Part shown: positions 1-64,000 of the stretch, piece by piece | Position numbering within the stretch: the first letter of the stretch is position 1 | Layout: the number at the start of each line of letters is the position of its first letter | Assembly: GCF_055900595.2 (NCBI RefSeq) | Contig: NZ_CM148325.1 | Reading direction: 5' to 3' (one strand) | DNA: 64,000 bases | Position numbers and translations under genes: made by a program | The notes under the pieces: model-generated | The model's input: the letters and a program-made list of their open reading frames with translations, nothing else | What the model was told of the DNA's origin: nothing | Database searches by the model: none

Positions 1-80
1 TCGGCACCGTGTTGCTGGTTGGCGCACTGACCTTTATCCCTGCCCTGGCGCTTGGTCCGGTGGCGGAATATCTCTCCTGA
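1..80 (+). CDS. kdpA: Potassium-transporting ATPase subunit A, 3' end only (starts upstream of window)
   Basis: In-frame C-terminal peptide ...GTVLLVGALTFIPALALGPVAEYLS ending at TGA 78-80, immediately upstream of kdpB; operon context. Confidence 0.8.
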   Translation, partial: GTVLLVGALTFIPALALGPVAEYLS

Positions 81-102
81 TGATATTGAGTGAGCACTGA
101 AT

Positions 103-2151
103 ATGAGTCGTAAACAACTGGCGCTATTCGAACCAACACTTGTCGTTCAGGCGCTGAAAGAAGCGGTGAAAAAATTAAACCCGCAGGCGCAATGGCGCAA
201 TCCGGTGATGTTTATCGTCTGGATCGGCAGTCTGTTAACCACCTTTATTAGCATTGCAATGGCAAGCGGCGCGATGCCTGGCAATGCGCTGTTTAGCGCG
301 GCAATTAGCGCATGGCTGTGGGTCACCGTACTGTTCGCTAATTTCGCCGAGGCGCTGGCTGAAGGCCGCAGTAAAGCGCAGGCCAACAGTCTGAAAGGTG
401 TAAAAAAAACCGCCTTTGCCCGCAAACTGCGTGAGCCGAAATATGGCGCTGCGACAGACAAAGTTCCTGCCGATCAACTGCGTAAAGGCGATATTGTGCT
501 GGTTGAAGCGGGCGATATTATCCCCTGCGATGGCGAAGTTATTGAAGGTGGTGCATCGGTCGATGAAAGCGCCATCACTGGGGAATCGGCACCGGTGATC
601 CGTGAATCCGGCGGCGATTTTGCCTCCGTCACCGGCGGCACGCGTATTCTTTCTGACTGGCTGGTGATTGAGTGCAGCGTTAACCCCGGTGAGACATTTC
701 TGGATCGGATGATCGCGATGGTGGAAGGCGCACAGCGACGCAAAACGCCGAACGAGATTGCCCTGACCATCCTGCTGATTGCCCTGACTATCGTCTTTTT
801 ACTGGCAACCGCCACGCTGTGGCCGTTTTCCGCGTGGGGCGGTAATGCAGTCAGTGTAACGGTACTGGTGGCGCTGCTGGTCTGTCTGATTCCAACCACC
901 ATCGGCGGCCTGTTGTCAGCGATCGGCGTCGCCGGAATGAGTCGGATGCTGGGCGCGAATGTGATTGCCACCAGCGGACGCGCCGTTGAAGCGGCGGGTG
1001 ACGTTGACGTTCTGTTGCTGGATAAAACTGGCACCATCACCCTCGGTAACCGTCAGGCATCAGAGTTTATCCCCGCGCAGGGCGTAGAGGAAAAAACGCT
1101 GGCCGACGCAGCACAACTGGCTTCGCTGGCCGACGAAACGCCGGAAGGCCGCAGTATTGTGATCCTCGCCAAGCAGCGTTTTAACCTGCGCGAGCGCGAT
1201 GTGCAGTCGCTTCACGCCACTTTTGTACCGTTTACTGCGCAAAGTCGAATGAGCGGGATCAATATCGACAACCGTATGATCCGTAAAGGTTCTGTCGATG
1301 CCATTCGCCGCCATATTGAAGCTAACGGTGGTCACTTCCCTGCCGATGTCGATCAAAAAGTCGATCAGGTTGCGCGTCAGGGGGCCACGCCTCTGGTAGT
1401 GGTGGAAGGTTCCCGCGTGCTGGGCGTTATTGCGCTGAAAGATATCGTCAAAGGCGGCATTAAAGAGCGCTTCGCCCAGCTGCGCCAAATGGGCATAAAA
1501 ACGGTGATGATTACTGGCGATAACCGTCTGACTGCCGCCGCCATTGCCGCGGAAGCGGGCGTCGATGATTTTCTCGCTGAAGCGACACCGGAGGCCAAGC
1601 TGGCGTTAATTCGTCAGTATCAGGCGGAAGGCCGTTTGGTGGCGATGACCGGCGACGGCACCAACGATGCTCCGGCGCTGGCGCAGGCCGATGTCGCGGT
1701 GGCGATGAACTCCGGCACTCAGGCGGCGAAAGAAGCGGGCAATATGGTGGATCTCGACTCTAACCCGACCAAGTTGATCGAGGTGGTGCATATTGGCAAA
1801 CAGATGCTGATGACCCGTGGCTCGCTGACCACCTTCAGCATTGCCAACGATGTGGCGAAATACTTCGCCATTATTCCGGCGGCGTTCGCGGCAACGTATC
1901 CGCAGTTAAATGCGCTGAACATCATGCGCCTGCATTCGCCCGACTCCGCCATTCTCAGTGCGGTCATTTTCAACGCCTTGATTATCGTCTTTTTGATTCC
2001 CCTGGCGTTAAAAGGCGTGAGTTATAAACCGCTTACCGCTTCTGCCATGTTGCGCCGTAACTTATGGATTTACGGTCTGGGTGGGCTGCTGGTGCCGTTT
2101 ATTGGTATCAAAGTCATTGATTTACTGCTGACCGTTTGCGGTCTGGTGTGA
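103..2151 (+). CDS. kdpB: Potassium-transporting P-type ATPase subunit B
   Basis: 682-aa ORF beginning [11 protein letters not shown] with P-type ATPase motifs ([19 protein letters not shown]); followed by kdpC/D/E. Confidence 0.97.
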
Positions 2152-2159
2152 GGTTTACC

Positions 2160-2732
2160 ATGCGTGGATTACGTCCGGCATTATCAACATTTCTCTTTTT
2201 GTTACTGATTACTGGCGGTGTTTACCCGCTGCTGACCACCGCGCTGGGGCAATGGTGGTTTCCCTGGCAGGCCAATGGTTCGTTGATTCGCGAAGGTGAT
2301 ACGGTGCGCGGCTCGGCATTAATCGGGCAGAATTTTACCGGCAACGGCTATTTTCATGGTCGCCCGTCGGCAACGGCAGAAATGCCCTATAATCCACAGG
2401 CTTCTGGCGGGAGCAATCTGGCGGTCAGTAACCCTGAGCTGGATAAACAAATCGCTGCACGCGTTGCCGTATTACGGGCTGCTAACCCGGATGCCAGCAC
2501 GAACGTTCCGGTTGAACTGGTGACGGCGTCGGCAAGCGGGCTGGACAATAATATTACCCCGCAAGCGGCGGTCTGGCAGATTCCTCGCGTGGCGAAAGCG
2601 CGTAATCTCAGCGTTGAACAGCTCACGCAGCTGATCGCAAAATACAGCCAACAACCGCTGGTGAAATATATCGGCCAGCCGGTCGTCAACATTGTCGAAC
2701 TCAATCTGGCGCTGGATAAGCTTGATGAATAA
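2160..2732 (+). CDS. kdpC: Potassium-transporting ATPase subunit C
   Basis: ORF 2136-2732; start placed at the internal Met ([11 protein letters not shown]...) matching the 190-aa KdpC length as recalled; single N-terminal TM helix; 8-nt overlap with kdpD start. Confidence 0.9.
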
Positions 2733-5409
2733 CGAACCCTTACGTCCCGACCCCGATCGTCTGCTGGAACAAACTGCCGCGCCGCATCGGGGGAAGCTGA
2801 AAGTTTTTTTCGGTGCCTGTGCAGGCGTCGGGAAGACCTGGGCGATGCTGGCAGAAGCCCAACGACTGCGGGCGCAAGGGCTGGATATTGTGGTTGGCGT
2901 GGTTGAAACTCACGGACGGAAAGATACCGCCGCAATGCTGGAAGGGCTGGCTGTTCTGCCGCTAAAACGCCAGGCGTACCGTGGGCGGCATATCAGCGAG
3001 TTTGATCTCGATGCCGCCCTCGCCCGCCGTCCGGCGCTGATCTTAATGGACGAACTGGCGCACAGTAATGCGCCAGGTTCTCGTCATCCTAAACGCTGGC
3101 AGGACATTGAAGAGCTGCTGGAAGCAGGCATTGATGTTTTCACTACCGTCAACGTTCAGCATCTGGAAAGTCTGAATGATGTGGTCAGTGGCGTCACCGG
3201 AATTCAGGTGCGGGAAACCGTGCCCGATCCCTTTTTTGATGCTGCCGACGACGTAGTGCTGGTGGACTTGCCCCCGGACGATCTGCGTCAACGGCTGAAA
3301 GAAGGCAAAGTCTATATTGCCGGGCAGGCGGAGCGCGCCATTGAACATTTTTTCCGCAAAGGCAATCTGATCGCCCTGCGCGAACTGGCACTGCGCCGTA
3401 CTGCCGATCGCGTAGATGAGCAAATGCGCGCCTGGCGGGGGCATCCTGGCGAAGAGAAAGTCTGGCACACGCGCGACGCGATCCTTTTATGCATCGGGCA
3501 TAACATCGGTAGTGAGAAACTGGTCCGCGCGGCGGCGCGGCTGGCGTCACGGCTGGGTAGCGTCTGGCACGCGGTGTATGTTGAAACCCCTGCCCTGCAT
3601 CGCTTACCGGAGAAAAAACGTCGGGCAATTCTCAGCGCCTTACGTCTGGCGCAGGAGCTGGGCGCGGAGACAGCAACACTTTCTGATCCGGCGGAAGAAA
3701 AAGCCGTAGTGCGTTATGCCCGTGAACATAATCTCGGCAAGATTATTCTCGGTCGCCCGGCCTCACGCCGCTGGTGGCGTCGGGAAACTTTTGCTGACCG
3801 ACTGGCGCGCATCGCCCCCGATCTCGATCAGGTGCTGGTCGCGCTTGATGAACCACCCGCCCGCACGATTAACAACGCGCCGGATAGCCGCTCTTTTAAA
3901 GACAAGTGGCGGGTACAAATTCAGGGATGCGTGGTTGCCGCCGCGTTATGCGCCGTTATCACCTTAATTGCCATGCAATGGCTGATGGCGTTTGATGCCG
4001 CCAACCTGGTGATGCTGTATCTGCTTGGCGTGGTGGTAGTGGCACTGTTTTATGGACGCTGGCCTTCGGTGCTTGCTACCGTCATTAATGTGGTGAGTTT
4101 CGATCTCTTTTTTATCGCCCCACGCGGCACGCTCGCCGTCTCTGATGTGCAGTATCTGCTGACTTTCGCGGTGATGTTAACCGTCGGGCTGGTGATCGGG
4201 AATCTTACTGCTGGCGTACGTTATCAGGCGCGGGTAGCCCGTTACCGCGAGCAACGCACACGACACTTATATGAAATGTCGAAAGCTCTGGCTGTGGGCC
4301 GCAGTCCGCAGGACATCGCCGCCACCAGCGAACAATTTATTGCTTCTACATTTCATGCCCGCAGCCAGGTGTTGTTGCCCGATGACAAAGGTAAATTACA
4401 GCCGTTAACACATCCGCAAGGAATGACGCCGTGGGAAGATGCCATCGCGCAGTGGAGTTTTGATAAAGGCCTGCCTGCGGGCGCGGGCACCGACACGTTA
4501 CCCGGTGTGCCATACCAGATTTTGCCGTTAAAAAGCGGCGAGAAAACCTACGGACTGGTGGTGGTGGAACCGGGGAATCTGCGCCAGTTGATGATCCCGG
4601 AACAGCAACGCCTGCTGGAGACGTTTACGTTGTTAGTCGCCAATGCCCTGGAACGCCTGACGCTGACCGCCAGCGAAGAACAGGCGCGGATGGCAAGCGA
4701 ACGTGAACAGATCCGCAACGCCCTGCTGGCGGCGCTTTCGCACGATTTACGCACGCCGCTTACGGTGCTGTTCGGTCAGGCAGAAATCTTAACGCTCGAT
4801 CTGGCAAGCGAAGGATCGCCCCACGCCCACCAGGCCAGCGAGATTCGTCAGCATGTGCTGAACACGACCCGACTGGTGAATAATCTACTGGATATGGCGC
4901 GAATTCAGTCCGGCGGCTTTAATTTGAAGAAAGAGTGGTTAACGCTGGAAGAAGTGGTCGGCAGCGCGCTGCAAATGCTGGAACCGGGTTTATCGTCGCC
5001 CATCAATCTTTCTCTGCCAGAACCGCTGACCTTAATCCACGTTGACGGGCCACTCTTTGAACGGGTGCTGATTAATCTGCTGGAGAACGCGGTGAAATAC
5101 GCGGGTGCACAGGCCGAAATTGGTATCGATGCCCACGTTGAGGGCGAAAATCTACAACTGGATGTCTGGGATAACGGCCCCGGTCTTCCGCCAGGCCAGG
5201 AGCAGACGATATTCGATAAGTTTGCCCGCGGGAATAAAGAGTCGGCGGTGCCGGGCGTCGGGCTTGGGCTGGCAATTTGTCGGGCGATTGTGGATGTACA
5301 CGGCGGCACCATTACCGCGTTCAACCGACCGGAAGGTGGTGCCTGTTTTCGTGTTACACTTCCCCAGCAAACTGCCCCTGAACTTGAAGAATTTCATGAG
5401 GATATGTGA
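2725..5409 (+). CDS. kdpD: Sensor histidine kinase KdpD
   Basis: ORF 2692-5409; start placed at [16 protein letters not shown] (894 aa); Usp-like N-terminal domain, 4 TM helices, H-box (LSHDLRTPL) and ATPase domain. Confidence 0.95.
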
Positions 5410-6083
5410 CAAACGTTCTGATTGTTGAAGATGAACAGGCTATTCGTCGCTTTCTGCGCACGGCGCTGGAGGGTGACGGTATGCGCGTTTTTGAAGCCGA
5501 AACGCTGCAACGGGGGCTGCTGGAAGCGGCAACTCGTAAGCCAGATTTGATTATTCTCGATCTCGGCCTGCCAGACGGTGATGGGATTGAGTTTATCCGC
5601 GACCTGCGCCAGTGGAGCGCGGTGCCGGTGATTGTGCTTTCCGCACGTAGCGAAGAGAGCGACAAAATCGCCGCGCTGGATGCTGGAGCGGATGATTACC
5701 TGAGTAAGCCGTTTGGCATTGGTGAATTGCAGGCCCGTCTGCGCGTTGCTTTACGCCGCCACTCTGCTACCACCGCGCCCGATCCGCGGGTGAAATTTTC
5801 TGATGTTACCGTCGATTTAGCCGCCCGCGTGATTCACCGCAGTGAGGAAGAGGTGCATCTCACCCCGATTGAATTCCGCCTGCTGGCGGTGCTGCTCAAC
5901 AATGCCGGAAAAGTGCTCACCCAGCGCCAGTTACTCATTCAGGTGTGGGGACCAAACGCGGTCGAACACAGCCATTATTTGCGTATTTATATGGGGCATC
6001 TGCGACAAAAACTGGAGCAAGATCCCGCCCGCCCTCGCCATTTTATTACTGAAACCGGTATTGGGTATCGGTTTATGCCATGA
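5406..6083 (+). CDS. kdpE: Response regulator KdpE (OmpR family)
   Basis: 225-aa ORF with a GTG start overlapping the kdpD stop (ATGTGA); receiver domain plus winged-helix domain. Confidence 0.95.
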   Translation: MTNVLIVEDEQAIRRFLRTALEGDGMRVFEAETLQRGLLEAATRKPDLIILDLGLPDGDGIEFIRDLRQWSAVPVIVLSARSEESDKIAALDAGADDYLSKPFGIGELQARLRVALRRHSATTAPDPRVKFSDVTVDLAARVIHRSEEEVHLTPIEFRLLAVLLNNAGKVLTQRQLLIQVWGPNAVEHSHYLRIYMGHLRQKLEQDPARPRHFITETGIGYRFMP

Positions 6084-6128
6084 ATTATTATTCAATAAAT
6101 ACGCTTAACTAATTATTAATTTATTATT

Positions 6129-6170
6129 AAACCTGCCCCGAAAATTATTATTTGGCAGGTTTAATTTCTT
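6129..6170 (+). terminator. Putative intrinsic terminator downstream of kdpE
   Basis: Inverted repeat aaacctgcc...ggcaggttt (9-bp stem) in an AT-rich region after the kdpE stop; the loop is long (about 16 nt), so it is weak. Confidence 0.35.
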
Positions 6171-6357
6171 AATGAAAATATAACCTACGAAATTGCAACA
6201 TTTAAACAACAAAACAGCATCTAATATGGCGCTATTCATAATTAACGATTTATTATTTGGGGTGTGATCGTTTTTTGTTGATCTTCTTCACAGTTTATAG
6301 CCTTTTCATGGATAGAATAACTCTACCTTCAACTGACACAGCAAAAGGTAAAGGTAA

Positions 6358-6462
6358 ATGGAAAATAATAACCGCTTAATGCCTCATATAAGGCGGACAA
6401 CCCATATCATGAAGTTTGCCCATCGTAATAGTTTTGACTTTCATTTCTTTAATGCCCGTTAG
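6358..6462 (+). CDS. speFL: Leader (arrest) peptide of the speF operon, 34 codons
   Basis: Small ORF read directly: MENNNRLMPHIRRTTHIMKFAHRNSFDFHFFNAR, stop TAG at 6460-6462, about 300 nt upstream of speF. Matches the SpeFL ornithine-sensing arrest peptide as I recall it. Below the ORF-track length cutoff. Confidence 0.8.
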   Translation: MENNNRLMPHIRRTTHIMKFAHRNSFDFHFFNAR

Positions 6463-6772
6463 TCTTCTGACTAAAGGGCACCCCAGCGTACAGGTCTCCC
6501 TGACTTTAAGCATTACAGGTTAATACCTGTATCCCTCGGTGCTCATATACTGCTAACCCTTTTAAACTCTAAATAATTCAAGTCGCAGCACTAGCAACTT
6601 GAAGTATGACGAGTATAGCCAGTTACCGGGCTGGTCTGGGTTATTGCATCTGCAAAAAGCAAACTACTGATTTATTTATCAGCGGTGGAGTTTTGCTTTT
6701 TTTCCGGCGTGATCGATTTCTCCTCTGAGAAATTGAGGACCTGCTATTACCTGAAATAAAGAGATGAACAAA

Positions 6773-8971
6773 ATGTCAGAATTAAAAATTGCCGTTAGTC
6801 GTTCTTGCCCGGATTGTTTTTCCACTCATCGTGCATGCGTGAATATTGACGAAAGTAATTATATTGACGTTGCCGCCATTATTTTATCAGTCAATGATGT
6901 TGAACGTGGAAAACTCGATGAAATAGACGCTACTGGCTATGGCATTCCTGTTTTTATTGCAACGGAAAATGAAGAACGTGTACCAGCAGAATATCTGCCA
7001 CGTATTACTGGTGTCTTCGAGCATTGTGAATCACGGAAAGAATTTTACGGACGTCAGTTAGAAACCGCTGCCAGCCATTATGAAACGCAGTTGCGCCCGC
7101 CCTTCTTCCGCGCACTGGTCGATTATGTCAATCAGGGCAATAGCGCTTTTGACTGCCCGGGTCATCAGGGGGGTGAGTTTTTCCGTCGCCATCCGGCAGG
7201 CAATCAGTTCGTGGAATATTTTGGTGAAATGCTCTTCCGCTCCGACTTGTGTAATGCCGACGTAGCAATGGGCGATCTACTGATTCATGAAGGTGCGCCA
7301 TGCATTGCACAGCAACATGCGGCTAAAGTGTTTAATGCCGATAAAACGTACTTTGTTTTAAACGGCACCTCCTCTTCCAACAAAGTGGTTTTAAACGCCC
7401 TGCTAACACCGGGTGATCTGGTGCTGTTTGACCGCAATAACCATAAGTCTAACCACCACGGGGCCTTGCTACAGGCTGGTGCAACACCGGTTTATCTGGA
7501 AACAGCACGTAACCCGTATGGTTTTATCGGTGGTATTGATGCGCACTGCTTCGAAGAAAGTTATCTGCGTGAACTGATTAGAGAAGTTGCACCGCAACGG
7601 GCAAAAGAGGCGCGTCCGTTCCGCCTCGCTGTGATTCAGTTAGGCACCTACGACGGTACTATTTATAACGCCCGCCAGGTGGTGGATAAAATCGGTCATC
7701 TGTGTGACTACATCCTGTTTGACTCAGCATGGGTCGGCTATGAACAGTTTATTCCGATGATGGCGGACTGTTCGCCGCTGCTACTGGAGCTTAATGAGAA
7801 CGATCCGGGTATTCTGGTTACGCAATCTGTACATAAGCAGCAGGCTGGTTTTTCTCAGACTTCACAAATTCATAAAAAAGACAGCCATATCAAAGGGCAA
7901 CAGCGTTATGTCCCGCACAAACGCATGAACAACGCCTTTATGATGCACGCCTCCACCAGCCCGTTCTATCCGCTGTTTGCCGCACTGGATATTAACGCCA
8001 AAATGCATGAAGGTGTCAGCGGTCGTAATATGTGGATGGATTGTGTGGTTAACGGTATTAATGCCCGCAAATTGATCCTCGATAACTGTCAGCACATTCG
8101 TCCGTTCGTTCCTGAACTGGTGGATGGTAAACCCTGGCAATCGTATGAAACAGCGCAAATTGCGGTTGATCTGCGCTTCTTTAAATTTGTACCCGGTGAG
8201 CACTGGCATTCTTTTGAAGGTTACGCAGAGAACCAATACTTTGTCGATCCGTGCAAACTGTTGCTGACAACTCCTGGCATTGATGCACGTAACGGCGAAT
8301 ATGAAGCATTCGGTGTACCCGCGACGATTCTTGCTAACTTCCTGCGCGAAAATGGCGTAGTGCCGGAAAAATGCGATCTTAACTCCATCCTCTTCCTGCT
8401 GACTCCGGCAGAAGATATGGCCAAACTGCAGCAACTTGTTGCCCTGCTGGTACGCTTCGAAAAACTACTGGAAGCTGATGCGCCTCTGGCGGAAGTATTG
8501 CCTTCCATCTACAAACAGCATGAAGAGCGCTACGCCGGTTATACCCTGCGTCAGTTGTGCCAGGAAATGCATGATTTGTATGCCCGTCACAACGTGAAAC
8601 AACTGCAAAAAGAGATGTTCCGTAAGGAACACTTCCCACGCGTCAGCATGAATCCACAGGAAGCCAACTATGCCTACTTACGCGGTGAAGTGGAATTGGT
8701 TCGTCTGCCGGATGCAGAAGGCCGTATCGCAGCCGAAGGTGCGCTTCCTTATCCTCCGGGTGTGCTGTGTGTTGTTCCGGGTGAAATCTGGGGTGGTGCT
8801 GTTCTGCATTACTTCAGCGCTCTGGAAGAAGGGATCAACCTGCTGCCAGGTTTTGCACCGGAGCTGCAGGGTGTCTATATCGAAGAACATGATGGTCGTA
8901 AGCAAGTTTGGTGCTATGTCATCAAGCCTCGTGATGCGCAAAGCACCCTGTTGAAAGGGGAAAAATTATGA
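6773..8971 (+). CDS. speF: Inducible ornithine decarboxylase
   Basis: ORF 6764-8971 (735 aa); PLP-dependent Orn/Lys/Arg decarboxylase family. Start at MSELKIAV (6773) preferred over 6764; the choice is uncertain. Confidence 0.93.
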   Translation: MSELKIAVSRSCPDCFSTHRACVNIDESNYIDVAAIILSVNDVERGKLDEIDATGYGIPVFIATENEERVPAEYLPRITGVFEHCESRKEFYGRQLETAASHYETQLRPPFFRALVDYVNQGNSAFDCPGHQGGEFFRRHPAGNQFVEYFGEMLFRSDLCNADVAMGDLLIHEGAPCIAQQHAAKVFNADKTYFVLNGTSSSNKVVLNALLTPGDLVLFDRNNHKSNHHGALLQAGATPVYLETARNPYGFIGGIDAHCFEESYLRELIREVAPQRAKEARPFRLAVIQLGTYDGTIYNARQVVDKIGHLCDYILFDSAWVGYEQFIPMMADCSPLLLELNENDPGILVTQSVHKQQAGFSQTSQIHKKDSHIKGQQRYVPHKRMNNAFMMHASTSPFYPLFAALDINAKMHEGVSGRNMWMDCVVNGINARKLILDNCQHIRPFVPELVDGKPWQSYETAQIAVDLRFFKFVPGEHWHSFEGYAENQYFVDPCKLLLTTPGIDARNGEYEAFGVPATILANFLRENGVVPEKCDLNSILFLLTPAEDMAKLQQLVALLVRFEKLLEADAPLAEVLPSIYKQHEERYAGYTLRQLCQEMHDLYARHNVKQLQKEMFRKEHFPRVSMNPQEANYAYLRGEVELVRLPDAEGRIAAEGALPYPPGVLCVVPGEIWGGAVLHYFSALEEGINLLPGFAPELQGVYIEEHDGRKQVWCYVIKPRDAQSTLLKGEKL

Positions 8972-10287
8972 GTCAGGCTAAATCGAACAAAATGGGCGTC
9001 GTTCAGTTAACCATACTGACGATGGTCAACATGATGGGCTCCGGCATCATCATGCTGCCGACAAAGCTTGCCGAAGTTGGGACAATCTCAATAATCTCCT
9101 GGTTGGTGACAGCCGTAGGCTCAATGGCGCTGGCATGGGCATTCGCAAAATGCGGTATGTTCAGCCGTAAATCAGGCGGTATGGGCGGTTATGCCGAGTA
9201 TGCTTTCGGTAAATCCGGTAACTTTATGGCGAACTATACCTACGGCGTCTCGCTGCTGATTGCTAACGTGGCGATTGCTATTTCGGCAGTTGGTTACGGC
9301 ACCGAACTGCTCGGCGCGAGTTTGTCACCAGTGCAGATTGGTCTGGCAACCATCGGAGTGCTGTGGATTTGTACCGTGGCTAACTTTGGTGGTGCGCGCA
9401 TTACCGGGCAAATCAGTAGCATTACCGTGTGGGGGGTCATTATTCCGGTGGTAGGCCTGTGCGTTATCGGCTGGTTCTGGTTTAGCCCGACACTTTACGT
9501 TGATTCCTGGAATCCGCATCATGCACCGTTCTTCAGTGCGGTAGGTTCTTCCATCGCCATGACGCTGTGGGCTTTTCTTGGTCTGGAGTCTGCGTGTGCG
9601 AATACTGATGTAGTGGAAAACCCGGAACGTAATGTGCCAATCGCGGTACTCGGCGGTACGTTAGGTGCGGCGGTGATTTATATCGTCTCCACCAACGTGA
9701 TTGCCGGGATTGTGCCCAATATGGAGCTGGCAAATTCAACGGCACCATTTGGTCTGGCCTTCGCGCAAATGTTCACACCGGAAGTGGGTAAAGTCATTAT
9801 GGCGCTGATGGTGATGTCCTGCTGCGGTTCACTGCTTGGCTGGCAGTTCACCATTGCCCAGGTGTTTAAATCTTCATCTGATGAAGGCTACTTCCCTAAA
9901 ATTTTCTCCCGTGTAACCAAAGTGGATGCACCGGTTCAGGGGATGTTGACCATTGTGATTATTCAGAGTGGATTGGCACTGATGACCATTAGCCCGTCAC
10001 TGAACAGCCAGTTCAACGTGCTGGTTAACCTGGCCGTGGTGACCAATATCATCCCATATATTCTGTCGATGGCGGCATTAGTCATTATTCAGAAGGTCGC
10101 CAATGTGCCACCATCAAAAGCGAAAGTAGCAAACTTTGTTGCCTTTGTTGGTGCGATGTACAGTTTCTATGCGCTGTACTCATCCGGGGAAGAAGCCATG
10201 CTGTACGGTTCCATCGTGACTTTCCTTGGTTGGACACTGTATGGTCTGGTATCACCACGCTTTGAACTGAAAAACAAACACGGTTAA
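8968..10287 (+). CDS. potE: Putrescine:ornithine antiporter
   Basis: 439-aa polytopic membrane ORF (APC family), start overlapping the speF stop (ATGA). Confidence 0.95.
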   Translation: MSQAKSNKMGVVQLTILTMVNMMGSGIIMLPTKLAEVGTISIISWLVTAVGSMALAWAFAKCGMFSRKSGGMGGYAEYAFGKSGNFMANYTYGVSLLIANVAIAISAVGYGTELLGASLSPVQIGLATIGVLWICTVANFGGARITGQISSITVWGVIIPVVGLCVIGWFWFSPTLYVDSWNPHHAPFFSAVGSSIAMTLWAFLGLESACANTDVVENPERNVPIAVLGGTLGAAVIYIVSTNVIAGIVPNMELANSTAPFGLAFAQMFTPEVGKVIMALMVMSCCGSLLGWQFTIAQVFKSSSDEGYFPKIFSRVTKVDAPVQGMLTIVIIQSGLALMTISPSLNSQFNVLVNLAVVTNIIPYILSMAALVIIQKVANVPPSKAKVANFVAFVGAMYSFYALYSSGEEAMLYGSIVTFLGWTLYGLVSPRFELKNKHG

Positions 10288-10305
10288 AAAAAGCGAAATA
10301 AATAT

Positions 10306-10330
10306 CCTCCGGCATAGCCGGAGGTTTTTC
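10306..10330 (+). terminator. Intrinsic terminator after potE
   Basis: cctccggc-ata-gccggagg hairpin followed by tttttc, about 20 nt after the potE stop. Confidence 0.7.
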
Positions 10331-11050
10331 AAATGCGCCTGTAAGGCTCTGTTACCAGCCGCGCCCTAACAGGCGCATACGATCTGACATTTGCATTCAA
10401 CTTCGTTACTTACGGCCCGTAAACGGGCTGCCCGGATATGGAATCGATAACTGCTCCCCCATTTTATCCTCTTCAAGCTGGTGCTTTATGTAGTCCTGTA
10501 TCTTCGCCGTGTTCTTACCCACCGTATCGACATAGTACCCTCGGCACCAGAACTCCCTGTTTCTGTATTTGAATTTCAAATCCCCAAACTGCTCGTAAAG
10601 CATCAGACTGCTTTTCCCTTTCAGATATCCCATAAAGCCGGATACGCTCATTTTGGGTGGGATTTCCACAAGCATATGGATATGATCTGCGCAGCACTCT
10701 GCTTCCAGAATCCGTACGCTTTTCCACTCACACAGCTTTCTCAAAATACTGCCTATCGCCCTACGCTTCTCTCCGTAAAACGCCAGTCTTCGGTATTTCG
10801 GCGCAAAAACTATGTGATATTTACAGTTCCAGCGGGTGTGCGCTAAGCTCTTTTCGTCCCCCATTGGGACCCCCTTTTGATTTCTTGTTTGACACTTGCA
10901 GTTGCCAGACCGCAAGGTGTTTTAACAAATCAAAAGGGGTTTTAATAACTGGCTCAAAGCTGAAAGCTTTCCGGAACCCCCAGCCTAGCTGGGGGTTTTC
11001 TGTGCACAAAAAAAGGGCGATTGAATGATCGCCCTTTCTGTTTGTTGACA
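10330..11050 (-). mobile_element. IS200-like insertion sequence (IS200/IS605 family); ends approximate
   Basis: Contains a Y1 transposase gene (HTRWNCKYHIVFAPKYRR motif) flanked by hairpins: cccccagc-cta-gctggggg at about 10978-10998 and a stem followed by a T-run on the minus strand at about 11012-11045. Size (about 0.7 kb) is consistent with IS200. Exact ends not determinable by eye. Confidence 0.75.
10406..10864 (-). CDS. tnpA: IS200/IS605-family Y1 (HUH) transposase TnpA
   Basis: ORF 10406-10915; start placed at MGDEKSLAHTRWNCKYHIVFAPKYRR (152 aa). Contains the HxH motif (ADHIHMLVEIPP) and a C-terminal region typical of IS200 TnpA. Confidence 0.9.
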   Translation of the reverse strand: MGDEKSLAHTRWNCKYHIVFAPKYRRLAFYGEKRRAIGSILRKLCEWKSVRILEAECCADHIHMLVEIPPKMSVSGFMGYLKGKSSLMLYEQFGDLKFKYRNREFWCRGYYVDTVGKNTAKIQDYIKHQLEEDKMGEQLSIPYPGSPFTGRK

Positions 11051-11078
11051 AAGAGTTCGTTATTTATGCCGCATCCGG

Positions 11079-11221
11079 CAGGTGTAGGATCCAAACGCGG
11101 TCGAACACAGCAACTATTTGCGTAATTATATGAGGCATTTGCGACAAAAACTGGAACAGGATCACGTCCGCCCCGCCATTTCATTACTGAAACCGGTATT
11201 GGGTATCGGTTTATGCTTTGA
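11079..11221 (+). repeat. Decayed direct duplicate of the kdpE 3' end (kdpE-remnant pseudo-sequence)
   Basis: 143 bp that align by eye with kdpE 5940-6083 (caggtgt...aaccggtattgggtatcggtttatgc...tga). The copy has TGG to TAG and a 1-nt deletion, so it is non-coding. Confidence 0.8.
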
Positions 11222-11344
11222 AAAAAGTGGCAATGTATGGATAAAGTCATTTTTTATTCAAATATAAGGAACTTAATATTTAAAAAATGTCCCATACAAT
11301 GCCTCATCATAAATGACACCGTAGCACACAAGGAGCAAGTAGCG

Positions 11345-11995
11345 ATGCGTGAAGTGAGTCAGTTAGTAAATACTGAAGATTCAGCCTGGACAATAATCCA
11401 GAATTGGTTAAAAGAAGCCACAAACCATGCCGAACTCTTACCGGTTAATAAAGATTTAGCCGAAACCGCACTTTATCAATTACAGGTTACAACAAAATCA
11501 CCGATGGGTGCGCTTGTCTATGGCTCCGGAGGTCTGCTGATTGATAACGGTTGGTTACGCATATCAGGCTCTGGTCACCCCCGGTTACCACGAGATCCAG
11601 CAAGTTGGACACAACGCCCTGAATTCGCAAGCGTGCGGGCTTTACCCATCGCCGATGATGTCGCAGGGGGAATTTTTGCTCTTAATGGTGGCGATCTTGG
11701 GGAAGATACTGGCTGCGTTTATTATTTTGCGCCAGATACGCTGAATTGGGAAAGTCTGGAGGTTGGATATTCTGAGTTTCTTCAGTGGGCATTATCCGGT
11801 GATTTAGATACCTTCTATGAAAATGTACGCTGGCCGCAATGGCAAGAAGACGTAATAAAATTATCGGCAACGGAAGCCTTCACTTTCTACCCTTTCTTAT
11901 GGGTACAAAGTGAAGAAGCAAGAACAAGAAAAGTTATTTCGCTTACTGAACTCTGGGAAATGCAGTATCAAATGAAAGAAACAATCACGCAATAA
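11345..11995 (+). CDS. ybfG: Conserved hypothetical protein (YbfG-like, DUF2625 by recollection), apparently intact
   Basis: ORF 11237-11995; start placed at ATG 11345, preceded by aaggag at 11330-11335. The ybfG assignment is positional (between potE and ybfP/pgm) and from memory, not from a domain search. Confidence 0.6.
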   Translation: MREVSQLVNTEDSAWTIIQNWLKEATNHAELLPVNKDLAETALYQLQVTTKSPMGALVYGSGGLLIDNGWLRISGSGHPRLPRDPASWTQRPEFASVRALPIADDVAGGIFALNGGDLGEDTGCVYYFAPDTLNWESLEVGYSEFLQWALSGDLDTFYENVRWPQWQEDVIKLSATEAFTFYPFLWVQSEEARTRKVISLTELWEMQYQMKETITQ

Positions 11996-12004
11996 GACAT
12001 GTTC

Positions 12005-12030
12005 AGGTCCGGGTTTCATTCCCGGACTCG
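12005..12030. terminator. Putative bidirectional terminator between convergent ybfG and ybfP
   Basis: gtccggg-tttcatt-cccggac hairpin in the 40-bp gap between the two stop codons. Confidence 0.5.
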
Positions 12031-12035
12031 CTATT

Positions 12036-12530
12036 TTAATGTGTGTTTATCGCTTTCAATTCTTGCTGGCAATTTTCTGACTGACAGCGTCGCAACTCAA
12101 TAATCCCGACATGCATCATCGAGCCAAAAAATCCGCTTTCGCTGACATAATCCTCATTAACTATCGGTCGAGTGCCGGGCTTACCCTGGCAAATCCCCAT
12201 AAAAAATGAGGTGTAGCATTGCCATTCAGGATTTAAACCGGTCTTTTCTTGTGCTGACATATCATGAAGATAAGTAAGTTCTTTTTCGTTCCCGCCTGAC
12301 AACTGCCAGCGGCGGGTATTATCAGGTAAGTTATCGCCACGGCAATTTGTCTTACACCGGGAAGGCGCAATATTTACCGCAATGCTACCCGTTAATCCTC
12401 TGGTTTTATCTTTAGGGGTCAGTAACCAGTCACCAGCTAATGATGATTGTTCAGGTTGGGCGCATGCTGTCAGCAGTAGTGTGGCGGTAATTAATGCCAC
12501 TCTGACGACCAGACTCCTTTTGGTCTTCAT
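12036..12530 (-). CDS. ybfP: Putative lipoprotein YbfP
   Basis: ORF 12036-12581; start placed at MKTKRSLVVRVALITATLLLTAC (lipobox LLTAC), 164 aa. Confidence 0.8.
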   Translation of the reverse strand: MKTKRSLVVRVALITATLLLTACAQPEQSSLAGDWLLTPKDKTRGLTGSIAVNIAPSRCKTNCRGDNLPDNTRRWQLSGGNEKELTYLHDMSAQEKTGLNPEWQCYTSFFMGICQGKPGTRPIVNEDYVSESGFFGSMMHVGIIELRRCQSENCQQELKAINTH

Positions 12531-12584
12531 TTTGAATTCCCTTGAGCTATTCAGTTTGTTGGCAAAGTACTCGTTGTTCATGCC

Positions 12585-12690
12585 GGATGCGGCGTGAACG
12601 CCTTATCCGTCCTACAAAATAGTGCAAATTCAATATATTGCACCATCCTCGTAGGCCTGATGAACGTAGCGTATCAGGCTATCATAAGTA
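12585..12690. repeat. REP/BIME palindromic elements
   Basis: gccggatgcggcgtgaacgccttatcc... and ...gtaggcctgatgaacgtagcgtatcaggc REP-type units between ybfP and pgm. Confidence 0.7.
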
Positions 12691-12691
12691 A

Positions 12692-12722
12692 AAAGGGCGA
12701 TCTTCCGACCGCCCTTTTTCTT
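12692..12722. terminator. Putative terminator downstream of pgm
   Basis: aaaagggcgatcttccgaccgccctttttc: GC stem flanked by an A-run and a T-run (bidirectional appearance). Confidence 0.6.
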
Positions 12723-12733
12723 ATTTAATGTGT

Positions 12734-14374
12734 TTACGCGTTTTTCAGAACTTCGCTAACAATCTCAACCGCTTCTTTCTCGATCTGCTTGCGATGTTCT
12801 TCACCGAGGAAGCTTTCGCAGTAGATTTTGTATGCGTCTTCCGTGCCTGACGGACGCGCGGCGAACCAGCCGTTGTCAGTCATCACTTTCAGACCGCCAA
12901 TAGAAGCACCGTTGCCCGGTGCCGCCGTCAGGCGCGCGGTGATCGGGTCACCTGCCAGGGTGCTGGCGCTCACCATTTCCGGAGACAGCTTAGACAGCGC
13001 CGCTTTTTGTGCGGAAGTCGCAGCTGCCTGCAAACGGTTGTAGCTCGGCGCACCAAAGCGTTTTGCCAGTTCGTTGTAGTGTTCCTGCGGGTTCTTACCG
13101 GTAACAGCAGTGATTTCCGCCGCCAGCAGACACATAATGATACCGTCTTTATCGGTGGACCACGGCGTGCCGTCGAAACGCAGAAAGGAAGCCCCTGCGC
13201 TCTCTTCGCCGCCAAAGCCGAAGCTGCCGTCGAACAGACCATCCACAAACCATTTGAAACCTACCGGTACTTCTACCAGCTTACGGCCCAAATCGTTGAC
13301 CACGCGGTCGATCATCGCAGAAGAAACCAGCGTTTTACCGACAGCAACATCTTTGCCCCACTGCGGACGATGCTGGAACAGGTAGTTGATCGCCACTGCC
13401 AGGTAATGGTTAGGATTCATCAAACCTGCCGGAGTGACGATACCGTGACGGTCATAATCCGGGTCGTTAGCAAATGCCAGATCGAACTTATCACGCAGTG
13501 CCAGCAGGCCCGCCATTGCACACTCGGAGGAACAGTCCATACGGATCGCGCCGTCTTTATCGAGGTGCATAAAGCGGAAGGTTTGATCGACCTGATCGTT
13601 AACGATGGTCAGGTTAAGGTTGTAATACTCGCCAATACGCTTCCAGTATTCGATACCGGAACCGCCCAGCGGATCAACGCCCAGCGTCAGGCCCGCTTTC
13701 TGAATCGCCGCCATATCAACGATATCGGCCAGACCTTCCACAAACGGCTGCACCAGATCCTGCTCTTTCACATGACCGGATGCCATCGCTTCGTCGAGGG
13801 AGATACGCTTCACACCTTTCAGGCCATCGGCCATCAGTGCGTTGGCCCTGTCTTCCACCACTTTGGTGACGTTGGTATCAGCCGGGCCACCATTTGGCGG
13901 ATTGTACTTGATACCACCATCTTCTGGCGGGTTATGGGACGGTGTAATCACGATACCGTCTGCCAGCGGGCCACCTTTTTTATTGTGAACCAGGATGGCA
14001 TTGGAAACGGCAGGCGTCGGAGTGAAGCCATTGTTTTCCTGCACAATAACATCTACGCCGTTCGCTGCCAGCACTTCCAGTACGGAAATGAACGCAGGCT
14101 CGGACAGGGCGTGAGTATCTTTACCCACATAGCAAGGGCCAGTGATGCCGTTTTTCGCACGTTCTTCAGCAATTGCCTGAGCGATCGCCAGAATATGCGG
14201 CTCGTTAAAGCTATGGCGCGCTGCACTGCCACGGTGACCGGAAGTACCGAATTTCACCGCGTGCTCCGCATTCCCTGCTTCTGGTTTCAGTACATAGTAT
14301 TGCGCCGTCAGTTGGGCGACGTTAATCAAATCACTCTGTTGTGCAGGTTGGCCTGCACGATTGTGGATTGCCAT
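12734..14374 (-). CDS. pgm: Phosphoglucomutase
   Basis: ORF 12734-14425; start placed at [16 protein letters not shown] (546 aa); phosphohexomutase active-site Ser region (GTSGHRGS). Confidence 0.95.
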
Positions 14375-14399
14375 TGCTTTGTCCTTTGTCTGCAACGTT

Positions 14400-14945
14400 T
14401 TAGATAGTTCCGCAAACCTTCTCAATCAATTCCGCCGGGAATTGCATCGACTGCATGATGTGTTCGATCATGCTGCATTTACGGCCGGTGTTGGTGTTGG
14501 TGATCACCCAATACGGCGTGCCTGGCACATGTTTCGGCTTGGTCTGATTACCATTTTTCAGCAGCGTTTGTTCATCTGCCGCAAAGTAAACGCGTGTACG
14601 ACCGTGCAACGATTCCGTGGCCTCGGCAAACGCCTGGGCGTCAAGAGAATATAGTGTAGACAACAGCAGCATGAAGCGATTGACCGCTCGCTTTTGCTCT
14701 GCGTATTCATCCGAAAGCAAAAGTTCACGCATTGCGCGAACCTTGTCTTTAATCGTTTTGACCGGCTTCGCTTCGACGATAGCAGGTGACGCAACGCGAA
14801 CCTCTTTCGTCACCGGAGCAGCAGGCTGTGATGCGGCGGAAAATTTCAACATACGCCGTAAAATGTCGGATGCGCTCTCGCCGATATGCTTAGTGTGGCT
14901 GGCAATATAGCTGTAGAGTTCATCATCAACTTCAATCGTTTTCAT
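14400..14945 (-). CDS. seqA: Replication initiation negative regulator SeqA
   Basis: ORF 14400-15023; start placed at [33 protein letters not shown] (181 aa). Confidence 0.93.
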
Positions 14946-15129
14946 CTTAATCCAGTGCAGTGTCTTAGCTGAATACAAGTCGCCAGGAGTATATGAATAA
15001 ATCCCGGCAGCGGATAGCGTCAAGCCTGGCTTGCAGAAAAACTCGGATTAAACCTTATTTGTTGCAGCCCTGTGGCACAATGGTCAACATAATACCCTAA
15101 CCCGACAACGCGAAAAAAAGAACTTTGCC

Positions 15130-15894
15130 ATGAAATTGAATATCCGCGCGCAAACTGCACAAAACCAGCACAATAATTCTCCCATCGTTCTTGTCCATGG
15201 TCTGTTTGGCAGCCTCGACAACCTTGGCGTACTGGCTCGCGATCTGGTAAACGATCACAATATCATCCAGGTTGATATGCGTAACCACGGTCTTTCCCCG
15301 AGAGATCCGGTGATGAGTTACCCGGAGATGGCCCAGGATCTTGTTGACACTCTGGATGCACAGCAGATCGATAAGGCAACATTTATTGGACACTCAATGG
15401 GCGGTAAAGCGGTGATGGCACTGACTGCACTGGCCCCCGATCGCATCGATAAACTGGTGGCGATTGATATTGCGCCGGTCGACTATCACGTACGCCGTCA
15501 TGATGAGATTTTCGCGGCCATCAACGCAGTCAGTGAATCAGACGCACAAACACGCCAGCAAGCAGCGGCAATAATGCGCCAGCATCTTAATGAAGAAGGG
15601 GTGATTCAGTTTCTGTTGAAATCTTTTGTTGACGGGGAGTGGCGCTTTAACGTGCCGGTATTGTGGGATCAGTATCCGCATATTGTGGGTTGGGAGAAAA
15701 TCCCGGCATGGGATCACCCTGCCCTGTTTATCCCTGGTGGCAATTCTCCGTATGTTAGCGAGCAGTATCGTGATGATTTACTGACACAATTTCCACAGGC
15801 ACGAGCGCATGTGATTGCTGGCGCGGGTCACTGGGTCCATGCTGAAAAACCGGATGCGGTATTACGCGCTATCCGTCGCTATCTCAATGATTAA
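15130..15894 (+). CDS. ybfF: Esterase YbfF (alpha/beta hydrolase)
   Basis: 254-aa ORF with a GHSMGG nucleophile elbow; conserved position next to seqA. Confidence 0.9.
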   Translation: MKLNIRAQTAQNQHNNSPIVLVHGLFGSLDNLGVLARDLVNDHNIIQVDMRNHGLSPRDPVMSYPEMAQDLVDTLDAQQIDKATFIGHSMGGKAVMALTALAPDRIDKLVAIDIAPVDYHVRRHDEIFAAINAVSESDAQTRQQAAAIMRQHLNEEGVIQFLLKSFVDGEWRFNVPVLWDQYPHIVGWEKIPAWDHPALFIPGGNSPYVSEQYRDDLLTQFPQARAHVIAGAGHWVHAEKPDAVLRAIRRYLND

Positions 15895-16033
15895 CGTAAC
15901 TGATTAAAAACCCAGCGTCCGCGTCGCTTTCCGCGCGTGGGCGTTGGCGTGACTCATCGCGCTGATGTATTATGGCGCGCTATCCATCCGGGCAGGCGCC
16001 TGGCTGATTGTTTCCCCCGAAGTCACCAAGATC

Positions 16034-16327
16034 ATGGCCAAAGAACAAACGGACCGTACGACATTAGATCTGTTCGCGCACGAGCGTCGACCGGGACGAC
16101 CGAAAACTAATCCGCTTTCGCGCGATGAACAGCTGCGTATTAATAAACGCAACCAGCTAAAACGCGACAAAGTACGTGGCCTTAAGCGTGTCGAACTGAA
16201 GCTGAACGCGGAAGCTGTCGAGGCACTGAACGAGCTGGCAGAATCGCGCAATATGAGCCGTAGCGAACTGATCGAAGAGATGTTAATGCAGCAACTGGCG
16301 GCGCTGCGTAGTCAGGGCATCGTTTAA
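16034..16327 (+). CDS. ybfE: Small DNA-binding protein YbfE (reported LexA-regulated)
   Basis: ORF 15965-16327; start placed at [14 protein letters not shown] (97 aa); ribbon-helix-helix-like C-terminus. Confidence 0.8.
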
Positions 16328-16466
16328 ATTTCCACTTTCATGTAGCACAGTGTGCAGTCCTGCTCGTTTGCTGATTCCGCAAGACTGCCTGTTCTGCTAT
16401 GATTGCCTTTATCCGTGGGCAATTTTCCACCCCCATTTCAATAAGTTTCAAGAGGTTATTTCACTC

Positions 16467-16997
16467 ATGGCTATCACTGGCATCTTTTTCGGCAGCGACA
16501 CCGGTAATACCGAAAATATCGCAAAAATGATTCAAAAACAGCTTGGTAAAGACGTTGCCGATGTCCATGACATTGCAAAAAGCAGCAAAGAAGATCTGGA
16601 AGCATATGACATTCTGCTGCTGGGCATCCCAACCTGGTATTACGGCGAAGCGCAGTGTGACTGGGATGACTTCTTCCCGACTCTCGAAGAGATTGATTTC
16701 AATGGCAAACTGGTTGCGCTGTTTGGTTGTGGCGACCAGGAAGATTACGCTGAATACTTCTGTGACGCATTGGGCACCATCCGCGACATCATTGAACCGC
16801 GCGGTGCAACCATCGTTGGTCACTGGCCAACTGCGGGCTACCATTTCGAAGCATCAAAAGGTCTGGCAGATGACGACCACTTTGTCGGTCTGGCTATCGA
16901 CGAAGACCGTCAGCCGGAACTGACCGCTGAACGTGTAGAAAAATGGGTTAAACAGATTTCTGAAGAATTGCATCTCGACGAAATTCTCAATGCCTGA
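16467..16997 (+). CDS. fldA: Flavodoxin 1
   Basis: ORF 16350-16997; start placed at [23 protein letters not shown] (176 aa) with the flavodoxin FMN-binding signature. Confidence 0.95.
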
Positions 16998-17202
16998 TGT
17001 GATGCGGCGTAGACTCATGTCTACGCCGTATTAATAGATAATGCCAATCAAAATAATTGCTACAAATTTGTAACTTTTGCTGTTGTACCTGTACAATGTC
17101 CCGGTGTTCAAGTGGCCTTGCCGTTGTAAATGTAAGCTGTGCCACGTTTTTATTAACAATATTTGCCAGGGACTTGTGGTTTTCATTTAGGCGTGGCAAT
17201 TC

Positions 17203-17221
17203 TATAATGATACGCATTATC
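17203..17221 (+). promoter_or_regulatory. Fur box in the fur/uof promoter region
   Basis: tataatgatacgcattatc closely matches the 19-bp Fur consensus GATAATGATAATCATTATC; about 65 bp upstream of fur. Confidence 0.65.
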
Positions 17222-17293
17222 TCAAGAGCAAATTCTGTCACTTCTCCTAATGAAGTGAACCGCTTAGTAACAGGACAGATTCCGCATGACTGA
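17207..17293 (+). CDS. uof: uof leader peptide (upstream ORF of fur), 28 codons
   Basis: MIRIISRANSVTSPNEVNRLVTGQIPHD read in frame; its stop TGA (17291-17293) overlaps the fur ATG (17286). Confidence 0.7.
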   Translation: MIRIISRANSVTSPNEVNRLVTGQIPHD

Positions 17294-17732
17294 TAACAAT
17301 ACCGCCCTAAAGAAAGCTGGCCTGAAAGTAACGCTTCCTCGTTTAAAAATCCTGGAAGTTCTTCAGGAGCCGGACAACCATCACGTCAGTGCGGAAGATT
17401 TATACAAACGTCTGATCGATATGGGTGAAGAAATTGGTCTGGCTACGGTATATCGCGTACTGAACCAGTTTGACGACGCTGGTATCGTCACCCGCCACAA
17501 TTTTGAAGGCGGTAAATCCGTATTTGAACTGACACAGCAACATCACCACGATCACCTGATCTGCCTCGACTGCGGCAAGGTTATCGAATTTAGTGATGAT
17601 TCCATCGAAGCGCGTCAGCGTGAAATTGCCGCAAAACATGGCATTCGCCTGACTAACCACAGTCTCTATCTTTACGGTCACTGTGCCGAAGGCGATTGCC
17701 GCGAAGATGAGCACGCGCACGAAGGCAAATAA
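17286..17732 (+). CDS. fur: Ferric uptake regulator
   Basis: 148-aa ORF MTDNNTALKKAGLKVTLPRLKILEVLQ... with a His-rich C-terminus. Confidence 0.98.
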   Translation: MTDNNTALKKAGLKVTLPRLKILEVLQEPDNHHVSAEDLYKRLIDMGEEIGLATVYRVLNQFDDAGIVTRHNFEGGKSVFELTQQHHHDHLICLDCGKVIEFSDDSIEARQREIAAKHGIRLTNHSLYLYGHCAEGDCREDEHAHEGK

Positions 17733-17747
17733 GCCAGTCTGAACGAG

Positions 17748-17776
17748 AAAAGCCAACCTGCGGGTTGGCTTTTTTA
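17748..17776 (+). terminator. Intrinsic terminator after fur
   Basis: aaagccaacc-tgcg-ggttggctt followed by ttttttat. Confidence 0.75.
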
Positions 17777-17815
17777 TGCAAGGGAAATAAGAAAAGCGAG
17801 AGTTACAGCTCTCAC

Positions 17816-18142
17816 TTATTTGTTATTACTGCGAATTTCCTGCCAGACTTTATCACAATCGGCTTTCACTGCCTGATCATTACCGGTTTGCGTTGCCTGA
17901 ATGCACTGCTGATAATCCAGCACACGGACACTTTCCTGCTCGGCAAACTGCTGATGTTGTTTCTCTTTCTTCAGCACGTTTAACACGCTCTGGCAGGCTT
18001 CAATTTTTTCTGGCGAACCTTGCGCGGTGTTGATACAGGCGCTGTAAGCTTCTTTCAGACGGCTGTCTTCCTGTGGCGCGGTGGATTGTGCACAAGCCAC
18101 CAGCCCCGATGCCATCATGGCGATGAGAATCAGTTTTTTCAT
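17816..18142 (-). CDS. chiQ: Lipoprotein ChiQ (YbfN)
   Basis: 108-aa ORF with a signal peptide and lipobox (GLVACAQ); immediately downstream of chiP on the same strand. Confidence 0.85.
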   Translation of the reverse strand: MKKLILIAMMASGLVACAQSTAPQEDSRLKEAYSACINTAQGSPEKIEACQSVLNVLKKEKQHQQFAEQESVRVLDYQQCIQATQTGNDQAVKADCDKVWQEIRSNNK

Positions 18143-18191
18143 TGCAAATTCCTCAAACGTGCGGCAGGCACAAAACCTGCCGCGTCGGGCA

Positions 18192-19598
18192 TCAGAAGAT
18201 GGTGAATGGTGCGATTACCATAAATTTCACGTCACGCTCATCCTGGAAGATGTTGCCGTAACCACCGCCCCAGCTTGGGATGTCGGAGTGGTTGTCGTAT
18301 TCGGTAAAGTGCAGTTTGAACATCGTGCCTTTGGCGCGACCGTCCTGAATGGTGTAGACCGCATCCAGGCTGTATGCAGACTCTTCAATAGTCCGGTTCT
18401 TGTCGTAGTACGCATCCGGATTGCTCTGCCAGGTAGCGGGTTTAGCATCCCATGCGTAAACGTAGGAAGCGCCGATGGCGAAGCCTGGAAGATTCCAGTT
18501 TTTCAGGTCATACATCGCACCGAAGAAGACCGCTTTTTCGCCGTTGGCGTTGAAGTCAGAACGGTTATCCCACCAGATATCCAGGCGACCGTTCGAGGAA
18601 GCATAGGTTGGAGTCATACGTTGCAGGAAGTATCCCTGCTGACCGTCGGCTTTAACCCAGGTGCCTTCCAGACGCAAATCCACTACGTCAGCCGCCCGGT
18701 AACCAAAGGTCAACGCTTGCAGCCAGGCAGTGCCGTCGTAAAGGTCGTTGACGCTGCGATCGTCAACTTTATCGCGCGTACCGTAGAACTGGTAGCTGGT
18801 GGTTAACGGGCTACCGGCGATATCAAATTTATAGCTGGCTTTGGCAAAATACTGATCAATATACCCTTCTGCCTGACCAAATGCCGCTTCCAGTACGAAG
18901 TTATTTTTGAAGTCGTACTTCGCCCCAAGGGAGTGTAGATAATCAACTTTGGTGGTTTTATCGTTCTGATAAAACTCATCCATTTCCAGATGCCACGGCG
19001 CTTTATATTCGTTGGTCCACATGTAGGAGAAACTCAACGCACCAGCATCGCCGTAATCAAAATTCGCCCCCGCTTCCGCCCCCTGATAAGTACCCGGCAT
19101 AAAACTCCAGTGCGGCGCTAACAGCGTCTGACCGGTTGGCTGAATATAACCTGCCCGCGCCCACACCGGACCGTATTTAAATTTGGCCGCTGCTTTATAC
19201 AGGCTTATACCGCTTTTATCGCCGGACCAGTCTTCGTCATAGGCTTTATTGCTTTTTGAAAACGCGATTTCGTTCGGGTGAGAACTGTCGCCGTTTTCCG
19301 CCATTTCAATCGCCGTAAACGCCGCAATATCAAGGCCGAACATATCAGCAGCATAACCAGACTGAAAATCGAGGTTGGCATTCCAGGTGGAGTGAGAAAG
19401 GTTGGTTTTGTATTTGTCGCCGTCGGTAACGTCTTTACGGTCGCGTTCACGCTGCCAGTAATAGATACCGCCGGTTAAGGTTGAATCGTCGATGAATCCT
19501 TCGGCGCGAGCCTCCGGCATTGCCATAAAGCTCGACATTGCTGTAACACCGGCGATAGCCAGCGCCAGCGTACTACGTTTGCCACTAAACGTACGCAT
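18192..19598 (-). CDS. chiP: Chitooligosaccharide outer-membrane porin ChiP (YbfM)
   Basis: 468-aa ORF with a signal peptide ([32 protein letters not shown]) and a C-terminal aromatic residue (…PFTIF) typical of beta-barrel porins. Confidence 0.92.
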
Positions 19599-19994
19599 GG
19601 GTTAATCCTCTTTGACGTATAAATTGCTGCACCAAAGGTGAACAGCGAAAAAAAATAAAAATTAAAAAAGTAGCGTTGAGAAAAGTCTCGCTGACTACAG
19701 GAACAGACTATTTTTCGCGACGCGAATTATCAATCTCTTTCTGTAACCAGAATGTAAGAACATGAGCAACCGCACATATTTTGATGATTTTTGTTACAAG
19801 GCTTAAGTTTGCAGTTGAAAGGCTTGCAGAAGAATAAAAGCGTGAATTTCCAGCAAGATGAAAGCGGTTACATTTTATTTAATTATGATTTGTAATTTTA
19901 AATTTGCTTTATGAATAAATTATGAAGCGGAATTAATTCGCGAAGAAAAGCAGAAAAAAAACGCCGCGGAGCGCGGCGTTTGGGTTTGTTTGCT

Positions 19995-20170
19995 ATTTCT
20001 TGCCGGATGCGGCGTGAACGCCTTATCCGGCCTACAAAAGCACGCAAATTCAATATATGGCAGAGATCATGTAGGCCTGATAAGCGTAGCGCATCAGGCA
20101 ATTTAGCGTTTGAAACTGTTTCTATGTTTCTTGCCGGATGTGGCGTAAATGCCTCACCCGGCCTGGTAGA
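19995..20170. repeat. Cluster of REP/BIME elements
   Basis: Three REP-type palindromes (gccggatgcggcgtgaacgccttatccggcctac ..., gtaggcctgataagcgtagcgcatcaggc, gccggatgtggcgtaaatgcctcacccggcc) between chiP and glnS. Confidence 0.8.
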
Positions 20171-20178
20171 ACTTAAAA

Positions 20179-21843
20179 CTACTCGCCTACTTTCGCCCAG
20201 GTATCACGCAGCCCAACGGTGCGGTTAAATACCGGTTTTTCCGCCGTAGAATGGCGGCTGTCGAGGCAGAAGTAACCCTCACGCTCAAACTGGAATGCTT
20301 TGCCCGCTACCGCGCCTTTCAGCGACGGTTCAGCAAAGCCCTGTTTGATCACCAACGATTCCGGGTTAATCACCGACAGGAAATCATCCGCAGCACCTGG
20401 GTTCGGCACGCTGAACAGACGATCGTACAGGCGGATTTCAACCGGCAGCGCATGTGCCGCGCTCACCCAGTGAATAACGCCTTTCACTTTACGACCATCT
20501 GCCGGATCTTTGCTTAAGGTGTCGGCGTCATAAGTACAGAAGATGGTGGTGATATTGCCTTCGGCATCTTTCTCCACGCGTTCCGCTTTAATCACGTAAG
20601 CATTACGCAGACGCACTTCTTTACCCAGCACCAGACGTTTGTACTGCTTGTTAGCTTCTTCGCGGAAATCGGCGCGATCGATCCAAATCTCACCGCTGAA
20701 TGGCACCTGACGGCTGCCCATTTCAGGTTTGTTCGGATGGTTCGGCATAGTGACCATTTCGCCTTCGCCCTGATAGTTTTCGATAACCAGTTTCACCGGA
20801 TCGATAACCGCCATTGCGCGCGGAGCATTTTCATTGAGATCTTCACGGATGCAGGATTCCAGCGACGCCATCTCAATGGTGTTGTCCTGCTTGGTCACGC
20901 CAATGCGTTTGCAGAACTCACGAATAGAAGCCGCCGTGTAACCACGACGACGCAGACCGGAAATGGTCGGCATACGTGGATCATCCCAGCCTTCAACGTG
21001 CTTGTCGGTCACCAGCAGGTTCAGCTTACGCTTGGACATCACGGTGTATTCCAGATTCAGGCGCGAGAATTCGTACTGGCGCGGATGAACAGGAATGGTG
21101 ATGTTGTCCAGTACCCAGTCATACAGACGACGGTTATCCTGGAACTCCAGCGTACACAGAGAGTGTGTAATACCTTCCAGCGCATCGCTGATGCAGTGGG
21201 TGAAGTCGTACATCGGGTAGATGCACCACTTGTTACCGGTCTGGTGGTGTTCAGCAAACTTAATGCGGTACAGCACCGGATCGCGCATCACGATAAACGG
21301 CGAAGCCATGTCGATTTTCGCGCGCAGGCAGGCTTTACCTTCTTCAAAACCGCCGGTACGCATTTTCTCGAACAGCGCCAGGTTCTCTTCAACGCTGCGG
21401 TCGCGGTACGGGCTGTTTTTACCCGGCTGCGTCAGGGTGCCGCGGTATTCGCGGATCTGTTCCGGTGTCAGTTCATCAACGTACGCCAGGCCTTTATTGA
21501 TCAGTTCGATCGCATAGGCGTGGAGCTGATCAAAATAATCGGAGGAGTAACGGACGTTACCAGACCAGTGAAAACCTAACCACTCAACGTCGTTTTTGAT
21601 CGACTCAACGTACTCGATATCTTCTTTTACCGGGTTAGTGTCGTCGAAACGCAGGTTGCACTGGCCTTTATAGTCCTGGGCGATCCCGAAGTTCAGGCAG
21701 ATAGATTTCGCATGGCCAATATGCAGATAGCCATTCGGCTCCGGCGGGAAACGGGTGTGTACTGTGGTGTGCTTACCACTGGCCAGATCTTCATCGATGA
21801 TCTGACGGATAAAGTTAGTCGGGCGGGCTTCTGCCTCACTCAT
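20179..21843 (-). CDS. glnS: Glutaminyl-tRNA synthetase
   Basis: 554-aa [23 protein letters not shown]... with HIGH (HIGH in ...[10 protein letters not shown]) and MSK (VMSKR) class I signature motifs. Confidence 0.98.
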
Positions 21844-22002
21844 CGTGGATTCCTCAAAGCGTAAACAACGTATAACGGCGTATGATCTTATAAGCGGGAC
21901 AGGCTGACAACTGTTAGTTAGTGAAAATCGAAAATCTCACTGAGATTATGGGGATGATTGATGAAAAAAAAAGCGGCAGAGAAGATCTCCACCGCTTGTC
22001 AT

Positions 22003-22040
22003 TGTTGGATGCGACGCTCATGCGTCGCATCAGGCATAAA
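22003..22040. repeat. REP element
   Basis: ggatgcgacgctcatgcgtcgcatcaggc palindrome just downstream of the nagE stop. Confidence 0.6.
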
Positions 22041-22045
22041 GAAGA

Positions 22046-23992
22046 TTACTTTTTGATTTCATACAGCGGCGTTTGACCCGCCACAACATGACCCTGAGCT
22101 TTAATGATAAGGCCGCTGAAATCGTCGATATTGCTGCAAACCACCGGGCTAATCATCGAACGGGCGTTAGCGTTCAGGTAATCCAGATCCATTTCCAGAA
22201 TCGGTTGCCCTGCGCTTACTTGCGCCCCCTCTTCCACCAGACGTTTAAAGCCTTTGCCTTCCAGCGCTACGGTGTCGATACCCATATGGACGACAATCTC
22301 AGCGCCTTTTTCGGTTTCCAGGCAGAACGCGTGATTGGTGTTGAAGATTTTCACGATTGTCCCTGCGGCTGGCGATACGACGATTTTATCCGTCGGTTTC
22401 ACCGCCACACCGTCACCCACCGCTTTGCTGGCAAATGCTTCGTCAGGAACCTGATCCAGCGCCACAACATCACCGGTAATCGGCGATACCAGCTCCGCGA
22501 CAGACACCGCGTTTGGTACGGCCTGCGGTTTTGCTACAGGCACGGTAGTTGCAGGCGCAGTTTCAGCAGAGGCGGCTGCTACCGGACCACGGGCAACGAC
22601 TTTCTTCATTGCATCGCCAATGGATTCCGCTTTCGCGCCAACAATCACCTGAATAGTCTGTTTGTTCAGTTTTACCACCCCAGAAGCACCCAGACGTTTA
22701 CACATCGCATCGTTGACGCGAGCTGAGTCAGCCACCGTCAGGCGCAGACGAGTAATACAGGCGTCAATGGCTTTCAGGTTGTCAGTGCCGCCAACCGCAG
22801 CAATATAGTTGGTCGCCAGTTGATTGAGACCTTCTTCAGTGTTGCTGTTGGCTTCTTCAGTAACGATCTCGTCTTCTTTATCTTCGCGACCCGGCGTTTT
22901 CAGATTGAACATGCGGATAACCACACTGAACACCACGAAGTAGATAGCGAAGAACACAACCCCCATCACCAGCAGCATCCAGACGTTCTGGCTGGCGGCC
23001 GGCAGGTTATACATCAACGCGTAGTCGATAGCCCCCGCAGAGAAGGAGAAGCCAGCATGGATACCCAGCAGCGTTGCCACAAACAGGCTGATACCCGTCA
23101 GCAGTGCGTGCAGGAGGTACAGCAGCGGTGCAAGGAACATGAACAGGAATTCCAGCGGCTCAGTCACACCGGTCAGGAACGCAGTAACAGCAACAGAAAG
23201 CAGCATACCGCCAACCATCGGACGACGCTCTTTCGGTGCTGCGAAGTACATCGCCAGCGCCGCGCCCGGCAGACCGAACATCATAATCGGGAAGAAGCCG
23301 GACATGAACATCCCCGCGGTGCCGTCACCGGCATAGAAGCGGTTAATGTCGCCGTGGAAAACCGTACCCGCCGCGTTGGTGAATTCACCAATCTGGAACC
23401 AGGCGATGGTGTTCAGCACCTGATGCAGACCGGTTGGGATCAGCAGACGGTTGATGAAACCAAAGATACCGGAACCCAGCGCGCCCGCAGAAACGATCCA
23501 TTCGCCGCCTGCATGGATAGCGTGCTGTACCGGTGGCCAGACGTAACCAAAAATGGCCGCCAGCACCAGGCAGAAGAAGCCGGTGGCGATCGGCACAAAA
23601 CGTTTGCCGCCGAAGAAGCTCAGGAAGTCCGGCAGTTTAATATCGGACCAACGGTTATAGGCAGCACCACCGACCAGACCGGTAATGATACCCGCCAGTA
23701 CACCCATGTTAATTTCTGGGTTGATGGTCACCATCGCTTTGGTTAACACAAAGTAACCGACCGCACCCGCCAGCGCCGCCGCACCTGCGCTGTCTTTCGA
23801 CCAGCTGGATGCCACACCGATGGCGAAGATTAATGCGAGGTTATCAAAAATCGCACCGCCCGCTTGGGCAATAAACGCAACGTTAAGTAAATCTGGCTGA
23901 CCGAATCGCAGCAACAGCGCCGCCACCGGCAGCACCGCGATAGGGAGCTGTAACGCCCTACCGAGTCGCTGGAAAAAACCTAAAATATTCAT
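22046..23992 (-). CDS. nagE: PTS N-acetylglucosamine-specific EIICBA component
   Basis: 648-aa ORF: N-terminal polytopic EIIC, EIIB Cys motif region (...ITRLRLTV...) and C-terminal EIIA domain; divergent from nagB. Confidence 0.95.
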   Translation of the reverse strand: MNILGFFQRLGRALQLPIAVLPVAALLLRFGQPDLLNVAFIAQAGGAIFDNLALIFAIGVASSWSKDSAGAAALAGAVGYFVLTKAMVTINPEINMGVLAGIITGLVGGAAYNRWSDIKLPDFLSFFGGKRFVPIATGFFCLVLAAIFGYVWPPVQHAIHAGGEWIVSAGALGSGIFGFINRLLIPTGLHQVLNTIAWFQIGEFTNAAGTVFHGDINRFYAGDGTAGMFMSGFFPIMMFGLPGAALAMYFAAPKERRPMVGGMLLSVAVTAFLTGVTEPLEFLFMFLAPLLYLLHALLTGISLFVATLLGIHAGFSFSAGAIDYALMYNLPAASQNVWMLLVMGVVFFAIYFVVFSVVIRMFNLKTPGREDKEDEIVTEEANSNTEEGLNQLATNYIAAVGGTDNLKAIDACITRLRLTVADSARVNDAMCKRLGASGVVKLNKQTIQVIVGAKAESIGDAMKKVVARGPVAAASAETAPATTVPVAKPQAVPNAVSVAELVSPITGDVVALDQVPDEAFASKAVGDGVAVKPTDKIVVSPAAGTIVKIFNTNHAFCLETEKGAEIVVHMGIDTVALEGKGFKRLVEEGAQVSAGQPILEMDLDYLNANARSMISPVVCSNIDDFSGLIIKAQGHVVAGQTPLYEIKK

Positions 23993-24149
23993 CTTATTCC
24001 CCCTACGAGAACCCTATTTGGCTCGTTTAAAGCCGTATTTTTATTTTGCTGCAAATTGTACTGCCGATGTTCTGTAATCAGATTGTTAGATCATCTGCTA
24101 CAGAGTGTGTGAAAATTTAATTCGTATCGCAAATTAAACGCGTGTCTTT

Positions 24150-24165
24150 TGTGAGTTTTGTCACC
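24150..24165. promoter_or_regulatory. CRP-binding site in the divergent nagE-nagB control region
   Basis: tgtgagttttgtcacc matches the consensus TGTGA-N6-TCACA in 9 of 10 half-site positions; lies in the intergenic region known to be co-regulated by NagC and CRP. Confidence 0.6.
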
Positions 24166-24324
24166 AAATATCGTTATCATCACTCCCTTTTACTGGCTAA
24201 ACCAGAAAACTTATTTTATCATTCAAAAAATCAGGTCGGATTGACGCCTGTCTGCGCAAATCCAGGTTACGCTTAAAGATGCCTAATCCGCCAACGGCTT
24301 ACATTTTACTTACTGAGGTGAATA

Positions 24325-25125
24325 ATGAGACTGATCCCCCTGACTACCGCTGAACAGGTCGGCAAATGGGCTGCTCGCCATATCGTCAATCGTATCAATG
24401 CGTTCAAACCGACTGCCGATCGTCCGTTTGTTCTGGGCCTGCCGACTGGCGGCACGCCGATGACCACCTATAAAGCGTTAGTCGAAATGCATAAAGCAGG
24501 CCAGGTCAGCTTTAAGCACGTTGTCACCTTCAACATGGACGAATATGTCGGTCTGCCGAAAGAGCATCCGGAAAGCTACTACAGCTTTATGCACCGTAAC
24601 TTCTTCGATCACGTTGATATTCCAGCAGAAAACATCAACCTTCTCAACGGCAACGCCCCGGATATCGACGCCGAGTGCCGCCAGTATGAAGAAAAAATCC
24701 GTTCTTACGGAAAAATTCATCTGTTTATGGGCGGTGTAGGTAACGACGGTCATATTGCATTTAACGAACCGGCGTCTTCTCTGGCTTCTCGTACTCGTAT
24801 CAAAACCCTGACTCATGACACTCGCGTCGCGAACTCTCGTTTCTTTGATAACGATGTCAATCAGGTGCCAAAATATGCCCTGACTGTCGGTGTTGGTACA
24901 TTGTTGGATGCCGAAGAAGTGATGATTCTGGTGCTGGGCAGCCAGAAAGCACTGGCGCTGCAAGCCGCAGTTGAAGGTTGCGTGAACCACATGTGGACCA
25001 TCAGCTGTCTGCAACTGCATCCGAAAGCCATCATGGTGTGCGATGAACCTTCCACCATGGAGCTGAAAGTTAAGACTTTAAGATATTTCAATGAATTAGA
25101 AGCAGAAAATATCAAAGGTCTGTAA
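24325..25125 (+). CDS. nagB: Glucosamine-6-phosphate deaminase
   Basis: 266-aa [24 protein letters not shown]... Confidence 0.97.
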
Positions 25126-25143
25126 TTATTATCCCTGCCCTGA

Positions 25144-26334
<1,191 letters not shown>

Positions 26335-26342
26335 GAGAAAGT

Positions 26343-27563
26343 ATGACACCAGGCGGACAAGCTCAGATAGGTAATGTTGATCTCGTAAAACAGCTTAACA
26401 GCGCGGCGGTTTATCGCCTGATTGACCAGTACGGGCCAATCTCGCGGATTCAGATTGCCGAGCAAAGCCAGCTTGCCCCCGCCAGCGTAACAAAAATTAC
26501 GCGTCAGCTTATCGAACGCGGGCTGATTAAAGAAGTTGATCAGCAGGCCTCCACCGGGGGCCGCCGCGCTATCTCTATCGTCACCGAAACCCGCAATTTC
26601 CACGCAATCGGCGTACGGCTTGGTCGTCACGACGCCACCATCACCCTGTTTGATCTCAGCAGCAAAGTGCTGGCAGAAGAACATTACCCGCTGCCAGAAC
26701 GTACCCAGCAGACGCTGGAACATGCCCTGCTGAATGCCATTGCTCAGTTTATTGATAGCTACCAGCGCAAACTGCGCGAGCTGATCGCCATTTCCGTGAT
26801 CCTGCCAGGGCTTGTTGACCCGGACAGCGGCAAAATTCATTACATGCCGCATATTCAGGTGGAAAACTGGGGACTGGTAGAAGCACTGGAAGAACGTTTT
26901 AAAGTGACCTGTTTTGTCGGCCACGATATCCGCAGTCTGGCACTGGCAGAGCACTACTTCGGTGCAAGCCAGGATTGCGAAGACTCCATTCTGGTGCGTG
27001 TGCATCGCGGAACCGGGGCAGGGATTATCTCTAACGGGCGCATTTTTATCGGGCGCAACGGCAACGTCGGTGAAATTGGTCATATTCAGGTCGAACCGTT
27101 GGGTGAACGCTGCCACTGCGGCAACTTTGGCTGCCTGGAAACTATCGCCGCCAACGCTGCCATTGAACAACGGGTGTTGAATCTGTTAAAGCAGGGCTAC
27201 CAGAGCCGTGTGCCACTGGACGACTGCACCATCAAAACTATCTGCAAAGCCGCGAATAAAGGCGACGGTCTGGCGTCGGAAGTGATTGAATATGTTGGTC
27301 GTCATCTGGGTAAAACCATCGCCATTGCTATCAACTTATTTAATCCGCAAAAAATTGTTATTGCCGGTGAAATCACCGAAGCCGATAAAGTGCTGCTCCC
27401 TGCTATTGAAAGCTGCATTAATACCCAGGCATTGAAGGCATTTCGCACCAATCTGCCCGTGGTACGTTCTGAGCTGGATCACCGCTCGGCAATCGGCGCT
27501 TTTGCGCTGGTAAAACGCGCCATGCTCAACGGTATTTTGCTCCAGCATTTGCTGGAAAATTAA
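26343..27563 (+). CDS. nagC: NagC transcriptional regulator (ROK family)
   Basis: 406-aa ORF with an N-terminal HTH and a ROK sugar-kinase-like domain (CHCGNFGCLE zinc motif). Confidence 0.97.
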   Translation: MTPGGQAQIGNVDLVKQLNSAAVYRLIDQYGPISRIQIAEQSQLAPASVTKITRQLIERGLIKEVDQQASTGGRRAISIVTETRNFHAIGVRLGRHDATITLFDLSSKVLAEEHYPLPERTQQTLEHALLNAIAQFIDSYQRKLRELIAISVILPGLVDPDSGKIHYMPHIQVENWGLVEALEERFKVTCFVGHDIRSLALAEHYFGASQDCEDSILVRVHRGTGAGIISNGRIFIGRNGNVGEIGHIQVEPLGERCHCGNFGCLETIAANAAIEQRVLNLLKQGYQSRVPLDDCTIKTICKAANKGDGLASEVIEYVGRHLGKTIAIAINLFNPQKIVIAGEITEADKVLLPAIESCINTQALKAFRTNLPVVRSELDHRSAIGAFALVKRAMLNGILLQHLLEN

Positions 27564-27610
27564 TGTGCTTTTATAGTGGCGCTTATTGTTGTCAATATTC
27601 TGGGTAGTCC

Positions 27611-28363
27611 ATGACCATTAAAAATGTAATTTGCGATATCGACGGCGTGCTAATGCACGATAACGTCGCCGTACCGGGTGCAGCGGAATTTTTGCACGGG
27701 ATTATGGATAAAGGCCTGCCGCTGGTGTTGCTGACCAACTATCCTTCGCAGACCGGGCAAGATCTGGCGAACCGCTTTGCCACTGCGGGTGTCGATGTGC
27801 CGGACAGCGTGTTTTATACCTCCGCGATGGCGACCGCCGATTTCCTGCGTCGCCAGGAAGGCAAGAAAGCGTATGTGGTGGGCGAAGGCGCACTGATTCA
27901 TGAACTGTACAAAGCCGGTTTCACTATTACCGATGTGAACCCTGATTTTGTGATTGTTGGCGAAACGCGTTCCTACAACTGGGACATGATGCATAAAGCA
28001 GCCTATTTCGTCGCTAACGGTGCACGCTTTATCGCCACCAACCCGGACACCCACGGGCGCGGTTTTTATCCGGCCTGTGGCGCGCTATGCGCGGGGATCG
28101 AAAAAATCTCCGGACGTAAACCGTTCTATGTTGGTAAGCCGAGTCCGTGGATCATCCGCGCAGCATTAAACAAAATGCAGGCGCATTCGGAAGAAACGGT
28201 GATTGTCGGCGATAACTTGCGCACCGACATTCTGGCGGGCTTCCAGGCCGGTCTGGAGACGATTCTGGTGCTTTCTGGTGTTTCATCGCTCGACGATATC
28301 GACAGTATGCCGTTCCGCCCAAGCTGGATTTACCCGTCAGTCGCTGAAATCGACGTTATCTGA
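27611..28363 (+). CDS. nagD: UMP phosphatase NagD/UmpH (HAD superfamily)
   Basis: 250-aa ORF with the HAD motif I DIDGVL near the N-terminus. Confidence 0.95.
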   Translation: MTIKNVICDIDGVLMHDNVAVPGAAEFLHGIMDKGLPLVLLTNYPSQTGQDLANRFATAGVDVPDSVFYTSAMATADFLRRQEGKKAYVVGEGALIHELYKAGFTITDVNPDFVIVGETRSYNWDMMHKAAYFVANGARFIATNPDTHGRGFYPACGALCAGIEKISGRKPFYVGKPSPWIIRAALNKMQAHSEETVIVGDNLRTDILAGFQAGLETILVLSGVSSLDDIDSMPFRPSWIYPSVAEIDVI

Positions 28364-28399
28364 ATACCACCCACGTCTGCGGACGTGGTTGGCTCTGAT

Positions 28400-28515
28400 G
28401 ACAAACGCCAAACTGCCTGATGCGCTACGCTTATCAGGCCTACGCAGCTCCTGCAATATATTGAATTTTCATGCTTTTGTAGGCAGGATAAGGCGTTCAC
28501 GCCGCATCCGGCATG
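28400..28515. repeat. REP/BIME elements
   Basis: gcctgatgcgctacgcttatcaggcctac ... gtaggcaggataaggcgttcacgccgcatccggc between nagD and asnB. Confidence 0.8.
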
Positions 28516-28759
28516 AACAAATCGCACTTTGTCAGCAATTTGGCCCCCGTAAAATATAACCATTTAATAAAACCCGCTAAAAATTATCGATTCATCAATA
28601 AATACATCCTCACACCAGACCTTTTTTCACCAATCGACAATCACCATTACGTTTTTTATTTTCCCCCTGCCAAATCGCTTGCGCATAGTGCTGCTTTGCG
28701 GCATTTTTTTAAACAAGCAAACACAACAAGCAACAAATACCAGGTTAACGGAGAAGGTT

Positions 28760-30424
28760 ATGTGTTCAATTTTTGGCGTATTCGATATCAAAACAGACGC
28801 AGTTGAGCTGCGTAAGAAAGCACTCGAGCTGTCACGCTTGATGCGTCATCGTGGCCCGGACTGGTCCGGTATTTATGCCAGCGATAACGCCATTCTCGCC
28901 CACGAACGTCTGTCCATTGTTGACGTTAACGCGGGGGCGCAACCTCTCTACAACCAACAAAAAACTCATGTGCTGGCAGTAAACGGTGAAATCTACAACC
29001 ACCAGGCATTGCGCGCTGAATATGGCGATCGTTACCAGTTCCAGACCGGGTCTGACTGTGAAGTGATCCTCGCGCTGTATCAGGAAAAAGGGCCGGAATT
29101 TCTCGACGATTTGCAGGGCATGTTCGCTTTTGCCCTGTACGACAGCGAAAAAGATGCGTATCTGATTGGTCGCGACCATCTGGGGATCATCCCGCTATAT
29201 ATGGGCTATGACGAACACGGTCAGCTGTATGTGGCCTCAGAAATGAAAGCTCTCGTGCCAGTATGCCGCACGATTAAAGAGTTCCCGGCGGGGAGCTATT
29301 TATGGAGTCAGGACGGCGAAATCCGTTCTTATTATCACCGCGACTGGTTCGACTACGATGCGGTGAAAGATAACGTGACCGACAAAAACGAGCTGCGTCA
29401 GGCACTGGAAGATTCCGTTAAAAGCCATCTGATGTCTGATGTGCCTTACGGTGTGCTGCTTTCTGGTGGTCTGGATTCCTCAATTATTTCCGCGATCACC
29501 AAGAAATACGCCGCCCGTCGCGTGGAAGATCAGGAACGCTCTGAAGCCTGGTGGCCGCAGCTGCACTCCTTTGCTGTAGGTCTGCCGGGTTCACCGGATC
29601 TGAAGGCAGCCCAGGAAGTGGCAAACCATTTGGGCACTGTGCATCATGAAATTCACTTCACTGTACAGGAAGGTCTGGACGCCATCCGCGACGTGATTTA
29701 CCACATTGAAACCTATGATGTGACGACTATCCGCGCTTCAACACCGATGTATTTAATGTCGCGTAAGATCAAAGCGATGGGCATTAAAATGGTGCTGTCC
29801 GGTGAAGGTTCTGATGAAGTGTTTGGCGGTTATCTCTACTTCCACAAAGCGCCGAACGCTAAAGAACTGCATGAAGAGACGGTGCGCAAACTGCTGGCCC
29901 TGCATATGTATGACTGCGCGCGCGCCAACAAAGCGATGTCCGCCTGGGGCGTGGAAGCGCGCGTTCCGTTCCTCGACAAGAAATTCCTCGACGTGGCAAT
30001 GCGTATTAACCCCCAGGATAAAATGTGCGGTAACGGCAAGATGGAAAAACACATCCTGCGTGAATGTTTTGAGTCGTACCTGCCTGCAAGTGTGGCCTGG
30101 CGGCAGAAAGAGCAGTTTTCCGATGGCGTCGGTTACAGTTGGATAGACACTCTGAAAGAAGTGGCGGCGCAGCAGGTTTCTGATCAACAACTGGAAACTG
30201 CCCGTTTCCGCTTCCCGTACAACACGCCGACCTCAAAAGAAGCGTATCTGTACCGGGAGATCTTTGAAGAACTGTTCCCGCTACCGAGCGCCGCTGAGTG
30301 TGTACCGGGCGGCCCGTCCGTCGCGTGTTCTTCCGCTAAAGCGATTGAATGGGATGAGGCGTTCAAGAAAATGGACGATCCGTCTGGTCGTGCGGTTGGC
30401 GTTCACCAGTCGGCCTATAAGTAA
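28760..30424 (+). CDS. asnB: Asparagine synthetase B (glutamine-hydrolysing)
   Basis: ORF 28679-30424; start placed at MCSIFGVFDIK (Cys2 nucleophile of class II amidotransferases), 554 aa; SGGLDSS PP-loop motif. Confidence 0.97.
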   Translation: MCSIFGVFDIKTDAVELRKKALELSRLMRHRGPDWSGIYASDNAILAHERLSIVDVNAGAQPLYNQQKTHVLAVNGEIYNHQALRAEYGDRYQFQTGSDCEVILALYQEKGPEFLDDLQGMFAFALYDSEKDAYLIGRDHLGIIPLYMGYDEHGQLYVASEMKALVPVCRTIKEFPAGSYLWSQDGEIRSYYHRDWFDYDAVKDNVTDKNELRQALEDSVKSHLMSDVPYGVLLSGGLDSSIISAITKKYAARRVEDQERSEAWWPQLHSFAVGLPGSPDLKAAQEVANHLGTVHHEIHFTVQEGLDAIRDVIYHIETYDVTTIRASTPMYLMSRKIKAMGIKMVLSGEGSDEVFGGYLYFHKAPNAKELHEETVRKLLALHMYDCARANKAMSAWGVEARVPFLDKKFLDVAMRINPQDKMCGNGKMEKHILRECFESYLPASVAWRQKEQFSDGVGYSWIDTLKEVAAQQVSDQQLETARFRFPYNTPTSKEAYLYREIFEELFPLPSAAECVPGGPSVACSSAKAIEWDEAFKKMDDPSGRAVGVHQSAYK

Positions 30425-30429
30425 GAAAG

Positions 30430-30460
30430 GCGGTACTGCCCCGGAGAAATCCGGGGCTGT
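30430..30460. terminator. Putative bidirectional terminator between asnB and the convergent 145-codon ORF
   Basis: gccccgga-gaaa-tccggggc hairpin followed by tgtttc. Confidence 0.55.
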
Positions 30461-30465
30461 TTCAG

Positions 30466-30903
30466 TTATTGAGCTGCTTGTTGATTCTGATATGCAGTAA
30501 GGAAATGTTCCGGGTTTGCCACATCACTGTTTGACAACTCATCACTGTAGGCCACCGACCAGGTCGCCTGCTCATCCGGAATATGCAGGCTGCCATTCCC
30601 CTCTTTCAGGCGTAATAACTCAAAAGATTTGCCCTTAATTACGGCGGTATAGGATTTTTCACCTTCCTGTAATGCTTTCACTTTACAGCGAAAAATCTGG
30701 CCATCGATGTCATTATCAACATGCGATACCTGAATGAGGGCTTCATTAGAGGCTTTCGGCCCTATCCGCATCATCCACACCACAGCGCCTTCCTGCCCAC
30801 GATAGCCAAAAACATATTTACCGATTTCCGGTTTGACCGTATCGGCAAACGCAGATTGCATAAGTAATAACGCACCCATCAGCGCCGTCATAAAACGCAG
30901 CAT
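30466..30903 (-). CDS. Hypothetical exported protein (signal peptide plus about 125-aa mature domain), function unknown
   Basis: 145-codon ORF with a GAGGGA Shine-Dalgarno 5 nt upstream of the ATG; N-terminus MLRFMTALMGALLLMQSAFA-DT looks like a Sec signal peptide with an AXA cleavage site. No family recognised by eye. Confidence 0.6.
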   Translation of the reverse strand: MLRFMTALMGALLLMQSAFADTVKPEIGKYVFGYRGQEGAVVWMMRIGPKASNEALIQVSHVDNDIDGQIFRCKVKALQEGEKSYTAVIKGKSFELLRLKEGNGSLHIPDEQATWSVAYSDELSNSDVANPEHFLTAYQNQQAAQ

Positions 30904-31166
30904 AGTATTCCCTCAATAAATCGCCTGAAGTGGTAGCAGAGATGCAGGCGTAGCGATCCCTGCCCTGTCCTGTTGCAACGGGTCAGTATTTCATAGATTA
31001 ATTTCCTACCACTATTGTTGAATTCCGAATTTCATCCTGTATGACAAAAGAATGGCTGTAGGGTGGGGAAAAAACACAAAGTAAACAATAATTGACGAAT
31101 ATAGCGCCACGCTGTTCGCAACCTAACCAAACAGTCACTTTCGAGCAATTTTCCTTGAAAAAGAGG

Positions 31167-31195
31167 TTGACGCTGCAAGGCTCTATACGCATAAT
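31167..31195 (+). promoter_or_regulatory. Promoter of the tRNA operon (stringent-type)
   Basis: -35 ttgacg (31167-31172), 17-bp spacer, -10 cataat (31190-31195), followed by a GC-rich discriminator (gcgcccc) and preceded by an A/T-rich UP-like region. Confidence 0.6.
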
Positions 31196-31235
31196 GCGCC
31201 CCGCAACGCCGATAAGGTATCGCGAAAAAAAAGAT

Positions 31236-31312
31236 GGCTACGTAGCTCAGTTGGTTAGAGCACATCACTCATAATGATGGGGTCACAGGTTCGAATCCCG
31301 TCGTAGCCACCA
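31236..31312 (+). tRNA. metT: tRNA-Met (elongator, anticodon CAU)
   Basis: ggctacgtagctcagttggttagagcacatcactCATaatgatggggtcacaggttcgaatcccgtcgtagccacca; cloverleaf and CCA end present. Confidence 0.95.
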
Positions 31313-31322
31313 TCTTTTTTTT

Positions 31323-31407
31323 GCGGGAGTGGCGAAATTGGTAGACGCACCAGATTTAGGTTCTGGCGCCGCAAGGTGTGCGAGTTCAAGTCTCGCCTCC
31401 CGCACCA
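31323..31407 (+). tRNA. leuW: tRNA-Leu (anticodon UAG)
   Basis: gcgggagtggcgaaattggtagacgcaccagattTAGgttctgg... long variable arm ...tcgcctcccgcacca. Confidence 0.93.
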
Positions 31408-31430
31408 TTCACCAGAAAGCGTTGTACGGA

Positions 31431-31505
31431 TGGGGTATCGCCAAGCGGTAAGGCACCGGTTTTTGATACCGGCATTCCCTGGTTCGAATCCAGGTACCCC
31501 AGCCA
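31431..31505 (+). tRNA. glnU: tRNA-Gln (anticodon UUG)
   Basis: tggggtatcgccaagcggtaaggcaccggtttTTGataccgg...ccccagcca. Confidence 0.93.
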
Positions 31506-31539
31506 TCTTCTTCGAGTAAGCGGTTCACCGCCCGGTTAT

Positions 31540-31614
31540 TGGGGTATCGCCAAGCGGTAAGGCACCGGTTTTTGATACCGGCATTCCCTGGTTCGAATCC
31601 AGGTACCCCAGCCA
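31540..31614 (+). tRNA. glnW: tRNA-Gln (anticodon UUG), second copy
   Basis: Identical 75-nt sequence to 31431-31505. Confidence 0.93.
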
Positions 31615-31629
31615 TCGAAGAAACAATCT

Positions 31630-31706
31630 GGCTACGTAGCTCAGTTGGTTAGAGCACATCACTCATAATGATGGGGTCACAGGTTCGAATCCCGTCGTAG
31701 CCACCA
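31630..31706 (+). tRNA. metU: tRNA-Met (elongator, anticodon CAU), second copy
   Basis: Identical to the metT sequence. Confidence 0.93.
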
Positions 31707-31754
31707 AATTCTGAATGTGTCGAATACGTTCGGCAAATTCACAAACCAATTTGT

Positions 31755-31829
31755 TGGGGTATCGCCAAGCGGTAAGGCACCGGATTCTGATTCCGGCATT
31801 CCGAGGTTCGAATCCTCGTACCCCAGCCA
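31755..31829 (+). tRNA. glnV: tRNA-Gln (anticodon CUG)
   Basis: tggggtatcgccaagcggtaaggcaccggattCTGattccgg...ccccagcca. Confidence 0.93.
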
Positions 31830-31866
31830 ATTTATTCAAGACGCTTACCTTGTAAGTGCACCCAGT

Positions 31867-31941
31867 TGGGGTATCGCCAAGCGGTAAGGCACCGGATTCT
31901 GATTCCGGCATTCCGAGGTTCGAATCCTCGTACCCCAGCCA
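31867..31941 (+). tRNA. glnX: tRNA-Gln (anticodon CUG), second copy
   Basis: Identical to the glnV sequence. Confidence 0.93.
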
Positions 31942-31950
31942 CATTAAAAA

Positions 31951-31974
31951 AGCTCGCTTCGGCGAGCTTTTTGC
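31951..31974 (+). terminator. Intrinsic terminator of the tRNA operon
   Basis: agctcgc-ttcg-gcgagct hairpin followed by ttttt. Confidence 0.8.
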
Positions 31975-32009
31975 TTTTCTGCGTATATTCAATGTCGAAT
32001 GCGATGTTG

Positions 32010-32090
32010 ACACGTCTTATTCTTCAAAGTCGGATGCGACGCTGATGCGTCTTATCCGACCTACAGTTGGCATGCATCCGGCAATGTTGT
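32010..32090. repeat. REP elements
   Basis: cggatgcgacgctgatgcgtcttatccgacctac and related palindromic units between the tRNA operon and ubiF. Confidence 0.7.
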
Positions 32091-32094
32091 AAGG

Positions 32095-33270
32095 CTACAA
32101 CCCTAACGCATATTTCAGCGCCTGACGTTTCAACACGCCAGCTCGCTCCGCCGCCATTAACCCGAGATTACGCATAAAACGCAGTGGCGGCAGATTATTG
32201 CTGAATCCGGCATAAAACAGATCCATACCGCTTTGCATAATGAAGTTATCCGCCATACGCCGCATCTGGTAACGCTTGAGGACAGGATAACTGGCCCACG
32301 CTTCACCGTAGCTGCGGGCATTCACCAGAACGTCAATCAGCGCATCAACATCGCGATAACCAAGATTCACCCCCTGCCCCGCCAGCGGATGAATGGTGTG
32401 CGCCGCATCGCCCACCAGCGCAAGCCCTGGTTGCACATACTGCAACGCATGGCGGCGCGTCAGCGGAAACGCACCAGCGGCGAGTGGCATCACGTACCCA
32501 AGACGCGACGGGAAATGCTTCGCGATTTCCGCCTGGAGCTGCGCCATATTCATATTCTGCAACTGGCGAATACGCACCGGAGAGTCATACCACACCAGCG
32601 ACGCCCAGTTATCAAACAGCGGCAGAAACGCGCGCGGCCCGTCCGGAGTAAACTGCTGCCAGGTGCTGTCGCCGGGATCATTCTCGCACTGTACGCTAAT
32701 CAACATACACGACTGCGCATACTGCCAGGCATGAACGCCAATTCCCGCCATTTGCCGCACCTGCGAATTTGCACCGTCAGCGCCAATCACCAGCTTCGCC
32801 TGGATCACTTCGCCCCCCTTCAGTTCCAGTTCCTGAAGATCATTATGGCGATGCAGAGCAATCAGTGAGCCTGGCACACGTAACGTTACTTTCGGATGCG
32901 CTTCCAGCGCCTGCCACAGCGCCTGTTGCAGGACAGTGTTTTCCACCATATAGCCAAGCAACGGCAGCTTCAATTCGGCTGCATCAAACACCACATGCGC
33001 CGTTTCCCACTCCCACGTTTCCAGTCTGCGATAAGGATGGCAACGCATGGCCTGTACCGCGTCCCAGACGCCTAAATCTTTAAGCAATGATACCGAAGCC
33101 GCGCTGATCGCCGAGATCCGCACGTCAGGCTGGCTGTCAGCGACAAACGGTGCAGGTTCTGCGTGCTCGATTACCGTTACCGAAAATCCGTGCTGTGCCA
33201 GTCCCAGCGCCAGTGCGCCGCCGACCATTCCTCCGCCGACAATGGCAATTTCCGTTGGTTGATTTGTCAT
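32095..33270 (-). CDS. ubiF: Ubiquinone biosynthesis FAD-dependent hydroxylase UbiF
   Basis: ORF 32095-33276; start placed at MTNQPTEIAIVGGGMVGG (GxGxxG FAD-binding motif). Confidence 0.93.
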   Translation of the reverse strand: MTNQPTEIAIVGGGMVGGALALGLAQHGFSVTVIEHAEPAPFVADSQPDVRISAISAASVSLLKDLGVWDAVQAMRCHPYRRLETWEWETAHVVFDAAELKLPLLGYMVENTVLQQALWQALEAHPKVTLRVPGSLIALHRHNDLQELELKGGEVIQAKLVIGADGANSQVRQMAGIGVHAWQYAQSCMLISVQCENDPGDSTWQQFTPDGPRAFLPLFDNWASLVWYDSPVRIRQLQNMNMAQLQAEIAKHFPSRLGYVMPLAAGAFPLTRRHALQYVQPGLALVGDAAHTIHPLAGQGVNLGYRDVDALIDVLVNARSYGEAWASYPVLKRYQMRRMADNFIMQSGMDLFYAGFSNNLPPLRFMRNLGLMAAERAGVLKRQALKYALGL

Positions 33271-33415
33271 GGTCAATCATCCTGTTAGCAATATGCTTTA
33301 AGTTTACAGGATTTTTACCCCCAAGGGCTGATAACGCTCATACTGGTCACAACGGCAGCAAAGCATTACACTATGCGCCCTGCATTCCTGGCTACTATTT
33401 CGCAAGAGCAAGTCG

Positions 33416-34840
33416 ATGACCAAAAAACTCCATATTAAAACCTGGGGCTGTCAGATGAACGAGTACGATTCATCGAAGATGGCCGATCTGCTGGATGCCA
33501 CCCACGGCTATCAACTGACCGACGTGGCGGAAGAAGCGGATGTGCTGCTGCTGAACACCTGCTCAATCCGCGAGAAGGCTCAGGAAAAAGTCTTCCATCA
33601 GTTGGGTCGCTGGAAACTGTTAAAAGAGAAGAATCCAGACCTGATTATCGGCGTCGGCGGCTGCGTGGCATCGCAAGAAGGCGAGCACATTCGCCAGCGC
33701 GCCCACTATGTTGATATTATTTTTGGGCCGCAAACGCTGCACCGTCTGCCGGAGATGATCAACTCCGTACGCGGCGACCGCAGCCCGGTTGTAGATATCA
33801 GCTTCCCGGAAATCGAGAAGTTTGACCGTCTGCCGGAACCGCGTGCCGAAGGACCAACCGCGTTTGTCTCCATCATGGAAGGCTGCAATAAATATTGCAC
33901 CTACTGTGTGGTGCCTTACACCCGTGGTGAAGAGGTAAGCCGTCCTTCCGACGATATTCTGTTTGAGATTGCCCAGCTTGCGGCTCAGGGCGTGCGTGAA
34001 GTCAACCTGCTCGGTCAGAACGTGAACGCCTGGCGTGGTGAGAACTACGACGGCACCACCGGATCGTTTGCCGATCTGCTGCGTCTGGTTGCGGCGATCG
34101 ACGGGATCGATCGTATTCGCTTTACCACCAGCCATCCGATCGAATTCACCGACGATATCATCGAAGTGTATCGCGACACGCCGGAGCTGGTGAGCTTCCT
34201 GCATCTGCCGGTTCAGAGCGGTTCCGATCGCATTCTAAACCTGATGGGACGTACCCACACGGCGCTGGAGTACAAAGCGATCATCCGTAAATTGCGTGCG
34301 GCGCGTCCTGATATTCAGATCAGTTCTGACTTCATTGTCGGCTTCCCGGGTGAAACCACCGAAGACTTCGAAAAAACGATGAAGCTGATTGCCGACGTCA
34401 ATTTCGACATGAGCTACAGCTTTATCTTCTCCGCTCGTCCAGGAACGCCTGCCGCCGATATGGTTGATGATGTTCCGGAAGAAGAGAAGAAGCAGCGTCT
34501 GTATATTCTGCAAGAGCGCATTAATCAGCAAGCGATGGCATGGAGCCGCCGTATGCTCGGCACCACCCAGCGTATTCTGGTAGAAGGTACATCGCGTAAG
34601 AGCATCATGGAGCTTTCCGGTCGTACTGAAAATAACCGCGTGGTCAACTTCGAAGGTACGCCGGATATGATCGGTAAATTCGTCGATGTAGAAATTACCG
34701 ACGTCTACCCGAACTCTCTGCGCGGTAAAGTGGTGCGAACTGAAGATGAAATGGGTCTGCGCGTGGCAGAAACACCGGAATCGGTGATTGCCCGTACCCG
34801 CAAAGAAAATGACCTGGGCGTGGGTTATTATCAGCCGTAA
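33416..34840 (+). CDS. miaB: tRNA-i6A37 methylthiotransferase MiaB (radical SAM)
   Basis: 474-aa [22 protein letters not shown]... with the CxxxCxxC radical-SAM motif (CNKYCTYC). Confidence 0.97.
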
Positions 34841-34992
34841 TTCTCAGGCCCGCCGTTCCGGTGGGCCTTGTTTTTTCTCTCTTTATCCCCATCTTTATCG
34901 CAATGCTTGCGCCTTTTTCCTGTGGCGTGAATAATTTCCTTATAGGCCGGTGAATGTTCAGCTTCCGGCGGCATACAGATAAGAGGAACGGT

Positions 34993-36033
34993 TTGAACAT
35001 AGACACTCGCGAAATCACTCTGGAGCCAGCAGACAACGCACGTCTGTTGAGCCTGTGCGGCCCGTTTGATGACAACATCAAACAACTCGAACGCCGTCTC
35101 GGCATCGAAATCAATCGCCGCGATAATCATTTTAAACTGACCGGCCGTCCGATTTGCGTCACCGCTGCGGCAGACATTCTGCGTAGCCTGTATGTCGATA
35201 CTGCCCCGATGCGCGGTCAGATTCAGGATATCGAGCCGGAACAGATCCACCTTGCGATTAAAGAAGCGCGCGTGCTGGAACAAAGTGCGGAGAGCGTGCC
35301 GGAGTATGGCAAAGCGGTCAATATCAAGACCAAACGCGGTGTAATTAAACCGCGCACGCCAAACCAGGCGCAGTACATCGCCAATATTCTCGACCATGAC
35401 ATTACCTTCGGCGTTGGCCCGGCGGGTACGGGTAAAACCTACCTGGCAGTGGCTGCGGCAGTTGATGCCCTGGAGCGTCAGGAAATTCGCCGTATTCTGC
35501 TGACTCGTCCGGCGGTAGAAGCCGGTGAGAAACTGGGCTTCCTGCCTGGCGATTTAAGCCAGAAAGTGGACCCGTATCTGCGCCCGCTGTATGACGCGCT
35601 GTTTGAAATGTTGGGCTTTGAGAAAGTCGAGAAGCTGATTGAGCGCAACGTTATTGAAGTCGCACCACTGGCCTATATGCGTGGTCGTACGTTGAACGAC
35701 GCGTTTATCATTCTTGATGAGAGCCAGAACACCACCATCGAACAGATGAAGATGTTCCTGACTCGTATCGGTTTTAACTCAAAAGCGGTTATTACCGGCG
35801 ATGTCACGCAGATCGACTTACCGCGTAATACTAAATCAGGTTTACGTCACGCTATCGAAGTGTTAGCCGATGTCGAAGAGATCAGCTTTAACTTCTTCCA
35901 CAGCGAAGACGTGGTTCGTCACCCGGTGGTAGCGCGTATCGTTAACGCTTATGAAGCCTGGGAAGAAGCCGAACAAAAACGAAAAGCGGCGCTGGCAGCA
36001 GAACGCAAGCGCGAAGAACAGGAACAAAAATGA
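34993..36033 (+). CDS. ybeZ: PhoH-like ATPase YbeZ
   Basis: ORF 34954-36033 with Walker A GPAGTGKT. Start placed at TTG 34993 ([10 protein letters not shown]...), with aagagga 5-11 nt upstream; start uncertain. Confidence 0.85.
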
Positions 36034-36497
36034 GTCAGGTGATCCTCGATTTACAACTGGCATGTGAAGATAATTCCGGGTTACCGGAAGAGAGCCAGTT
36101 TCAGACATGGCTGAATGCGGTGATCCCGCAGTTTCAGGAAGAATCGGAAGTGACTATTCGCGTGGTCGATACCGCCGAAAGCCACAGTCTCAATCTGACC
36201 TATCGCGGTAAGGATAAGCCGACCAACGTGCTCTCCTTCCCGTTTGAAGTACCGCCTGGCATGGAGATGTCGCTGCTGGGCGATCTGGTTATCTGCCGTC
36301 AGGTGGTTGAGAAGGAAGCACAGGAGCAAGGCAAACCACTGGAAGCGCACTGGGCGCATATGGTGGTGCACGGCAGTCTGCATTTGTTAGGTTACGATCA
36401 CATCGAAGACGACGAAGCAGAAGAAATGGAAGCCCTCGAAACAGAGATTATGCTTGCTCTGGGCTATGAGGATCCGTACATTGCCGAGAAAGAATAA
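36030..36497 (+). CDS. ybeY: Endoribonuclease YbeY (16S rRNA maturation)
   Basis: 155-aa ORF with the HxxxHxxGxxH zinc motif ([11 protein letters not shown]); start overlaps the ybeZ stop. Confidence 0.95.
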
Positions 36498-36586
36498 TTT
36501 GCCAGGCATTTGACTGGCAGACGTCCCCGCCGTTGGTGATTAACGACGGCGTTTTGATTAACTAACATGAGAACCCATACGACGCC

Positions 36587-37465
36587 ATGAGCGACGACAA
36601 TTCACACAGTAGTGACACGATAAGCAACAAGAAGGGATTTTTCTCCCTGTTACTCAGCCAACTTTTCCACGGTGAACCGAAAAACCGTGACGAACTGCTG
36701 GCGCTGATCCGTGATTCCGGGCAGAACGACCTTATCGACGAAGATACGCGCGATATGCTCGAAGGGGTGATGGACATCGCAGACCAACGCGTTCGCGACA
36801 TCATGATCCCCCGCTCCCAGATGATTACCCTGAAACGCAACCAGACGCTGGACGAATGCCTTGATGTCATCATCGAGTCCGCCCACTCACGTTTCCCGGT
36901 GATTAGCGAAGACAAAGATCACATTGAAGGGATTCTGATGGCGAAAGACTTGCTGCCGTTTATGCGCAGCGATGCTGAAGCCTTCAGCATGGACAAAGTG
37001 TTACGTCAGGCGGTTGTCGTTCCTGAAAGTAAGCGCGTAGACCGGATGCTGAAAGAGTTTCGCTCTCAGCGTTACCACATGGCGATCGTCATTGACGAAT
37101 TCGGTGGGGTTTCCGGTCTGGTGACCATTGAAGATATCCTGGAGCTGATTGTTGGTGAGATTGAAGACGAGTATGACGAAGAAGATGATATCGACTTCCG
37201 TCAGCTGAGTCGTCATACCTGGACCGTGCGCGCACTGGCTTCCATCGAAGATTTCAACGAAGCCTTCGGCACCCACTTTAGCGATGAAGAAGTCGACACC
37301 ATCGGAGGTCTGGTGATGCAGGCATTTGGGCATCTCCCGGCGCGTGGCGAAACCATCGACATCGACGGTTACCAGTTCAAAGTGGCGATGGCTGACAGTC
37401 GGCGTATTATTCAGGTTCATGTCAAAATCCCGGATGACTCACCCCAGCCAAAGCTGGATGAATAA
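36587..37465 (+). CDS. corC: Magnesium/cobalt efflux protein CorC (YbeX), CBS-domain protein
   Basis: 292-aa ORF with tandem CBS domains and a CorC/HlyC C-terminal domain. Confidence 0.93.
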
Positions 37466-37489
37466 AACCGAAACTGGATAGATAACTAC

Positions 37490-39028
37490 ATGGCTTTTGC
37501 CTCATTAATTGAACGCCAGCGCATTCGCCTGCTGCTGGCGTTATTATTCGGTGCCTGCGGAACGCTGGCCTTCTCTCCTTACGACGTCTGGCCTGCGGCG
37601 ATTATTTCGCTGATGGGGCTTCAGGCGCTGACCTTTAACCGCCGTCCACTCCAGTCTGCCGCTATTGGCTTTTGCTGGGGATTTGGCCTGTTTGGCAGCG
37701 GTATTAACTGGGTCTATGTCAGCATCGCGACCTTTGGCGGAATGCCTGGCCCAGTTAACATCTTCCTGGTGGTGCTGCTGGCAGCGTATTTGTCGCTGTA
37801 TACCGGACTGTTTGCTGGCGTGCTGTCGCGTCTGTGGCCGAAAACCACCTGGCTACGCGTGGCGATTGCCGCCCCTGCTCTCTGGCAAGTGACCGAGTTT
37901 CTGCGCGGTTGGGTGCTGACTGGCTTCCCGTGGTTGCAGTTCGGCTATAGCCAGATTGACGGTCCGTTAAAAGGACTGGCACCGATAATGGGCGTGGAAG
38001 CCATTAACTTCCTGCTGATGATGGTAAGCGGCCTGCTGGCACTGGCGTTGGTCAAACGCAACTGGCGTCCGCTGGTGGTGGCCGTCGTGCTGTTTGCCCT
38101 TCCCTTCCCGCTACGTTACATCCAGTGGTTTACCCCGCAACCGGAGAAAACCATTCAGGTATCGATGGTTCAGGGCGACATTCCGCAATCGCTGAAGTGG
38201 GATGAAGGCCAGCTTCTCAATACGCTGAAGATTTACTACAACGCAACGGCACCGCTGATGGGCAAGTCATCGCTGATTATCTGGCCGGAGTCGGCGATAA
38301 CCGACCTGGAAATTAATCAGCAGCCGTTCCTCAAAGCACTGGACGGTGAGTTGCGTGATAAAGGTAGCTCGCTGGTCACCGGGATTGTCGACGCGCGTCT
38401 CAATAAGCAGAACCGCTACGATACCTACAACACCATCATCACGCTGGGTAAAGGTGCACCGTATAGCTACGAATCAGCCGATCGCTATAACAAAAACCAT
38501 CTGGTGCCGTTTGGCGAGTTTGTCCCGCTGGAGTCGATTCTGCGTCCGTTAGCACCGTTCTTTGACCTGCCGATGTCGTCATTCAGCCGTGGACCATATA
38601 TCCAACCACCGCTGTCGGTAAATGGTATTGAGCTTACTGCGGCTATTTGCTACGAGATCATTCTCGGCGAGCAAGTGCGCGATAACTTCCGCCCGGATAC
38701 CGACTATCTGCTGACTATCTCCAACGATGCGTGGTTTGGTAAGTCTATTGGCCCATGGCAGCACTTTCAGATGGCGCGAATGCGTGCGCTGGAGCTGGCG
38801 CGCCCGCTGCTGCGTAGCACCAATAATGGCATCACGGCGGTGATTGGTCCGCAGGGTGAGATTCAGGCGATGATCCCGCAATTCACCCGCGAGGTGTTGA
38901 CCACTAATGTGACGCCGACTACCGGACTCACACCGTACGCACGTACCGGCAACTGGCCGCTGTGGGTGCTGACGGCACTGTTTGGTTTTGCCGCTGTGCT
39001 GATGAGACTGCGAGCACGTCAACGTTAA
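37490..39028 (+). CDS. lnt: Apolipoprotein N-acyltransferase
   Basis: 512-aa ORF with N-terminal TM helices and a C-N hydrolase (nitrilase) domain. Confidence 0.95.
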
Positions 39029-39158
39029 TGTGAATGATGCACTGGCCAGCAAAATCGCATCATTTTTGCAGGCCAGATAAACTGTTCACACCACATCCGG
39101 TATCAACAAAACGTACTTTCTCATTGAGCTGTGGGGCGTGATTATCATGCCCCTTTTT

Positions 39159-41096
39159 TTACGGTTCAGGGATACAAGCCACATCGCCATATTGGGGATG
39201 CCGAATAATTGCCTGCGGATCAAGCGAGCGCGTCCTGTCCATTTGGATTAACCCGTTCTTCGCCATAACAAATATCTTTCTACCATCCGCTGAAAAACGA
39301 AGATGATTAACGTAGCTGGCAGGATAAACGCCAATAATCTGCCCGGCATTAATATTGAGCAGGATGACATAACCTTGCAGGCCATATGACACCAACGCTA
39401 AATACTGACCGTCCGGGCTAATACCCTCAACAGAATAAACGCTCCTGCTACACCATTGCGTCATAATGCTGGCTTGTTGATCCCCTGTGCTTATACCTGA
39501 AATCCCCTGACTATCGGCAAAAATAACCTCACCATTTTTTGGTCGGAATCCCATCGCAGAAACGACACCACGCGCATCACCTGCGGGAAAATCTTCTTTC
39601 TGATGCGTGATGGTATTGATCCGCACGATGTTACCTCTGCCTGCTCCCGGAACCAGTAATGTTTTTTCATCCGGGGAAAGTGCCATAACCCAGGCGCCTG
39701 GTTTACCGCTCGTCCCCGTCCCGTCGTATTTCTCCAGTGGGATATCCGCCACATGCTGATAAGTCACCAGATCAATCGCTGACACACTATTACTGGTGCG
39801 ATTCATCACCCAGGCTTTTGTGCCATCACGCGAGAGGATAAGGCTGTCAGGATGGGCGCCGGTGGTAATCGACTGAATAATCTCCCCCGTCGCCACGTTA
39901 ATGACCGATACTGCATTCGCTTCAAATGAAGTCGCATACAGCAACTTTTCATCGGGGCTTAACACCAGCGATCTGACGCCCTGATCTTTACAGCCACCAC
40001 AATGTTTGACTGACTTTTCTTTCGCTATGGGCGCTGTAAAGGTATGCAGGATTTTCTTTTGTCCGAGGTCGAAAACAACAATACTGTTCGTGTTTTCAAT
40101 TGCGGCATAAAACGTATTACCATCCCGACTGATCGCCATATCATGGATATCGGCAATCTCAGCGAGCAAATCACCACTGGCCTGTTCACGACTTACCGGA
40201 GCGGGTAATGTTTCCCTGAGGGCGTTGCGTTCCTCCGCTAACTGCTGCTTTTTATGCCGTCGCTCTTGTTCAATCTCCTGCGGATAAAACTCTTCACGCA
40301 GGCTTTGCCTGACCTGCAAAACTGATTCATCAATCTGCTGCTGCACAAGCCAGATAGCCCCGGTCAGTAGAAGACTACCCGCAACAATAATCCCGCCTTC
40401 CGTAACAAGTCGGTTTTGCCCAGATAAACGCGCACTCAGCCAACCCAACGCGCCCCCCGCAATCAGGCCGCCAATGTGGCAAGCGTTATCTATTCCTGTT
40501 TGCCGGGTACCATACAACAGTGTCAGCGCCACCATACCCAACAGAGAAAATACTCGCCGCTGGTTTTTATGGTGTGTACCCGCACCTGAAGAAAGCTGTG
40601 TTGCTATCGCAGCGCCAGCTATTCCCATAATTGCCCCGGATGCCCCAACGCTGATGACTATCTGCTCACTTTCGCGTAACGCATAACAGGCGCTGATGAG
40701 CCCACCAAAGATGCCGGAGAATAACCAGATAATCAGGAGTCGCCATTTCCCCAGTATCCGTTCCGCCACTGTCCCCACCACCAGGAGTGCAAACATATTC
40801 ATCAGCAAATGGGAAAAACTACTGTGCAGAAAAACACTGCTCAATAAGCGCCAGGGTTCACCCGACAACGTGAGAGAGGCAACGTTAGCGCCGAGATGGA
40901 TGAGTGCGGATTGATCGACTTCTTCATAACTCATCCATTGTGCGAGGTAACAAAATATCCCAACACATAGCGCAAAAAGGATCAGGGTTATTGCGGGTAA
41001 TTGAACATTTAACGGCTTAACCGAAGATGCAGACATAAGGTGATTCTTCCTTGAAAAGACAGGTAAAAAAGCATTTTTCCCGTGTGCAGTTATCAT
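39159..41096 (-). CDS. Rhomboid-family intramembrane serine protease fused to a C-terminal beta-propeller-like repeat domain (uncharacterized)
   Basis: 645-codon ORF. Rhomboid hallmarks read directly: WRLLSSVFLHSSFSHLLMNMF (H-x4-H-x3-N), GASGAIMG (candidate catalytic Ser, ORF residue 153), HIGGLIAG (candidate catalytic His, residue 207). A further hydrophobic helix (GGIIVAGSLLLTGAIWLV) and a charged linker follow. The C-terminal ~340 aa carry reiterated S/T-x-D-G ... N-x-V-S-V-I units. An alternative start at Met21 (41036) is possible. Confidence 0.8.
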   Translation of the reverse strand: MITAHGKNAFLPVFSRKNHLMSASSVKPLNVQLPAITLILFALCVGIFCYLAQWMSYEEVDQSALIHLGANVASLTLSGEPWRLLSSVFLHSSFSHLLMNMFALLVVGTVAERILGKWRLLIIWLFSGIFGGLISACYALRESEQIVISVGASGAIMGIAGAAIATQLSSGAGTHHKNQRRVFSLLGMVALTLLYGTRQTGIDNACHIGGLIAGGALGWLSARLSGQNRLVTEGGIIVAGSLLLTGAIWLVQQQIDESVLQVRQSLREEFYPQEIEQERRHKKQQLAEERNALRETLPAPVSREQASGDLLAEIADIHDMAISRDGNTFYAAIENTNSIVVFDLGQKKILHTFTAPIAKEKSVKHCGGCKDQGVRSLVLSPDEKLLYATSFEANAVSVINVATGEIIQSITTGAHPDSLILSRDGTKAWVMNRTSNSVSAIDLVTYQHVADIPLEKYDGTGTSGKPGAWVMALSPDEKTLLVPGAGRGNIVRINTITHQKEDFPAGDARGVVSAMGFRPKNGEVIFADSQGISGISTGDQQASIMTQWCSRSVYSVEGISPDGQYLALVSYGLQGYVILLNINAGQIIGVYPASYVNHLRFSADGRKIFVMAKNGLIQMDRTRSLDPQAIIRHPQYGDVACIPEP

Positions 41097-41491
41097 CCCG
41101 GCAAACGTCCCATACCGAAAAGTTAACTCTGTCCGAAATATGACTTTTTCAGCCTGAAATTACAATCGTAATTAATTCATCCCTAAGTATTTTTTGGCAT
41201 GTAAGTTGCTTTATTTACTGTGTAAGCAATGAAATCAGCCGCAACGCAACCGGGTTGCACCAACACAAATCAGCGGTAGCACCAAAAAGGTGCGGTTTAA
41301 GAATTTTGCTTCGGAATGGTGCGGCGCATCTCGCAAAAACAAACAATAAAACATCAATATCTTTACATTTAGCCAAACTAAATGTTACCTAACAAACACA
41401 ACACTGCACAATAAAGTTGCAGATGATAACAACACAAACACTCACAACGGGTATCCATGCGTTCTTAACGCAGAAGATAAAGGAGTTGGAT

Positions 41492-42400
41492 ATGCAATTA
41501 CGTAAACCTGCCACAGCAATCCTGGCCCTGGCGCTTTCCGCAGGACTGGCACAGGCAGATGACGCCGCCCCGGCAGCGGGCAGTACGCTGGACAAAATCG
41601 CCAAAAACGGTGTGATTGTCGTCGGTCACCGTGAATCTTCAGTACCTTTCTCTTATTACGACAATCAGCAAAAAGTGGTGGGTTACTCGCAGGATTACTC
41701 CAACGCCATTGTTGAAGCAGTGAAAAAGAAACTCAACAAACCGGACTTGCAGGTGAAACTGATTCCGATCACCTCACAAAACCGTATTCCTCTGCTGCAA
41801 AACGGCACTTTCGATTTTGAATGTGGTTCTACCACCAACAACGTCGAACGCCAAAAACAGGCGGCTTTCTCTGACACTATTTTCGTGGTCGGTACGCGCC
41901 TGCTGACCAAAAAGGGCGGCGATATCAAAGATTTTGCCGACCTGAAAGGCAAAGCCGTAGTCGTTACTTCCGGCACTACCTCTGAAGTTTTGCTCAACAA
42001 ACTGAATGAAGAGCAAAAAATGAATATGCGCATCATCAGCGCCAAAGATCACGGTGACTCTTTCCGCACCCTGGAAAGCGGTCGTGCCGTTGCCTTTATG
42101 ATGGATGACGCTCTGTTAGCCGGTGAGCGAGCGAAAGCGAAGAAACCAGACAACTGGGAAATCGTCGGCAAGCCGCAGTCTCAGGAAGCCTACGGTTGCA
42201 TGTTGCGTAAAGACGATCCGCAGTTCAAAAAGCTGATGGATGACACTATCGCTCAGGTGCAGACCTCCGGTGAAGCGGAAAAATGGTTTGATAAGTGGTT
42301 CAAAAATCCAATTCCGCCGAAAAACCTGAACATGAATTTCGAACTGTCGGACGAAATGAAAGCACTGTTCAAAGAACCGAATGACAAGGCACTGAACTAA
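41492..42400 (+). CDS. gltI: Glutamate/aspartate ABC transporter periplasmic binding protein
   Basis: ORF 41417-42400; start placed at MQLRKPATAILALALSAGLAQA (signal peptide), 302 aa. Confidence 0.93.
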   Translation: MQLRKPATAILALALSAGLAQADDAAPAAGSTLDKIAKNGVIVVGHRESSVPFSYYDNQQKVVGYSQDYSNAIVEAVKKKLNKPDLQVKLIPITSQNRIPLLQNGTFDFECGSTTNNVERQKQAAFSDTIFVVGTRLLTKKGGDIKDFADLKGKAVVVTSGTTSEVLLNKLNEEQKMNMRIISAKDHGDSFRTLESGRAVAFMMDDALLAGERAKAKKPDNWEIVGKPQSQEAYGCMLRKDDPQFKKLMDDTIAQVQTSGEAEKWFDKWFKNPIPPKNLNMNFELSDEMKALFKEPNDKALN

Positions 42401-42556
42401 TTACAAGAACCAGGGGCGGAAATTCCAGCCCTCTCGATTGTTACGTAGCACGGACAGACTATACGCCTGATGGTCGTTCCCCATCGGGCCTGAAAACCGC
42501 AATACGCTGGGTAACAATCTTCGAGGGTAGCAGTTAACGCTGCTACCCTCTTTTTT
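42395..42556 (+). ncRNA. sroC: SroC-like sRNA derived from the gltI-gltJ spacer (3' end at terminator); 5' end approximate
   Basis: The gltI-gltJ intergenic region ends in a strong hairpin gagggtagcag-ttaac-gctgctaccctc followed by tttttt (42523-42556). Position matches the SroC sRNA described for the gltIJKL mRNA in E. coli and Salmonella. Confidence 0.55.
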
Positions 42557-42569
42557 CTGGAGTAGATTT

Positions 42570-43310
42570 ATGTCTATAGACTGGAACTGGGGTATTTTTT
42601 TACAACAAGCCCCGTTCGGCAACACCACCTATCTTGGTTGGATCTGGAGTGGTTTTCAGGTGACGATCGCTTTGTCGATCTGCGCCTGGATTATCGCTTT
42701 CCTTGTCGGTTCATTTTTCGGCATTTTACGTACCGTTCCAAACCGTTTTCTCTCCGGTCTGGGTACGTTGTATGTCGAACTGTTCCGCAACGTGCCGTTG
42801 ATTGTGCAATTCTTTACCTGGTATCTGGTTATCCCTGAACTGTTGCCGGAAAAAATCGGCATGTGGTTTAAGGCAGAACTAGACCCAAATATTCAGTTTT
42901 TCCTCTCCTCCATGCTCTGTCTGGGACTGTTTACTGCAGCTCGTGTTTGCGAACAAGTACGCGCCGCGATTCAGTCGTTGCCGCGTGGGCAAAAGAATGC
43001 CGCGCTGGCAATGGGTCTGACGCTACCGCAGGCTTACCGCTACGTACTGTTGCCTAACGCTTATCGCGTTATCGTCCCGCCAATGACCTCTGAGATGATG
43101 AACCTGGTAAAAAACTCCGCCATCGCCTCGACCATCGGTCTGGTGGATATGGCGGCGCAGGCCGGTAAATTGCTCGATTACTCGGCCCACGCCTGGGAGT
43201 CATTTACCGCCATTACGCTGGCGTATGTGTTGATTAACGCTTTTATCATGCTGGTGATGACGCTGGTTGAACGTAAAGTTCGCCTGCCCGGCAACATGGG
43301 GGGCAAATAA
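42570..43310 (+). CDS. gltJ: Glutamate/aspartate ABC transporter permease
   Basis: 246-aa polytopic ORF with the ABC permease EAA-like region. Confidence 0.93.
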
Positions 43311-43983
43311 TGTACGAGTTTGACTGGAGTTCCATTGTTCCTTCCCTGCCATATCTGCTCGACGGGCTGGTGATCACCCTGAAAATCACCATCACGGCGG
43401 TGGTCATTGGTATTTTGTGGGGTACGATGCTGGCAGTAATGCGCTTGTCCAGCTTTGCGCCGATTGCCTGGTTTGCCAAAGCCTACGTTAACGTATTCCG
43501 CTCGATTCCTTTAGTCATGGTTTTGCTGTGGTTTTACCTGATTGTGCCGGGTTTTCTGCAAAACGTGCTGGGATTATCGCCAAAAAATGATATCCGTTTA
43601 ATTTCGGCGATGGTGGCGTTTTCGATGTTTGAAGCGGCCTACTATTCAGAGATTATCCGTGCCGGTATTCAAAGTATTTCCCGTGGGCAGTCGAGCGCCG
43701 CGCTGGCGTTGGGGATGACTCACTGGCAGTCGATGAAACTGATTATTCTGCCGCAGGCGTTCCGCGCTATGGTGCCGCTGCTGCTCACTCAGGGCATCGT
43801 ACTGTTCCAGGATACCTCACTGGTGTATGTGTTATCTCTGGCCGATTTCTTCCGTACCGCCTCAACCATTGGTGAGCGTGATGGTACACAGGTCGAAATG
43901 ATTCTGTTTGCCGGGTTTGTTTATTTCGTTATTAGCCTTAGCGCATCGTTGTTGGTCAGCTACTTGAAAAGAAGGACAGCATA

Positions 43984-43984
<1 letters not shown>
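43310..43984 (+). CDS. gltK: Glutamate/aspartate ABC transporter permease
   Basis: 224-aa polytopic ORF; start overlaps the gltJ stop. Confidence 0.93.
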
Positions 43985-44709
<725 letters not shown>

Positions 44710-44826
44710 TCACTCTGGCGCGCATACCCAAGTGCGCGCCATCTCACGCTTTCTCGTTTCGGCCCTCGTATCTGTTACATCCTGGCGTTACCCTTGTCGC
44801 AAAGAAGCACACAACAAGGAGCAACA

Positions 44827-45762
44827 ATGGCACTGCCAATTCTGTTAGATTGCGATCCAGGTCATGACGACGCTATCGCAATAGTTCTCGCCCTCGCCTC
44901 ACCAGAGCTTGATGTCAAAGCAATTACGTCTTCCGCCGGAAACCAGACACCAGAAAAAACCTTACGCAATGTTCTGCGTATGCTGACCTTGCTTAATCGC
45001 ACCGATATTCCGGTAGCAGGCGGCGCGGTAAAACCATTAATGCGTGATTTGATTATCGCGGACAATGTGCACGGCGAAAGCGGTCTCGACGGCCCTGCAT
45101 TACCGGAACCGACGTTCGCACCGCAAAACTGTACGGCGGTGGAGTTGATGGCGAAAACGCTGCGTGAAAGTGCGGAACCTGTCACGATTGTTTCTACCGG
45201 ACCGCAAACTAACGTTGCCTTGCTGCTCAATAGCCACCCGGAACTGCATAGCAAAATCGCCCGAATCGTGATTATGGGCGGCGCAATGGGGATTGGTAAC
45301 TGGACGCCAGCCGCCGAGTTTAATATTTATGTTGACCCGGAAGCGGCAGAAATTGTCTTCCAGTCAGGGATCCCGGTGGTGATGGCCGGTCTGGATGTTA
45401 CTCACAAAGCGCAAATTTACGTTGAGGACACCGAGCGTTTCCGCGCGATTGGCAACCCTGTTTCAACCATTGTTGCCGAACTGCTGGATTTCTTCCTCGA
45501 ATATCATAAAGACGAAAAATGGGGCTTTGTTGGCGCACCGCTGCATGACCCATGCACCATCGCCTGGCTGTTGAAACCAGAGTTGTTTACCACTGTTGAG
45601 CGCTGGGTTGGCGTGGAAACACAAGGGAAATATACCCAGGGTATGACGGTTGTTGATTATTATTATCTGACCGGCAATAAACCGAATGCTACTGTAATGG
45701 TCGATGTTGATCGTCAGGGCTTTGTTGATTTACTGGCTGATCGTCTGAAATTTTACGCTTAA
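44827..45762 (+). CDS. rihA: Pyrimidine-specific ribonucleoside hydrolase RihA
   Basis: ORF 44794-45762; start placed at [19 protein letters not shown] (the DxDxxxDD nucleoside hydrolase motif), 311 aa. Confidence 0.93.
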
Positions 45763-45845
45763 CACACGTCATTGATTAAGATCACCACGCGTTACCTGGG
45801 TGGTCTTAATCTGTTTATCTCTTTTTCCTTTAAGATATAAATGCA

Positions 45846-47516
45846 ATGGATAATGCAGAACTCGCCATTGGTATCGATCTCGGTACTACCAATAGTTTAA
45901 TTGCCGTCTGGAAAGACGGTGCCGCGCAATTAATTCCAAATAAGTTCGGTGAATATTTAACACCATCCATAATTAGCATGGATGAAAATAATCATATTTT
46001 AGTCGGAAAACCCGCTGTATCACGGCGCACTTCGCATCCGGATAAAACGGCAGCGTTATTTAAACGTGCAATGGGCAGTAATACCAACTGGCGGTTAGGC
46101 AGCGACACATTTAACGCGCCTGAACTGTCCTCTTTGGTATTACGCTCATTAAAAGAAGATGCCGAAGAATTTCTGCAACGTCCGATTAAAGATGTGGTGA
46201 TCTCCGTTCCGGCTTATTTCAGCGATGAACAACGCAAGCATACCCGTTTAGCAGCGGAGTTAGCCGGGTTAAATGCGGTACGCTTAATTAATGAACCCAC
46301 AGCAGCTGCGATGGCATATGGCCTGCATACGCAACAAAATACCCGCTCGCTGGTTTTTGATCTCGGTGGCGGCACGTTTGACGTCACGGTGCTCGAATAC
46401 GCCACGCCGGTGATTGAAGTTCACGCCTCCGCTGGCGACAACTTTCTTGGCGGCGAAGATTTTACTCATATGCTGGTGGATGAAGTTTTAAAACGCGCCG
46501 CAGTGGCTAAAAACATGCTCAACGAAAGTGAGCTGGCAGCCCTGTACACCAGCGTGGAAGCGGCAAAATGCAGCAATCAATTACCGCTGCAAATTAGCTG
46601 GCAGTATCAGGAAGAAACGCGTGAGTGCGAATTTTACGAGAACGAACTGGAAGATTTGTGGTTGCCGCTGCTCAATCGCTTGCGAGTGCCGATTGAACAG
46701 GCGTTGCGCGATGCACGTCTGAAGCCAAGTCAAATCGACAGTCTGGTGCTGGTTGGCGGCGCATCACAAATGCCGCTGGTGCAGCGAATCGCCGTGCGTC
46801 TGTTTGGCAAATTACCGTATCAAAGTTACGACCCGAGTACTATTGTCGCGCTGGGCGCAGCGATCCAGGCCGCCTGCCGCTTACGCAGCGAAGACATTGA
46901 AGAAGTGATCCTCACCGATATTTGCCCCTACTCCTTAGGTGTTGAAGTTAACCGCCAGGGCGTTTCCGGCATTTTCTCACCGATTATTGAACGAAACACC
47001 ACTGTACCGGTGTCGCGTGTAGAAACTTACTCGACCATGCACCCGGAACAGGATTCAATTACGGTTAACGTCTATCAGGGAGAAAACCACAAAGTTAAAA
47101 ATAACATTCTGGTAGAATCCTTCGATGTGCCGTTGAAGAAAACCGGGGCTTATCAGTCGATTGATATTCGCTTTAGTTATGATATCAACGGGTTGCTTGA
47201 AGTTGACGTGCTTCTGGAAGACGGCAGCGTTAAGTCCAGAGTCATTAACCACAGTCCTGTAACATTGAGCGCACAGCAGATTGAAGAGAGTCGGACGCGG
47301 TTATCCGCATTGAAAATTTATCCGCGCGATATGCTCATCAACCGCACCTTTAAGGCCAAACTGGAAGAGTTGTGGGCGCGGGCGCTGGGTGACGAGCGAG
47401 AAGAGATCGGCCGGGTGATCACCGATTTTGATGCGGCGTTGCAGTCAAACGATATGGCCCGCGTCGATGAAGTTCGGCGACGGGCGAGCGATTATTTGGC
47501 TATTGAGATCCCTTAA
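45846..47516 (+). CDS. hscC: Hsp70-family chaperone HscC (Hsc62)
   Basis: 556-aa ORF with the Hsp70 N-terminal ATPase signature (IGIDLGTTNS, DLGGGTFD), shorter than DnaK. Confidence 0.93.
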   Translation: MDNAELAIGIDLGTTNSLIAVWKDGAAQLIPNKFGEYLTPSIISMDENNHILVGKPAVSRRTSHPDKTAALFKRAMGSNTNWRLGSDTFNAPELSSLVLRSLKEDAEEFLQRPIKDVVISVPAYFSDEQRKHTRLAAELAGLNAVRLINEPTAAAMAYGLHTQQNTRSLVFDLGGGTFDVTVLEYATPVIEVHASAGDNFLGGEDFTHMLVDEVLKRAAVAKNMLNESELAALYTSVEAAKCSNQLPLQISWQYQEETRECEFYENELEDLWLPLLNRLRVPIEQALRDARLKPSQIDSLVLVGGASQMPLVQRIAVRLFGKLPYQSYDPSTIVALGAAIQAACRLRSEDIEEVILTDICPYSLGVEVNRQGVSGIFSPIIERNTTVPVSRVETYSTMHPEQDSITVNVYQGENHKVKNNILVESFDVPLKKTGAYQSIDIRFSYDINGLLEVDVLLEDGSVKSRVINHSPVTLSAQQIEESRTRLSALKIYPRDMLINRTFKAKLEELWARALGDEREEIGRVITDFDAALQSNDMARVDEVRRRASDYLAIEIP

Positions 47517-47575
47517 ACACGGCTGCCGGATGCGGCATAAACGCTGCATTCGGCATCGGCGCAAAAAACACATCC

Positions 47576-49027
47576 TCAGCTAAACAACATCGCGATTTTT
47601 CCGAGAGCATAACCTATCACCAGCACCGTTAAGCTGATTTTGATAATGCTGGTAATGCTCTGTGGTTTTTCATCCTCATCATTTTTTTCTTCGTGGTTTT
47701 CAGGTGTTGGCTCATCGACATCTTCATCCTCCGGCTCGAGTTTCACTTTCGTCAACAGCATCCGCGTGATAATGGCCTCTAATGGATGAGCATCTCCACC
47801 TTCCAGCCTTGTATTAAGACGGGCCAGCATCTCTTGTTTCGGGAACGCTTCCAGCACAACCTGTTCCGCTACCCGATACAAATCCAGTAACGGTGAATCT
47901 TGTTCTGTCTCGCTACCGACTCTCGATTTCCACCATGCCCATGTTTTGCGCTTGAAGAATAACGACTCAATAAACGATTGACCTAACGGCGATAATTTTC
48001 CGCTATGTAAAATTTCCGCCCATAACAGCCTCGTCCGGGCGCTCTCACCAGGAACATATTTCAGCGGCTTACCTTGCGCATCAACCATGCTTCGCGCTTC
48101 GATAACCATCACTAACAGCGCGAAGTAATCCGGGCAATGTTGCGCACTCCACTGCAGTAATAAATTATCGGCTTGTGTAGATGGATAACTTTCCCAGTAA
48201 CCACAGAGATCGGCAAGCATGCTTTCACCCTCGCCGCAGTATAACCGTTGCGCACACTGGTAATATCGGGCATCTTCACTTTCTGGTTCTTCCGTTTGCC
48301 ACTGTTGCGCTACAGAAATGAGTTCCGCCATACCTGTTTGCACCGAGCTATACCAGCGCAACAATTTGCGATGCAACTTCGCATCATCGGGAATGAACCA
48401 CGGACCTTCCATCGCCAAAAACGCAGTGACATAGTCAGGGTGATAACGGCAGCAGCGTTCCAATGCGAAGTAATACTCAACAGTCTGGTTCTGCAACGCG
48501 ACGGGATATTCCAGAAGGCTTAGAAAATCGAAACAATCCCCGGCCTGAATGGCCTCAAGAAAAGCCTCCCGTTCTTCCTCGTCCATGCCTTCACTTTCAT
48601 TAAATGAATGCCAGTTCAAACGCTCTGCCAGCAAAGAAGCACAATTTAATGAAAGATATCGCGCTTCTGTAGCGATTGCACACAGCGGCCAGCGTAATTG
48701 ATCGACATCCTCCATGTTCCAGGTATTTAATTGCTGAATAAATTTCTGCCAGGCGGAGGGCTGAAAACGATCGCTTTCCGAAGCCAGTAAGGTTCTGAAC
48801 GCTTTCAGTGCTTCGTGCTCTTCTGCAAGATTTTTCTCGTCATCAGCATTTTTTTCGTCCGGATTGACAGCCAGTCGCAGCGCCTCTTCATAGGCCTGGC
48901 GTAATGCTTTAAACCCCTGCGGATCGGTTTCGGGATGACACAACGGTAAGCGAGCAAGATAAGCCTGGCGGATACTGTCTATTTGCGTCGTGCTTTCAAT
49001 TTCGAGGATTTGCCAACATGTTTTCAT
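47576..49027 (-). CDS. djlC: J-domain-like co-chaperone DjlC (YbeV), C-terminally membrane-anchored
   Basis: 483-aa ORF with an N-terminal J-like region (…[11 protein letters not shown]…) and a C-terminal hydrophobic helix ([17 protein letters not shown]); paralogous to the ORF at 50396-51823. Confidence 0.85.
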
Positions 49028-49731
49028 AGGTCGCTCACATCCTTAAGCGTTACCGGGCATTCAGGCTGGACAATTAATGGCTGCCAGGGAAGCGTGGCAT
49101 AGAAACGATCGCTTCCCGCTGCCAACTCCTCGAACATCCGACTCCCGGCGTTATCGTATTTGTACAGGGTTAGCGCCTCGCGTAGCGAAGCGTTGTCTTC
49201 ACACTGGGAAGATTGCCAGTAGAGACGTCCTAATGAATAGGCGGCAAAATAGTGAATCCAGCTGTGATAATAATGGTGAGCTCGTACATAAACGCGCGAT
49301 TGCAGCCATAAACTCTCTTCTTCCGTCAGCCAATTGTTGAGCACACCGACCCGCGATAAAAACCCCATCCGCACATAATCCCAGGCTTTGATTCCCCCTT
49401 CCCCACAACACATAGCGGTTTGGGCAACGAATTGGGTATAAATCAACCCTCTCTCCGAGCCGCCAGCAATTAATGTTTTCCACTCTTCAGGGGAAGAGCG
49501 ATGCCATGTCAGATATAAGCCAGCTAAATCATTGGCATGACCATCATCGGTCATCTGATAAATAGTCTGAATTAAATCATCACGATTATTTATTCCCCAG
49601 GATGATGAGAGATCGAATTCTTTTATCCCAGTATACATTTTTGGCGAGTCATGCGCTGGCTTGCAACCCTGATTAAGTATTTCCATGGGTGCAGAAAGCG
49701 CAAAAAGAAGATATTGTTCTTCCTTATTCAT
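49024..49731 (-). CDS. ybeU: DUF1266-type protein YbeU
   Basis: 235-aa ORF whose stop overlaps the djlC start (ATGA at 49024-49027); paralogous to the ORF at 51820-52563. The DUF1266 label is from memory. Confidence 0.8.
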
Positions 49732-49831
49732 TTGTTAATAATCCCTTAAGTGCATTAACTGACTACTTTTTTATTATCGATGAGTATAAACTTGACGTTT
49801 TCAAAATAAAAGAAAATAGAAGTATTCATGC

Positions 49832-50386
49832 ATGAATAAAAAATTAATATATATATTCGCAATATTTATAGTTGCGGCAATTACCTGTATTAGCCAACCC
49901 AACAAAACGACCCTGCGCGATAAAGCTATGGCGAATTATGTCTTTGATTATTTAAGCTCACCGGGCAGTCTTCCGTTTACCACGGCAGCAACAGAGCTTT
50001 CCGCCATTCATGGTCACTCAACGTCGCAATATAGACTTGGCGAATTTTATCTTCATGGTAGCGATGGTAAGCCTCTGGATTATACAAAGGCGAGATACTG
50101 GTATGAGCAATCAGCGGAACAGGAAAATCCACGCGCGCAAAGTCAACTGGGATGGATCTACCTGAAAGGTTTGGGAGTCAATCCCGATACCCGTAAAGCA
50201 ATTCTCTGGCATAAGGAAGCAGCTGAACAAGGGCATGTTCATGCACAATACACGTTGGGTTTGATCTACAGAAACGGCACGGGCATTAGCACCAACAATT
50301 ATGAAGCTCGCAAATGGTTAGAACTGGCGGCAGAGCAACATTATAAAAATGCGGAAAGATTACTTGCAGAGCTTCCCGCACATTAA
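49832..50386 (+). CDS. ybeT: Sel1-repeat (TPR-like) exported protein YbeT
   Basis: 184-aa ORF with an N-terminal hydrophobic segment and repeated Sel1 units (A-x-S/Q-Q-x-xLG-x-x-Y-x-x-G-x-G-V). Confidence 0.8.
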
Positions 50387-50395
50387 CGTCGACTT

Positions 50396-51823
50396 TCACC
50401 CGAACAGATGAAGTATTTTCCCTATCAAACCGGCAAAGATAAAAATATAGAAAATAATTTTAATGATGCCCAGACAGCCCGGCCCACCATCGTCAACGGG
50501 CATTGGCTGCGGTTGCGGCTCCGGCTTGACGGTTTGTTGCCCGGCAAAATTCGCCGACTGAATTAATAATCGTCGAATTATTAATGCGTCCAGAGGACAA
50601 CGATCTTCTGCATCAAGGCGGGCGACGATCGGCATCAATGATTCTTCTGTCGGTTGGCTGGTCTTCACTAATTGTTTAGCAACTAAATATAATGGCCATA
50701 AGGGATGTTCTGTATCACGCGTGAGTGAGATTCGCGGCTTACGCCCTTTGTGCAAAACCATCTCAACCAGAGAACGCCCCAGCGCAGAGAGTTTCTCATC
50801 GCTGAGTATTTCGTATAATTGAAAGCGCGTACGCGCACTGTCGCCAGGAACATAAAGTAACGGTTTCCCCTGATCGTTAACCAGTTCACGTGCTTCAATC
50901 ATCATCACGACTAACGGGTAATAATCGACCCGATGCTGACGGCACCATTGCAACATTAATACATCTGCCTGGGTCGAGGGAGACTCGCGCCAGAAGTCAC
51001 AAAGTTCTGCCAGCAAGCTTTCGCCTTCTCCACAATAGACGCGTTGCGCGTATTCATAATAACGCGCATCTTCATTATCAGGTTCAGTTTCCCGCCATGA
51101 CCGGGCGTAGTCCAGGAGTTCGGGTATTCCCAGGCGGACTGCGCTATACCAGCACAGTAAATTTCTGTGCAGTTTTACATCATCGGGGATAATTACCGCA
51201 CGATGTTGCGATAAATATAATGTCAGCCATTCTGGATGCGATGACCAAATCCGCGCGAACATTTGGTAAAAATCAATGGTTTCATTTTGCACGGCAACAG
51301 GCAGATGCAGAATGGTCTGGAAGTTAAAAACATTCCCCTTCGCAATGGCATATAAAAAGGATTCCAGTTCTTCTTCGTCTATTTCCCCGGTGTTTTCCTC
51401 CTGTCGCCACCGCAATCTTTCTGCTAATAAAGCCACGCACTCGAAGGATAAATGGGCAGTGTTCATGGCTATTGTGCACAGTGACCAGCGTAATTCATCA
51501 ATATCTTCCATCGAGCAATAATTTAATTGCTGAATGAATCGCTGCCAGGCAGAGGGCAGAAAACGTTCGCTATCAGAGGCGAGTAACGCACGAAAGGCGA
51601 ACAGTATTTCATGTTCTGCAACTTCATGTTCTTCTGGTTGCCAAACAGATTTAGCAGGCGACTGCGCAATCCGTAGCGCGTCCTCATACGCCTGACGAAG
51701 TTGTTTAAAACCCTGCGGATCGGTTTCTGGATGAAAGGACGGTAACAGCGCCAGATAAGCGCGGCGGATAATATCGACTTCAGTCGTTTCCTCTATTTCG
51801 AGAATCTTCCAGCAATTTTTCAT
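50396..51823 (-). CDS. djlB: J-domain-like co-chaperone DjlB (YbeS), C-terminally membrane-anchored
   Basis: 475-aa ORF, N-terminus [39 protein letters not shown] closely parallels DjlC; C-terminal hydrophobic tail. Confidence 0.85.
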
Positions 51824-52563
51824 AGGTCGCTCATATCCTTAAGCGTTTCCGGGCATGCAGAATAGTAAGCCAATGGTTGCCAGGACAAGGTAGGGTAATA
51901 CGCATCATCACTGGCAAATAATTGATAAAACATATCATTGCCGGAATCGTCGTATTCTTTACGCGCTAAAAATTCACGTAATAACTGAAGATTATCATCT
52001 TCGGGAGACTGCCAATATTGCCGACCAAAGGTATAACCGGCAAAGTATTGCTGCCAGTTACTATAATAACGTAGCGCCCGTAGATGAATGCGCGACTGGA
52101 TCCATAGACTTTCTTCTTCGCTCAACCAGTTATTAAGTACGCCCATTCGGCTTAAAAAACCCATCCGGACATAATCCCAGGCTTTGATTCCCCCTTCGCC
52201 ACAGCATTCGGCGGTGCTGGCGACAAATTGCGCATAAGCCTGACCTTGCTCATTTAGTTCAGCAAGATAATCACGCCATTCACATGGAGAATAACGAAAC
52301 CAGCGGTGATAAAGCCCTGCCAACCGAGCGGCATGACCGTTATCGATCATTCGGTGAATTGTACGCAGCAGGTCATCACGGTCATCAATTCCCCATGAGG
52401 AAGAAAGGTCAAAAAAGCATGTACCTAAATACATTTTGGGGGATGAATGCGAAGGTAAACAGCATTCATTGCGTATTTCCATCGGAGTGGAAAGTGCAAA
52501 CAATATTTTTTGCGACTCCATGTCCATATAATTTATCCTTAAACATTCATTTAATGAATACAA
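51820..52563 (-). CDS. ybeR: DUF1266-type protein YbeR
   Basis: ORF of 247 codons (true start may be an internal Met, e.g. [11 protein letters not shown]); its stop overlaps the djlB start; paralog of YbeU. Confidence 0.8.
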
Positions 52564-52684
52564 ACTACATTGCGAGACTCAGTTATTTATACTTTTCTGA
52601 CGCAACATAATACGCATAAAATAAGGCTTACGCAAAAATGGAATACATAAAAATATAATATGTTTTATCTACAACCATAAGGAA

Positions 52685-53668
52685 ATGATAATGATTTTTA
52701 CGTCAAGTTGCTGCGATAATTTATCAATAGATGAGATTATCGAACGTGCTGAAAAAGGCGATTGCGAGGCTCAATATATTGTTGGGTTTTATTATAATCG
52801 CGATAGCGCAATTGACTCTCCGGACGACGAAAAGGCCTTTTACTGGCTGAAGCTGGCCGCTGAGCAAGGTCATTGTGAAGCACAATATTCCTTAGGGCAA
52901 AAGTATACCGAGGATAAAAGCCGTCATAAAGATAATGGGCAAGCCATCTTTTGGCTGAAAAAAGCTGCCCTACAAGGCCATACTTTCGCTTCCAACGCCC
53001 TTGGCTGGATACTGGATCGTGGAGAAGACCCCAACTATAAAGAAGCGGTTGCCTGGTATCAGATAGCCGCGGAGAGCGGAATGTCTTATGCGCAAAATAA
53101 TCTTGGGTGGATGTACAGAAATGGCAACGGAGTCACACAAGATTATGCGCTGGCATTTTTCTGGTACAAACAAGCTGCATTGCAAGGCCATAGTTACGCA
53201 CAAGACAATCTGGCCGATCTTTATGAAGACGGTAAAGGTGTTGCCCAAAACAAAGCTCTTGCCGCATTCTGGTATTTGAAAAGCGCACAGCAAGGTAATC
53301 GGCACGCTCAATTTCAAATTGCGTGGGATTATAACGCTGGCGAAGGGGTTGACCAGGACTATAAGCAAGCAATGTACTGGTATCTGAAGGCTGCCGCTCA
53401 GGAAAGCGTCGGCGCTTACGTTAACATCGGCTATATGTATAAACACGGTCAAGGCGTTGAGAAGGATTATCAGGCCGCCTTTGAATGGTTTACGAAAGCC
53501 GCTGAATGCGATAATGCCACTGCCTGGTATAACCTTGCCATTATGTATCATTACGGAGAAGGAAGACCTGTCGATCTCCGACAGGCTCTCGATCTGTATC
53601 GTAAAGTTCAGTCATCCGGTACCAGGGATGTCAGTCAAAAAATCCGTGAGATTGAAGATTTACTGTAG
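52685..53668 (+). CDS. ybeQ: Sel1-repeat protein YbeQ
   Basis: 327-codon ORF with about eight consecutive Sel1-type repeats (…A-x-x-W-Y-x-K-A-A-x-Q-G…). Confidence 0.85.
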   Translation: MIMIFTSSCCDNLSIDEIIERAEKGDCEAQYIVGFYYNRDSAIDSPDDEKAFYWLKLAAEQGHCEAQYSLGQKYTEDKSRHKDNGQAIFWLKKAALQGHTFASNALGWILDRGEDPNYKEAVAWYQIAAESGMSYAQNNLGWMYRNGNGVTQDYALAFFWYKQAALQGHSYAQDNLADLYEDGKGVAQNKALAAFWYLKSAQQGNRHAQFQIAWDYNAGEGVDQDYKQAMYWYLKAAAQESVGAYVNIGYMYKHGQGVEKDYQAAFEWFTKAAECDNATAWYNLAIMYHYGEGRPVDLRQALDLYRKVQSSGTRDVSQKIREIEDLL

Positions 53669-53737
53669 AGATAAAAACAAGGGCCGGGGAATTTTATTCG
53701 GCCCATATTCTCTTTATTGCTGTTTGAAATCGGACCA

Positions 53738-54220
53738 TTAAGGCTCGAACGGGCGTCTCTGGAACTGATCATGACCACATTTCGGGCATAGCGTCAGCAC
53801 TTCCGGTGTGTAGATTGGGAGATGGAAGTGACATTTCTCGCAGACCAGATTCCCCAGACCTACGACTTCCCCGCTGTGATAAACCCCGTGATGATTGAGG
53901 TCCTGGAAAACTTCGCGCCATTCAAGCTGCGTTTTATCGGTGATGTCTGCCAGTTCCTGCCACAAGCTTTCTTTAATCACCCGCATAAAGACGCTGTCAG
54001 ACTCTTCTTTCAGGCTCTCTTCATAGCTCATGGCGAACTCTTCCAGGTCACGTCTGACAGCTCGCGTCAGCTCATCGACCTCGGTTCGCGTTAACTCCCC
54101 TGTTTTTATTACGCGCTCGCGCGCCTGTTCCACCAGTGCGTCGATATCACGTTCGCCATTACGCAGGCGTTCGCTCAGTGACGCGACCAGTTCACGGTAA
54201 TATTGAGCAACCTTGTTCAT
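53738..54220 (-). CDS. ybeL: Conserved protein YbeL (zinc-ribbon-containing, DUF1451 by recollection)
   Basis: 160-aa ORF with a C-terminal CxxC...CxxC motif (CEKCHFHL...CPKCGHDQF). Confidence 0.85.
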   Translation of the reverse strand: MNKVAQYYRELVASLSERLRNGERDIDALVEQARERVIKTGELTRTEVDELTRAVRRDLEEFAMSYEESLKEESDSVFMRVIKESLWQELADITDKTQLEWREVFQDLNHHGVYHSGEVVGLGNLVCEKCHFHLPIYTPEVLTLCPKCGHDQFQRRPFEP

Positions 54221-54455
54221 CGTTTCATCTCCCGGGTCGTTAACTGACTATAATAATAGACGTTCTTTGTTCCTTGCTTTGCTATTACGCCCACAAACTC
54301 TGTAAATTAATGTATGAATAATCCGGGCATCATTTCAACGTCGAGTGCGCGAAAGGCTGTTTTGACGCGGACGTTTGGGCTATGCTATGCGGATCTGAAA
54401 AACCACCTCTAACGCTACTTTTGTAGCCGTATTGAAAACAGGACCACTGGCTGCC

Positions 54456-57038
54456 ATGCAAGAGCAATACCGCCCGGAAGAGATAGAATCCAAAGTACAG
54501 CTTCATTGGGATGAGAAGCGCACATTTGAAGTAACAGAAGACGAGAGCAAAGAGAAGTATTACTGCCTGTCTATGCTTCCCTATCCTTCTGGTCGACTAC
54601 ACATGGGCCACGTACGTAACTACACCATCGGTGACGTGATCGCCCGTTACCAGCGCATGCTGGGCAAAAACGTTCTGCAGCCGATCGGCTGGGACGCGTT
54701 TGGTCTGCCTGCGGAAGGCGCAGCGGTGAAAAATAACACCGCGCCAGCACCGTGGACGTACGACAACATCGCGTACATGAAAAACCAGCTCAAAATGCTG
54801 GGCTTTGGTTATGACTGGAGCCGCGAGCTGGCAACCTGTACACCGGAATACTACCGTTGGGAACAGAAATTCTTCACCGAGCTGTATAAAAAAGGCCTGG
54901 TATATAAGAAGACTTCTGCGGTCAACTGGTGCCCGAACGACCAGACCGTACTGGCGAACGAACAGGTTATCGACGGCTGCTGCTGGCGCTGCGATACCAA
55001 AGTTGAGCGTAAAGAGATCCCGCAGTGGTTTATCAAAATCACCGCTTACGCTGACGAGCTGCTCAACGATCTGGATAAACTGGATCACTGGCCAGACACC
55101 GTTAAAACCATGCAGCGTAACTGGATCGGTCGTTCCGAAGGAGTGGAAATCACCTTCAACGTTAACGACTATGACAACACGCTGACCGTTTACACTACCC
55201 GCCCGGACACCTTTATGGGTTGTACCTACCTGGCGGTAGCGGCAGGTCATCCGCTGGCACAGAAAGCGGCGGAAAATAATCCTGAACTGGCCGCCTTTAT
55301 TGACGAATGCCGTAACACCAAAGTTGCCGAAGCTGAAATGGCGACGATGGAGAAAAAAGGCGTCGATACTGGCTTTAAAGCGGTTCACCCATTAACGGGC
55401 GAAGAAATTCCGGTTTGGGCAGCAAACTTCGTATTGATGGAATATGGCACCGGCGCAGTCATGGCGGTTCCGGGTCACGATCAGCGCGACTACGAGTTTG
55501 CCTCTAAATACGGCCTGAATATCAAGCCGGTTATCCTGGCAGCTGACGGCTCTGAGCCAGATCTTTCTCAGCAAGCCCTGACCGAAAAAGGCGTGCTGTT
55601 CAACTCTGGCGAGTTCAACGGCCTTGATCATGAAGCAGCCTTCAACGCCATCGCCGATAAACTGACTGCGATGGGTGTTGGCGAGCGTAAAGTGAACTAC
55701 CGCCTGCGCGACTGGGGTGTTTCCCGTCAACGTTACTGGGGCGCGCCGATTCCGATGGTGACGCTGGAAGACGGTACTGTAATGCCGACCCCGGACGACC
55801 AACTGCCGGTGATCCTGCCGGAAGATGTGGTGATGGACGGCATTACCAGCCCAATCAAAGCTGATCCTGAGTGGGCGAAAACCACCGTTAACGGTATGCC
55901 TGCGCTGCGTGAAACCGATACTTTCGACACCTTTATGGAGTCCTCCTGGTACTATGCGCGCTACACTTGCCCTGAGTACAAAGAAGGTATGCTGGATTCC
56001 GAAGCGGCCAACTACTGGCTGCCGGTGGATATCTACATTGGTGGTATCGAACACGCCATTATGCACCTGCTCTACTTCCGCTTCTTCCATAAACTGATGC
56101 GTGATGCAGGCATGGTGAACTCTGACGAACCAGCAAAACAGTTGCTGTGTCAGGGTATGGTGCTGGCGGATGCCTTCTACTATGTTGGCGAAAACGGCGA
56201 GCGTAACTGGGTTTCCCCAGTTGATGCTATCGTTGAACGTGACGAGAAAGGCCGTATCGTGAAAGCGAAAGATGCGGCAGGCCATGAACTGGTTTATACC
56301 GGCATGAGCAAAATGTCTAAGTCGAAGAACAACGGTATCGACCCACAGGTGATGGTTGAACGTTACGGCGCGGACACCGTTCGTCTGTTTATGATGTTTG
56401 CTTCTCCGGCGGATATGACTCTCGAATGGCAGGAGTCTGGCGTGGAAGGGGCTAACCGCTTCCTGAAACGTGTCTGGAAACTGGTTTACGAGCACACTGC
56501 AAAAGGTGATGTTGCAGCACTGAATGTCGACGCGTTGACTGAAGATCAGAAAGCACTGCGTCGCGATGTTCATAAAACTATCGCTAAAGTGACCGATGAT
56601 ATCGGCCGTCGTCAGACCTTCAACACCGCGATTGCGGCAATTATGGAGCTGATGAACAAACTGGCGAAAGCACCGACCGATGGCGAGCAGGATCGCGCCC
56701 TGATGCAGGAAGCGCTGCTGGCGGTAGTCCGTATGCTTAACCCGTTCACCCCGCACATCTGCTTCACGCTGTGGCAGGAACTGAAAGGCGAAGGCGATAT
56801 CGACAACGCGCCGTGGCCGGTTGCTGACGAAAAAGCGATGGTGGAAGACTCCACCCTGGTGGTGGTGCAGGTTAACGGTAAAGTCCGTGCCAAAATCACT
56901 GTTCCGGTGGACGCAACGGAAGAACAGGTTCGCGAACGTGCTGGTCAGGAACATCTGGTAGCAAAATATCTTGATGGCGTTACCGTGCGTAAAGTGATTT
57001 ACGTACCGGGTAAACTCCTCAATCTGGTCGTTGGCTAA
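54456..57038 (+). CDS. leuS: Leucyl-tRNA synthetase
   Basis: ORF 54432-57038; start placed at [15 protein letters not shown] (860 aa); HIGH-type motif (HMGHVRN) and KMSKS (KMSKSK). Confidence 0.98.
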
Positions 57039-57052
57039 GCGCGGGAGGAAGC

Positions 57053-57634
57053 GTGCGATATCTGGCAACATTGTTGTTATCTCTGGCGGTGTTAATCACC
57101 GCCGGGTGTGGCTGGCATCTGCGTGATACTACGCAGGTTCCTTCCACTATGAAGGTCATGATCCTGGACTCTGGCGACCCGAACGGGCCGTTAAGTCGTG
57201 CGGTACGTAACCAGTTACGTCTGAACGGTGTCGAGTTGCTTGATAAAGAAACCACGCGTAAGGACGTTCCATCCCTGCGTTTGGGTAAAGTGAGCATCGC
57301 GAAAGATACCGCATCGGTATTCCGTAACGGTCAAACAGCAGAGTATCAGATGATCATGACGGTCAATGCGACCGTGTTGATCCCCGGCCGTGACATCTAC
57401 CCGATTAGCGCCAAAGTCTTCCGTTCGTTCTTCGATAACCCGCAAATGGCGTTAGCGAAAGATAACGAACAAGACATGATCGTAAAAGAGATGTACGACC
57501 GTGCTGCCGAACAGCTGATTCGTAAGCTGCCAAGCATCCGTGCTGCGGATATTCGTTCCGACGAAGAACAGACGTCGACCACAACGGATACTCCGGCAAC
57601 GCCTGCACGCGTCTCTACCACGCTGGGTAACTGA
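57053..57634 (+). CDS. lptE: LPS-assembly lipoprotein LptE (RlpB)
   Basis: 193-aa ORF with lipobox LITAGC; follows leuS. Confidence 0.93.
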
Positions 57635-58665
57635 TGATTCGGTTGTACCCGGAACAACTTCGCGCGCAGCTCAATGAAGGGCTGCGCGCGGCGTATCTTT
57701 TACTTGGTAACGATCCTCTGTTATTGCAGGAAAGCCAGGACGCTATTCGTCAGGTCGCTGCGGCACAAGGATTCGAAGAACACCACACTTTTTCCATTGA
57801 TCCCAACACTGACTGGAATGCGGTCTTTTCGTTATGCCAGGCCATGAGTCTGTTTGCCAGTCGACAAACGCTATTGCTGTTGTTACCAGAAAACGGACCG
57901 AATGCGGCGATCAATGAACAACTTCTCACACTCACTGGACTTCTGCATGACGACCTGCTGTTGATCGTCCGCGGTAATAAATTAAGCAAAGCGCAAGAAA
58001 ATGCTGCCTGGTTTACTGCTCTTGCGAATCGCAGCGTGCAGGTGACCTGTCAGACGCCGGAGCAGGCTCAGCTTCCCCGCTGGGTTGCTGCGCGTGCAAA
58101 ACAGCTCAACTTAGAACTGGATGACGCCGCAAATCAGGTGCTCTGCTACTGTTATGAAGGTAACCTGCTGGCACTGGCCCAGGCACTGGAGCGTTTATCG
58201 CTGCTCTGGCCGGACGGCAAACTGACATTACCGCGCGTTGAACAGGCGGTGAATGATGCCGCGCATTTCACCCCTTTTCATTGGGTTGATGCTTTGTTGA
58301 TGGGAAAAAGTAAGCGCGCATTGCATATTCTTCAGCAACTGCGTCTGGAAGGCAGCGAGCCGGTTATTTTGTTGCGCACATTACAACGAGAACTGTTGTT
58401 ACTGGTTAACCTGAAACGCCAGTCTGCCCATACGCCACTGCGTGCGTTGTTTGATAAACATCGCGTTTGGCAGAACCGCCGGGGCATGATGGGCGAGGCG
58501 CTAAACCGCTTAAGCCAGTCGCAGTTACGTCAGGCCGTGCAACTCCTGACACGAACGGAACTCACCCTCAAACAAGATTACGGTCAGTCAGTATGGGCAG
58601 AGCTGGAAGGGTTATCTCTTCTGTTGTGCCATAAACCGCTGGCGGACGTATTTATCGACGGTTGA
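57634..58665 (+). CDS. holA: DNA polymerase III delta subunit
   Basis: 343-aa ORF; start overlaps the lptE stop; conserved leuS-lptE-holA-nadD order. Confidence 0.93.
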
Positions 58666-58666
58666 T

Positions 58667-59308
58667 ATGAAATCTTTACAGGCTCTGTTTGGTGGCACCT
58701 TTGATCCGGTGCACTATGGTCATCTTAAGCCCGTGGAAACGCTGGCGAACTTGATTGGTCTGACGCGAGTCACCATCATCCCTAATAATGTTCCTCCGCA
58801 TCGTCCCCAGCCGGAAGCAACCAGTGTGCAGCGTAAACACATGCTTGAACTGGCGATTGCCGACAAGCCACTGTTTACCCTTGATGAACGCGAGCTAAAG
58901 CGCAATGCTCCCTCTTACACTGCACAAACACTGAAAGAATGGCGGCAGGAACAAGGGCCAGATGTGCCGCTGGCATTTATTATTGGCCAGGATTCACTGC
59001 TCACCTTTCCAACCTGGTACGAATACGAAACGATACTCGACAATGCACATTTGATCGTCTGTCGGCGTCCCGGTTACCCACTAGAAATGGCGCAACCGCA
59101 ATACCAGCAATGGCTGGAAGATCATTTGACACATAACCCGGAAGATCTTCACCTTCAGCCTGCCGGTAAAATTTATCTGGCTGAAACGCCGTGGTTTAAC
59201 ATCTCGGCGACCATCATCCGTGAACGTTTGCAAAACGGTGAATCGTGTGAGGATTTATTGCCGGAACCGGTACTGACTTACATTAACCAACAAGGCTTGT
59301 ATCGCTGA
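58667..59308 (+). CDS. nadD: Nicotinate-mononucleotide adenylyltransferase
   Basis: 213-aa ORF with a nucleotidyltransferase (H/T)xGH-type motif ([11 protein letters not shown]). Confidence 0.95.
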
Positions 59309-59328
59309 TACCTGTCGTTACGGAGGGC

Positions 59329-59943
59329 ATGATGCGACTGTGGTTAATTCGTCATGGCGAAACGCAAGCGAATATCGATGGTCTGTACAGCGGTTATGCT
59401 CCCACCCCCCTGACTGCGCGCGGAATTGAGCAAGCGCAAAATCTGCATACGCTGCTACATGGTGTTTCCTTTGACCTGGTTTTATGCAGTGAACTGGAAC
59501 GGGCACAGCATACCGCGCGACGGGTTCTCAGTGATCGCCAGCTCCCCGTGCAAATCATCCCTGAACTCAACGAAATGTTTTTTGGCGACTGGGAGATGCG
59601 ACATCATCGCGACCTCATGCAAGAAGATGCCGAAAACTATAGCGCGTGGTGCAATGACTGGCAGCATGCTGTCCCCACGAACGGTGAAGGATTTCAGGCA
59701 TTTTCACAACGTGTGGAACGGTTTATCGCAAGGCTTAGTGAATATCAGCACTATCAGAATATTTTAGTCGTCAGCCATCAGGGTGTGCTGAGTCTGTTAA
59801 TCGCCCGTTTAATGGGTATGCCTGCCGAGGCTATGTGGCATTTTCGCGTTGACCAGGGGTGTTGGAGCGCCATTGATATCAACCAAAAATTCGCGACGCT
59901 ACGCGTCCTCAATAGCCGTGCCATCGGGGTCGAGAATACATGA
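59329..59943 (+). CDS. cobC: Histidine-phosphatase-family protein CobC/PhpB (alpha-ribazole phosphatase homolog)
   Basis: RHG motif at the N-terminus (MRLWLIRHGETQ); the start may be 59332 rather than 59329. Confidence 0.88.
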   Translation: MMRLWLIRHGETQANIDGLYSGYAPTPLTARGIEQAQNLHTLLHGVSFDLVLCSELERAQHTARRVLSDRQLPVQIIPELNEMFFGDWEMRHHRDLMQEDAENYSAWCNDWQHAVPTNGEGFQAFSQRVERFIARLSEYQHYQNILVVSHQGVLSLLIARLMGMPAEAMWHFRVDQGCWSAIDINQKFATLRVLNSRAIGVENT

Positions 59944-60184
59944 CTTTTCTGTTTTTTTACGGGTAAGCCGCAACGACCATTGACAGCCCCGGGCAGGCTG
60001 ATATTCTCCGCAGCCAGACTTTTTTCGCCAGACACGACTTTGTAGAAATTGTTTTACAAAAATGGCGATGCAATCTGCGGCGCGGGGTGGGATGATAGCC
60101 CACTTTCGAAAGCCGATTCGGCGACAATTGTCCCGAAATCGCCTCTGGTTCAGGTATACTGACAGACCATTTTTATCTATTTGA

Positions 60185-60520
<336 letters not shown>

Positions 60521-60523
60521 TGC

Positions 60524-60991
60524 GTGAAGCTGCAACTTGTCGCCGTGGGAACGAAAATGCCGGACTGGGTACAAACCGGTTTTACCGAGTACCTGCGTCG
60601 TTTTCCGAAAGATATGCCCTTCGAGCTGATTGAAATTCCGGCCGGAAAACGCGGCAAGAATGCGGACATCAAGCGCATACTCGACAAAGAGGGTGAGCAG
60701 ATGCTGGCAGCCGCAGGCAAAAACCGCATTGTCACCCTCGATATTCCAGGCAAGCCCTGGGATACGCCGCAGTTAGCCGCTGAACTGGAACGCTGGAAGC
60801 TGGATGGTCGCGACGTCAGTCTGCTGATTGGCGGGCCTGAAGGGTTGTCGCCTGCCTGCAAAGCGGCGGCGGAACAAAGCTGGTCGCTGTCGGCGCTTAC
60901 CCTTCCCCATCCGCTGGTTCGCGTGCTGGTCGCAGAGAGTCTGTACCGGGCGTGGAGCATCACCACCAACCATCCTTATCACCGTGAGTGA
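60524..60991 (+). CDS. rlmH: 23S rRNA (pseudouridine1915-N3)-methyltransferase RlmH (YbeA)
   Basis: 155-aa SPOUT-type ORF directly upstream of mrdA. Confidence 0.93.
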
Positions 60992-61021
60992 TAAGGGAGC
61001 TTTGAGTAGAAAACGCAGCGG

Positions 61022-62923
61022 ATGAAACTACAGAACTCTTTTCGCGACTATACGGCAGAGTCCGCGCTGTTTGTGCGCCGGGCGCTGGTCGCCTTTTTGG
61101 GGATTTTGCTGCTGACCGGCGTGCTTATCGCCAACCTGTATAATCTGCAAATTGTTCGCTTTACCGATTACCAGACCCGATCTAATGAAAACCGCATTAA
61201 GCTGGTGCCTATCGCGCCCAGCCGCGGCATTATCTACGACCGTAACGGTATCCCTCTGGCACTTAACCGCACTATCTACCAGATAGAGATGATGCCGGAG
61301 AAAGTCGATAACGTGCAGCAAACGCTGGACGCTTTGCGCAGTGTGGTTGATCTGACCGATGACGATATTGCTGCATTCCGAAAAGAGCGCGCACGTTCAC
61401 ACCGTTTCACCTCCATTCCGGTGAAAACTAACCTGACTGAAGTACAAGTGGCACGCTTTGCCGTCAATCAGTACCGTTTTCCGGGTGTCGAAGTTAAAGG
61501 CTATAAGCGTCGTTACTATCCTTACGGTTCGGCGTTGACCCACGTCATCGGCTATGTGTCGAAAATCAACGATAAAGACGTCGAACGCCTGAATAATGAC
61601 GGCAAACTGGCCAACTATGCGGCAACGCATGATATCGGTAAGCTGGGCATTGAGCGTTACTATGAAGACGTGCTGCACGGTCAGACCGGTTATGAAGAGG
61701 TTGAAGTTAACAACCGTGGGCGTGTTATCCGCCAGTTAAAAGAAGTGCCACCGCAAGCCGGACACGATATTTACCTGACGCTGGATCTCAAACTCCAGCA
61801 ATATATTGAAACGCTGCTGGCGGGTAGCCGCGCAGCGGTGGTAGTCACCGATCCGCGTACAGGTGGGGTGCTGGCGCTGGTTTCCACGCCTAGTTATGAC
61901 CCAAACCTGTTTGTTGACGGTATCTCCAGCAAAGATTATTCCGCCTTGCTGAACGACCCAAATACACCGCTGGTGAACCGCGCCACACAGGGGGTTTATC
62001 CTCCCGCGTCTACAGTTAAACCCTATGTGGCGGTTTCGGCATTGAGCGCCGGAGTGATCACGCGCAATACGACGCTGTTTGACCCAGGCTGGTGGCAACT
62101 GCCAGGTTCAGAAAAACGTTATCGTGACTGGAAAAAATGGGGCCACGGGCGTCTGAATGTCACAAGATCGCTGGAAGAATCTGCGGATACCTTCTTCTAT
62201 CAGGTGGCCTACGATATGGGAATCGATCGCCTCTCCGAATGGATGGGTAAATTCGGTTATGGTCATTACACCGGTATCGACCTGGCGGAAGAACGTTCCG
62301 GCAACATGCCTACCCGCGAATGGAAACAGAAACGCTTTAAAAAACCGTGGTATCAGGGTGACACCATTCCGGTTGGTATCGGTCAGGGTTACTGGACAGC
62401 GACCCCAATCCAGATGAGTAAGGCACTGATGATCCTGATTAATGACGGTATCGTGAAAGTTCCACATTTGCTGATGAGCACCGCTGAAGACGGCAAACAG
62501 GTGCCATGGGTACAACCGCATGAACCGCCCGTCGGCGATATTCATTCCGGTTACTGGGAGCTGGCAAAAGACGGTATGTACGGTGTTGCTAACCGCCCTA
62601 ACGGTACGGCGCATAAATACTTTGCCAGCGCACCGTACAAAATTGCAGCAAAATCCGGTACGGCTCAGGTCTTCGGCCTGAAAGCGAACGAAACCTATAA
62701 TGCGCACAAAATTGCCGAGCGTTTACGTGACCACAAACTGATGACCGCCTTTGCGCCATACAACAATCCGCAAGTCGCTGTCGCCATGATTCTGGAGAAC
62801 GGCGGTGCGGGTCCGGCGGTTGGTACGCTGATGCGCCAGATCCTCGACCACATTATGCTGGGTGATAACAACACCGATCTGCCTGCGGAAAATCCAGCGG
62901 TTGCCGCAGCGGAGGACCATTAA
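61022..62923 (+). CDS. mrdA: Penicillin-binding protein 2 (elongasome transpeptidase)
   Basis: 633-aa ORF with an N-terminal TM helix and transpeptidase motifs STVK, SGT (…KSGTAQ), plus an S-x-D motif. Confidence 0.97.
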
Positions 62924-62925
62924 TC

Positions 62926-64000
62926 ATGACGGATAATCCGAATAAAAAAACATTCTGGGATAAAGTCCATCTCGATCCCACAATGCTGCTGATCTTACTG
63001 GCATTGCTGGTTTACAGCGCCCTGGTTATCTGGAGCGCCAGCGGTCAGGATATTGGCATGATGGAGCGTAAAATCGGCCAAATCGCGATGGGTCTGGTCA
63101 TCATGGTGGTGATGGCGCAAATTCCTCCACGCGTTTATGAAGGCTGGGCCCCCTATCTCTATATCATCTGTATTATTTTGCTGGTAGCAGTAGATGCTTT
63201 TGGTGCCATCTCTAAAGGCGCTCAACGCTGGCTGGACCTCGGTATCGTTCGTTTTCAGCCGTCGGAAATTGCCAAAATAGCCGTACCACTGATGGTAGCA
63301 CGCTTTATCAACCGCGACGTTTGCCCGCCATCGTTGAAGAACACCGGCATCGCGCTGGTGCTGATATTTATGCCCACGCTGCTGGTGGCTGCACAGCCTG
63401 ACCTGGGAACATCAATCCTCGTTGCGCTTTCTGGTCTGTTTGTACTGTTCCTCTCTGGCCTTAGCTGGCGTCTGATTGGCGTCGCAGTAGTGCTGGTAGC
63501 GGCGTTCATTCCGATTCTGTGGTTCTTCCTGATGCATGATTACCAGCGCCAGCGCGTAATGATGCTCCTGGACCCGGAATCAGACCCACTCGGCGCGGGC
63601 TATCACATTATTCAGTCTAAAATTGCTATTGGCTCCGGCGGATTACGCGGCAAAGGCTGGCTGCATGGCACTCAGTCACAGCTTGAATTTCTCCCCGAAC
63701 GCCATACCGACTTTATCTTCGCGGTACTGGCGGAAGAGCTGGGATTAGTGGGCATTTTGATTCTGCTCGCTCTCTACATTCTGCTGATCATGCGCGGGCT
63801 GTGGATAGCCGCCAGAGCGCAAACCACCTTTGGTCGCGTCATGGCTGGCGGCTTAATGCTGATATTATTCGTTTATGTCTTCGTAAATATTGGTATGGTA
63901 AGCGGTATTCTGCCGGTTGTAGGGGTTCCGCTCCCACTGGTCAGTTATGGAGGATCGGCGCTAATTGTGCTGATGGCTGGGTTCGGGATTGTAATGTCAA
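62926..64000 (+). CDS. mrdB: Peptidoglycan glycosyltransferase RodA (SEDS family), 5' portion; continues beyond window
   Basis: ATG at 62926, three nt after the mrdA stop; translation [42 protein letters not shown]...; no stop before the window end, so absent from the ORF track. Confidence 0.9.

Follow-up and report, generated by a model that had tools for sequence, protein, structure and literature searches.

The ybfI pseudogene downstream of speF-potE: a decayed kdpE 3' end that probably records two stacked kdpE-pgm spacer alleles in Escherichia

Behind the speF-potE operon, the stretch of E. coli DNA analysed here (the window; 64,000 nucleotides) carries a decayed, non-coding copy of the last 144 nt of the response-regulator gene kdpE. 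The copy, at 11079-11221, is ybfI (b4636), a pseudogene already annotated in the K-12 RefSeq record, and it is not new. We consider it probable that one illegitimate recombination event put two alternative kdpE-pgm spacer alleles in tandem and that ybfI is the kdpE end contributed by the speF-less allele. The features of the locus, in window coordinates, are the following.

5406..6083, + strand: kdpE, intact response-regulator gene, 225 aa (ORF; PGAP annotation of the identical strain; NCBIfam, Pfam)
5940..6083, + strand: repeat copy 1, the last 144 nt of kdpE, codons 179-225 plus stop (alignment, repeat finding, blastn)
6358..6462, + strand: speFL leader peptide gene (translation MENNNRLMPHIRRTTHIMKFAHRNSFDFHFFNAR*; annotation)
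6773..8971, + strand: speF, inducible ornithine decarboxylase (annotation; tblastn)
8968..10287, + strand: potE, putrescine-ornithine antiporter (annotation; tblastn)
10303..11008, - strand: IS200, between the potE stop and the potE terminator, with tnpA at 10406-10864 (annotation; Rfam; K-12 comparison)
11010..11042, strand not assigned: T1, potE-side terminator hairpin
11037..11079, + strand: R, a segment of about 43 nt ending in a REP 5' arm (..TGCCGCATCCGGCA) (alignment with BIME-bearing haplotypes)
11079..11221, + strand: repeat copy 2, pseudogene ybfI, decayed kdpE 3' end (alignment; PGAP pseudogene 11091-11221; K-12 ybfI b4636)
11345..11995, + strand: ybfG (DUF2625), intact here, accessory cargo (annotation; GC3 36%)
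12036..12530, - strand: ybfP, a lipoprotein according to the K-12 annotation, accessory cargo (annotation)
12555..12597, + strand: R', second repeat copy of about 43 nt, running into an intact BIME (two REPs, to about 12680)
12690..12722, strand not assigned: T2, pgm-side terminator hairpin
12734..14374, - strand: pgm, convergent neighbour of kdpE, conserved across Enterobacterales (annotation; tblastn)

The upstream KdpE scores 481 bits to the NCBIfam KdpE equivalog and has the Pfam domains Response_reg (residues 4-112) and Trans_reg_C (148-223). Pairwise alignment of its last 144 nt (5940-6083) with 11079-11221 gave about 90% identity, in agreement with the sequence-only reading, which had described a degenerate direct repeat carrying a TGG to TAG change and a 1-nt deletion, with speFL, speF, potE and the IS200 element lying between the two copies. 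Both pairwise alignment and repeat finding separate the similarity into two blocks, 5940-6034 against 11079-11173 (95 nt, 87%) and 6033-6084 against 11171-11222 (52 nt, 92%), and the one-base offset between them corresponds to the deletion, near 11174. Immediately ahead of the stop region, kdpE and the copy are the same over 28 nt (gaaaccggtattgggtatcggtttatgc). The similarity is significant: when the kdpE end was compared by blastn with the whole 64-kb window, the copy was recovered at E=4e-41, and the next-best matches were chance ones of no more than 13 nt. Homology to kdpE starts abruptly at 11079 and stops just past the stop codon (TGAA), and R with its REP arm and the potE terminator lie immediately 5' of it.

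The copy cannot encode a protein. The TAG (11085-11087) is its third codon, so that it translates as QV*DPNAV..., the reading frame is gone after ...QDHVRP, and the copy has neither a start codon nor the first 178 codons of kdpE. No Response_reg receiver domain was found in the copy, where homology starts at kdpE codon 179, nor was a complete Trans_reg_C ORF with a start codon, residues 179-225 of 148-223 being all that is present. Being truncated, interrupted by a stop codon and frameshifted, and a pseudogene in both the K-12 and the PGAP annotation, it is not part of a functional gene. Rfam gave nothing on either repeat copy, and a promoter scan near ybfI produced nothing beyond consensus-level matches, which were as frequent as chance predicts. 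The pseudogene is without function. As a recombination scar it does no harm, and the only effect that can be seen is that cells occasionally delete speF-potE through it.

In K-12 MG1655, ybfI occupies the same locus between potE and ybfG, has the orientation of kdpE and aligns collinearly with the window copy (91.7% identity over 144 nt). The two alleles have four derived substitutions in common, one of them the TAG, whereas the window allele differs by the extra 1-nt deletion and five further substitutions. The window also has IS200 70 nt upstream of ybfI, which K-12 does not, and its ybfG is intact whereas that of K-12 is a pseudogene. An example of a ybfI-type variant is CCGGCCCGGCCTCGCCATTTT. 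A literature search on ybfI, on ybfG/ybfP and on speF+potE+kdpE+pseudogene returned nothing on the E. coli locus, and all the ybfI matches concerned B. subtilis.

In EcoGene, ybfI is reportedly described as a KdpE homologue. The PGAP label, a frameshifted, N-terminally truncated fragment of a "winged helix-turn-helix domain-containing protein", names only the winged helix-turn-helix, as it might if the fragment were the last remnant of a separate paralogous regulator of the OmpR family and no copy of kdpE. Such an origin is scarcely credible, since the DNA is about 90-94% identical to E. coli kdpE alleles with synonymous positions and the stop codon included, the identity drops stepwise as the kdpE orthologues become phylogenetically more distant, and the nearest paralogue families of KdpE score far below its own family. 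For annotation, the fragment is to be treated as a known pseudogene and not taken for a regulator.

The IS200 element contains a Y1 tnpA (PGAP) and the Rfam family STnc490 (10874-10997, 146 bits). It is cleanly absent from K-12 at exactly the same point, and full-length matches to the query occur in a handful of genomes; it is a later, strain-specific insertion, unrelated to the duplication. The ybfG-ybfP block, on the other side of ybfI, looks foreign because the GC3 of ybfG is low (36%, against about 60% in kdpD and pgm) and because its homologues outside E. coli are distant (the nearest YbfG homologues are 52-57% identical, with two intermediate matches of 74% and 86% on contigs of at most about 1 kb). 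A search of 80 Enterobacterales kdpE loci for a foreign donor found no match to DUF2625 or YbfP.

The prophage e14, integrated in icd, leaves icdC, a dead 3'-end fragment, kilobases downstream of the intact upstream gene. The kdpE locus has the same general picture, with a short dead gene 3' end downstream and the upstream gene intact, and an integrative element that targeted the kdpE 3' end and supplied a replacement end could in principle have duplicated its attachment site here. The likeness to icdC goes no further than this picture. No integrase, excisionase, phage or ICE gene lies between or beside the repeats; the genes there are a housekeeping-type operon and two small genes, with nothing but speFL, speF, potE and IS200 in the bracketed segment itself. 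The right-hand junction is a REP and not an att core. The only mobile element, IS200, came later and in particular strains, and its Y1 transposase does not make duplications of this kind. Neither the bracketed element as a unit at this site in unrelated genomes nor an empty site with a single att was encountered; speF-potE mostly occurs without the repeat, and the repeat co-varies with ybfG-ybfP. An attachment-site origin is therefore very improbable.

The arrangement of the locus was surveyed in 5,426 complete E. coli genomes and, between species, in 80 Enterobacterales kdpE loci. The simple state, kdpE-speF-potE-terminator-pgm without the copy, is found in 3,197 of the E. coli genomes (59%), the composite state with the copy and ybfG-ybfP in 1,828 (34%), and an empty state, kdpE-BIME-terminator-pgm without speF-potE, in 354 (6.5%). 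The copy occurs only together with ybfG-ybfP, whose accessory block it opens on the left; ST131 and STEC367 lack it. The order kdpE-speF-potE-pgm is shared by about 30 of the 80 Enterobacterales loci, in many genera (among them E. albertii, Salmonella, and species of Citrobacter, Enterobacter, Kluyvera, Lelliottia, Cedecea and Yokenella), and outside E. coli none of the 80 loci has a second kdpE end.

These distributions bear on the proposal of the sequence-only reading that the repeat is the scar of an event that brought speF-potE next to kdp. That the copy is a non-coding recombination scar stands; that it marks the arrival of speF-potE does not, since the second kdpE end is missing from the roughly 30 speF-potE loci of other genera, from E. 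albertii and from 59% of E. coli. In its full form, the proposal makes the repeat the footprint of the original insertion beside kdp, where incoming DNA brought its own kdpE 3' end (Campbell-type) and the old end decayed. Direct repeats do bracket speFL-speF-potE, with a geometry that fits; speF-potE is patchy between kdpE and pgm across genera, even within Citrobacter and Enterobacter, as an insertable module would be; and speF has a GC3 of 47%, against about 60% in the flanking genes. However, the copy is strictly linked to ybfG-ybfP and is E. coli-like at synonymous sites, which makes it far younger than the kdpE-speF synteny common to Salmonella. As an account of first acquisition the proposal is already contradicted, and we give it a low probability overall. 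A narrower form, in which a ybfG-ybfP chromosome regained speF-potE from another E. coli, would yield the same product as the stacking that we favour. The sequence-only reading had also proposed to check whether kdpE abuts ybfG where speF-potE is lacking. This was seen in two E. coli genomes only, CUWW10, which is a recent deletion between the repeats, and GF4-3, which is ambiguous; in other genera kdpE abuts pgm, and the 354 empty E. coli genomes have BIME-terminator-pgm. The locus thus shows that genes bracketed by a duplicated gene end did not necessarily arrive with it.

When the ancestral ybfI was reconstructed and compared over its 144 sites, 9-12 differences separated it from E. coli kdpE alleles, 14-15 from the kdpE of other Escherichia, and 23-27 from that of Citrobacter and Salmonella; 144 nt are too short for a confident placing of the donor allele. 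Because ybfI is nearest to E. coli kdpE alleles and far from those of other genera, the event was a later recombination within Escherichia. The copy stems from Escherichia and had a single origin, as the four derived changes shared by the window and K-12 alleles also indicate. The possibility that the kdpE end of the window is an imported divergent allele was considered and dropped, as the K-12 allele proved to be the outlier instead.

The flanks of the copy agree with two spacer alleles. A speF-less allele is real and old: in the empty state, found in E. coli and in one divergent Escherichia, kdpE ends in a TAG stop that is followed by about 11 nt and then by BIME-T2-pgm, and the R'-BIME-T2-pgm segment of the composite is collinear with it. 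T1 is of the type of the single potE/pgm terminator of E. albertii, and T2 of the type of the single terminator in simple and empty E. coli genomes; the composite holds both. The kdpE fragment is joined, inside a REP element, to the DNA behind the potE terminator. The novel joint falls directly 3' of the REP 5' arm, where the composite reads ..CCGGCA/GGTGTAGG and the empty allele ..CCGGCA/TGAACGCC, and comparison with BIME-bearing alleles (..TGCCGCATCCGGCA/GGTGTAGG) likewise puts it at the edge of the REP, as in a REP-associated illegitimate join. R and R' are an imperfect direct repeat, only 81-86% identical over about 43 nt. A MAFFT alignment hinted that R might be a more decayed kdpE end; by eye the match amounts to only 8 nt (TTTATGCC), and this candidate was rejected.

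REP elements reportedly serve as join points of tandem duplications in Salmonella, and the joint at kdpE likewise lies just after the 5' arm of a BIME REP. Unlike in Salmonella, the partners here appear to be two alleles of one locus and not the same segment twice, and the kdpE side of the joint is without a REP. The Salmonella precedent would fit an origin from one chromosome, in which the segment between kdpE codon 179 and the REP behind potE underwent a REP-mediated tandem duplication, after which the second speF-potE was replaced or deleted and foreign ybfG-ybfP was inserted behind the duplicated kdpE end. The position of the join point at a REP speaks for this, as does the fact that both units open with a kdpE 3' end and close with R or R'. 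Yet it requires several precise extra steps, the homology of the units breaks off right at the kdpE stop codon and nothing of the speF leader follows ybfI, and duplication of a single chromosome leaves the two terminator types, T1 and T2, unexplained. We regard this origin as unlikely.

The stacking of two alleles would proceed as follows. The convergent kdpE/pgm junction of Escherichia exists as alternative alleles, the first kdpE-speFL-speF-potE-terminator-pgm and the second kdpE-BIME-terminator-pgm; a third, which we infer, would be the second with ybfG-ybfP inserted directly behind kdpE, at its stop codon. Just one REP-associated illegitimate exchange between the speF-potE allele and the ybfG-ybfP allele would then have placed both spacers in tandem, each unit keeping a kdpE 3' end at its start and its own version of the terminator, T1 or T2, at its end. 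The downstream kdpE end would have lost the body of its gene and then decayed. Entry of speF-potE into a ybfG-ybfP chromosome and the reverse event would give an identical product, and the insertion of ybfG-ybfP may have come before or after the duplication of the kdpE end. A clearly primary, ancient kdpE-ybfG-ybfP chromosome was not found among the genomes surveyed, CUWW10 being a recent derivative and GF4-3 ambiguous. The simple E. coli haplotype carries a terminator of the T2 type and so could come from the composite by T1/T2 recombination, in which case the composite would be older than assumed.

A broader interpretation, which we offer tentatively and hold to be rather less likely than not, is that the kdpE/pgm junction of Escherichia is a cassette site defined by its flanks. 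Its cargos (speF-potE, ybfG-ybfP, nothing, and others in other genera) would be swapped by recombination in the conserved flanks, and illegitimate joins at REPs could set them one behind the other. In ybfI we would then have the remains of one such event, and the repeats would drive recurrent loss of the ornithine decarboxylase or the antiporter in natural E. coli. If true, this could be one reason why the ornithine-decarboxylase phenotype of E. coli varies. The practical importance of the locus is small, and the case belongs to ordinary genome archaeology; for evolution it may serve as a worked example of alternative intergenic-spacer alleles stacked by one illegitimate join. Where strains differ in inducible ornithine decarboxylase or in putrescine export, loss of speF-potE is relevant: some 6.5% of the complete E. 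coli genomes are without it at this locus, and a few losses came about via the ybfI repeat or IS1.

The direct repeats of 144 nt would allow an in-register deletion of speFL-speF-potE, and R/R' a deletion of ybfI-ybfG-ybfP; both are partly borne out by natural variants, from which the deletions are deduced, with about two assemblies for each. In GF4-3 and CUWW10 an intact kdpE leads in register into the downstream flank of ybfI and on to ybfG-ybfP-pgm, and speFL-speF-potE is missing; this is exactly the in-register product that recombination between the kdpE end and ybfI, two short direct repeats, would leave. Over the 1,946 nt that end at the kdpE stop, CUWW10 and K-12 are 100% identical, and the exchange in CUWW10 is confined to the last 19 identical bases, a length that is very short for RecA-dependent recombination. 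Three further genomes, R32_14_1F, N96 and E69, have the order potE-T1-R-BIME-T2-pgm, as expected from recombination between R and R'.

The window is 100% identical to E. coli Z0117EC0005 and a few further strains, and its orientation is opposite to that of K-12. The gene order is kdpD, kdpE, speFL, speF, potE, IS200, T1, ybfI, ybfG, ybfP, BIME, T2 and pgm, in which T1 and T2 are the potE-side and pgm-side terminator hairpins and ybfI is a kdpE-like fragment.

Features of the kdpE-pgm region in the window
5406-6083, kdpE
6358-6462, speFL
6773-8971, speF
8968-10287, potE
10303-11008, IS200, with tnpA on the minus strand
11010-11042, T1, terminator hairpin
11079-11221, kdpE-like fragment (ybfI)
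11345-11995, ybfG (DUF2625)
12036-12530, minus strand, ybfP
between ybfP and T2, BIME
12690-12722, T2, second terminator
12734-14374, minus strand, pgm

The IS200 is strain-specific and sits between the potE stop codon and the potE terminator; it contains an Rfam STnc490 element (10874-10997), and by separating potE from T1 it could affect termination of potE. An Rfam ES036 (CssrF) sRNA match (12616-12658; 45.5 bits, gathering score 37.6) lies inside the pgm-adjacent BIME, in the spacer that separates its two REPs. The 43-aa 'TonB-dependent receptor' CDS called by PGAP in the speF leader (window 6248-6379, overlapping the speFL start; 3849-3980 in the annotation of an identical strain) is almost certainly a spurious call.

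The sequence-only reading had described a decayed direct copy of the kdpE end at 11079-11221, and this was confirmed by two direct repeat blocks, 5940-6034 with 11079-11173 (87% identity) and 6033-6084 with 11171-11222 (92% identity), which are offset by one base. The match between the kdpE end and ybfI has E=4e-41 across the whole window, and chance matches reach 13 nt at most. The reported TGG to TAG change and 1-nt deletion are both real, because the copy is translated as QV*DPNAV... and the frame is lost further on. As also claimed, the copy is not protein-coding: ybfI covers KdpE residues 179-225, is smaller than the Trans_reg_C domain (residues 148-223) and has no start codon, so it cannot encode a regulator and does nothing as a gene. 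The feature is already known as an annotated pseudogene. PGAP labels it a pseudogene, 'winged helix-turn-helix domain-containing protein; frameshifted; incomplete; missing N-terminus', and the orthologous potE-ybfG interval of K-12 MG1655 holds the pseudogene ybfI (b4636), with 91.7% identity to the window fragment. No discussion of ybfI was found in the searchable literature.

Since the window and K-12 alleles share four derived changes, TAG among them, ybfI arose once. Over 144 sites, the inferred ancestral ybfI shows 9-12 differences from the kdpE alleles of E. coli, 14-15 from kdpE of strains E69 and SCPM-O-B-8794 and of E. albertii, and 23-27 from kdpE of Citrobacter and Salmonella, so its source was an E. 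coli-type kdpE rather than a paralogue or a distant donor.

The ybfI fragment is the left end of a ybfI-ybfG-ybfP block, which is exactly the segment (11080-12562) absent from E69 and is bounded by an imperfect direct repeat of ~43 nt, R (11037-11079) and R' (12555-12597), with 81-86% identity. R terminates in the 5' arm of a REP. After ..CCGGCA, other alleles continue with TGAACGCC.. into the REP loop, and the composite allele (with ybfI-ybfG-ybfP) continues with GGTGTAGG.. into kdpE codon 179. Because the composite departs at the REP 5' arm into this codon, the novel joint is an illegitimate join associated with a REP. To the right, ybfI runs through the kdpE stop codon directly into the upstream region of ybfG. 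The composite carries two versions of a terminator that is single elsewhere (potE/pgm or kdpE/pgm): the T1 type is the sole terminator in E. albertii, and the T2 type is the sole one in simple (speF-potE without ybfI) and empty (neither speF-potE nor ybfG-ybfP) E. coli. The R'-BIME-T2-pgm segment is collinear with the empty allele, where the same BIME touches kdpE.

When 5,426 complete E. coli genomes were queried with diagnostic junctions, the kdpE-pgm spacer (window 6084-12733) proved to be a multi-state presence/absence polymorphism.

States of the kdpE-pgm spacer in complete E. coli genomes
Simple, kdpE-speFL-speF-potE-56 bp-pgm: 3,197 genomes (59%), e.g. ST131 CU568-3 and STEC367
Composite, with ybfI: 1,828 genomes (34%)
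Empty, kdpE TAG stop, ~11 nt, BIME-T2-pgm: 354 genomes (6.5%)
kdpE-ybfG-ybfP-pgm: 2 genomes, GF4-3 and CUWW10
IS1-associated deletions: 3 genomes
potE-T1-R-BIME-T2-pgm: 2 genomes

At this locus, the operon for the inducible ornithine decarboxylase and the antiporter is missing from about 6.5% of complete E. coli genomes. The empty form is also found in the divergent Escherichia labelled E. coli SCPM-O-B-8794, and the potE-T1-R-BIME-T2-pgm form in E69; the R/R' repeats account for the rare genomes of the latter form. The ybfI fragment is itself a 144-nt direct repeat of kdpE, 5.1 kb downstream (4.4 kb without IS200). CUWW10 is 100% identical to K-12 across the 1,946 nt that end at the kdpE stop; because it retains a kdpE-specific GGC codon and then changes to the ybfI downstream flank, the exchange occurred inside the last 19 shared bases, removing speFL-speF-potE. 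GF4-3 has the same architecture, and in other assemblies an identical KdpE protein is present in three settings, namely composite, kdpE-ybfG and empty. In ET846, MB10 and KL53, speF-potE was lost via IS1-associated deletions starting in the speF leader, which is independent of the kdpE/ybfI repeat.

A kdpE-based scan of 80 Enterobacterales loci (one per species, up to 10 kb each side where the contig allowed) showed a conserved arrangement of kdpE convergent with pgm, and in many genera the gap is only ~45-60 bp. In ~30 of the 80 loci speF-potE lies between them (E. albertii, Salmonella, species of Citrobacter, Enterobacter, Kluyvera, Lelliottia, Leclercia, Cedecea, Yokenella, Trabulsiella and others), and since this distribution is patchy, even inside single genera, speF-potE acts as an insertable module. 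Other cargo occupies the gap at some loci, including ~9.7 kb in Klebsiella oxytoca and K. spallanzanii, ~7.5 kb in Entomohabitans and Klebsiella sp. BIGb0407, 2.3 kb extra ahead of speF in Phytobacter massiliensis and ~1.1 kb between potE and pgm in Kluyvera genomosp. 1; the site is a hot spot for insertions in general. In the scan, no locus outside E. coli contained a DUF2625 gene, ybfP or a second kdpE end. The association of speF-potE with kdpE is thus far older than the kdpE-end duplication and independent of it.

Most likely, ybfI records the stacking of two spacers by one illegitimate exchange. An empty-type allele would first have gained ybfG-ybfP directly at the kdpE stop codon; a speF-potE allele with a BIME behind its terminator would then have been joined to kdpE codon 179 of the ybfG-ybfP allele, setting the two spacers in tandem and turning the downstream kdpE end into ybfI. 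The sequence-only reading, in which the duplication is the scar of the event that brought speF-potE next to kdp, is only partly supported: a recombination scar it is, but not from the first arrival of speF-potE, which adjoins kdpE without a second kdpE end outside E. coli, and the product is identical for either direction of transfer, speF-potE into a ybfG-ybfP chromosome or ybfG-ybfP into a speF-potE one. The shortness of ybfI is a weak point of this history, and none of the E. coli genomes compared represented a clearly primary kdpE-ybfG-ybfP lineage. A further weak point is that, given the T2-type terminator of the simple allele, simple genomes may derive from composites. The history of ybfI is neat yet ordinary recombination archaeology.

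The ybfG and ybfP genes look foreign, judged by their GC3 (36% and 44%, vs ~60% in kdpD and pgm) and by distant homologues, the closest non-E. coli DUF2625 proteins being 52-57% identical to YbfG. YbfP has no match among NCBIfam models, and ybfG is intact in the window and a pseudogene in K-12.

Identity between the window and K-12 is only 58-88% in a stretch (window 5900-7400) that starts at the kdpE 3' end, spans the speFL leader and takes in the first third of speF, vs ~93-99% in the remainder of the aligned kdpD-potE region. The K-12 allele is the outlier: relative to the allele that the window has in common with ST131 and STEC367, it is 74% identical in the leader and 84% in the speF 5' third, and the K-12 leader resembles Citrobacter-type leaders more closely (80-82%). 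These values suggest that the segment was imported from another genus, the left boundary of the import lying in the kdpE end. In E69, speF-potE shares only 88-89% identity with its E. coli counterpart, about as distant as that of E. albertii, whereas kdpD (96%) and pgm (95-97%) resemble those of E. coli; a divergent speF-potE allele was therefore probably imported. The SpeFL peptides of the window and K-12 differ in two N-terminal residues.

Follow-up and report, generated by a model that had tools for sequence, protein, structure and literature searches.

A SpeFL leader ORF in its common Escherichia coli allelic form upstream of speF-potE

In Escherichia coli K-12, residues 1-13 of the leader peptide SpeFL form an N-terminal hairpin, the sensor domain, which together with the 23S rRNA holds one L-ornithine via Pro9, Arg12 and Arg13, the HIRRXXH loop corresponding to residues 10-16; residues 14-34 form the effector domain, built on F20, F26, F28, F30 and F31, the compaction of which forces U2585 into a position that bars RF1 from the UAG stop codon (Herrero del Valle et al., 10.1101/604074). 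The rut site overlaps speFL and, once it is covered by stalled and queued ribosomes, Rho termination does not occur; when ornithine is scarce, rare Arg codons at positions 12-13 prevent the ribosomes from piling up, which allows Rho to load (10.1101/604074). Arrest is lost when the K-12 ORF is frameshifted, and it is abolished by the removal of residues 1-7, so that the N-terminal hairpin is needed (10.1101/604074). All of the structural and toeprinting work has been performed on the K-12 sequence, and the K-12 leader was used in all reporter assays.

In Salmonella enterica, the orthologous 34-codon leader of speF, orf34, is transcribed from a start site (TSS) 31 nt before its AUG and, when it is left untranslated, Rho terminates transcription at +157, i.e. 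~21 nt beyond its stop codon; the operon is induced by ornithine, with arginine and RNase G acting as a further regulatory layer (Ben-Zvi et al., 2019; PMC6386406). Codons 12-13, both rare Arg codons, have been given a role in rut-site exposure (10.1101/604074) as well as in the arginine response (PMC6386406). More distantly, TnaC of the tnaCAB operon relies on the same logic, i.e. a ligand-dependent (tryptophan) release-factor block at the leader stop codon that masks rut and stops Rho (10.1101/604074), but with an unrelated peptide, ligand and binding site, and it stands outside the SpeFL family.

The speFL ORF and its operon

The window considered here is a stretch of 64,000 nt of contig NZ_CM148325.1 (RefSeq assembly GCF_055900595.2), in which a first-pass annotation had pointed to a 34-codon speFL ORF about 300 nt upstream of speF. 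Both statements hold, as the frame is open throughout without any break, its translation is the one originally transcribed (Table 1), and 310 nt separate its stop codon from the ATG of speF, with the start of the latter taken as 6773. The ORF opens with ATG GAA AAT AAT AAC CGC TTA ATG CCT CAT ATA AGG CGG and closes with GCC CGT TAG, the UAG stop lying at 6460-6462. The alternative speF start at 6764 given by the ORF listing is disfavoured by the RefSeq annotation and by the frame preserved in the K-12 alignment. The gene order is kdpD (2692-5409), kdpE (5406-6083), speFL, speF and potE, all on the plus strand, which makes speFL co-oriented with the downstream genes. As SpeF and PotE each exceed their equivalog cutoff, the speF-potE operon is intact. 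Besides, an ORF of 43-44 aa at 6248-6379 (+), called 'TonB-dependent receptor' or 'hypothetical protein' by RefSeq in window-type genomes, overlaps both the promoter of speFL and its start codon; no Pfam model matches this ORF, the surrounding DNA is poorly conserved, and it is probably a spurious gene call.

Table 1. Features of the speFL-speF-potE region, in window coordinates.
Feature	Position	Strand	Basis
Putative -10 hexamer TAGAAT of the speFL-speF-potE promoter	6313-6318	+	Inferred from conservation and Salmonella TSS geometry
Shine-Dalgarno region of speFL, AAGGTAAAGG	6345-6354	+	Read from sequence; purine-rich, 3-9 nt before the ATG, conserved in the alignment
speFL ORF, 34 codons + TAG, MENNNRLMPHIRRTTHIMKFAHRNSFDFHFFNAR	6358-6462	+	Annotated speFL in a 99.8%-identical genome
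Codons 5-7, AAC CGC TTA = N-R-L (K-12: AGC CGC ACT = S-R-T)	6370-6378	+	Comparison with K-12
Pro9 and HIRRTTH (HIRRXXH) ornithine-recognition motif, codons 9-16	6382-6405	+	Sequence; role of the motif from 10.1101/604074
Consecutive rare Arg codons AGG-CGG (R12, R13)	6391-6396	+	Sequence; AGG is codon 12 in 65/71 species
Pause hairpin, U-GCCC-G-UUAGUC-[UUCU]-GACUAA-A-GGGC-A	6453-6480	+	Spans codons 33-34 and the UAG
C-rich, G-poor tract (C 27-32%, G 8-18%), candidate part of the Rho loading region	6480-6600	+	Composition; rut assignment inferred
Miniature ERIC/IRU repeat, 53 nt, with stem-loop 6577-6603	6565-6617	+	Aligned with full ERIC repeats of the dxs-yajO and pgk-fbaA intergenic regions
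Conserved 3' leader with hairpin 6716-6733 and speF Shine-Dalgarno (~6760-6764)	6613-6772	+	80-89% identical across haplotypes/species; alignment and folds
speF, inducible ornithine decarboxylase, intact	6773-8971	+	TIGR04301 ODC_inducible, 1436 bits (cutoff 1310)
potE, putrescine-ornithine antiporter, intact	8968-10287	+	NF007938, 856 bits (cutoff 409)

The mere existence of such an ORF proves nothing, since 90 ORFs of at least 30 aa overlap the same 9-kb stretch, and its identification relies on family evidence. The peptide scores 27.9 bits against the Pfam SpeFL model PF10940 (formerly DUF2618; gathering score 25) and matches the SpeFL chain of the cryo-EM entries 6TBV/6TC3 (E = 1.7e-18, 32/34 identical residues); RefSeq labels the same ORF 'speFL: leader peptide SpeFL' in genomes 99.8% identical across the region, and no NCBIfam model matches the 34-aa peptide. 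All of the residues reported as important are present, namely E2, N3, P9, H10, I11, R12, R13, H16, F20, R23, N24, F26, F28, F30, F31, N32 and A33. Pro9 directly precedes HIRRTTH at residues 10-16, the tandem AGG-CGG codons occupy positions 12-13, and the Phe residues of the effector domain are followed by N32-A33-R34 and the stop codon, this region being identical to the 6TBV chain, in agreement with the match to SpeFL first noticed for the C-terminal part. Residues 1-7 are likewise intact (M-E-N-N-N-R-L) with E2 and N3 conserved, positions 5 and 7 differing from K-12 inside the range of natural variation. K-12 SpeFL (Swiss-Prot SPEFL_ECOLI) has the same locus, length, UAG codon and K19, as well as an identical HIRRTTH motif, Phe core, pair of Arg codons and pause hairpin over its 3' end, and departs from the window by S5/T7 in place of N5/L7 and by 10 synonymous differences.

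At the nucleotide level, 14 of the 105 positions differ between the window and K-12, comprising 10 synonymous third-position changes and two replaced codons (dS ~1.1, dN 0.04, dN/dS 0.036), and the non-coding flanks of the same genome pair are only 50-80% identical. With such a low dN/dS amid poorly conserved non-coding DNA, the speFL frame forms an island in which purifying selection has acted on the sequence of the peptide, and the length of the ORF is the same across 71 species-representative genomes. Judged from sequence, the ORF encodes SpeFL, the ornithine-sensing leader peptide that precedes speF-potE; it is real but ordinary, and we are highly confident that it is functional as the leader of speFL-speF-potE, in the commonest E. 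coli allelic form. Every defining feature of SpeFL that can be checked in this way is present, and arrest and Rho dependence would be shared with the orthologues from which they are transferred. The peptide is also already known, as it is identical to an annotated and very common protein.

Residues 5 and 7 and the allelic diversity of speFL

The first-pass annotation had further suggested that residues 5-7 depart from the K-12 sequence. Alignment with annotated SpeFL sequences supports this for S5N (AGC to AAC) and T7L (ACT to TTA) but not for R6, which is the same in both, and K-12 (JM109) encodes MENNSRTMPHIRR...; the N-terminus is indeed not identical to the K-12 reference, in an ORF that is not interrupted. 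This variation is not peculiar to the window, since K-12 carries a minority allele and the window the majority one. Of 5,426 complete E. coli genomes searched with allele-specific 45-nt queries, 3,303 (~61%) have the N-terminal coding sequence of the window type and 1,700 (~31%) that of the K-12 type. The exact peptide corresponds to RefSeq WP_001312672.1 'leader peptide SpeFL', found in O157:H7, ST131, Shigella sonnei and others, the ORF DNA being 98-100% identical with no difference at the protein level, and to the UniRef entry J7QD09_ECOLX 'Leader peptide SpeFL', which at least 1,000 contigs carry; the window-type ORF occurs in the type strain ATCC 11775 as well. The SpeFL of the window is the standard, annotated form, and its apparent variation reflects the choice of K-12 as the reference. 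Taken as 'the' E. coli sequence, K-12 SpeFL describes about one third of the sequenced strains, and the N5/L7 consensus-like form is that of O157:H7, ST131 and the type strain. As for the 651-nt leader region of the window, only 14 records match it at 99% identity or more, which places the window in a less-sampled lineage.

Both positions are naturally variable. Among 71 species representatives of the Enterobacteriaceae, 52 have N at residue 5 and 19 have S, and the amino acid at residue 7 is L (34), T (12), M (9), A (5), I (4), V (3), S (2) or F (2); N-R-L is the commonest combination at residues 5-7 (30/71) and S-R-T the second (12/71). The former also occurs in Enterobacter, Lelliottia, Kluyvera and Atlantibacter, SRL, SRI, SRA and SRM are encountered as well, and the Salmonella enterica homologues have N5/F7. 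These representatives were gathered with a degenerate DNA pattern for PHIRRTTHIM, which makes positions 9-18 invariant by construction, and the scan is incomplete, as it missed for instance the E. coli type strain, which does have speFL. With the commonest N-R-L combination and a higher Pfam score, the window allele is, by sequence comparison, nearer to the family consensus than that of K-12. Of note, the experimentally characterised K-12 SpeFL obtains 23.8 bits against PF10940, narrowly under the gathering score of 25.

Contacts with the ribosome or the ligand are listed for E2, N3, P9, H10, R12, R13, H16 and residues of the effector domain, and none for residues 5 or 7 (10.1101/604074). As these two sites of the sensor hairpin are naturally variable and free of reported contacts, and as the N5/F7 system of Salmonella responds to ornithine, S5N and T7L are most likely neutral or nearly neutral polymorphisms, with a quantitative effect on ornithine sensitivity being possible. 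In Salmonella, orf34 shares with the window N5, the Arg codons, ornithine induction and Rho-dependent termination just past the hairpin, the two differing by F7 and M19 vs. L7 and K19, by a longer 5' UTR (speF AUG at +516) and by other downstream structures. A constraint on codons 5-7 at the RNA level, through pairing with the Arg codons, was considered and rejected, since local folding does not exceed that of shuffled sequences, with z scores ranging from 0 to -1.5, and the fold is different in each species. A literature search for studies of SpeFL alleles or polymorphisms returned nothing relevant, a paper on the conservation of non-coding alleles in E. coli making no mention of speF.

Other variants were encountered along the way. 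Lys19 (6412-6414) was found only in the Escherichia sequences sampled, i.e. both E. coli haplotypes, E. albertii and the E69 species representative, the other genera having Met19; its presence in both E. coli haplotypes argues for a long history of the two inside Escherichia. A K-12-type allele with T14K, within the HIRRXXH motif, is present on at least 1,000 contigs and may explain all or part of the 339 genomes that are 95-99% identical to the K-12-type N-terminal query; in E. coli NDM5 (locus L005, 1501-1605), it adjoins a frameshifted speF pseudogene and is called 'hypothetical protein' by RefSeq. Another frequent allele, MENNNRKMPHIRRVTH..., is found on 593 contigs. The record of E. coli CFT073 (locus L006, 2995-3036) shows an in-frame deletion of 63 nt in speFL, equivalent to window positions 6364-6426, leaving MENSFDFHFFNAR, i.e. 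the sensor domain and the Arg codons are gone and the downstream speF is intact; this is either strain-specific or an assembly error, and it was rejected as a common lineage marker, being seen in a single one of the 5,426 genomes. In this same set, about 383 complete genomes lack a match to the speFL ORF and 197 a match to the 651-nt leader region. Enterobacterial speFL also appears on contigs assigned to a Collinsella sp. MAG and to a Chryseobacterium sp., most likely by contamination or mis-binning, the Collinsella-assigned contig being 100% identical to E. coli K-12 across kdpE-speFL-speF.

Leader RNA elements and the predicted attenuation

Upstream of the ORF, GGATAGAATA is invariant in the alignment of the window, CFT073, K-12 and E. 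albertii. With the mapped Salmonella TSS lying 31 nt before the orf34 AUG, the window counterpart can be placed at ~6327, or within ~6325-6327; a promoter consensus scan made no call at the speFL site, and no good -35 element was found. At the other end of the ORF, the pause hairpin extends over the 3' end of speFL, as in K-12, with a minimum free energy of -16.7 kcal/mol and a z score of -3.0. Across 27 diverse leaders, 85% of the cells are paired vs. 20-38% in controls where the 3' partners were slid by 1-3 columns, and compensatory changes occur at six pairs, the covariation score being reached by none of 500 shuffles. This was scored on a hand-specified structure, as RNAalifold returned only the outer stem, the register of the inner one shifting among genera.

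The end of the Rho-terminated transcript of Salmonella, ~21 nt past the stop codon, maps to ~6483 in the window. The C-rich, G-poor tract downstream of the hairpin and the absence of any predicted intrinsic terminator on the plus strand are consistent with Rho-dependent termination. By analogy with Salmonella, the conserved 3' leader would act in the sequestration of the speF ribosome-binding site. The leader as a whole is strongly structured (z = -4.6). Searching 6000-6900 against Rfam gave nothing significant; a weak match to isrH (6561-6617; 18 bits vs. a gathering score of 45) is probably explained by the ERIC fragment described below.

Arranged along the leader, these elements would support the following scenario. 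The operon would be transcribed from a promoter about 30 nt before the speFL ORF, and RNA polymerase would pause at the hairpin holding the last speFL codons and the UAG. At low ornithine, the translating ribosome would terminate and depart, Rho would load on the C-rich leader and transcription would stop just past the hairpin. At high ornithine, the nascent sensor domain (residues 1-13, with its HIRRXXH loop) would trap one L-ornithine against the 23S rRNA in the exit tunnel, the Phe-rich C-terminal effector domain would compact and block RF1 at the UAG, and the stalled and queued ribosomes would mask the Rho site, letting transcription continue into speF-potE. This mechanism is known for the K-12 and Salmonella orthologues, and its extension to the window is suggested by the complete conservation of its parts; the K-12 attenuation model is applied to the window haplotype by transfer, across leaders that are 50-80% identical and with an extra mini-ERIC stem-loop in the window.

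Two diverged haplotypes and the competing readings

Each of the two E. coli speFL alleles sits in its own haplotype, and these haplotypes are deeply diverged over a ~1.6-kb block (~6000-7650) that covers the 3' end of kdpE, the leader and the first ~900 nt of speF, where the window and K-12 are 50-80% identical against a background of 95-96%. Their dS reaches ~1.1 in speFL and in codons 1-100 of speF (dN 0.10 in the latter), decreases to 0.52 in codons 101-300 and lies at 0.15-0.26 in kdpD, kdpE, the rest of speF and potE, which suggests either a polymorphism of long standing or import by recombination in the distant past. The 310-nt leader of the window type aligns end to end with those of E. 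albertii and of another Escherichia species representative (304-307 nt; 85-87% identity), and the 257-nt leader of K-12 has the architecture common to Citrobacter and Phytobacter (254-257 nt). A recent import of the K-12 allele from Citrobacter is not supported, for although leader architecture and S-R-T are common to K-12, Citrobacter and Phytobacter, identity amounts to only 76-84% and K19 is kept; the donor of the K-12-type haplotype, if any, is unsampled.

The gap in leader length corresponds to a segment of 51 nt (6562-6612) that is absent from K-12 and contains most of a miniature ERIC repeat, the left end ACTCTAAATAATTCAAGT of which is fused to the right end CGCAGCACTAGCAACTTGAAGTATGACGAGTATAG, the ~75-nt core being gone. 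Sequences like 6562-6612 are found at a median of five places per E. coli genome. In this leader position, the repeat is present in the window type and, in a diverged form, in E. albertii and another Escherichia species, and is absent from K-12, Citrobacter and Phytobacter. It lies downstream of the Rho termination point and before the conserved 3' leader with the speF ribosome-binding site. The leader of K-12 is without this ERIC-derived stem-loop, which is carried at this place by most E. coli and other Escherichia.

Such a divergence invites the question of whether the N5/L7 allele, the diverged leader and the mini-ERIC make up a distinct regulatory variant, one that would still sense ornithine but with another threshold, basal level or mRNA stability, both haplotypes being kept for that reason. 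The contrast in dS with the flanking genes, the high frequency of both alleles, the 51-nt structured insertion and many substitutions between the leaders, and the requirement of residues 1-7 for arrest are in line with it. However, residues 5 and 7 vary freely among genera with no visible link to the leader type and no reported contacts, the mechanistically defined elements are all conserved in both haplotypes, and a single old recombination import without selection would also explain the divergence; on balance, we hold this reading to be improbable, though the best placed of the alternatives. The more specific proposal, that the two haplotypes (N5/L7 with a 310-nt mini-ERIC leader, diverged promoter and SpeF N-terminus vs. 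S5/T7 with a 257-nt leader) differ in the speF-potE response to ornithine, acid or arginine, deserves equally little credence. If true, it would amount to a modest, strain-level refinement of the known mechanism, and the K-12 model would cover a minority regulatory type only. As neither haplotype has lost the conserved block near the promoter, the ORF, the pause hairpin or the 3' leader, the same qualitative regulation is to be expected from the two haplotypes, a quantitative difference being possible.

From another angle, the ORF could mainly sense the arginine supply, the speed of the ribosome at the two rare Arg codons governing leader folding and RNase G sensitivity as in the Salmonella model, with ornithine arrest being secondary. 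The conservation of AGG-CGG, the strong structure of the leader and the arginine/RNase G regulation reported in Salmonella (PMC6386406) would fit, but conservation extends over the whole peptide beyond the Arg codons (dN/dS 0.036), which requires that selection act on the peptide itself, as an arrest peptide would lead one to expect, and the frameshifted K-12 ORF loses arrest (10.1101/604074). Moreover, ornithine arrest and arginine sensing do not exclude each other but form layers of a single system, and a primarily arginine-sensing role appears very unlikely. That the ORF is a chance or decayed frame without function in this strain, as the abundance of short ORFs and the lack of an NCBIfam match might have hinted, is scarcely credible and effectively refuted by conservation, in view of the Pfam and PDB chain matches, the same length in 71 species, the 10 synonymous vs. 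two replacement changes between the haplotypes and the intact speF and potE downstream.

A direct repeat of ~145 nt flanks speFL-speF-potE, with one copy at 5940-6084 in the 3' end of kdpE and a degenerate copy at 11079-11222 (87-92% identity, spacing of 5139), for which the K-12 annotation gives a partial winged-helix pseudogene. Such an arrangement suggests that, at some point in the past, the cassette either inserted into the kdpE end or duplicated it. In addition, ~700 nt located after potE (10303-11008) have no counterpart in K-12 and enclose an ORF for an IS200-like Y1 transposase on the minus strand (10406-10915; Pfam PF01797, 126 bits), so that this segment is an IS200-family insertion.

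Follow-up and report, generated by a model that had tools for sequence, protein, structure and literature searches.

The closest described relatives of the element analysed here are IS200 of Salmonella enterica and E. coli variants of IS200 such as IS200C. These carry a single tnpA gene, encoding a protein of 152 aa with the catalytic tyrosine Y125, measure about 707-712 bp and possess neither terminal inverted repeats nor a target duplication. In IS200, nt 12-34 form a two-way left-end terminator that shields tnpA from outside transcription, and a stem-loop at nt 69-138 hides the ribosome-binding site (PMC4513863). Gene content, size, the absence of repeats and duplications, the palindrome at nt 12-34, the stem-loop at nt 69-138 and a match to the Rfam family STnc490 are all shared by the element described below, the likeness to Salmonella IS200 being judged from the published description and coordinates. 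IS1541 of Yersinia pestis has the core of the left-end hairpin, the right-end hairpin and the terminal ATATTTATT in common with it and likewise sits directly after terminator-like hairpins. It differs in its left-end leader (TGTGCCCAGAAAA, compared with TGTGCACAGAAAA in the window element), in a unit length of 710 bp as derived from tandem copies, and in host and copy number.

For IS608 of Helicobacter pylori and ISDra2 of Deinococcus radiodurans a transposition model comprises excision as a single-stranded circle and a target recognised by guide pairing (PMC6006769, PMC2806898). Both elements have subterminal hairpins at either end, a single orientation and a target adjoining the left end, as found here, but they carry tnpB in addition and use the tetra- and pentanucleotide targets TTAC and TTGAT, whereas the target of the window element is a T-tract behind a hairpin. 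Insertion after intrinsic terminators is also known for bacterial class C group II introns (PMC8643678). Like the window element, these land just past terminator stem-loops with low harm to the host. Their machinery is unrelated: they consist of a ribozyme and a reverse transcriptase, whereas the window element is moved by a Y1 HUH DNA transposase.

Identity and chromosomal setting of the element

The window, i.e. the whole stretch of 64,000 nucleotides that was analysed, is 100% identical to E. coli Z0117EC0005 (NZ_CP098223.1) between positions 10250 and 11250. The gene order in this region is speF, potE, a kdpE-like pseudogene remnant, a DUF2625 gene, a lipoprotein gene and pgm. The ORF list and RefSeq place potE, which encodes the putrescine-ornithine antiporter, at 8968-10287 on the plus strand. 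GC skew, computed with a view to the replication strand, gave values too small to indicate it.

We regard the segment at 10297-11008 with high confidence as an intact IS200-group element (IS200/IS605 family) whose transposition was probably recent; it carries tnpA alone, on the minus strand. The gene occupies 10406-10864 (459 nt, 152 aa, minus strand), and its product begins MGDEKSLAHTRWNCKYHIVFAPKYRR in the ORF list. It was assigned as a Y1 (HUH) transposase by Pfam, NCBIfam, structure alignment, motifs and RefSeq. In profile searches the protein matched Pfam Y1_Tnp with E = 9e-37 over model positions 2-121 of 121, and NCBIfam transpos_IS200 (NF033573) with 144 bits at a cut-off of 55. The HUH motif corresponds to H61-I62-H63 and the single catalytic tyrosine to Y125, followed four residues on by the glutamine Q129, as is typical of the IS200 group. 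In Salmonella IS200, the Y125F mutant serves as a catalytically dead control (PMC4513863). TnpA further aligned end to end with the solved structures 2EC2, 2F4F, 2A6M and 2XM3 (TnpA of Sulfolobus, IS608 and ISDra2); the full-length alignment with the IS608 and ISDra2 proteins includes the HUH motif and the tyrosine helix, and the HUH and Tyr/Gln residues coincide with DHIH and YI..Q of 2EC2 and 2F4F. RefSeq annotates the protein as WP_000502112.1 under the generic family name IS200/IS605 family transposase only, and applies the label IS200C to relatives that are about 95-96% identical to the window element in DNA. Since the protein has the HUH and tyrosine motifs and exceeds the thresholds of the family profiles, the identification made from the sequence in the original prediction stands, namely an IS200/IS605-family Y1 transposase of 152 aa on the minus strand, held in a hairpin-bearing unit of roughly 0.7 kb.

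Beyond the element lie two chromosomal features whose positions had been correctly recognised. A REP core (GCCGGATGCGGC) at 11068-11079 on the minus strand is outside the element; it has five exact copies in the window and occurs in the unoccupied site of K-12 as well. At about 11091-11221 on the plus strand follows the kdpE-like winged-helix pseudogene remnant (ybfI-type, annotated in RefSeq), which is also chromosomal and shares about 90% DNA identity with kdpE.

Boundaries of the element and ownership of its hairpins

The ends of the element were defined by comparison with unoccupied sites in K-12 and in three closer strains, which moved the boundaries. K-12 BW25113 has no insertion at the potE site, as had been stated in the original prediction. 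In WB61, 2013C-4282 and EC42405 the unoccupied plus strand reads ...CACGGTTAAAAAAAGCGAAAT|AAAAAAGGGCGATTGAATGATCGCCC..., with the junction GCGAAAT|AAAAAAGGGCGATTG, while the window at the occupied site reads ...GCGAAAT AAATATCCTCCGG ... CTGTGCACA AAAAAAGGGCGATTG... on the same strand. From these sequences and that of K-12 it follows that the inserted DNA extends from about 10297/10300 to 11008 and not, as previously proposed, from 10330 to 11050. The net gain at the potE site is 709 bp (10300-11008), because the terminal ATT of the element coincides with an ATT already present in the unoccupied sites; owing to the T-run the end positions are uncertain by about 1 nt.

Further pairs of occupied and unoccupied sites bear on the length; in some of these comparisons the pgm terminator of the window itself stood for the unoccupied state. 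Exact gains of 712 bp including the terminal ATT were obtained at pgm and nagD, and a 712-bp gain with two base differences, again including ATT, at fadR. At ybiJ and amtB, where the length of the T-run differs among strains, the gain was 711 bp including ATT. At fdnI/yddM the best unoccupied strains have an extra 187-bp REP-containing segment. The terminus ATATTTATT was kept in 22/22 complete IS1541 copies of Y. pestis. From the ATT in the gains of five pairs and the conservation of ATATTTATT we therefore take the element to have 712 bp, at 10297-11008 on the minus strand, starting TGTGCAC and reading 5'-TGTGCACAGAAAA...GGAGGATATTTATT-3'. A 709-bp element ending ATATTT, as the WB61 site taken by itself would give, was ruled out as the general form by the 712-bp gains at pgm, nagD and fadR and by the IS1541 termini. 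The two ends, TGTGCAC... and ...ATATTTATT, are not inverted repeats, and a target-site duplication was absent in the six occupied/unoccupied pairs compared, both as in the IS200 group.

The potE target reads T6-ATT-TCGC when unoccupied (T6-ACT-TTG in the K-12 type) and, when occupied, T6 followed by the element (ending ...TTTATT) and TCGC or TTG. Thus, the three bases that follow the T-run are missing, or merged with the terminal ATT of the element, in two probably independent insertions at this site. The idea that the K-12-type insertion in genome L144 arose in an allele with ATT was rejected, since a constructed unoccupied site of this kind had no perfect match among 5426 genomes; the best matches carried one mismatch. 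The coding sequence of potE is untouched, because the insertion starts 10-13 nt past its stop codon.

With these boundaries, the hairpins around the element change owners. The hairpin CCTCCGGC-TAT-GCCGGAGG at 10306-10329, whose core CCTCCGGCATAGCCGGAGG at 10306-10324 is followed by TTTTT on the plus strand, is the right-end subterminal hairpin of the element, because the unoccupied sites lack it and all IS200 and IS1541 copies have it; it moves with the element to six other loci. It had been taken for the potE terminator (10306-10330), and on the plus strand it does have the form of a canonical intrinsic terminator, 19 nt past the potE stop codon. A terminator scan detected it on both strands, with predicted folds of -15.5 and -15.9 kcal/mol.

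The native potE terminator is instead the two-way intrinsic terminator at 11009-11037. Its stem, GGGCGAT/ATCGCCC, spans 11015-11034; the minus strand carries T6 at 11009-11014 and the plus strand TTTCTGTTTGTT. Terminator scan and predicted folds support it, and its hairpin (11012-11037) has the identical sequence in the unoccupied sites of K-12, WB61, 2013C-4282 and EC42405. The element therefore lies between the potE stop codon and the native terminator rather than just past the latter, as had been proposed. The hairpin with a minus-strand T-run that had been described at 11012-11045 as the left end of IS200 does exist at 11012-11037, but it is a chromosomal feature outside the element, and of the accompanying run of seven T only the last one (11008) belongs to the element.

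The left end of the element itself carries the perfect palindrome AACCCCCAGCTAGGCTGGGGGTT at 10975-10997 (minus strand, element nt 12-34; predicted fold -18.7 kcal/mol), which matches STnc490 positions 1-23. It was followed by the stem-loop in the tnpA 5' UTR at 10871-10939 (minus strand, nt 69-138), with a predicted fold of -40.6 kcal/mol and z = -6.6. The Shine-Dalgarno sequence of tnpA, AAAAGGGGG at 10870-10878, lies within this hiding stem-loop. Both sets of coordinates agree exactly with those published for IS200 (PMC4513863), and Rfam STnc490 (RF01405) matched 10874-10997 with 146 bits at a gathering score of 56. Thus the IS200-specific left-end control region, comprising the terminator, the stem-loop and the art200/STnc490 region, is present, and subterminal hairpins are found at both ends of the element (10975-10997 and 10306-10324). 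Other weak Rfam matches, among them Ysr202, STnc250 and MicX, were far below their gathering scores and were read as generic terminator-like similarity. The proposal that a terminator upstream of tnpA blocks read-through into the gene holds as to the effect, but the hairpin to which the literature assigns this role is the one at 10975-10997 and not the one originally named.

As judged from the sequences, transcription of potE now probably ends at the right-end hairpin (stem plus T5) and not at the native terminator. We infer that two successive terminators, that of the host and that of the element, protect tnpA against transcription from outside, and the insertion is probably close to neutral for speF-potE.

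Copies of the element and history of the potE site

The 709-bp core was found in 100% identical copies in dozens of genomes. In the twelve copies examined it was 100% identical at six other loci (ybiJ, fdnI, fadR, pgm, amtB and nagD), so that the element forms a mobile unit with multiple copies and identical ends at different loci. Matches to the element were obtained in 2641/5426 complete E. coli genomes, with 1 to 35 places per matching genome (median 2). In NZ_CP098223.1, the genome identical to the window, about 17 places match, which answers the suggestion that other copies be sought in the same genome. Within the 64-kb window, a search with the left-end palindrome revealed no copy other than that at the potE site.

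The potE site is occupied in 11 of the 5426 genomes. Eight of them match the window at 100% across the potE-IS junction. In L144, whose flanks are of the K-12 type, the IS200C variant sits in the same position and orientation. In L143 and L145 a single IS200 copy abuts the pgm terminator with its left end, while its right end joins the nucleotide immediately behind the T-run at the potE terminator; the 1.7 kb from one terminator to the other are missing. Because of the configurations in L144 and in L143/L145 beside that of the window, the potE terminator has been used several times; different IS200 variants have struck it, in three or four lineages at the least. The view of the insertion as strain-specific is therefore correct as far as its rarity is concerned, but not in the strict sense, given eight genomes with an identical junction and three other lineages, in which the IS200 variant or the structure of the flanks is different.

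Three other readings of the locus were weighed against an intact and recently moved IS200 copy. In one of them, the gene encodes a REP-associated tyrosine transposase (RAYT, TnpA-REP) that belongs with the adjacent REP and not to a mobile IS. This might be suggested by the REP core located 60 nt from the left end of the element and by the fact that RAYTs are related Y1 enzymes (PMC3333891). However, the protein scored 30 bits with REP_Tyr_transpos (NF047646; cut-off 80) compared with 144 bits with transpos_IS200 (cut-off 55), the same REP exists in the unoccupied K-12 site, and the element occurs in multiple copies whose ends are fixed. This reading is refuted by the family scores together with the unoccupied site, and we assign it practically no probability. 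Hardly more probable is the anatomy first proposed, in which the element spans about 10330-11050, the T7 hairpin at 11012-11045 serves as its left-end terminator and 10306-10330 is the potE terminator. Both hairpins do resemble intrinsic terminators, and a terminator does sit upstream of tnpA, matching the IS200 literature. Against this, K-12 and the three other unoccupied sites contain the 11012-11037 hairpin and lack the one at 10306-10324, the latter goes with the element to six loci and is kept in IS1541, and it is the palindrome of 23 nt at 10975-10997 that corresponds to the published terminator at nt 12-34. At the level of sequence comparison with unoccupied sites, this anatomy is refuted. 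It is also very unlikely, though somewhat less so, that we are dealing with an old and inactive remnant passed on by vertical inheritance. IS200 has been described as largely dormant (PMC4513863), and the potE site is occupied in lineages with diverged flanks. Yet 100% identical cores are found at six other loci and in dozens of genomes, the open reading frame and all control structures are intact, and the site is occupied in 11/5426 genomes only; the different IS200 variants in the other occupied lineages point to separate events. An intact IS200-group copy at 10297-11008 thus remains the preferred reading. It is a known element and an ordinary insertion, with its anatomy corrected here.

Insertion at the end of intrinsic terminators

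At 7/7 distinct E. coli sites the left end of the element lies directly after a G+C-rich hairpin and a T-run, and in all seven tnpA is co-oriented with the abutted terminator. At the potE site the left end abuts the minus-strand T-run of the host terminator, and the right-end hairpin faces potE. For a cross-species set, the core of the left-end palindrome was searched in one genome per species, which yielded at least 120 loci from Oxalobacter, Vibrio, Mailhella/Desulfovibrio, Bacillota, Peptococcaceae, Brenneria, Dickeya, Edwardsiella, Pluralibacter and Yersinia pestis. In species other than E. coli the left end was taken to start 13 nt upstream of the core of the hairpin. Among the matches listed, a perfect-stem hairpin ending at most 12 nt from the left end was present in 92 of 100 unique flanks, compared with 11-21% of T-run-matched controls, and the mean folding energy was -19.2 kcal/mol for the flanks as opposed to -5 to -7 for the controls. 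In 84/101 flanks the left end lay 5-8 nt beyond the last G-C pair, and the spacer between stem and left end consisted of T to 84% (both among the matches listed). For IS1541 of Y. pestis, 26/27 flanks among the matches listed contained a terminator-like hairpin. Some copies follow the right-end hairpin of another copy, which results in tandem copies. The element is thus found in one orientation relative to its target, a hairpin with a T-rich tract abutting the left end in 7/7 E. coli sites and, among the matches listed, in 92/100 others. A hairpin frequency of 92% versus 11-21% therefore demonstrates that IS200 lands at the end of intrinsic terminators, although selection against insertions inside genes could inflate the association. 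Only this terminator-targeting rule is of wider interest, and at least a part of it has been published: an association with terminators has been reported at the level of the family and was read as limiting transposase expression (preprint 10.1101/2025.07.22.666184). A target rule at the nucleotide level or a mechanism was not stated in the literature searched, with older subscription papers on IS200 and IS1541 lying outside that search.

By analogy with IS608 and ISDra2, the Y1 HUH transposase would, as a dimer, bind the subterminal hairpins of one strand and cut both ends beside them, at sites picked through base pairing to a short guide that lies immediately 5' of either hairpin. A single-stranded circle would then be released ('peel and paste') and pasted 3' of a matching short target in single-stranded DNA. 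The sequence GAAAA is located just 5' of both the left-end and the right-end hairpin and is conserved across all species sampled; on the same analogy it is likely to be the guide, a candidate for pairing with T-rich cleavage and target sites.

Tentatively, we propose that IS200-group transposases actively select intrinsic terminators and insert at the end of the T-tract, 5-8 nt past the G+C-rich stem, approximately at the point of transcript release. Two routes could lead to such a selection. The hairpin and T-tract might mimic the right end of the element, in which a hairpin is followed by ATATTTATT; the right ends of other copies indeed serve as targets. Alternatively, the non-template T-tract might be exposed as single-stranded DNA in paused termination complexes.

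The competing account is survivorship only: the element would insert at any T-rich single-stranded DNA without recognition of a hairpin, and the harmless copies would persist. An insertion in inv is a recorded intragenic insertion of the IS200/IS1541 kind, and one inside hisD (hisD984) is on record in the literature for IS200 itself; insertions of this type are expected to be purged. Moreover, the family model reads the target only by pairing with a guide of 4-5 nt (PMC6006769). Survivorship is difficult to reconcile with the hairpin frequency in T-run-matched controls (11-21%, against 92% of the flanks among the matches listed), with the narrow spacing of 5-8 nt between stem and insertion, and with the repeated use of one and the same nucleotide at the potE terminator. 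The right-end hairpins of other copies, which serve as landing sites and give tandem copies, argue in the same direction. In Y. pestis selection against IS insertions is thought to be relaxed, and yet the pattern is kept in IS1541 (26/27 flanks among the matches listed). We consider survivorship unlikely as the whole explanation, and on its own it seems insufficient. If active selection is true, the right-end hairpin replaces the terminator that was displaced, and the insertion would therefore be nearly neutral.

For the strain, these results mean that speF-potE keeps its coding sequence while its 3' end is probably set by an IS-borne hairpin, the native terminator lying 0.7 kb further on. The mapping of terminators, small RNAs and 3' UTRs in such strains is prone to mis-assign these hairpins, as happened in the original prediction. 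For the family, a checkable rule emerges: IS200-type elements are to be found directly after a terminator hairpin and T-tract and co-oriented with it. This rule helps to fix the ends of elements that have neither inverted repeats nor target duplications, and helps to explain how an element with hardly any activity survives in so many genomes at a low cost. The repeated use of the potE terminator and the IS-bounded 1.7-kb pgm-potE deletion in two strains indicate that such copies can reshape the region.

Repeats and the STnc490 match in the IS200 element

The IS200-group element (window 10297-11008, minus strand) contains a 10 bp inverted repeat, ATGCGCCTGT...ACAGGCGCAT, at 10333-10378, past the stop codon of tnpA and before the hairpin of the right end. 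The 3' arm of this repeat is partly kept in the Yersinia and Mailhella copies. The 19-nt palindrome core of the left-end hairpin, CCCCCAGCTAGGCTGGGGG, was also found, among the matches listed, in a second repeated element of Ruminococcus and other Bacillota genome bins (records L098-L108, L045 and L042), frequently at contig ends. There the core is flanked by AATAAGCAT on the 5' side and by TATTTCTTTAACGGGCGAAGCCC on the 3' side, which are quite unlike the flanks in IS200; these Bacillota cores are not IS200 left ends.

The Rfam STnc490 model matched 10874-10997 with 146 bits on the minus strand, i.e., in the sense of tnpA, while the sole plus-strand match (19 bits) lies in a different interval, at 10975-11055. 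STnc490/art200 was described as an RNA antisense to the tnpA 5' UTR (PMC4513863). Since the 146-bit match is tnpA-sense, whereas the published RNA is antisense, the Rfam model seems to have been built on the 5' UTR strand.

Strain variation around the potE, pgm and fdnI sites

In two E. coli records, L143 (NZ_CP151026.1) and L145 (NZ_CM128590.1), which were compared with window 11008-12720, a single IS200 copy bridges the pgm terminator and the potE site: its left end adjoins the pgm terminator and its right end the sequence just past the T-run of the potE terminator. Both lack the intervening 1.7 kb, in which the window has the lipoprotein and DUF2625 genes, the kdpE-like remnant and the hairpin of the potE terminator. 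This loss could have arisen by recombination of two IS200 copies or from a deletion made by the transposase.

A different arrangement was observed in ST2747 (L008, NZ_CP007392.1; compared with window 11060-12600), in which pgm and its terminator are followed by an IS200 copy, a REP sequence and then directly by kdpE. Strain ST2747 appears to be devoid of everything between the lipoprotein gene and speF, these two included, and in the window the kdpE-like remnant and REP beside the element resemble the duplicated border of the absent segment. The window has an intact DUF2625 gene (11237-11995, a 252-aa ORF; annotated length 651 nt), whereas an internal stop makes it a pseudogene in K-12 BW25113 (L001, 1838-2488).

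The fdnI-yddM spacer itself also differs among strains: its best unoccupied versions (L138, NZ_CP025859.1) carry an additional 187-bp segment, in which REP sequences occur and the terminator-like hairpin of fdnI is repeated once more.

Landing at terminators and at other copies

At the potE site (window 10297-10302 and 11009-11014), the three bases after the T-run, which are ATT or ACT at unoccupied sites, are missing, as they are in L144, a strain with an IS200C variant at this position. The two occupied potE sites with this 3-nt discrepancy are probably independent insertions. At the pgm and nagD sites the same element was inserted and no bases were lost.

Head-to-tail tandem copies of IS1541/IS200 were detected, among the matches listed, in Yersinia pestis NCTC5923 (L110, L111, L113 and L127) and in Mailhella (L089). 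Their junction reads ...GGAGGATATTTAT|TGTGCCC... and the unit is 710 bp; therefore, the right end of one copy is the landing site of the next. IS1541 was further reported at the pheA attenuator of Yersinia, between pheL and pheA, a region that normally contains a transcription termination signal (PMC3082878). This location fits the rule that an IS200-type left end lies directly after a terminator hairpin and its T-tract.

Follow-up and report, generated by a model that had tools for sequence, protein, structure and literature searches.

Intact ybfG as the usual allele in Escherichia coli and a possible orphan anti-DNase immunity role for its DUF2625 product

The window analysed here, a 64,000-nucleotide stretch of contig NZ_CM148325.1 (RefSeq assembly GCF_055900595.2), originates from an Escherichia coli chromosome and carries an uninterrupted copy of ybfG, a gene that is inactivated in K-12 by a single nonsense mutation. 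Intactness is the usual state of ybfG in E. coli and is not peculiar to the strain represented by the window; it is K-12 that is exceptional. The encoded protein belongs to the family DUF2625 and is predicted to adopt a SUKH/Tdi-like fold. Structural modelling, analogy with proteins of related fold, and one homologue encoded beside a toxin gene incline us, by a modest degree, to regard YbfG as an orphan immunity protein directed against DNases. The K-12 null allele has already been annotated as such, and the new element is the functional hypothesis for DUF2625.

The gene resides in a 1.6-kb accessory segment that is placed between potE (positions 8968-10287, + strand) and pgm. The segment consists of the ybfI remnant at its left end (~11080-11222, + strand), ybfG itself (11345-11995, + strand; 651 nt, 216 amino acids plus stop), and ybfP (12036-12530, − strand; 164 amino acids), beyond which pgm and seqA are encoded on the − strand. 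An IS200/IS605-family tnpA (10406-10915, − strand) marks an insertion upstream of ybfG that is present in the window and absent from K-12. The GC content of the segment is 44%, compared to 51% for the window as a whole. A megablast survey of 5426 complete E. coli genomes recovered the segment in about 1850, roughly one-third, and matches in the non-carriers were confined to the true kdpE gene and to repeat elements; the O157:H7 strain that was inspected has potE and pgm 56 bp apart, with no gene between them. REP/BIME-type palindromic repeats flank the segment at 11060-11090 (GCCGGATGCGGCG...) and 12580-12690 (TGCCGCATCCGGCA...), which accounts for the ~155,000 scattered places also returned by the survey (median 27 per genome).

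The kdpE remnant that the first-pass annotation had placed upstream of ybfG corresponds to the annotated K-12 pseudogene ybfI. This non-functional sequence is what is left of the 3′ part of a response-regulator gene resembling kdpE; it shares 89.9% identity with the 3′ end of the true kdpE (window positions 5941-6078), located ~5 kb upstream, and in the window it bears a 1-nt deletion relative to K-12. The presence of this fragment suggests either an older gene order, kdpE-ybfG-ybfP-pgm, or recombination with a donor having that order. Acquisition or rearrangement of the segment fits both its 44% GC content and the 90% identity of ybfI to the resident kdpE.

The reading frame of ybfG is continuous across 216 codons from the ATG at 11345, in agreement with the first-pass annotation, as judged from the open reading frame listing, in which a single frame (11237-11995) contains the gene, and from family profiles that match along its full length. 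The NCBIfam equivalog NF008494 (PRK11408) aligns over residues 1-216 of 216 with 504 bits (cutoff 278), and the suspected membership in DUF2625 is borne out by a Pfam match (PF10946; E 1.3e-86, 289 bits, cutoff 27) that covers practically the whole profile, positions 2-206 of 207. The start at 11345 is supported by a Shine-Dalgarno sequence read directly from the DNA (AAGGAG, 11330-11335, + strand, 9 nt upstream of the ATG), by both profile alignments, by the N-termini of 39 homologues, which align at this Met, and by the location of the promoter element upstream. A longer, 252-amino-acid product initiated at 11237 was considered and rejected, because that start would lie upstream of the putative sigma-E promoter, the extension occurs in no homologue, and the family profiles begin at the Met of 11345.

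In MG1655, ybfG (b0691) is an annotated pseudogene of the same 651 nt at the same potE-pgm locus, 96.5% identical in nucleotide sequence to the window copy and accompanied likewise by the upstream GGAACTT motif, the ybfI remnant, the convergent ybfP, and the intergenic hairpin. Translation and alignment reveal one in-frame stop in the K-12 gene, a change of codon 70 from TGG, as found in the window (11552-11554), to TAG. MG1655 contains a second change, G109V, at a position where the window retains Gly, and 11 other amino-acid differences separate the two proteins. The K-12 amber codon could be read through as glutamine in K-12 strains that carry the supE44 suppressor. The first-pass annotation described the K-12 gene as either split or a pseudogene; its pseudogene status stands, and the ortholog is indeed neither intact nor identical to the window copy, but the lesion is the W70 amber and not a split. 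The gene alignment contains no indel anywhere, which eliminates a frameshift in K-12. The older literature does use a split nomenclature, ybfH/ybfG (b0690-b0691; PMC2731931), and work in K-12 has employed ybfG as a neutral pseudogene control (PMC10067269).

The two altered positions are informative with respect to the history of the K-12 allele. An alignment of 40 DUF2625 sequences shows W70 to be nearly invariant and G109 to be invariant across the family. The intact YbfG of strain 504239 differs from that of HL15 solely at the amber codon, and HL15 has the amber codon with Gly retained at position 109. Compared at the sequence level, the K-12 TAG is thus a derived W70amber allele inside an otherwise intact common haplotype, and G109V in MG1655 fits further decay following inactivation.

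Allele frequencies were determined with 55-mers centred on the codon-70 SNP, a design in which each 28-nt megablast seed spans the variable base. The TAG allele occurs on the K-12-like haplotype in 365 genomes, while TGG is found on that same haplotype in 1284 genomes and on the window-like haplotype in a further 130. At least 1414 genomes therefore have TGG at codon 70, against 365 with TAG, among the ~1850 segment carriers. Many named K-12 laboratory derivatives appear among the TAG genomes listed. In RefSeq, the TAG copy carries the flag "internal stop"; the TGG copy is entered as a regular CDS. The finding that ybfG is intact in the window is, for these reasons, correct but ordinary; intactness is the normal state, and RefSeq already reflects it.

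Rates of substitution within the segment permit an assessment of whether ybfG, although intact, is simply a useless and drifting accessory gene that is nearing loss, with K-12 further along the same path. A comparison of two intact haplotypes gives dN/dS values of 0.25 (ybfG) and 0.19 (ybfP), as against 0.01 for potE and pgm (window versus K-12), indicating that both segment genes are loosely constrained. The 25-fold excess of ybfG over its flanking genes is compatible with drift, as are the lack of the segment from most E. coli genomes, the spread of a null allele in the K-12 lineage, and the second damaging change in MG1655. The window copy itself has acquired a private nonsynonymous substitution, A74S (GCA to TCA, with T at 11564), at a base that is G in all four other copies inspected, of either haplotype. 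This base is the sole difference from the nearest genome across 1701 nt, and the window 55-mer containing it has an exact match in none of the 130 genomes of the window-like haplotype. However, a dN/dS of 0.25 between intact haplotypes (dS ~0.08) still signifies purifying selection, TGG has been kept at codon 70 in at least 1414 genomes, and all five non-K-12 copies that were translated retain every family-invariant residue. Selection on intact ybfG alleles thus appears, from these comparisons, to be purifying but relaxed, and we consider the drift explanation improbable.

DUF2625 comprises 1473 clusters at 50% identity, mostly of single-domain proteins, distributed over at least 573 species in which Bacteroidota are dominant. 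The nearest relatives of YbfG outside Escherichia are 52-57% identical to it, members from Proteobacteria and Bacteroidota share 45-57% identity, and the 40-sequence alignment contains 27 invariant columns. A full-text literature search with DUF2625, PF10946, IPR021239, and PRK11408 retrieved no paper naming the family. A 1899-nt contig of a "Collinsella sp." metagenome-assembled genome (JAIJJM010000630.1) encodes a YbfG 95% identical to that of E. coli, and this contig most likely reflects E. coli DNA contaminating the bin.

An AF2 model of YbfG, obtained with high confidence metrics (pLDDT 91.5, pTM 0.89), provides insight into the possible function of the family. The model contains the alpha+beta SUKH core shared with SMI1/KNR4, YobK, and Syd. 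In a structure comparison, the highest score was reached by Tdi1, the Bacteroides immunity protein to the Ntox15 type VI DNase (12.9, with 167 residues aligned), followed by the Agrobacterium Tdi1, Atu4351 (11.1), Lin2918 (10.2), YobK (9.2), an SMI1/KNR4 protein (8.7), Knr4 (7.1), and Syd and the RhsPI immunity protein (5.3 each); the next unrelated fold scored 4.4. Foldseek ranks Tdi2 and Tdi1 top with the same model. At the sequence level, residues 89-137 of YbfG (ADDVAGGIFALNGG) give a weak match to SMI1_KNR4 (E 0.017; 16.2 bits versus a cutoff of 25.4). The structural matches, the agreement of Foldseek, and this weak profile match together indicate that YbfG has a Tdi-like fold of the SUKH type.

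The relationship to the Tdi proteins is nonetheless confined to structure. YbfG is 11-14% identical in sequence to Tdi1/Tdi2 of Bacteroidales and to Atu4351 of Agrobacterium. Four of the 40 DUF2625 members match SMI1_KNR4 and one matches SUKH_6 (E 0.074), but none matches DUF1851 or GAD-like, the Tdi families, even at E values up to 10, and YbfG is for that reason not filed as a Tdi family member. A search of PDB sequences with the DUF2625 family profile returned nothing meaningful (best E 0.02), and the PADLOC defence models gave no match to YbfG. Relative to SUKH-1 immunity proteins, of which B. subtilis YobK and the RhsPI immunity protein are examples, DUF2625 adds an N-terminal part of ~80 residues. 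The SUKH fold is also found in proteins that are not immunity proteins, among them Syd, Knr4, and FBXO3.

As an orphan immunity protein, YbfG would be a cytoplasmic member of the SUKH fold superfamily, structurally closest to the Tdi immunity proteins, with the task of binding and inactivating a DNase toxin domain that competitors deliver via Rhs, type VI, or contact-dependent systems. A locus in Clostridium homopropionicum DSM 5847 (LHUR01000012.1) counts in favour of this proposal. There, a DUF2625 gene begins 30 nt after a gene for a 2437-amino-acid Rhs protein on the same strand, and the Rhs protein exhibits YD repeats, a PxxxxDPxG core end, a glycine-rich hydrophobic linker, and a C-terminal NucB-like DNase domain (E 1e-31 to NucB, 5omt). 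This arrangement is the canonical layout of an Rhs toxin and its immunity gene. Downstream of the DUF2625 gene are two small ORFs without annotation and an Imm53 gene, and the locus as a whole resembles a toxin/immunity array with orphan modules. The toxin in this pairing, the only one found beside DUF2625, belongs to a DNase fold family different from that of Ntox15, the target of the Tdi proteins.

Some other homologues lie beside known immunity families, with the family names used as defined in PMC3482391. One homologue in Flavobacterium is flanked by DUF2314 (Imm34) and SUFU, and one in Citrobacter by DUF596 (Imm-NMB0513). Fusions include a DUF2625-SMI1_KNR4 protein and a tandem DUF2625 protein, and several homologues are located in mobile or variable regions. 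Orphan immunity genes have been documented for the Tdi system (PMC10470768).

The same survey of genomic context also weighs on the opposite side. An upstream toxin gene was seen in one of ~90 DUF2625 contexts examined, no Ntox15 gene was found beside DUF2625 in any of them, and most homologues stand alone. Among species-level loci, 78 of 79 were analysable; across these 78, no neighbouring family or conserved operon partner recurs beyond within-genus synteny, and most of the neighbours are unrelated housekeeping genes. The 77 species loci other than that of Clostridium have no co-oriented toxin domain directly upstream of DUF2625, and a tblastn search with the NucB-like domain combined with a search for Rhs hallmarks in all fetched loci led back to the Clostridium locus only. 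The window encodes no toxin partner of ybfG. Across phyla, moreover, DUF2625 shows much stronger conservation than SUKH immunity proteins typically do; judged from the sequences compared, this degree of conservation is unusually high for an immunity protein and counts against the immunity reading.

The regulation of ybfG raises a related issue. In K-12, a sigma-E promoter has been mapped upstream of the gene by 5′ RACE (PMC1312014), and overproduction of sigma-E increases ybfH and ybfG expression by 3.9- and 25.2-fold (PMC2731931). We infer that the published promoter corresponds to bases 11268-11295 on the + strand of the window, with GGAACTT at 11268-11274 as the −35 element and TCCCA at 11290-11294 as a candidate −10 element. 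All six alleles that were compared keep the perfect GGAACTT. At 11291 and 11301, where K-12 and the common haplotype both have T, the window haplotype carries C and G, respectively; these substitutions lie within the putative −10 element or immediately behind it and are common to the examined representatives of the 130-genome haplotype. Because the K-12 data place ybfG under a sigma-E promoter, expression is expected under envelope stress, and an immunity protein controlled in this manner would be produced when the envelope is stressed. Sigma-E control is, to our knowledge, not a known feature of immunity genes.

The main rival to the immunity proposal builds on this regulation and holds that YbfG would use its SUKH fold as an adaptor, serving housekeeping or stress functions within the sigma-E envelope response. 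Its partner would be endogenous instead of a foreign toxin, by comparison with Syd and SecY or with Knr4 and signalling proteins. The RACE-mapped promoter and the up to 25-fold sigma-E induction in K-12 (PMC1312014, PMC2731931) are consistent with such a role, as are the occurrence of Syd and Knr4 among the structure matches, the high conservation of DUF2625 with its many invariant polar residues, and the isolation of nearly all homologues amid ordinary genes. We regard the adaptor role as rather unlikely. Promoter and fold might also be reconciled in a damage-inducible form of the orphan immunity protein, in which envelope injury by type VI or Rhs weapons would activate sigma-E and thereby production of an anti-DNase YbfG, although we judge this specific version to be decidedly improbable.

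The neighbouring gene ybfP is, as the first-pass annotation had described, convergent with ybfG; it lies on the − strand opposite the + strand of ybfG, with 40 nt separating the two stop codons. That annotation also attributed a shared bidirectional terminator to the pair, a claim that is only partly sustained. A GC-rich hairpin, GGTCCGGG-TTTCATT-CCCGGACT, does lie in the gap (12006-12028) and can form on either strand, at −16.6 and −13.5 kcal/mol (z ~ −2.9), so that the hairpin itself is shared. On the + strand it is followed by a T-tract at 12029-12038 (CGCTATTTTA), and a terminator scan called a terminator on this strand only. The same scan called none on the − strand, and the ybfP side of the hairpin has no T-run. 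Because the T-tract lies on the ybfG side only, the hairpin is convincing as a terminator for ybfG but not for ybfP.

The product of ybfP is, as had been noted, a cysteine-containing predicted lipoprotein. A signal peptide, MKTKRSLVVRVALITATLLL, precedes the lipobox L-T-A-C (Cys23), and the whole has the basic n-region, hydrophobic h-region, and [LVI][ASTVI][GAS]C lipobox that define the lipoprotein signal; its parts, MKTKRS, LVVRVALITATLL, and L-T-A-C23, are invariant in all homologues. Six more cysteines, at positions 59, 63, 105, 114, 149, and 154, are likewise conserved in homologues. The residue at +2 after the lipobox Cys is Ala, which by the Lol rule predicts sorting to the outer membrane, and YbfP is thus probably a conserved cysteine-rich outer-membrane lipoprotein. 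A 181-amino-acid version initiated at 12581 was rejected, since a 1-nt indel in K-12 just upstream of the ATG at 12530 breaks that frame and the K-12 annotation gives 164 amino acids. Enrichment of the gene in phylogroup A has been reported (PMC5422975).

Co-inheritance of the two genes introduces the further notion that they constitute one module, for example two orphan immunity proteins, one cytoplasmic and one periplasmic, or an effector and its partner. In the genomes inspected, ybfG and ybfP are always gained or lost together on the one low-GC segment, and immunity to effectors that act on the envelope is commonly provided by periplasmic lipoproteins. Other properties of YbfP are difficult to accommodate in such a module. 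The 27 database relatives of YbfP all derive from Escherichia or from unnamed short contigs, while DUF2625 occurs without YbfP in at least 573 species. YbfP matches no model in Pfam, NCBIfam, or PADLOC, and its structure model, built from a nine-sequence alignment, is unusable (pLDDT 35). The two genes are also not co-transcribed, given their convergent orientation. A joint module is therefore highly improbable; ybfP is a separate convergent gene, tied to ybfG by co-inheritance on one segment alone.

The intact ybfG of the window accordingly represents routine strain-to-strain variation, with K-12 as the exception at this locus. The by-product of its analysis is a testable function for DUF2625, founded on a SUKH/Tdi-like fold and on a single Rhs-DNase pairing of canonical layout. 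Should YbfG be an orphan anti-DNase immunity protein, the E. coli gene could be named and given a place in interbacterial defence, its dispensability in the laboratory would be explained, and a highly conserved family would join the repertoire of immunity proteins. Were the less probable damage-inducible version also to be true, DUF2625, with its 1473 clusters in at least 573 species, would represent a widespread and unusually conserved broad-spectrum antidote to nuclease toxins, one that K-12 has lost.

Follow-up and report, generated by a model that had tools for sequence, protein, structure and literature searches.

REP and BIME-1 palindromes in the kdpA-mrdA region of an Escherichia coli chromosome

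REP and BIME elements have been catalogued in Escherichia coli for about forty years and their bias towards the 3' ends of genes is textbook knowledge. The E. coli work on these repeats is that of Stern, Higgins, Gilson and Bachellier. The y, z1 and z2 types of palindromic unit, the definition of BIME-1 and the requirement for a GTAG tetranucleotide and a stem mismatch are reviewed in PMC3333891. According to the rules given there, a unit should be a substrate of the TnpA_REP/RAYT transposase only if it keeps the GTAG as well as the mismatch in its stem (PMC3333891). In BIME-1, also known as RIB/RIP elements, the IHF site lies in the L linker, in the region of the AAATTCAATATATTGCA core (PMC3333891). 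BIME-2 elements are tandem y/z2 arrangements exemplified by REP325/naRNA4, and it is for BIME-2 that gyrase shows its preference (PMC6379681). Transcription is reported for about 80% of REP elements (PMC4550694) and PMC12306157 describes an effect of REPs on translation when they lie within 15 nt of a stop codon.

The stretch of DNA analysed here, referred to as the window, comprises 64,000 nt of the E. coli chromosome from kdpA to mrdA, 10.4% of which is intergenic or non-coding. We estimate at about 95% the probability that its palindromes belong to the E. coli REP family as resident copies, organised as three canonical BIME-1s (y and z1 units tail-to-tail around an L linker), five single REPs decayed to differing degrees and three short remnants. 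The length of 30-37 nt, the imperfect palindrome, the extragenic position and the high copy number are shared with the described y, z1 and z2 units (PMC3333891). There is no essential difference from the family, but decay is seen in four of the five single units, which have lost the tetranucleotide and in two cases also the stem mismatch, and in one unit a z2 core is combined with y arms.

The units were identified by several scans. Consensus searches allowing at most three mismatches matched y at 12582-12615, 20002-20035 and 28479-28512 and z1 at 12651-12679, 20071-20099 and 28415-28443, while none of the 100 dinucleotide shuffles used as control contained a y or z1 match. The z1 consensus is supported by the BIME-1 definition in PMC3333891. 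For y and z2, the consensus was checked against that of Rfam naRNA4. A second, bit-parallel edit-distance scan calibrated on shuffles added 20130-20166, 22004-22040, 32028-32064, 47523-47557 and 39068-39102. Edit distances to the consensus were 0-1 for the y units of the BIME-1s, 0-4 for z1 and 7-10 for the single units; the shuffles contained no y match within distance 8, and their z2 matches at distance 10 numbered 0.05 per shuffle. A covariance model (CM) built from the 11 REP units of the window detected no REP in the 64 kb beyond these training units, the best non-members having E=0.18 and E=0.74. Three other candidates were rejected as being at chance level: the fldA terminator hairpin at 16995-17027 (distance 11; CM 10.6 bits, E=2), a REP-like palindrome in the coding end of ybfF at 15846-15881 (CM E=0.74) and the interval 42462-42495 inside sroC (CM E=0.18).

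An earlier note on this DNA had placed REP-type palindromes at seven sites and proposed a REP consensus scan as the check. The consensus, covariance-model and Rfam scans agree with it at all seven, within a few bases; every flagged site belongs to the REP family and the shuffles yielded none. The degenerate unit at 39068-39102, downstream of lnt, was absent from its list. That the flagged palindromes are genuine REP/BIME copies is thus confirmed, an observation that is correct but ordinary and already known. Orthologous REPs occupy the same loci in K-12, whose RefSeq record carries no REP repeat features. The corresponding K-12 coordinates are 681,682-681,716 (hscC/djlC), 696,307-696,343 (ubiF/glnX), 699,424-699,523 (umpH/asnB), 705,896-705,938 (nagE/glnS), 707,771-707,935 (glnS/chiP) and 715,263-715,362 (pgm/ybfP).

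The three complete BIME-1s, at 12581-12680, 20001-20100 and 28414-28513, each consist of a y REP, a 35-nt L linker and a z1 REP. The pgm-ybfP element comprises y at 12581-12615 (plus strand, one mismatch to the consensus), the linker at 12616-12650 with a conserved AAATTCAATATATTGCA core and z1 at 12651-12680 (minus strand), which is four edits from the consensus and perfect in K-12; in all, this BIME-1 carries five substitutions absent in K-12. In the glnS 3' untranslated region, y (20001-20035, plus) and z1 (20071-20100, minus) are exact consensus copies and the linker core (20036-20070) has TT changed to TG. The nagD-asnB element is inverted relative to the other two, with an exact z1 at 28414-28443 (plus), the linker at 28444-28478 and y at 28479-28513 (minus, one mismatch). 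At all three loci y and z1 lie on opposite strands as one pair, with their CTAC ends facing the linker and no tandem array. This is the architecture described for BIME-1, single rather than tandem, with the 35-nt linker conserved in all three as AAAAGCAYG.AAATTCAATATAT(T/G)GCA. Two of the three also share a conserved outer flank, and the glnS element differs from the described type by an extra y-like REP 30 nt away. With the 100-bp BIME-1 as query, 5425 of 5426 E. coli genomes each give at least 40 places. The L cores are one base off the IHF consensus WATCAANNNNTTR, and the glnS copy differs by an additional change; by analogy, the three linkers would be expected to bind IHF on DNA.

The linkers are also what Rfam detects under another name. 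The model RF02751 (ES036, CssrF) aligns end to end with all three L linkers, scoring 45.5 bits at pgm-ybfP and 41.1 bits (minus strand) at nagD-asnB, above the gathering threshold of 37.6 bits, and 24.6 bits at glnS, below it. The model RF02564 (naRNA4, CssrE), made of the Y and Z2 hairpins of REP325, aligns through its Y hairpin to the y REPs. Both are filed as sRNA genes and an HU-dependent role has been reported for REP325-derived RNAs (PMC4550694), observations that would fit linkers being dedicated sRNA genes and y REPs being naRNA4-like genes for nucleoid-associated RNA. We consider this very unlikely, however, given that the ES036 model corresponds exactly to the L linker plus the first z1 bases, repeated dozens of times per genome. 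All naRNA4 matches remain below gathering because only one of the two hairpins is present, the second being absent in the naRNA4 register, and single-hairpin RNAs are reported to be inactive (PMC4550694). A consensus scan found no promoter-like sites inside the REP/BIME elements, and any such RNA is more simply explained as a processed 3'-UTR fragment of the repeat. The papers retrieved by a literature search on ES036/CssrF were all unrelated. The window matches are, in our reading, repeat copies in 3' regions.

The five single REPs are more heterogeneous. Near glnS, a third, diverged y-like REP (20130-20166, plus) lies 16 nt past the glnS stop codon; it is at edit distance 7, scores 45.1 bits with the CM and 28.3 bits with the Rfam naRNA4 Y hairpin, and has CTGG in place of CTAC. 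A z2-like REP (22004-22040, minus) with a perfect 10-bp stem separates the nagE stop from the nagE terminator (21997-21971). The PGAP annotation calls a CDS over this REP, a spurious small ORF explained by the repeat. The REP at 32028-32064 (plus), flanked by the tRNA operon terminator and the ubiF stop, combines a z2-type core with y-type arms and has kept its CTAC (-21.7 kcal/mol, z -6.9). It is preceded by a decayed tandem copy (31993-32027, plus), which agrees with the REP at 22 of its first 27 nt, a match equalled by only 0.24% of random 56-mers from the window. On its other side, the 10-nt 5'-arm tail GCATCCGGCA (32073-32082, minus), read from the sequence and without a fold alone, may be the remnant of an inverted partner, for which it is weak evidence. 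The degenerate y-like unit between the lnt stop and the lnt terminator (39133-39153) occupies 39068-39102 (minus), at edit distance 8 where no shuffle came closer than 9; its 42.7 bits with the CM are those of a member of the training set, and it folds weakly, no better than shuffles (z -0.8). Finally, the convergent hscC/djlC spacer contains a y-variant REP (47523-47557, plus) with a K-12 orthologue, whose perfect 13-bp stem (-23.9 kcal/mol) begins 7 nt past the hscC stop.

Overall, 10 of the 11 units fold as stable imperfect hairpins, better than shuffles (z -2.5 to -6.9). An internal stem mismatch is found in nine units and is missing in those of nagE and hscC. The CTAC/GTAG at the foot of the palindrome is present in seven and lost in 20130-20166, 22004-22040, 39068-39102 (CTGC) and 47523-47557. 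The z2-type core GATGCGACGC...GCGTC occurs in two single REPs, 22004-22040 and 32028-32064. The earlier note had labelled such units Y-type; they are z2-like instead, this core belonging to the Z2 hairpin of the curated Rfam naRNA4 consensus. In contrast with BIME-2, neither has an intact y partner, and neither short-linker pairing nor a tandem array was found in the window. There is thus no BIME-2 in it and a strong gyrase site is not expected.

None of the 11 units or of the remnants overlaps an annotated gene, in line with the intergenic position claimed in the earlier note, and its statement that they sit at 3' ends also holds, each REP-bearing spacer bordering at least one stop codon. REPs occur in seven of the 27 spacers with a 3' end, namely four of 19 tandem and three of eight convergent ones, and in none of the nine divergent spacers, an absence that is not significant in the window alone (Fisher p=0.11). 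Being G+C-rich hairpins located where genes end, the palindromes could also be intrinsic (Rho-independent) terminators of the upstream genes rather than members of a repeat family, and in the hscC/djlC spacer the REP is the sole hairpin. This possibility is nevertheless highly improbable, as none of the palindromes is followed by a T-run, separate canonical terminators adjoin the REPs of pgm, glnS, nagE, the tRNA operon/ubiF and lnt, and near-identical sequences recur at unrelated loci, at least 40 per genome. For glnS, nagE, ubiF and lnt the terminator is distal, so that the REP lies between the stop codon and the intrinsic terminator. The pgm BIME-1 is located beyond a strong terminator (-23.9 kcal/mol); transcription from pgm therefore probably seldom reaches it, which rules it out as a stabiliser of the pgm mRNA.

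The potE-pgm spacer combines a REP remnant, an insertion sequence and a pseudogene. The remnant (11038-11080, plus), identified by BLAST and alignment, consists of about 30 nt of the flank that precedes y and a truncated, near-palindromic y 5' arm (TGCCGCATCCGGCA). BLAST of 11037-11079 against the flank of the K-12 pgm-ybfP BIME-1 gives 86% identity (E=2.9e-7), and the remnant is identical at 33 of 43 positions to the pgm-side flank (12552-12594) and at 29 of 43 to the nagD-side flank. The fragment that the earlier note had seen at about 11060-11080 is hence a genuine BIME-1 remnant, longer than described. An IS200 copy (about 10303-11008, minus; annotation and Rfam STnc490 match), which is context and not REP, has inserted past the potE stop codon but before the potE terminator; its end lies about 30 nt left of the remnant, beyond the terminator, and K-12 and O157:H7 have empty sites. 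Published surveys name members of the IS3, IS110, IS4, IS256 and IS5 families as REP-targeting; IS200 does not belong to these elements and stands at 1 of 25 copies (PMC1525189). As with IS1397, IS621 and ISKpn1, an insertion sequence is found near a REP remnant here too, but it is an IS200 and it stands outside the REP. Insertion of IS200 in a REP was rejected, the site being the potE stop-terminator interval and the K-12 remnant being IS-free. That all the palindromes are debris of this IS200, i.e. IS200/IS605-type subterminal hairpins or miniature derivatives, has practically no likelihood: the fragment does lie close to the IS end and PMC3333891 relates the IS200 family transposase to the REP-associated transposase and likens REPs to subterminal hairpins, but the REP CM has no match in 10303-11008 even at E<=10, the fragment is IS-free in K-12 and in a contaminant contig (L004), all other REPs are conserved in K-12 and the surveys of REP targeting have IS200 at 1 of 25 copies.

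The ybfI pseudogene (11079-11222, plus; annotation, alignment and 91% BLAST identity to K-12 kdpE) is a 145-bp copy of the kdpE 3' end (5939-6084), and its homology to kdpE begins exactly at the edge of the REP remnant. The earlier suggestion that the IS or the kdpE-remnant junction formed in or next to a REP thus fails for IS200, the fragment being at the same place in IS-free K-12, and stands for the kdpE remnant. A 1.7-kb segment (ybfI, a DUF2625 gene and ybfP) starts with the truncated BIME-1 and ends with the complete one, in the same orientation, and is nested in 17-bp direct repeats, which two terminator half-sites form. Only about one third of complete E. coli genomes have this segment and about two thirds lack it. 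A contig scan with a ybfI-specific 24-mer returned only the L004 contig, which is E. coli-like and assigned to a Collinsella MAG. Outside E. coli, no DUF2625 homologue exceeds 57% identity, and those of Citrobacter and Kosakonia have unrelated neighbourhoods and no kdpE. The spacer could be the footprint of REP-associated gene gain or loss, the kdpE-like junction having arisen by TnpA_REP-type cleavage or strand exchange at the y REP and not by ordinary illegitimate recombination, a speculative scenario to which we attach rather low odds.

By analogy with the described family, the REPs would have spread as single-stranded hairpins through a REP-associated tyrosine transposase encoded elsewhere in the genome, the RAYT (TnpA_REP) gene being outside the window, and would persist where they are harmless, just past stop codons. 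The four of 11 units without CTAC/GTAG, among which those of nagE and hscC also lack the stem mismatch, should no longer be transposase substrates. Where a REP is transcribed in a 3' untranslated region (glnS, nagE, ubiF, lnt), its stem-loop should impede 3'-to-5' exonucleases and shield the message upstream of it. The hscC and nagE REPs follow their stop codons at 7 and 14 nt, a distance short enough to make them candidates for the reported REP-dependent reduction of translation. We infer these roles (mRNA stabilisation, ribosome stalling and IHF binding) for the window copies by transfer from other loci.

Beyond good annotation the value of these repeats is limited. They account for small spurious ORF calls and for Rfam ES036 "sRNA" matches, and they flag spacers prone to indels between strains. 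The polymorphism of the potE-pgm segment is a tidy case of variable DNA bordered by BIMEs and, if the scenario of cleavage or strand exchange at the y REP were true, it would illustrate how REPs can mediate the capture of foreign DNA in nature.

The palindromes that the earlier note had read as REP/BIME elements do belong to the REP family. A consensus scan found y REPs at 12582-12615, 20002-20035 and 28479-28512, with at most one mismatch to the y-type sequence already noted, and the shorter z1 REP (GCCTGATGCGCTACGCTTATCAGGCCTAC) at 12651-12679, 20071-20099 and 28415-28443; no y or z1 consensus match was obtained in 100 dinucleotide-preserving shuffles. Scanning by edit distance to the y, z1 and z2 consensus sequences, with shuffles as calibration, added the units at 20130-20166, 22004-22040, 32028-32064 and 47523-47557 as well as one absent from the earlier list, downstream of lnt at 39068-39102. 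A covariance model trained on these 11 units and run unfiltered on both strands detected no further REP copy in the window, its best non-members lying inside sroC (E=0.18) and inside the end of ybfF (E=0.74). No REPs were found within 1-11,000 and 48,000-64,000. Stable hairpins well beyond shuffled controls were predicted for 10 of the 11 units, the exception being the lnt unit. The density in the window is 11 units per 64 kb; the K-12 total is 584 REP units per 4.64 Mb, i.e. about one per 8 kb (PMC3333891). The elements are ordinary and already known, their family having been described decades ago. The earlier interpretation was correct in substance, apart from one type label, the lnt unit and the reading of IS200.

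Three REP types, y, z1 and z2, are distinguished in E. coli, characterized by a stem mismatch and by GTAG conserved at the foot (Ton-Hoang et al., PMC3333891). A single y-z1 pair flanking a long, conserved L linker, often with an IHF site, constitutes a BIME-1, and BIME-2 are tandem arrays of y/z2 pairs with short linkers (PMC3333891). The elements at 12581-12680, 20001-20100 and 28414-28513 are BIME-1 because they correspond to this definition, the last being inverted relative to the other two. No BIME-2 was found in the window. The units with the core GATGCGACGC...GCGTC (22004-22040 and 32028-32064), previously labelled Y-type, are z2-like instead. In the alignment, CTAC is kept in seven of the 11 units and lost in those at 20130, 22004, 39068 and 47523; the nagE and hscC units have perfect stems without mismatch. 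Since binding and cleavage by the REP-associated transposase need both GTAG and the stem mismatch (PMC3333891), the four units without CTAC appear to be immobile relics. Two remnants are also present in the ubiF spacer, a decayed tandem REP copy (31993-32027, 22/27 identical to the neighbouring REP) and a 10-nt inverted REP arm (32073-32082).

Rfam has no family named REP, and two of its families, naRNA4 and ES036/CssrF, are based on these repeats. The naRNA4 model comprises the Y and Z2 hairpins of REP325; its Y hairpin aligns to the y units, and its printed consensus agrees with the y and z2 sequences used here. ES036 aligns end to end with the 35-nt y-z1 spacers of all three composite elements (45.5, 41.1 and 24.6 bits) and effectively models the BIME-1 L linker. 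The ES036 matches at 12616-12658, 20036-20078 and 28436-28478 are repeat copies, not evidence for a dedicated sRNA gene. Of 5426 complete E. coli genomes, 5425 match the 100-bp composite element at 40 or more positions each.

Every unit is intergenic, as had been claimed, though intergenic sequence makes up 10.4% of the window. Among spacers of at least 40 bp, REPs occupy 4 of 19 tandem, 3 of 8 convergent and none of 9 divergent ones, a contrast with divergent spacers that has the known direction and is not significant in the window sample alone (p=0.11). Locus layouts were deduced from a terminator scan and folds. The stop codon is followed by a y-like REP, the BIME-1 and a terminator (19981-19959) at glnS, by a REP and a terminator at nagE (21997-21971) and lnt (39133-39153), and at ubiF by REPs and a two-way terminator (31947-31972) that also ends the tRNA operon. 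At these four loci the REPs therefore lie within the 3' untranslated region. The order is reversed at pgm: the BIME-1 is preceded by a strong terminator (-23.9 kcal/mol) and stands ahead of ybfP. At nagD, the BIME-1 follows the stop codon after 51 nt containing only a weak hairpin, with no T-run terminator ahead of it, and the REP is the only hairpin of the 59-bp convergent hscC/djlC spacer.

In the classical view of Higgins and Newbury, REP hairpins in 3' untranslated regions reportedly shield upstream mRNA from 3' exonucleases; those located here would protect the upstream mRNA in this way. The stem starts 7 nt from the stop codon at hscC, 14 nt at nagE and 16 nt at glnS, making the first two candidates for the REP-dependent reduction of translation published for distances within 15 nt (PMC12306157). 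The L linkers of the BIME-1s share the core AAATTCAATATATTGCA and are predicted IHF sites. Gyrase preference concerns BIME-2 (PMC6379681) and is therefore not expected at the window REPs.

The window corresponds to the K-12 region 660 to 728 kb in reverse direction. In the annotation of strain E200086, the gene order is kdpA-kdpE, speFL-speF-potE, IS200, ybfI, a DUF2625 gene, ybfP, pgm, seqA, ybfF, ybfE, fldA, fur, chiQ, chiP, glnS, nagE, nagBACD, asnB, the metT operon (seven tRNAs), ubiF, miaB to lnt, a rhomboid gene, gltIJKL, rihA, hscC, djlC ... mrdA. Several E. coli chromosomes are 100% identical to the 3-kb piece 10500-13500. Despite such identity with E200086 over this piece, the window does not derive from E200086 itself, since djlB is intact here (50396-51823) and interrupted by an IS3-family element in E200086 (comparison sequence L003, 2921-5771). 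K-12 lacks a 426-bp stretch (30555-30980) between asnB and the metT tRNA operon, which covers the greater part of a hypothetical minus-strand ORF of 145 aa (30466-30903) and has no REP at its edges. Two small PGAP CDSs of E200086 look spurious: a 'hypothetical protein' over the nagE terminator and REP (window 21921-22076) and a 43-aa 'TonB-dependent receptor' over the speFL leader (window 6248-6379).

IS200 (about 10303-11008) separates the potE stop codon from the terminator hairpin of that gene (11012-11037). The hairpin at the end of the IS itself (10306-10324), with a plus-strand T-run after it, would be the first terminator-like structure that potE transcripts encounter, and Rfam STnc490 matches the IS at 10874-10997 (minus strand). 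It had been suggested that the IS or the kdpE-remnant junction formed within or next to a REP. Insertion of IS200 into a REP is ruled out by its position and by K-12, which lacks the IS at this site yet carries tatgccgcatccggcag at equal distance from the potE terminator; reported REP-targeting insertion sequences do not include IS200 (PMC1525189). The fragment is longer than a 13-mer: 11038-11080 matches the flank and first y REP bases of the BIME-1 elements (in BLAST, the pgm-side flank of K-12 with E=2.9e-7; 33/43 and 29/43 identities to BIME-1 flanks) and is a truncated BIME-1. The second half of the suggestion is supported, as the homology of ybfI to the kdpE 3' end starts precisely where this remnant ends on the right (11079-11222 against kdpE 5939-6084, about 90% identity). 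The last 145 bp of kdpE occur twice, as direct repeats flanking the speFL-speF-potE operon, the second copy being the ybfI pseudogene.

Of 5385 complete E. coli genomes with a match, 1839 contain the ybfI region, the remainder matching the query through kdpE itself only. In O157:H7, potE and pgm are separated by 56 bp and have a single terminator in common; this spacer aligns as the left potE-terminator half fused to the right pgm-terminator half (comparison sequence L005, 13348-13405). The 1.7-kb segment at about 11009-12685, containing ybfI, the DUF2625 gene and ybfP, lies between 17-bp direct repeats, AAGTAAAAA(A)GGGCGAT, made of the two terminator half-sites. At its ends lie the truncated BIME-1 and the complete pgm-ybfP BIME-1, in the same orientation. 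A scan of genome collections for its origin returned a single match, a contig assigned to a Collinsella MAG (L004, JAIJJM010000630.1, 1899 bp). This contig is about 95% identical to E. coli potE-ybfI-ybfP-pgm of K-12 type, lacking IS200, and probably represents contamination of that bin by E. coli. Outside E. coli, the DUF2625 gene lacks close relatives, and its homologues in Citrobacter and Kosakonia have no kdpE neighbour. At a second variable locus, 39013-41246 (a y-like REP, a terminator and a rhomboid-family gene) is absent from K-12, which has instead 167 bp that include a distinct, oppositely oriented y-like REP. A K-12 IS5 is inserted near window position 41392. The remaining REP loci are conserved in K-12. 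The variable REP loci agree with a published link between BIMEs and strain-specific segments (PMC1525189).

Follow-up and report, generated by a model that had tools for sequence, protein, structure and literature searches.

Features of the fldA–fur region

The stretch of DNA analyzed here (the window, 64 kb in length) carries, near 17.2 kb, the gene order ybfF, ybfE, fldA, fur, followed by chiQ and chiP on the opposite strand. The source of the window is E. coli. fldA and fur are separated by a 288-bp intergenic region, and the short open reading frame (ORF) uof lies between them, directly upstream of fur. The features of the locus are as follows:

16467–16997: fldA (ORF map)
17068–17097, plus strand: candidate upstream promoter ("Puof"), TTGTAA-18 nt-TACAAT, 9/12 in a consensus scan
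17180–17208, plus strand: proximal fur promoter, TTTTCA-17 nt-TATAAT, 10/12 in the consensus scan
17190–17200, plus strand: predicted upstream RyhB contact (cofold and local duplex with RyhB nt 50–58, −11.0 kcal/mol)
17203–17221, unstranded: Fur box (Fur operator), TATAATGATACGCATTATC (= tataatgatacgcattatc), from consensus match and weight matrix
17207–17293, plus strand: uof (b4637 homologue), 28-codon fur leader ORF with Pro14 (ORF map, K-12 alignment, RefSeq)
17225–17240, plus strand: predicted core RyhB site, uof codons 7–12 (local duplex with RyhB nt 37–48)
17238–17258, plus strand: leader hairpin, uof codons 11–18, TCACTTC / loop TCCTAAT / GAAGTGA (folds and covariation)
17272–17275, plus strand: fur Shine-Dalgarno core AGGA, 10 nt before the ATG (sequence)
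17286–17732, plus strand: fur coding sequence, 148 aa (ORF map and K-12 annotation)

With these elements, the region is a textbook autoregulatory locus that RefSeq already annotates, and the finding itself adds nothing new: a fur leader with uof and a Fur box is already known. The orthologous ORF of K-12 MG1655 is listed in RefSeq as uof, b4637, "RyhB-regulated fur leader peptide", and "uof: fur leader peptide" is annotated beneath the match in E. coli genomes. An earlier reading of this DNA (the sequence-only reading) had identified a uof/fur leader and proposed an alignment with the K-12 fur leader as a check. That alignment, with 340 of 341 aligned bases identical and b4637 at the same ORF, confirms the identification; the sole mismatch, C17246 (T in K-12), replaces the TCT (Ser) of uof codon 14 with CCT (Pro).

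The uof–fur leader of E. coli K-12 was reportedly described by Vecerek, Moll and Blasi (2007, EMBO J 26:965). The present locus shares with it the arrangement fldA-uof-fur-chiQ, the same 28-codon ORF (86 of 87 nt and 27 of 28 amino acids), and an identical Fur box, promoter hexamers, RyhB complement (GAGCAA...TGTC) and 8-nt uof/fur overlap. It differs in carrying Pro14 instead of Ser14, with the loss of one UCU Ser codon, at a loop base of the leader hairpin. C17246 is a common minor allele: exact-word searches of the 5426 complete E. coli genomes recovered C17246 in 393 and the K-12 allele in 4827. The 771-bp fldA–fur segment was found in 5424 of these 5426 genomes at 95–100% identity, with no match in the other two; among 5427 matches to the fldA-uof-fur segment, one came from a plasmid record, and two copies occurred in a few genomes.

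The Fur box and the fur promoters

The Fur box matches the 19-bp consensus GATAATGATAATCATTATC at 16 of 19 positions and is the only match with at most three mismatches on either strand of the window. From 100 dinucleotide shuffles of the window, two of which contained any match, the chance expectation for such a site is 0.02 per window. Under the same scoring, control Fur boxes from K-12 reach 16 (fepD-entS), 15 and 15 (fepB-entC), 13 (fepA-fes) and 16 (ryhB) of 19, placing the fur site within or above the 13–16/19 range of these operators. All are 19-bp, AT-rich, similar to the consensus and overlapping a core promoter; the fur box differs from the others in lying on the regulator's own promoter and in containing the start codon of a leader ORF (ATG 17207–17209). 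With a weight matrix built from seven sites of known Fur-regulated promoters, none of them from fur, the site scored 16.3 bits and ranked second among 127,964 positions (z 4.7), a score from a crude matrix that was also attained somewhere in 4 of 30 block-shuffled windows. The sequence-only reading, which had claimed a near-consensus Fur box overlapping the uof start and suggested a weight-matrix scan, thus holds on both points, and the site did not fall below threshold in that scan. The range it had noted, 17194–17293, covers the box and uof, leaving out the −35 hexamer (17180–17185) and part of the predicted RyhB contact at 17190–17200.

The box also overlaps the core promoter: TATAAT at 17203–17208, the −10 hexamer of the 10/12 promoter match, lies inside it and extends over the A and T of the uof ATG. 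The "Fur box" might accordingly be read as an AT-rich −10 element that resembles the consensus by chance, with no action of Fur at this locus, a reading favored by the presence of TATAAT within the box and by the shuffled windows that reach the same crude matrix score. We consider it very improbable, given how rarely a 16/19 match is expected per window and that the fur site equals or beats the ryhB, entS, entC and fes boxes. Furthermore, the distal half of the box, CGCATTATC, which a −10 element does not need, is largely conserved across genera, and Fur autoregulation has been reported (PMC11302051, PMC12683245, PMC7867234).

Several other Fur-like sites were seen in the window. The one at 17037–17055 (14/19) was not taken as an operator, its orthologues scoring 4–13 bits against 18.6–23.4 bits for the training sites, and more probably belongs to the conserved upstream promoter region. 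The top score of the small Fur matrix in the window, 19.8 bits, belongs to GGAAATGATAATGATTTTT at 52681–52699 (14/19 to the consensus), which covers the start codon of the ORF 52685–53668 at the ybeQ/ybeR junction; it could be no more than an AT-rich gene start, and we know of no link between this site and Fur. On the minus strand, a Fur-box-like 19-mer, GATAATAATAATCAACAAC, at 45649–45667 matches the consensus at 15 of 19 positions and scores 13.8 bits.

The proximal promoter is the best promoter match in the region, and its segments GTTTTCAT and TATAATGA are conserved in the cross-species alignment. Transcription from it would probably start near 17214–17217, inside uof, which is where Pfur and its start sites have been placed in published work (PMC6191717, PMC7867234). 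Because Pfur starts inside uof, transcripts of the Fur-repressed proximal promoter should lack the uof AUG, so that translational coupling would be confined to transcripts from the upstream promoter or to fldA read-through.

The candidate upstream promoter would initiate near 17104 and give a transcript that includes the uof AUG. CTGTACAAT (17089–17097), which holds its TACAAT −10 hexamer, is invariant in 23 aligned Enterobacteriaceae species. A uof promoter and a +1uof upstream of uof have been reported (PMC6191717, PMC7867234), and the hexamers TTGTAA/TACAAT at 17068–17097 presumably correspond to this Puof. A strongly conserved block at 17031–17097 (ATTAATAGATAA..CAATCAAAATAATTGCTACAAATTTGTAAC...CTGTACAAT), which includes both the Fur-like site at 17037–17055 and the invariant TACAAT, is probably the upstream "Puof" promoter region. 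Directly after the fldA stop, a stem-loop at 17006–17027 (GGCGTAGAC / TCAT / GTCTACGCC) has arms that covary between species, for example GGCGCAAAG...TTTGCGCC. The stem is followed by TATTAATAG, with no T run, and is therefore probably a leaky fldA terminator or a stabilizer, which would suit the known co-transcription of fldA and fur.

The uof frame and its overlap with fur

uof runs uninterrupted from ATG 17207–17209 through 28 sense codons (MIRIISRANSVTSPNEVNRLVTGQIPHD) to TGA 17291–17293, in agreement with the 28-codon upstream ORF (uORF) that had been claimed. The accompanying claim that the uof stop codon overlaps the fur ATG is wrong: the fur ATG is at 17286–17288, and the uof TGA lies 2 nt downstream of it, over fur codons 2–3 (ATG ACT GAT), so that the two ORFs overlap by 8 nt (ATGACTGA). 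A strict stop/start overlap (ATGA or TAATG) is absent at uof–fur; the ATGA form occurs in seven other species. The overlap of the 3' end of uof with the fur start is a geometry for coupling, and passages in PMC7534054, PMC12683245 and PMC11550727, citing Vecerek 2007, describe fur translation as coupled to the 28-codon uof.

The AGGA core of the fur Shine-Dalgarno sequence sits in an almost invariant block of the cross-species alignment, AACAGGAC...CCGCATGACTGA. The leader folds showed no strong occlusion of the fur ribosome-binding site, with weak GGA/UCC pairing only, and such occlusion as the cause of coupling is unsupported by them. As a whole, the leader was no more stable than its shuffles (z 0.27 for the short and 0.12 for the long transcript).

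The arrangement resembles PhrS-uof-pqsR of Pseudomonas and GcvB-thrL, in which translation of a short uORF sets that of the downstream regulator and an sRNA acts on the uORF (PMC8395346, PMC7534054). PhrS differs in that it activates by opening structure, whereas RyhB represses, and E. coli fur is distinct from both systems in having its proximal promoter inside the uORF, so that coupling is possible on some transcripts of the locus and not on others.

Predicted pairing with RyhB

According to passages in PMC7534054, PMC12683245 and PMC11550727, RyhB blocks initiation at uof and thereby lowers Fur, ryhB itself being Fur-repressed. The G44C/C45G mutant of RyhB abolishes repression of uof and fur, and RyhB reduced the short fur mRNA, not the uof-fur mRNA (PMC6191717); the published RyhB–fur model has been described as not computationally predictable (PMC3018821).

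We computed duplexes between K-12 RyhB, full-length or seed, and the 231-nt leader using RNAduplex. The predicted core duplex, the best of the local pairings, has an energy of −11.9 kcal/mol, which drops to −7.3 kcal/mol for the G44C/C45G mutant (4.6 kcal/mol lost). In it, GAGCAA at 17226–17231 pairs with RyhB U42–C47 as a 6-bp helix (GAGCAA/UUGCUC) with G44 and C45 in the middle. A cofold predicts two contacts, 17190–17200 and 17226–17231, which bracket the uof start codon, the first of them lying 7–17 nt before the uof AUG, where a ribosome-binding site would sit. The two UUGC repeats of RyhB could pair in this manner with GCAA motifs flanking the uof AUG (17190–17200 and 17226–17235). The duplex energies were no better than those of shuffled leaders (143 of 300 and 291 of 300 shuffles at least as good), and the computed pairing is therefore consistent with the published mutants without being independent evidence. 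GAGCAA is confined to Escherichia; most other genera have GTGCAA or GTGCAT.

uof across Enterobacterales

To compare uof between species, we used 80 Enterobacterales loci from a Fur scan with one genome per species, in which the Fur proteins are 90–100% identical, and sought TATAATGA within 130 nt of fur. It was present in 72 of the 80 species, and the ORFs opened by its ATG fall into the following classes:

ends at +5 as in E. coli, 28–30 codons: 36 species
ends on the fur ATG (ATGA): 7 species
in the fur frame, no stop: 4 species
without the +5 stop, ends at +68: 1 species
stops at least 18 nt upstream of fur: 24 species
no TATAATGA box: 8 species

The upstream-stopping uORFs include those of Salmonella arizonae (−30), Klebsiella oxytoca and Raoultella (−39) and a 4-codon MRRK in Pantoea; in Salmonella arizonae, Klebsiella and Atlantibacter they are ORFs of 13–20 codons that end 18–39 nt upstream. 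Three members of genera that elsewhere retain the E. coli-type frame (Citrobacter, Enterobacter, Pluralibacter) have lost it through 1-nt changes: Citrobacter sedlakii, Enterobacter sp. Bisph1 and a Pluralibacter MAG.

Two of the classes have particular consequences for fur itself. In Enterobacter asburiae INSAq146 (L045:1201-1212), fur codon 2 is ACA, elsewhere ACT, which removes the uof stop and yields a 49-codon uORF reaching 68 nt into fur, unique among the 80 species. In Buttiauxella, Dryocola and Enterobacter sp. R1 (L056, L057, L059, L062), the TATAATGA ATG is in the fur frame with no stop in between, and the Fur of these four loci would be 22–23 residues longer on paper, if that ATG were transcribed and used.

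Where the E. coli spacing is retained, the uof frame is open and the other two frames are closed in 24 of 24 distinct sequences, and the 28-, 29- and 30-codon variants differ in length by whole codons. Entropy by codon position is 0.86/0.51/0.73 in uof codons 5–15, with no excess at the third position, and 0.07/0.07/0.23 in codons 16–28, with a weak third-position excess; the fur control gives 0.04/0.01/0.75. Judging from these alignments, part of the family thus seems to maintain the uof frame, whereas the peptide sequence is not conserved.

A covarying hairpin inside uof

The leader hairpin consists of the arms TCACTTC (17238–17244) and GAAGTGA (17252–17258) and a 7-nt loop, which is the most variable spot of the leader (codons 14–15) and has C17246 as its second base. 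The stem formed in both single-sequence folds. In an anchor test on 81 sequences, the 3' arm was placed by its ungapped spacing from the fur ATG (−28), and at least six contiguous pairs to a 5' arm just upstream formed in 51 of 81, compared with 0–4 for non-overlapping slid anchors. Stems are compensatory between genera, namely TCACTTC/GAAGTGA, ACTTCCG/CGGAAGT, TTGCTCC/GGAGCGA, CGCTCA/TGAGCG and GCCC/GGGC. A covariance-model alignment of 59 orthologous hits, with 1000 column shuffles as the control, had 93.7% of stem cells paired (slid partners, 30–52%; shuffle maximum, 89.3%) and two-sided changes at 5 of 7 hairpin pairs; this alignment is fitted to the structure, and the anchor test is the more independent of the two. 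RNAalifold on a MAFFT alignment of 52 leaders recovered no more than 3 invariant pairs; the variable-length loop was gapped in that alignment, and the hairpin went undetected as a result.

Across Enterobacteriaceae, the hairpin is kept with or without an intact uof frame, and the frame-shifting 1-nt differences of four loci (L005, L014, L017, L027) fall in its loop. There was no Rfam match in 17100–17300 at E≤1. The papers searched do not mention the hairpin, which may already be drawn in the original structure-probing papers. In E. coli and Citrobacter, the loop and 3' arm (17250–17258) also read ATG AAG TGA, which makes a mini-ORF of two codons that shares the reading frame of fur and lies 36 nt upstream of it; where loops are 1 nt shorter, the TGA of this mini-ORF is the stop of the uORF that begins at the Fur-box ATG (−30).

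From these comparisons, selection on the middle of uof would act mainly on the hairpin at 17238–17258, which separates the RyhB site from the fur ribosome-binding site, and the conservation pattern of this part of the leader is probably explained by the covarying hairpin and not by a peptide. A stronger form of this proposal, under which the strongest selection anywhere within "uof" acts on the hairpin rather than on peptide or frame, the coupled uORF being lineage-restricted and easily lost and the hairpin an undescribed cis element, is one that we put forward tentatively and hold to be possible rather than probable.

Coding frame, RNA element or attenuator

The same comparisons bear on an alternative in which uof is largely incidental as a coding frame and the leader acts mainly as RNA: the ATG would be conserved as part of the −10/Fur-box TATAATGA, RyhB/Hfq-directed decay of the short fur mRNA and the hairpin would account for regulation, and coupling would contribute little in vivo. 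Consistent with it, TATAATGA is retained in 72 of 80 species irrespective of the ORF that it opens, be it MRRK in Pantoea or a stretch in the fur frame in Buttiauxella, and the hairpin is likewise retained regardless of frame, the frame-shifting differences of L005, L014, L017 and L027 lying in its loop. The lack of a coding signature in codons 5–15 points in the same direction, as does the start of Pfur inside uof, together with the decrease of the short fur but not the uof-fur mRNA caused by RyhB (PMC6191717). However, coupling and the RyhB block of uof initiation come from experiments, as far as these are summarized in PMC7534054 and PMC12683245, and the alignments also speak against it: in each of the 24 distinct sequences that keep the E. 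coli spacing only the uof frame is open, length variants differ by whole codons, the uORF of seven more species terminates on the fur ATG (ATGA), likewise a coupling geometry, and codons 16–28 show the weak third-position excess (0.07/0.07/0.23). Weighing the two sides, we regard a leader that is mainly RNA as unlikely.

A short leader ORF that contains a hairpin also invites comparison with attenuation leaders of the trpL/hisL type, in which the hairpin would serve as a terminator or anti-terminator under ribosome stalling. uof is among the EcoCyc "leader peptides" (PMC7815308), iron-responsive decoding of particular uof codons has been mentioned (PMC11550727), and uof shares with trpL, hisL and ivbL a short ORF upstream of the regulated gene and a hairpin within the leader. 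Unlike those leaders, uof lacks an intrinsic terminator, a U tract and alternative pairing, and it overlaps the downstream start, which the ORFs of trpL, hisL and ivbL do not. Specifically, 0 terminator-like sites were found in 16950–17800, the hairpin is followed by ACCGCTTAGTAAC with no U run, RNAalifold with its 3 invariant pairs gave no covarying, mutually exclusive alternative helices, and uof has no run of any one regulatory codon. With neither a U tract nor a terminator-like site, attenuation through the hairpin is unlikely in the extreme, and we rejected this model.

Model of the locus and implications for fur control

Our preferred reading, to which we assign a probability of about 85%, is that the region is the E. 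coli fur promoter and leader, with autoregulation, uof coupling and control by RyhB. In this model, Fe-Fur would bind the box at 17203–17221 and repress the proximal promoter, as described in the literature. On long transcripts that include the uof AUG, ribosomes terminating at 17291–17293 would, again following published work, re-initiate at the fur AUG 5 nt upstream, so that Fur synthesis would follow uof translation. RyhB, made when Fur is inactive, would pair around the uof start and thereby reduce translation of uof and hence of fur, as the literature has it. Transcripts from the box-containing promoter, which we infer to start inside uof, near 17215, would be uncoupled and retain only the downstream RyhB site, and coupling would be limited to transcripts from Puof or fldA read-through. 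The reported decrease of the short fur mRNA only (PMC6191717) agrees with a short transcript that keeps the downstream RyhB site. Weighing against the model as a whole are that same mRNA result, the RyhB duplex energies that shuffled leaders equal, the restriction of GAGCAA to Escherichia, the retention of the E. coli-type uORF in no more than 36 of 80 species, the absence of a third-position excess in codons 5–15, and leader folds that neither strongly occlude the fur ribosome-binding site nor exceed shuffles in stability.

For researchers working on the Fur/RyhB circuit, the point of note is that transcripts of the Fur-repressed promoter are likely to be without the uof AUG. The hairpin comes just after the RyhB site, approximately 23 nt from where the short transcript is predicted to begin, and from this position it may serve as an Hfq/RyhB platform or as a stabilizing element. 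If the tentative proposal of selection on the hairpin is true, the element could be, for example, such a platform, or a stabilizer close to where the short Pfur transcript begins. The comparison of uof and fur across species also suggests simple experiments on the uof-dependent share of Fur synthesis. The coupled-uORF model is often generalized, yet fewer than half of the Enterobacterales species sampled have the E. coli-type frame, and, should that proposal hold, the E. coli-type coupled uORF would not be a general feature of fur control.
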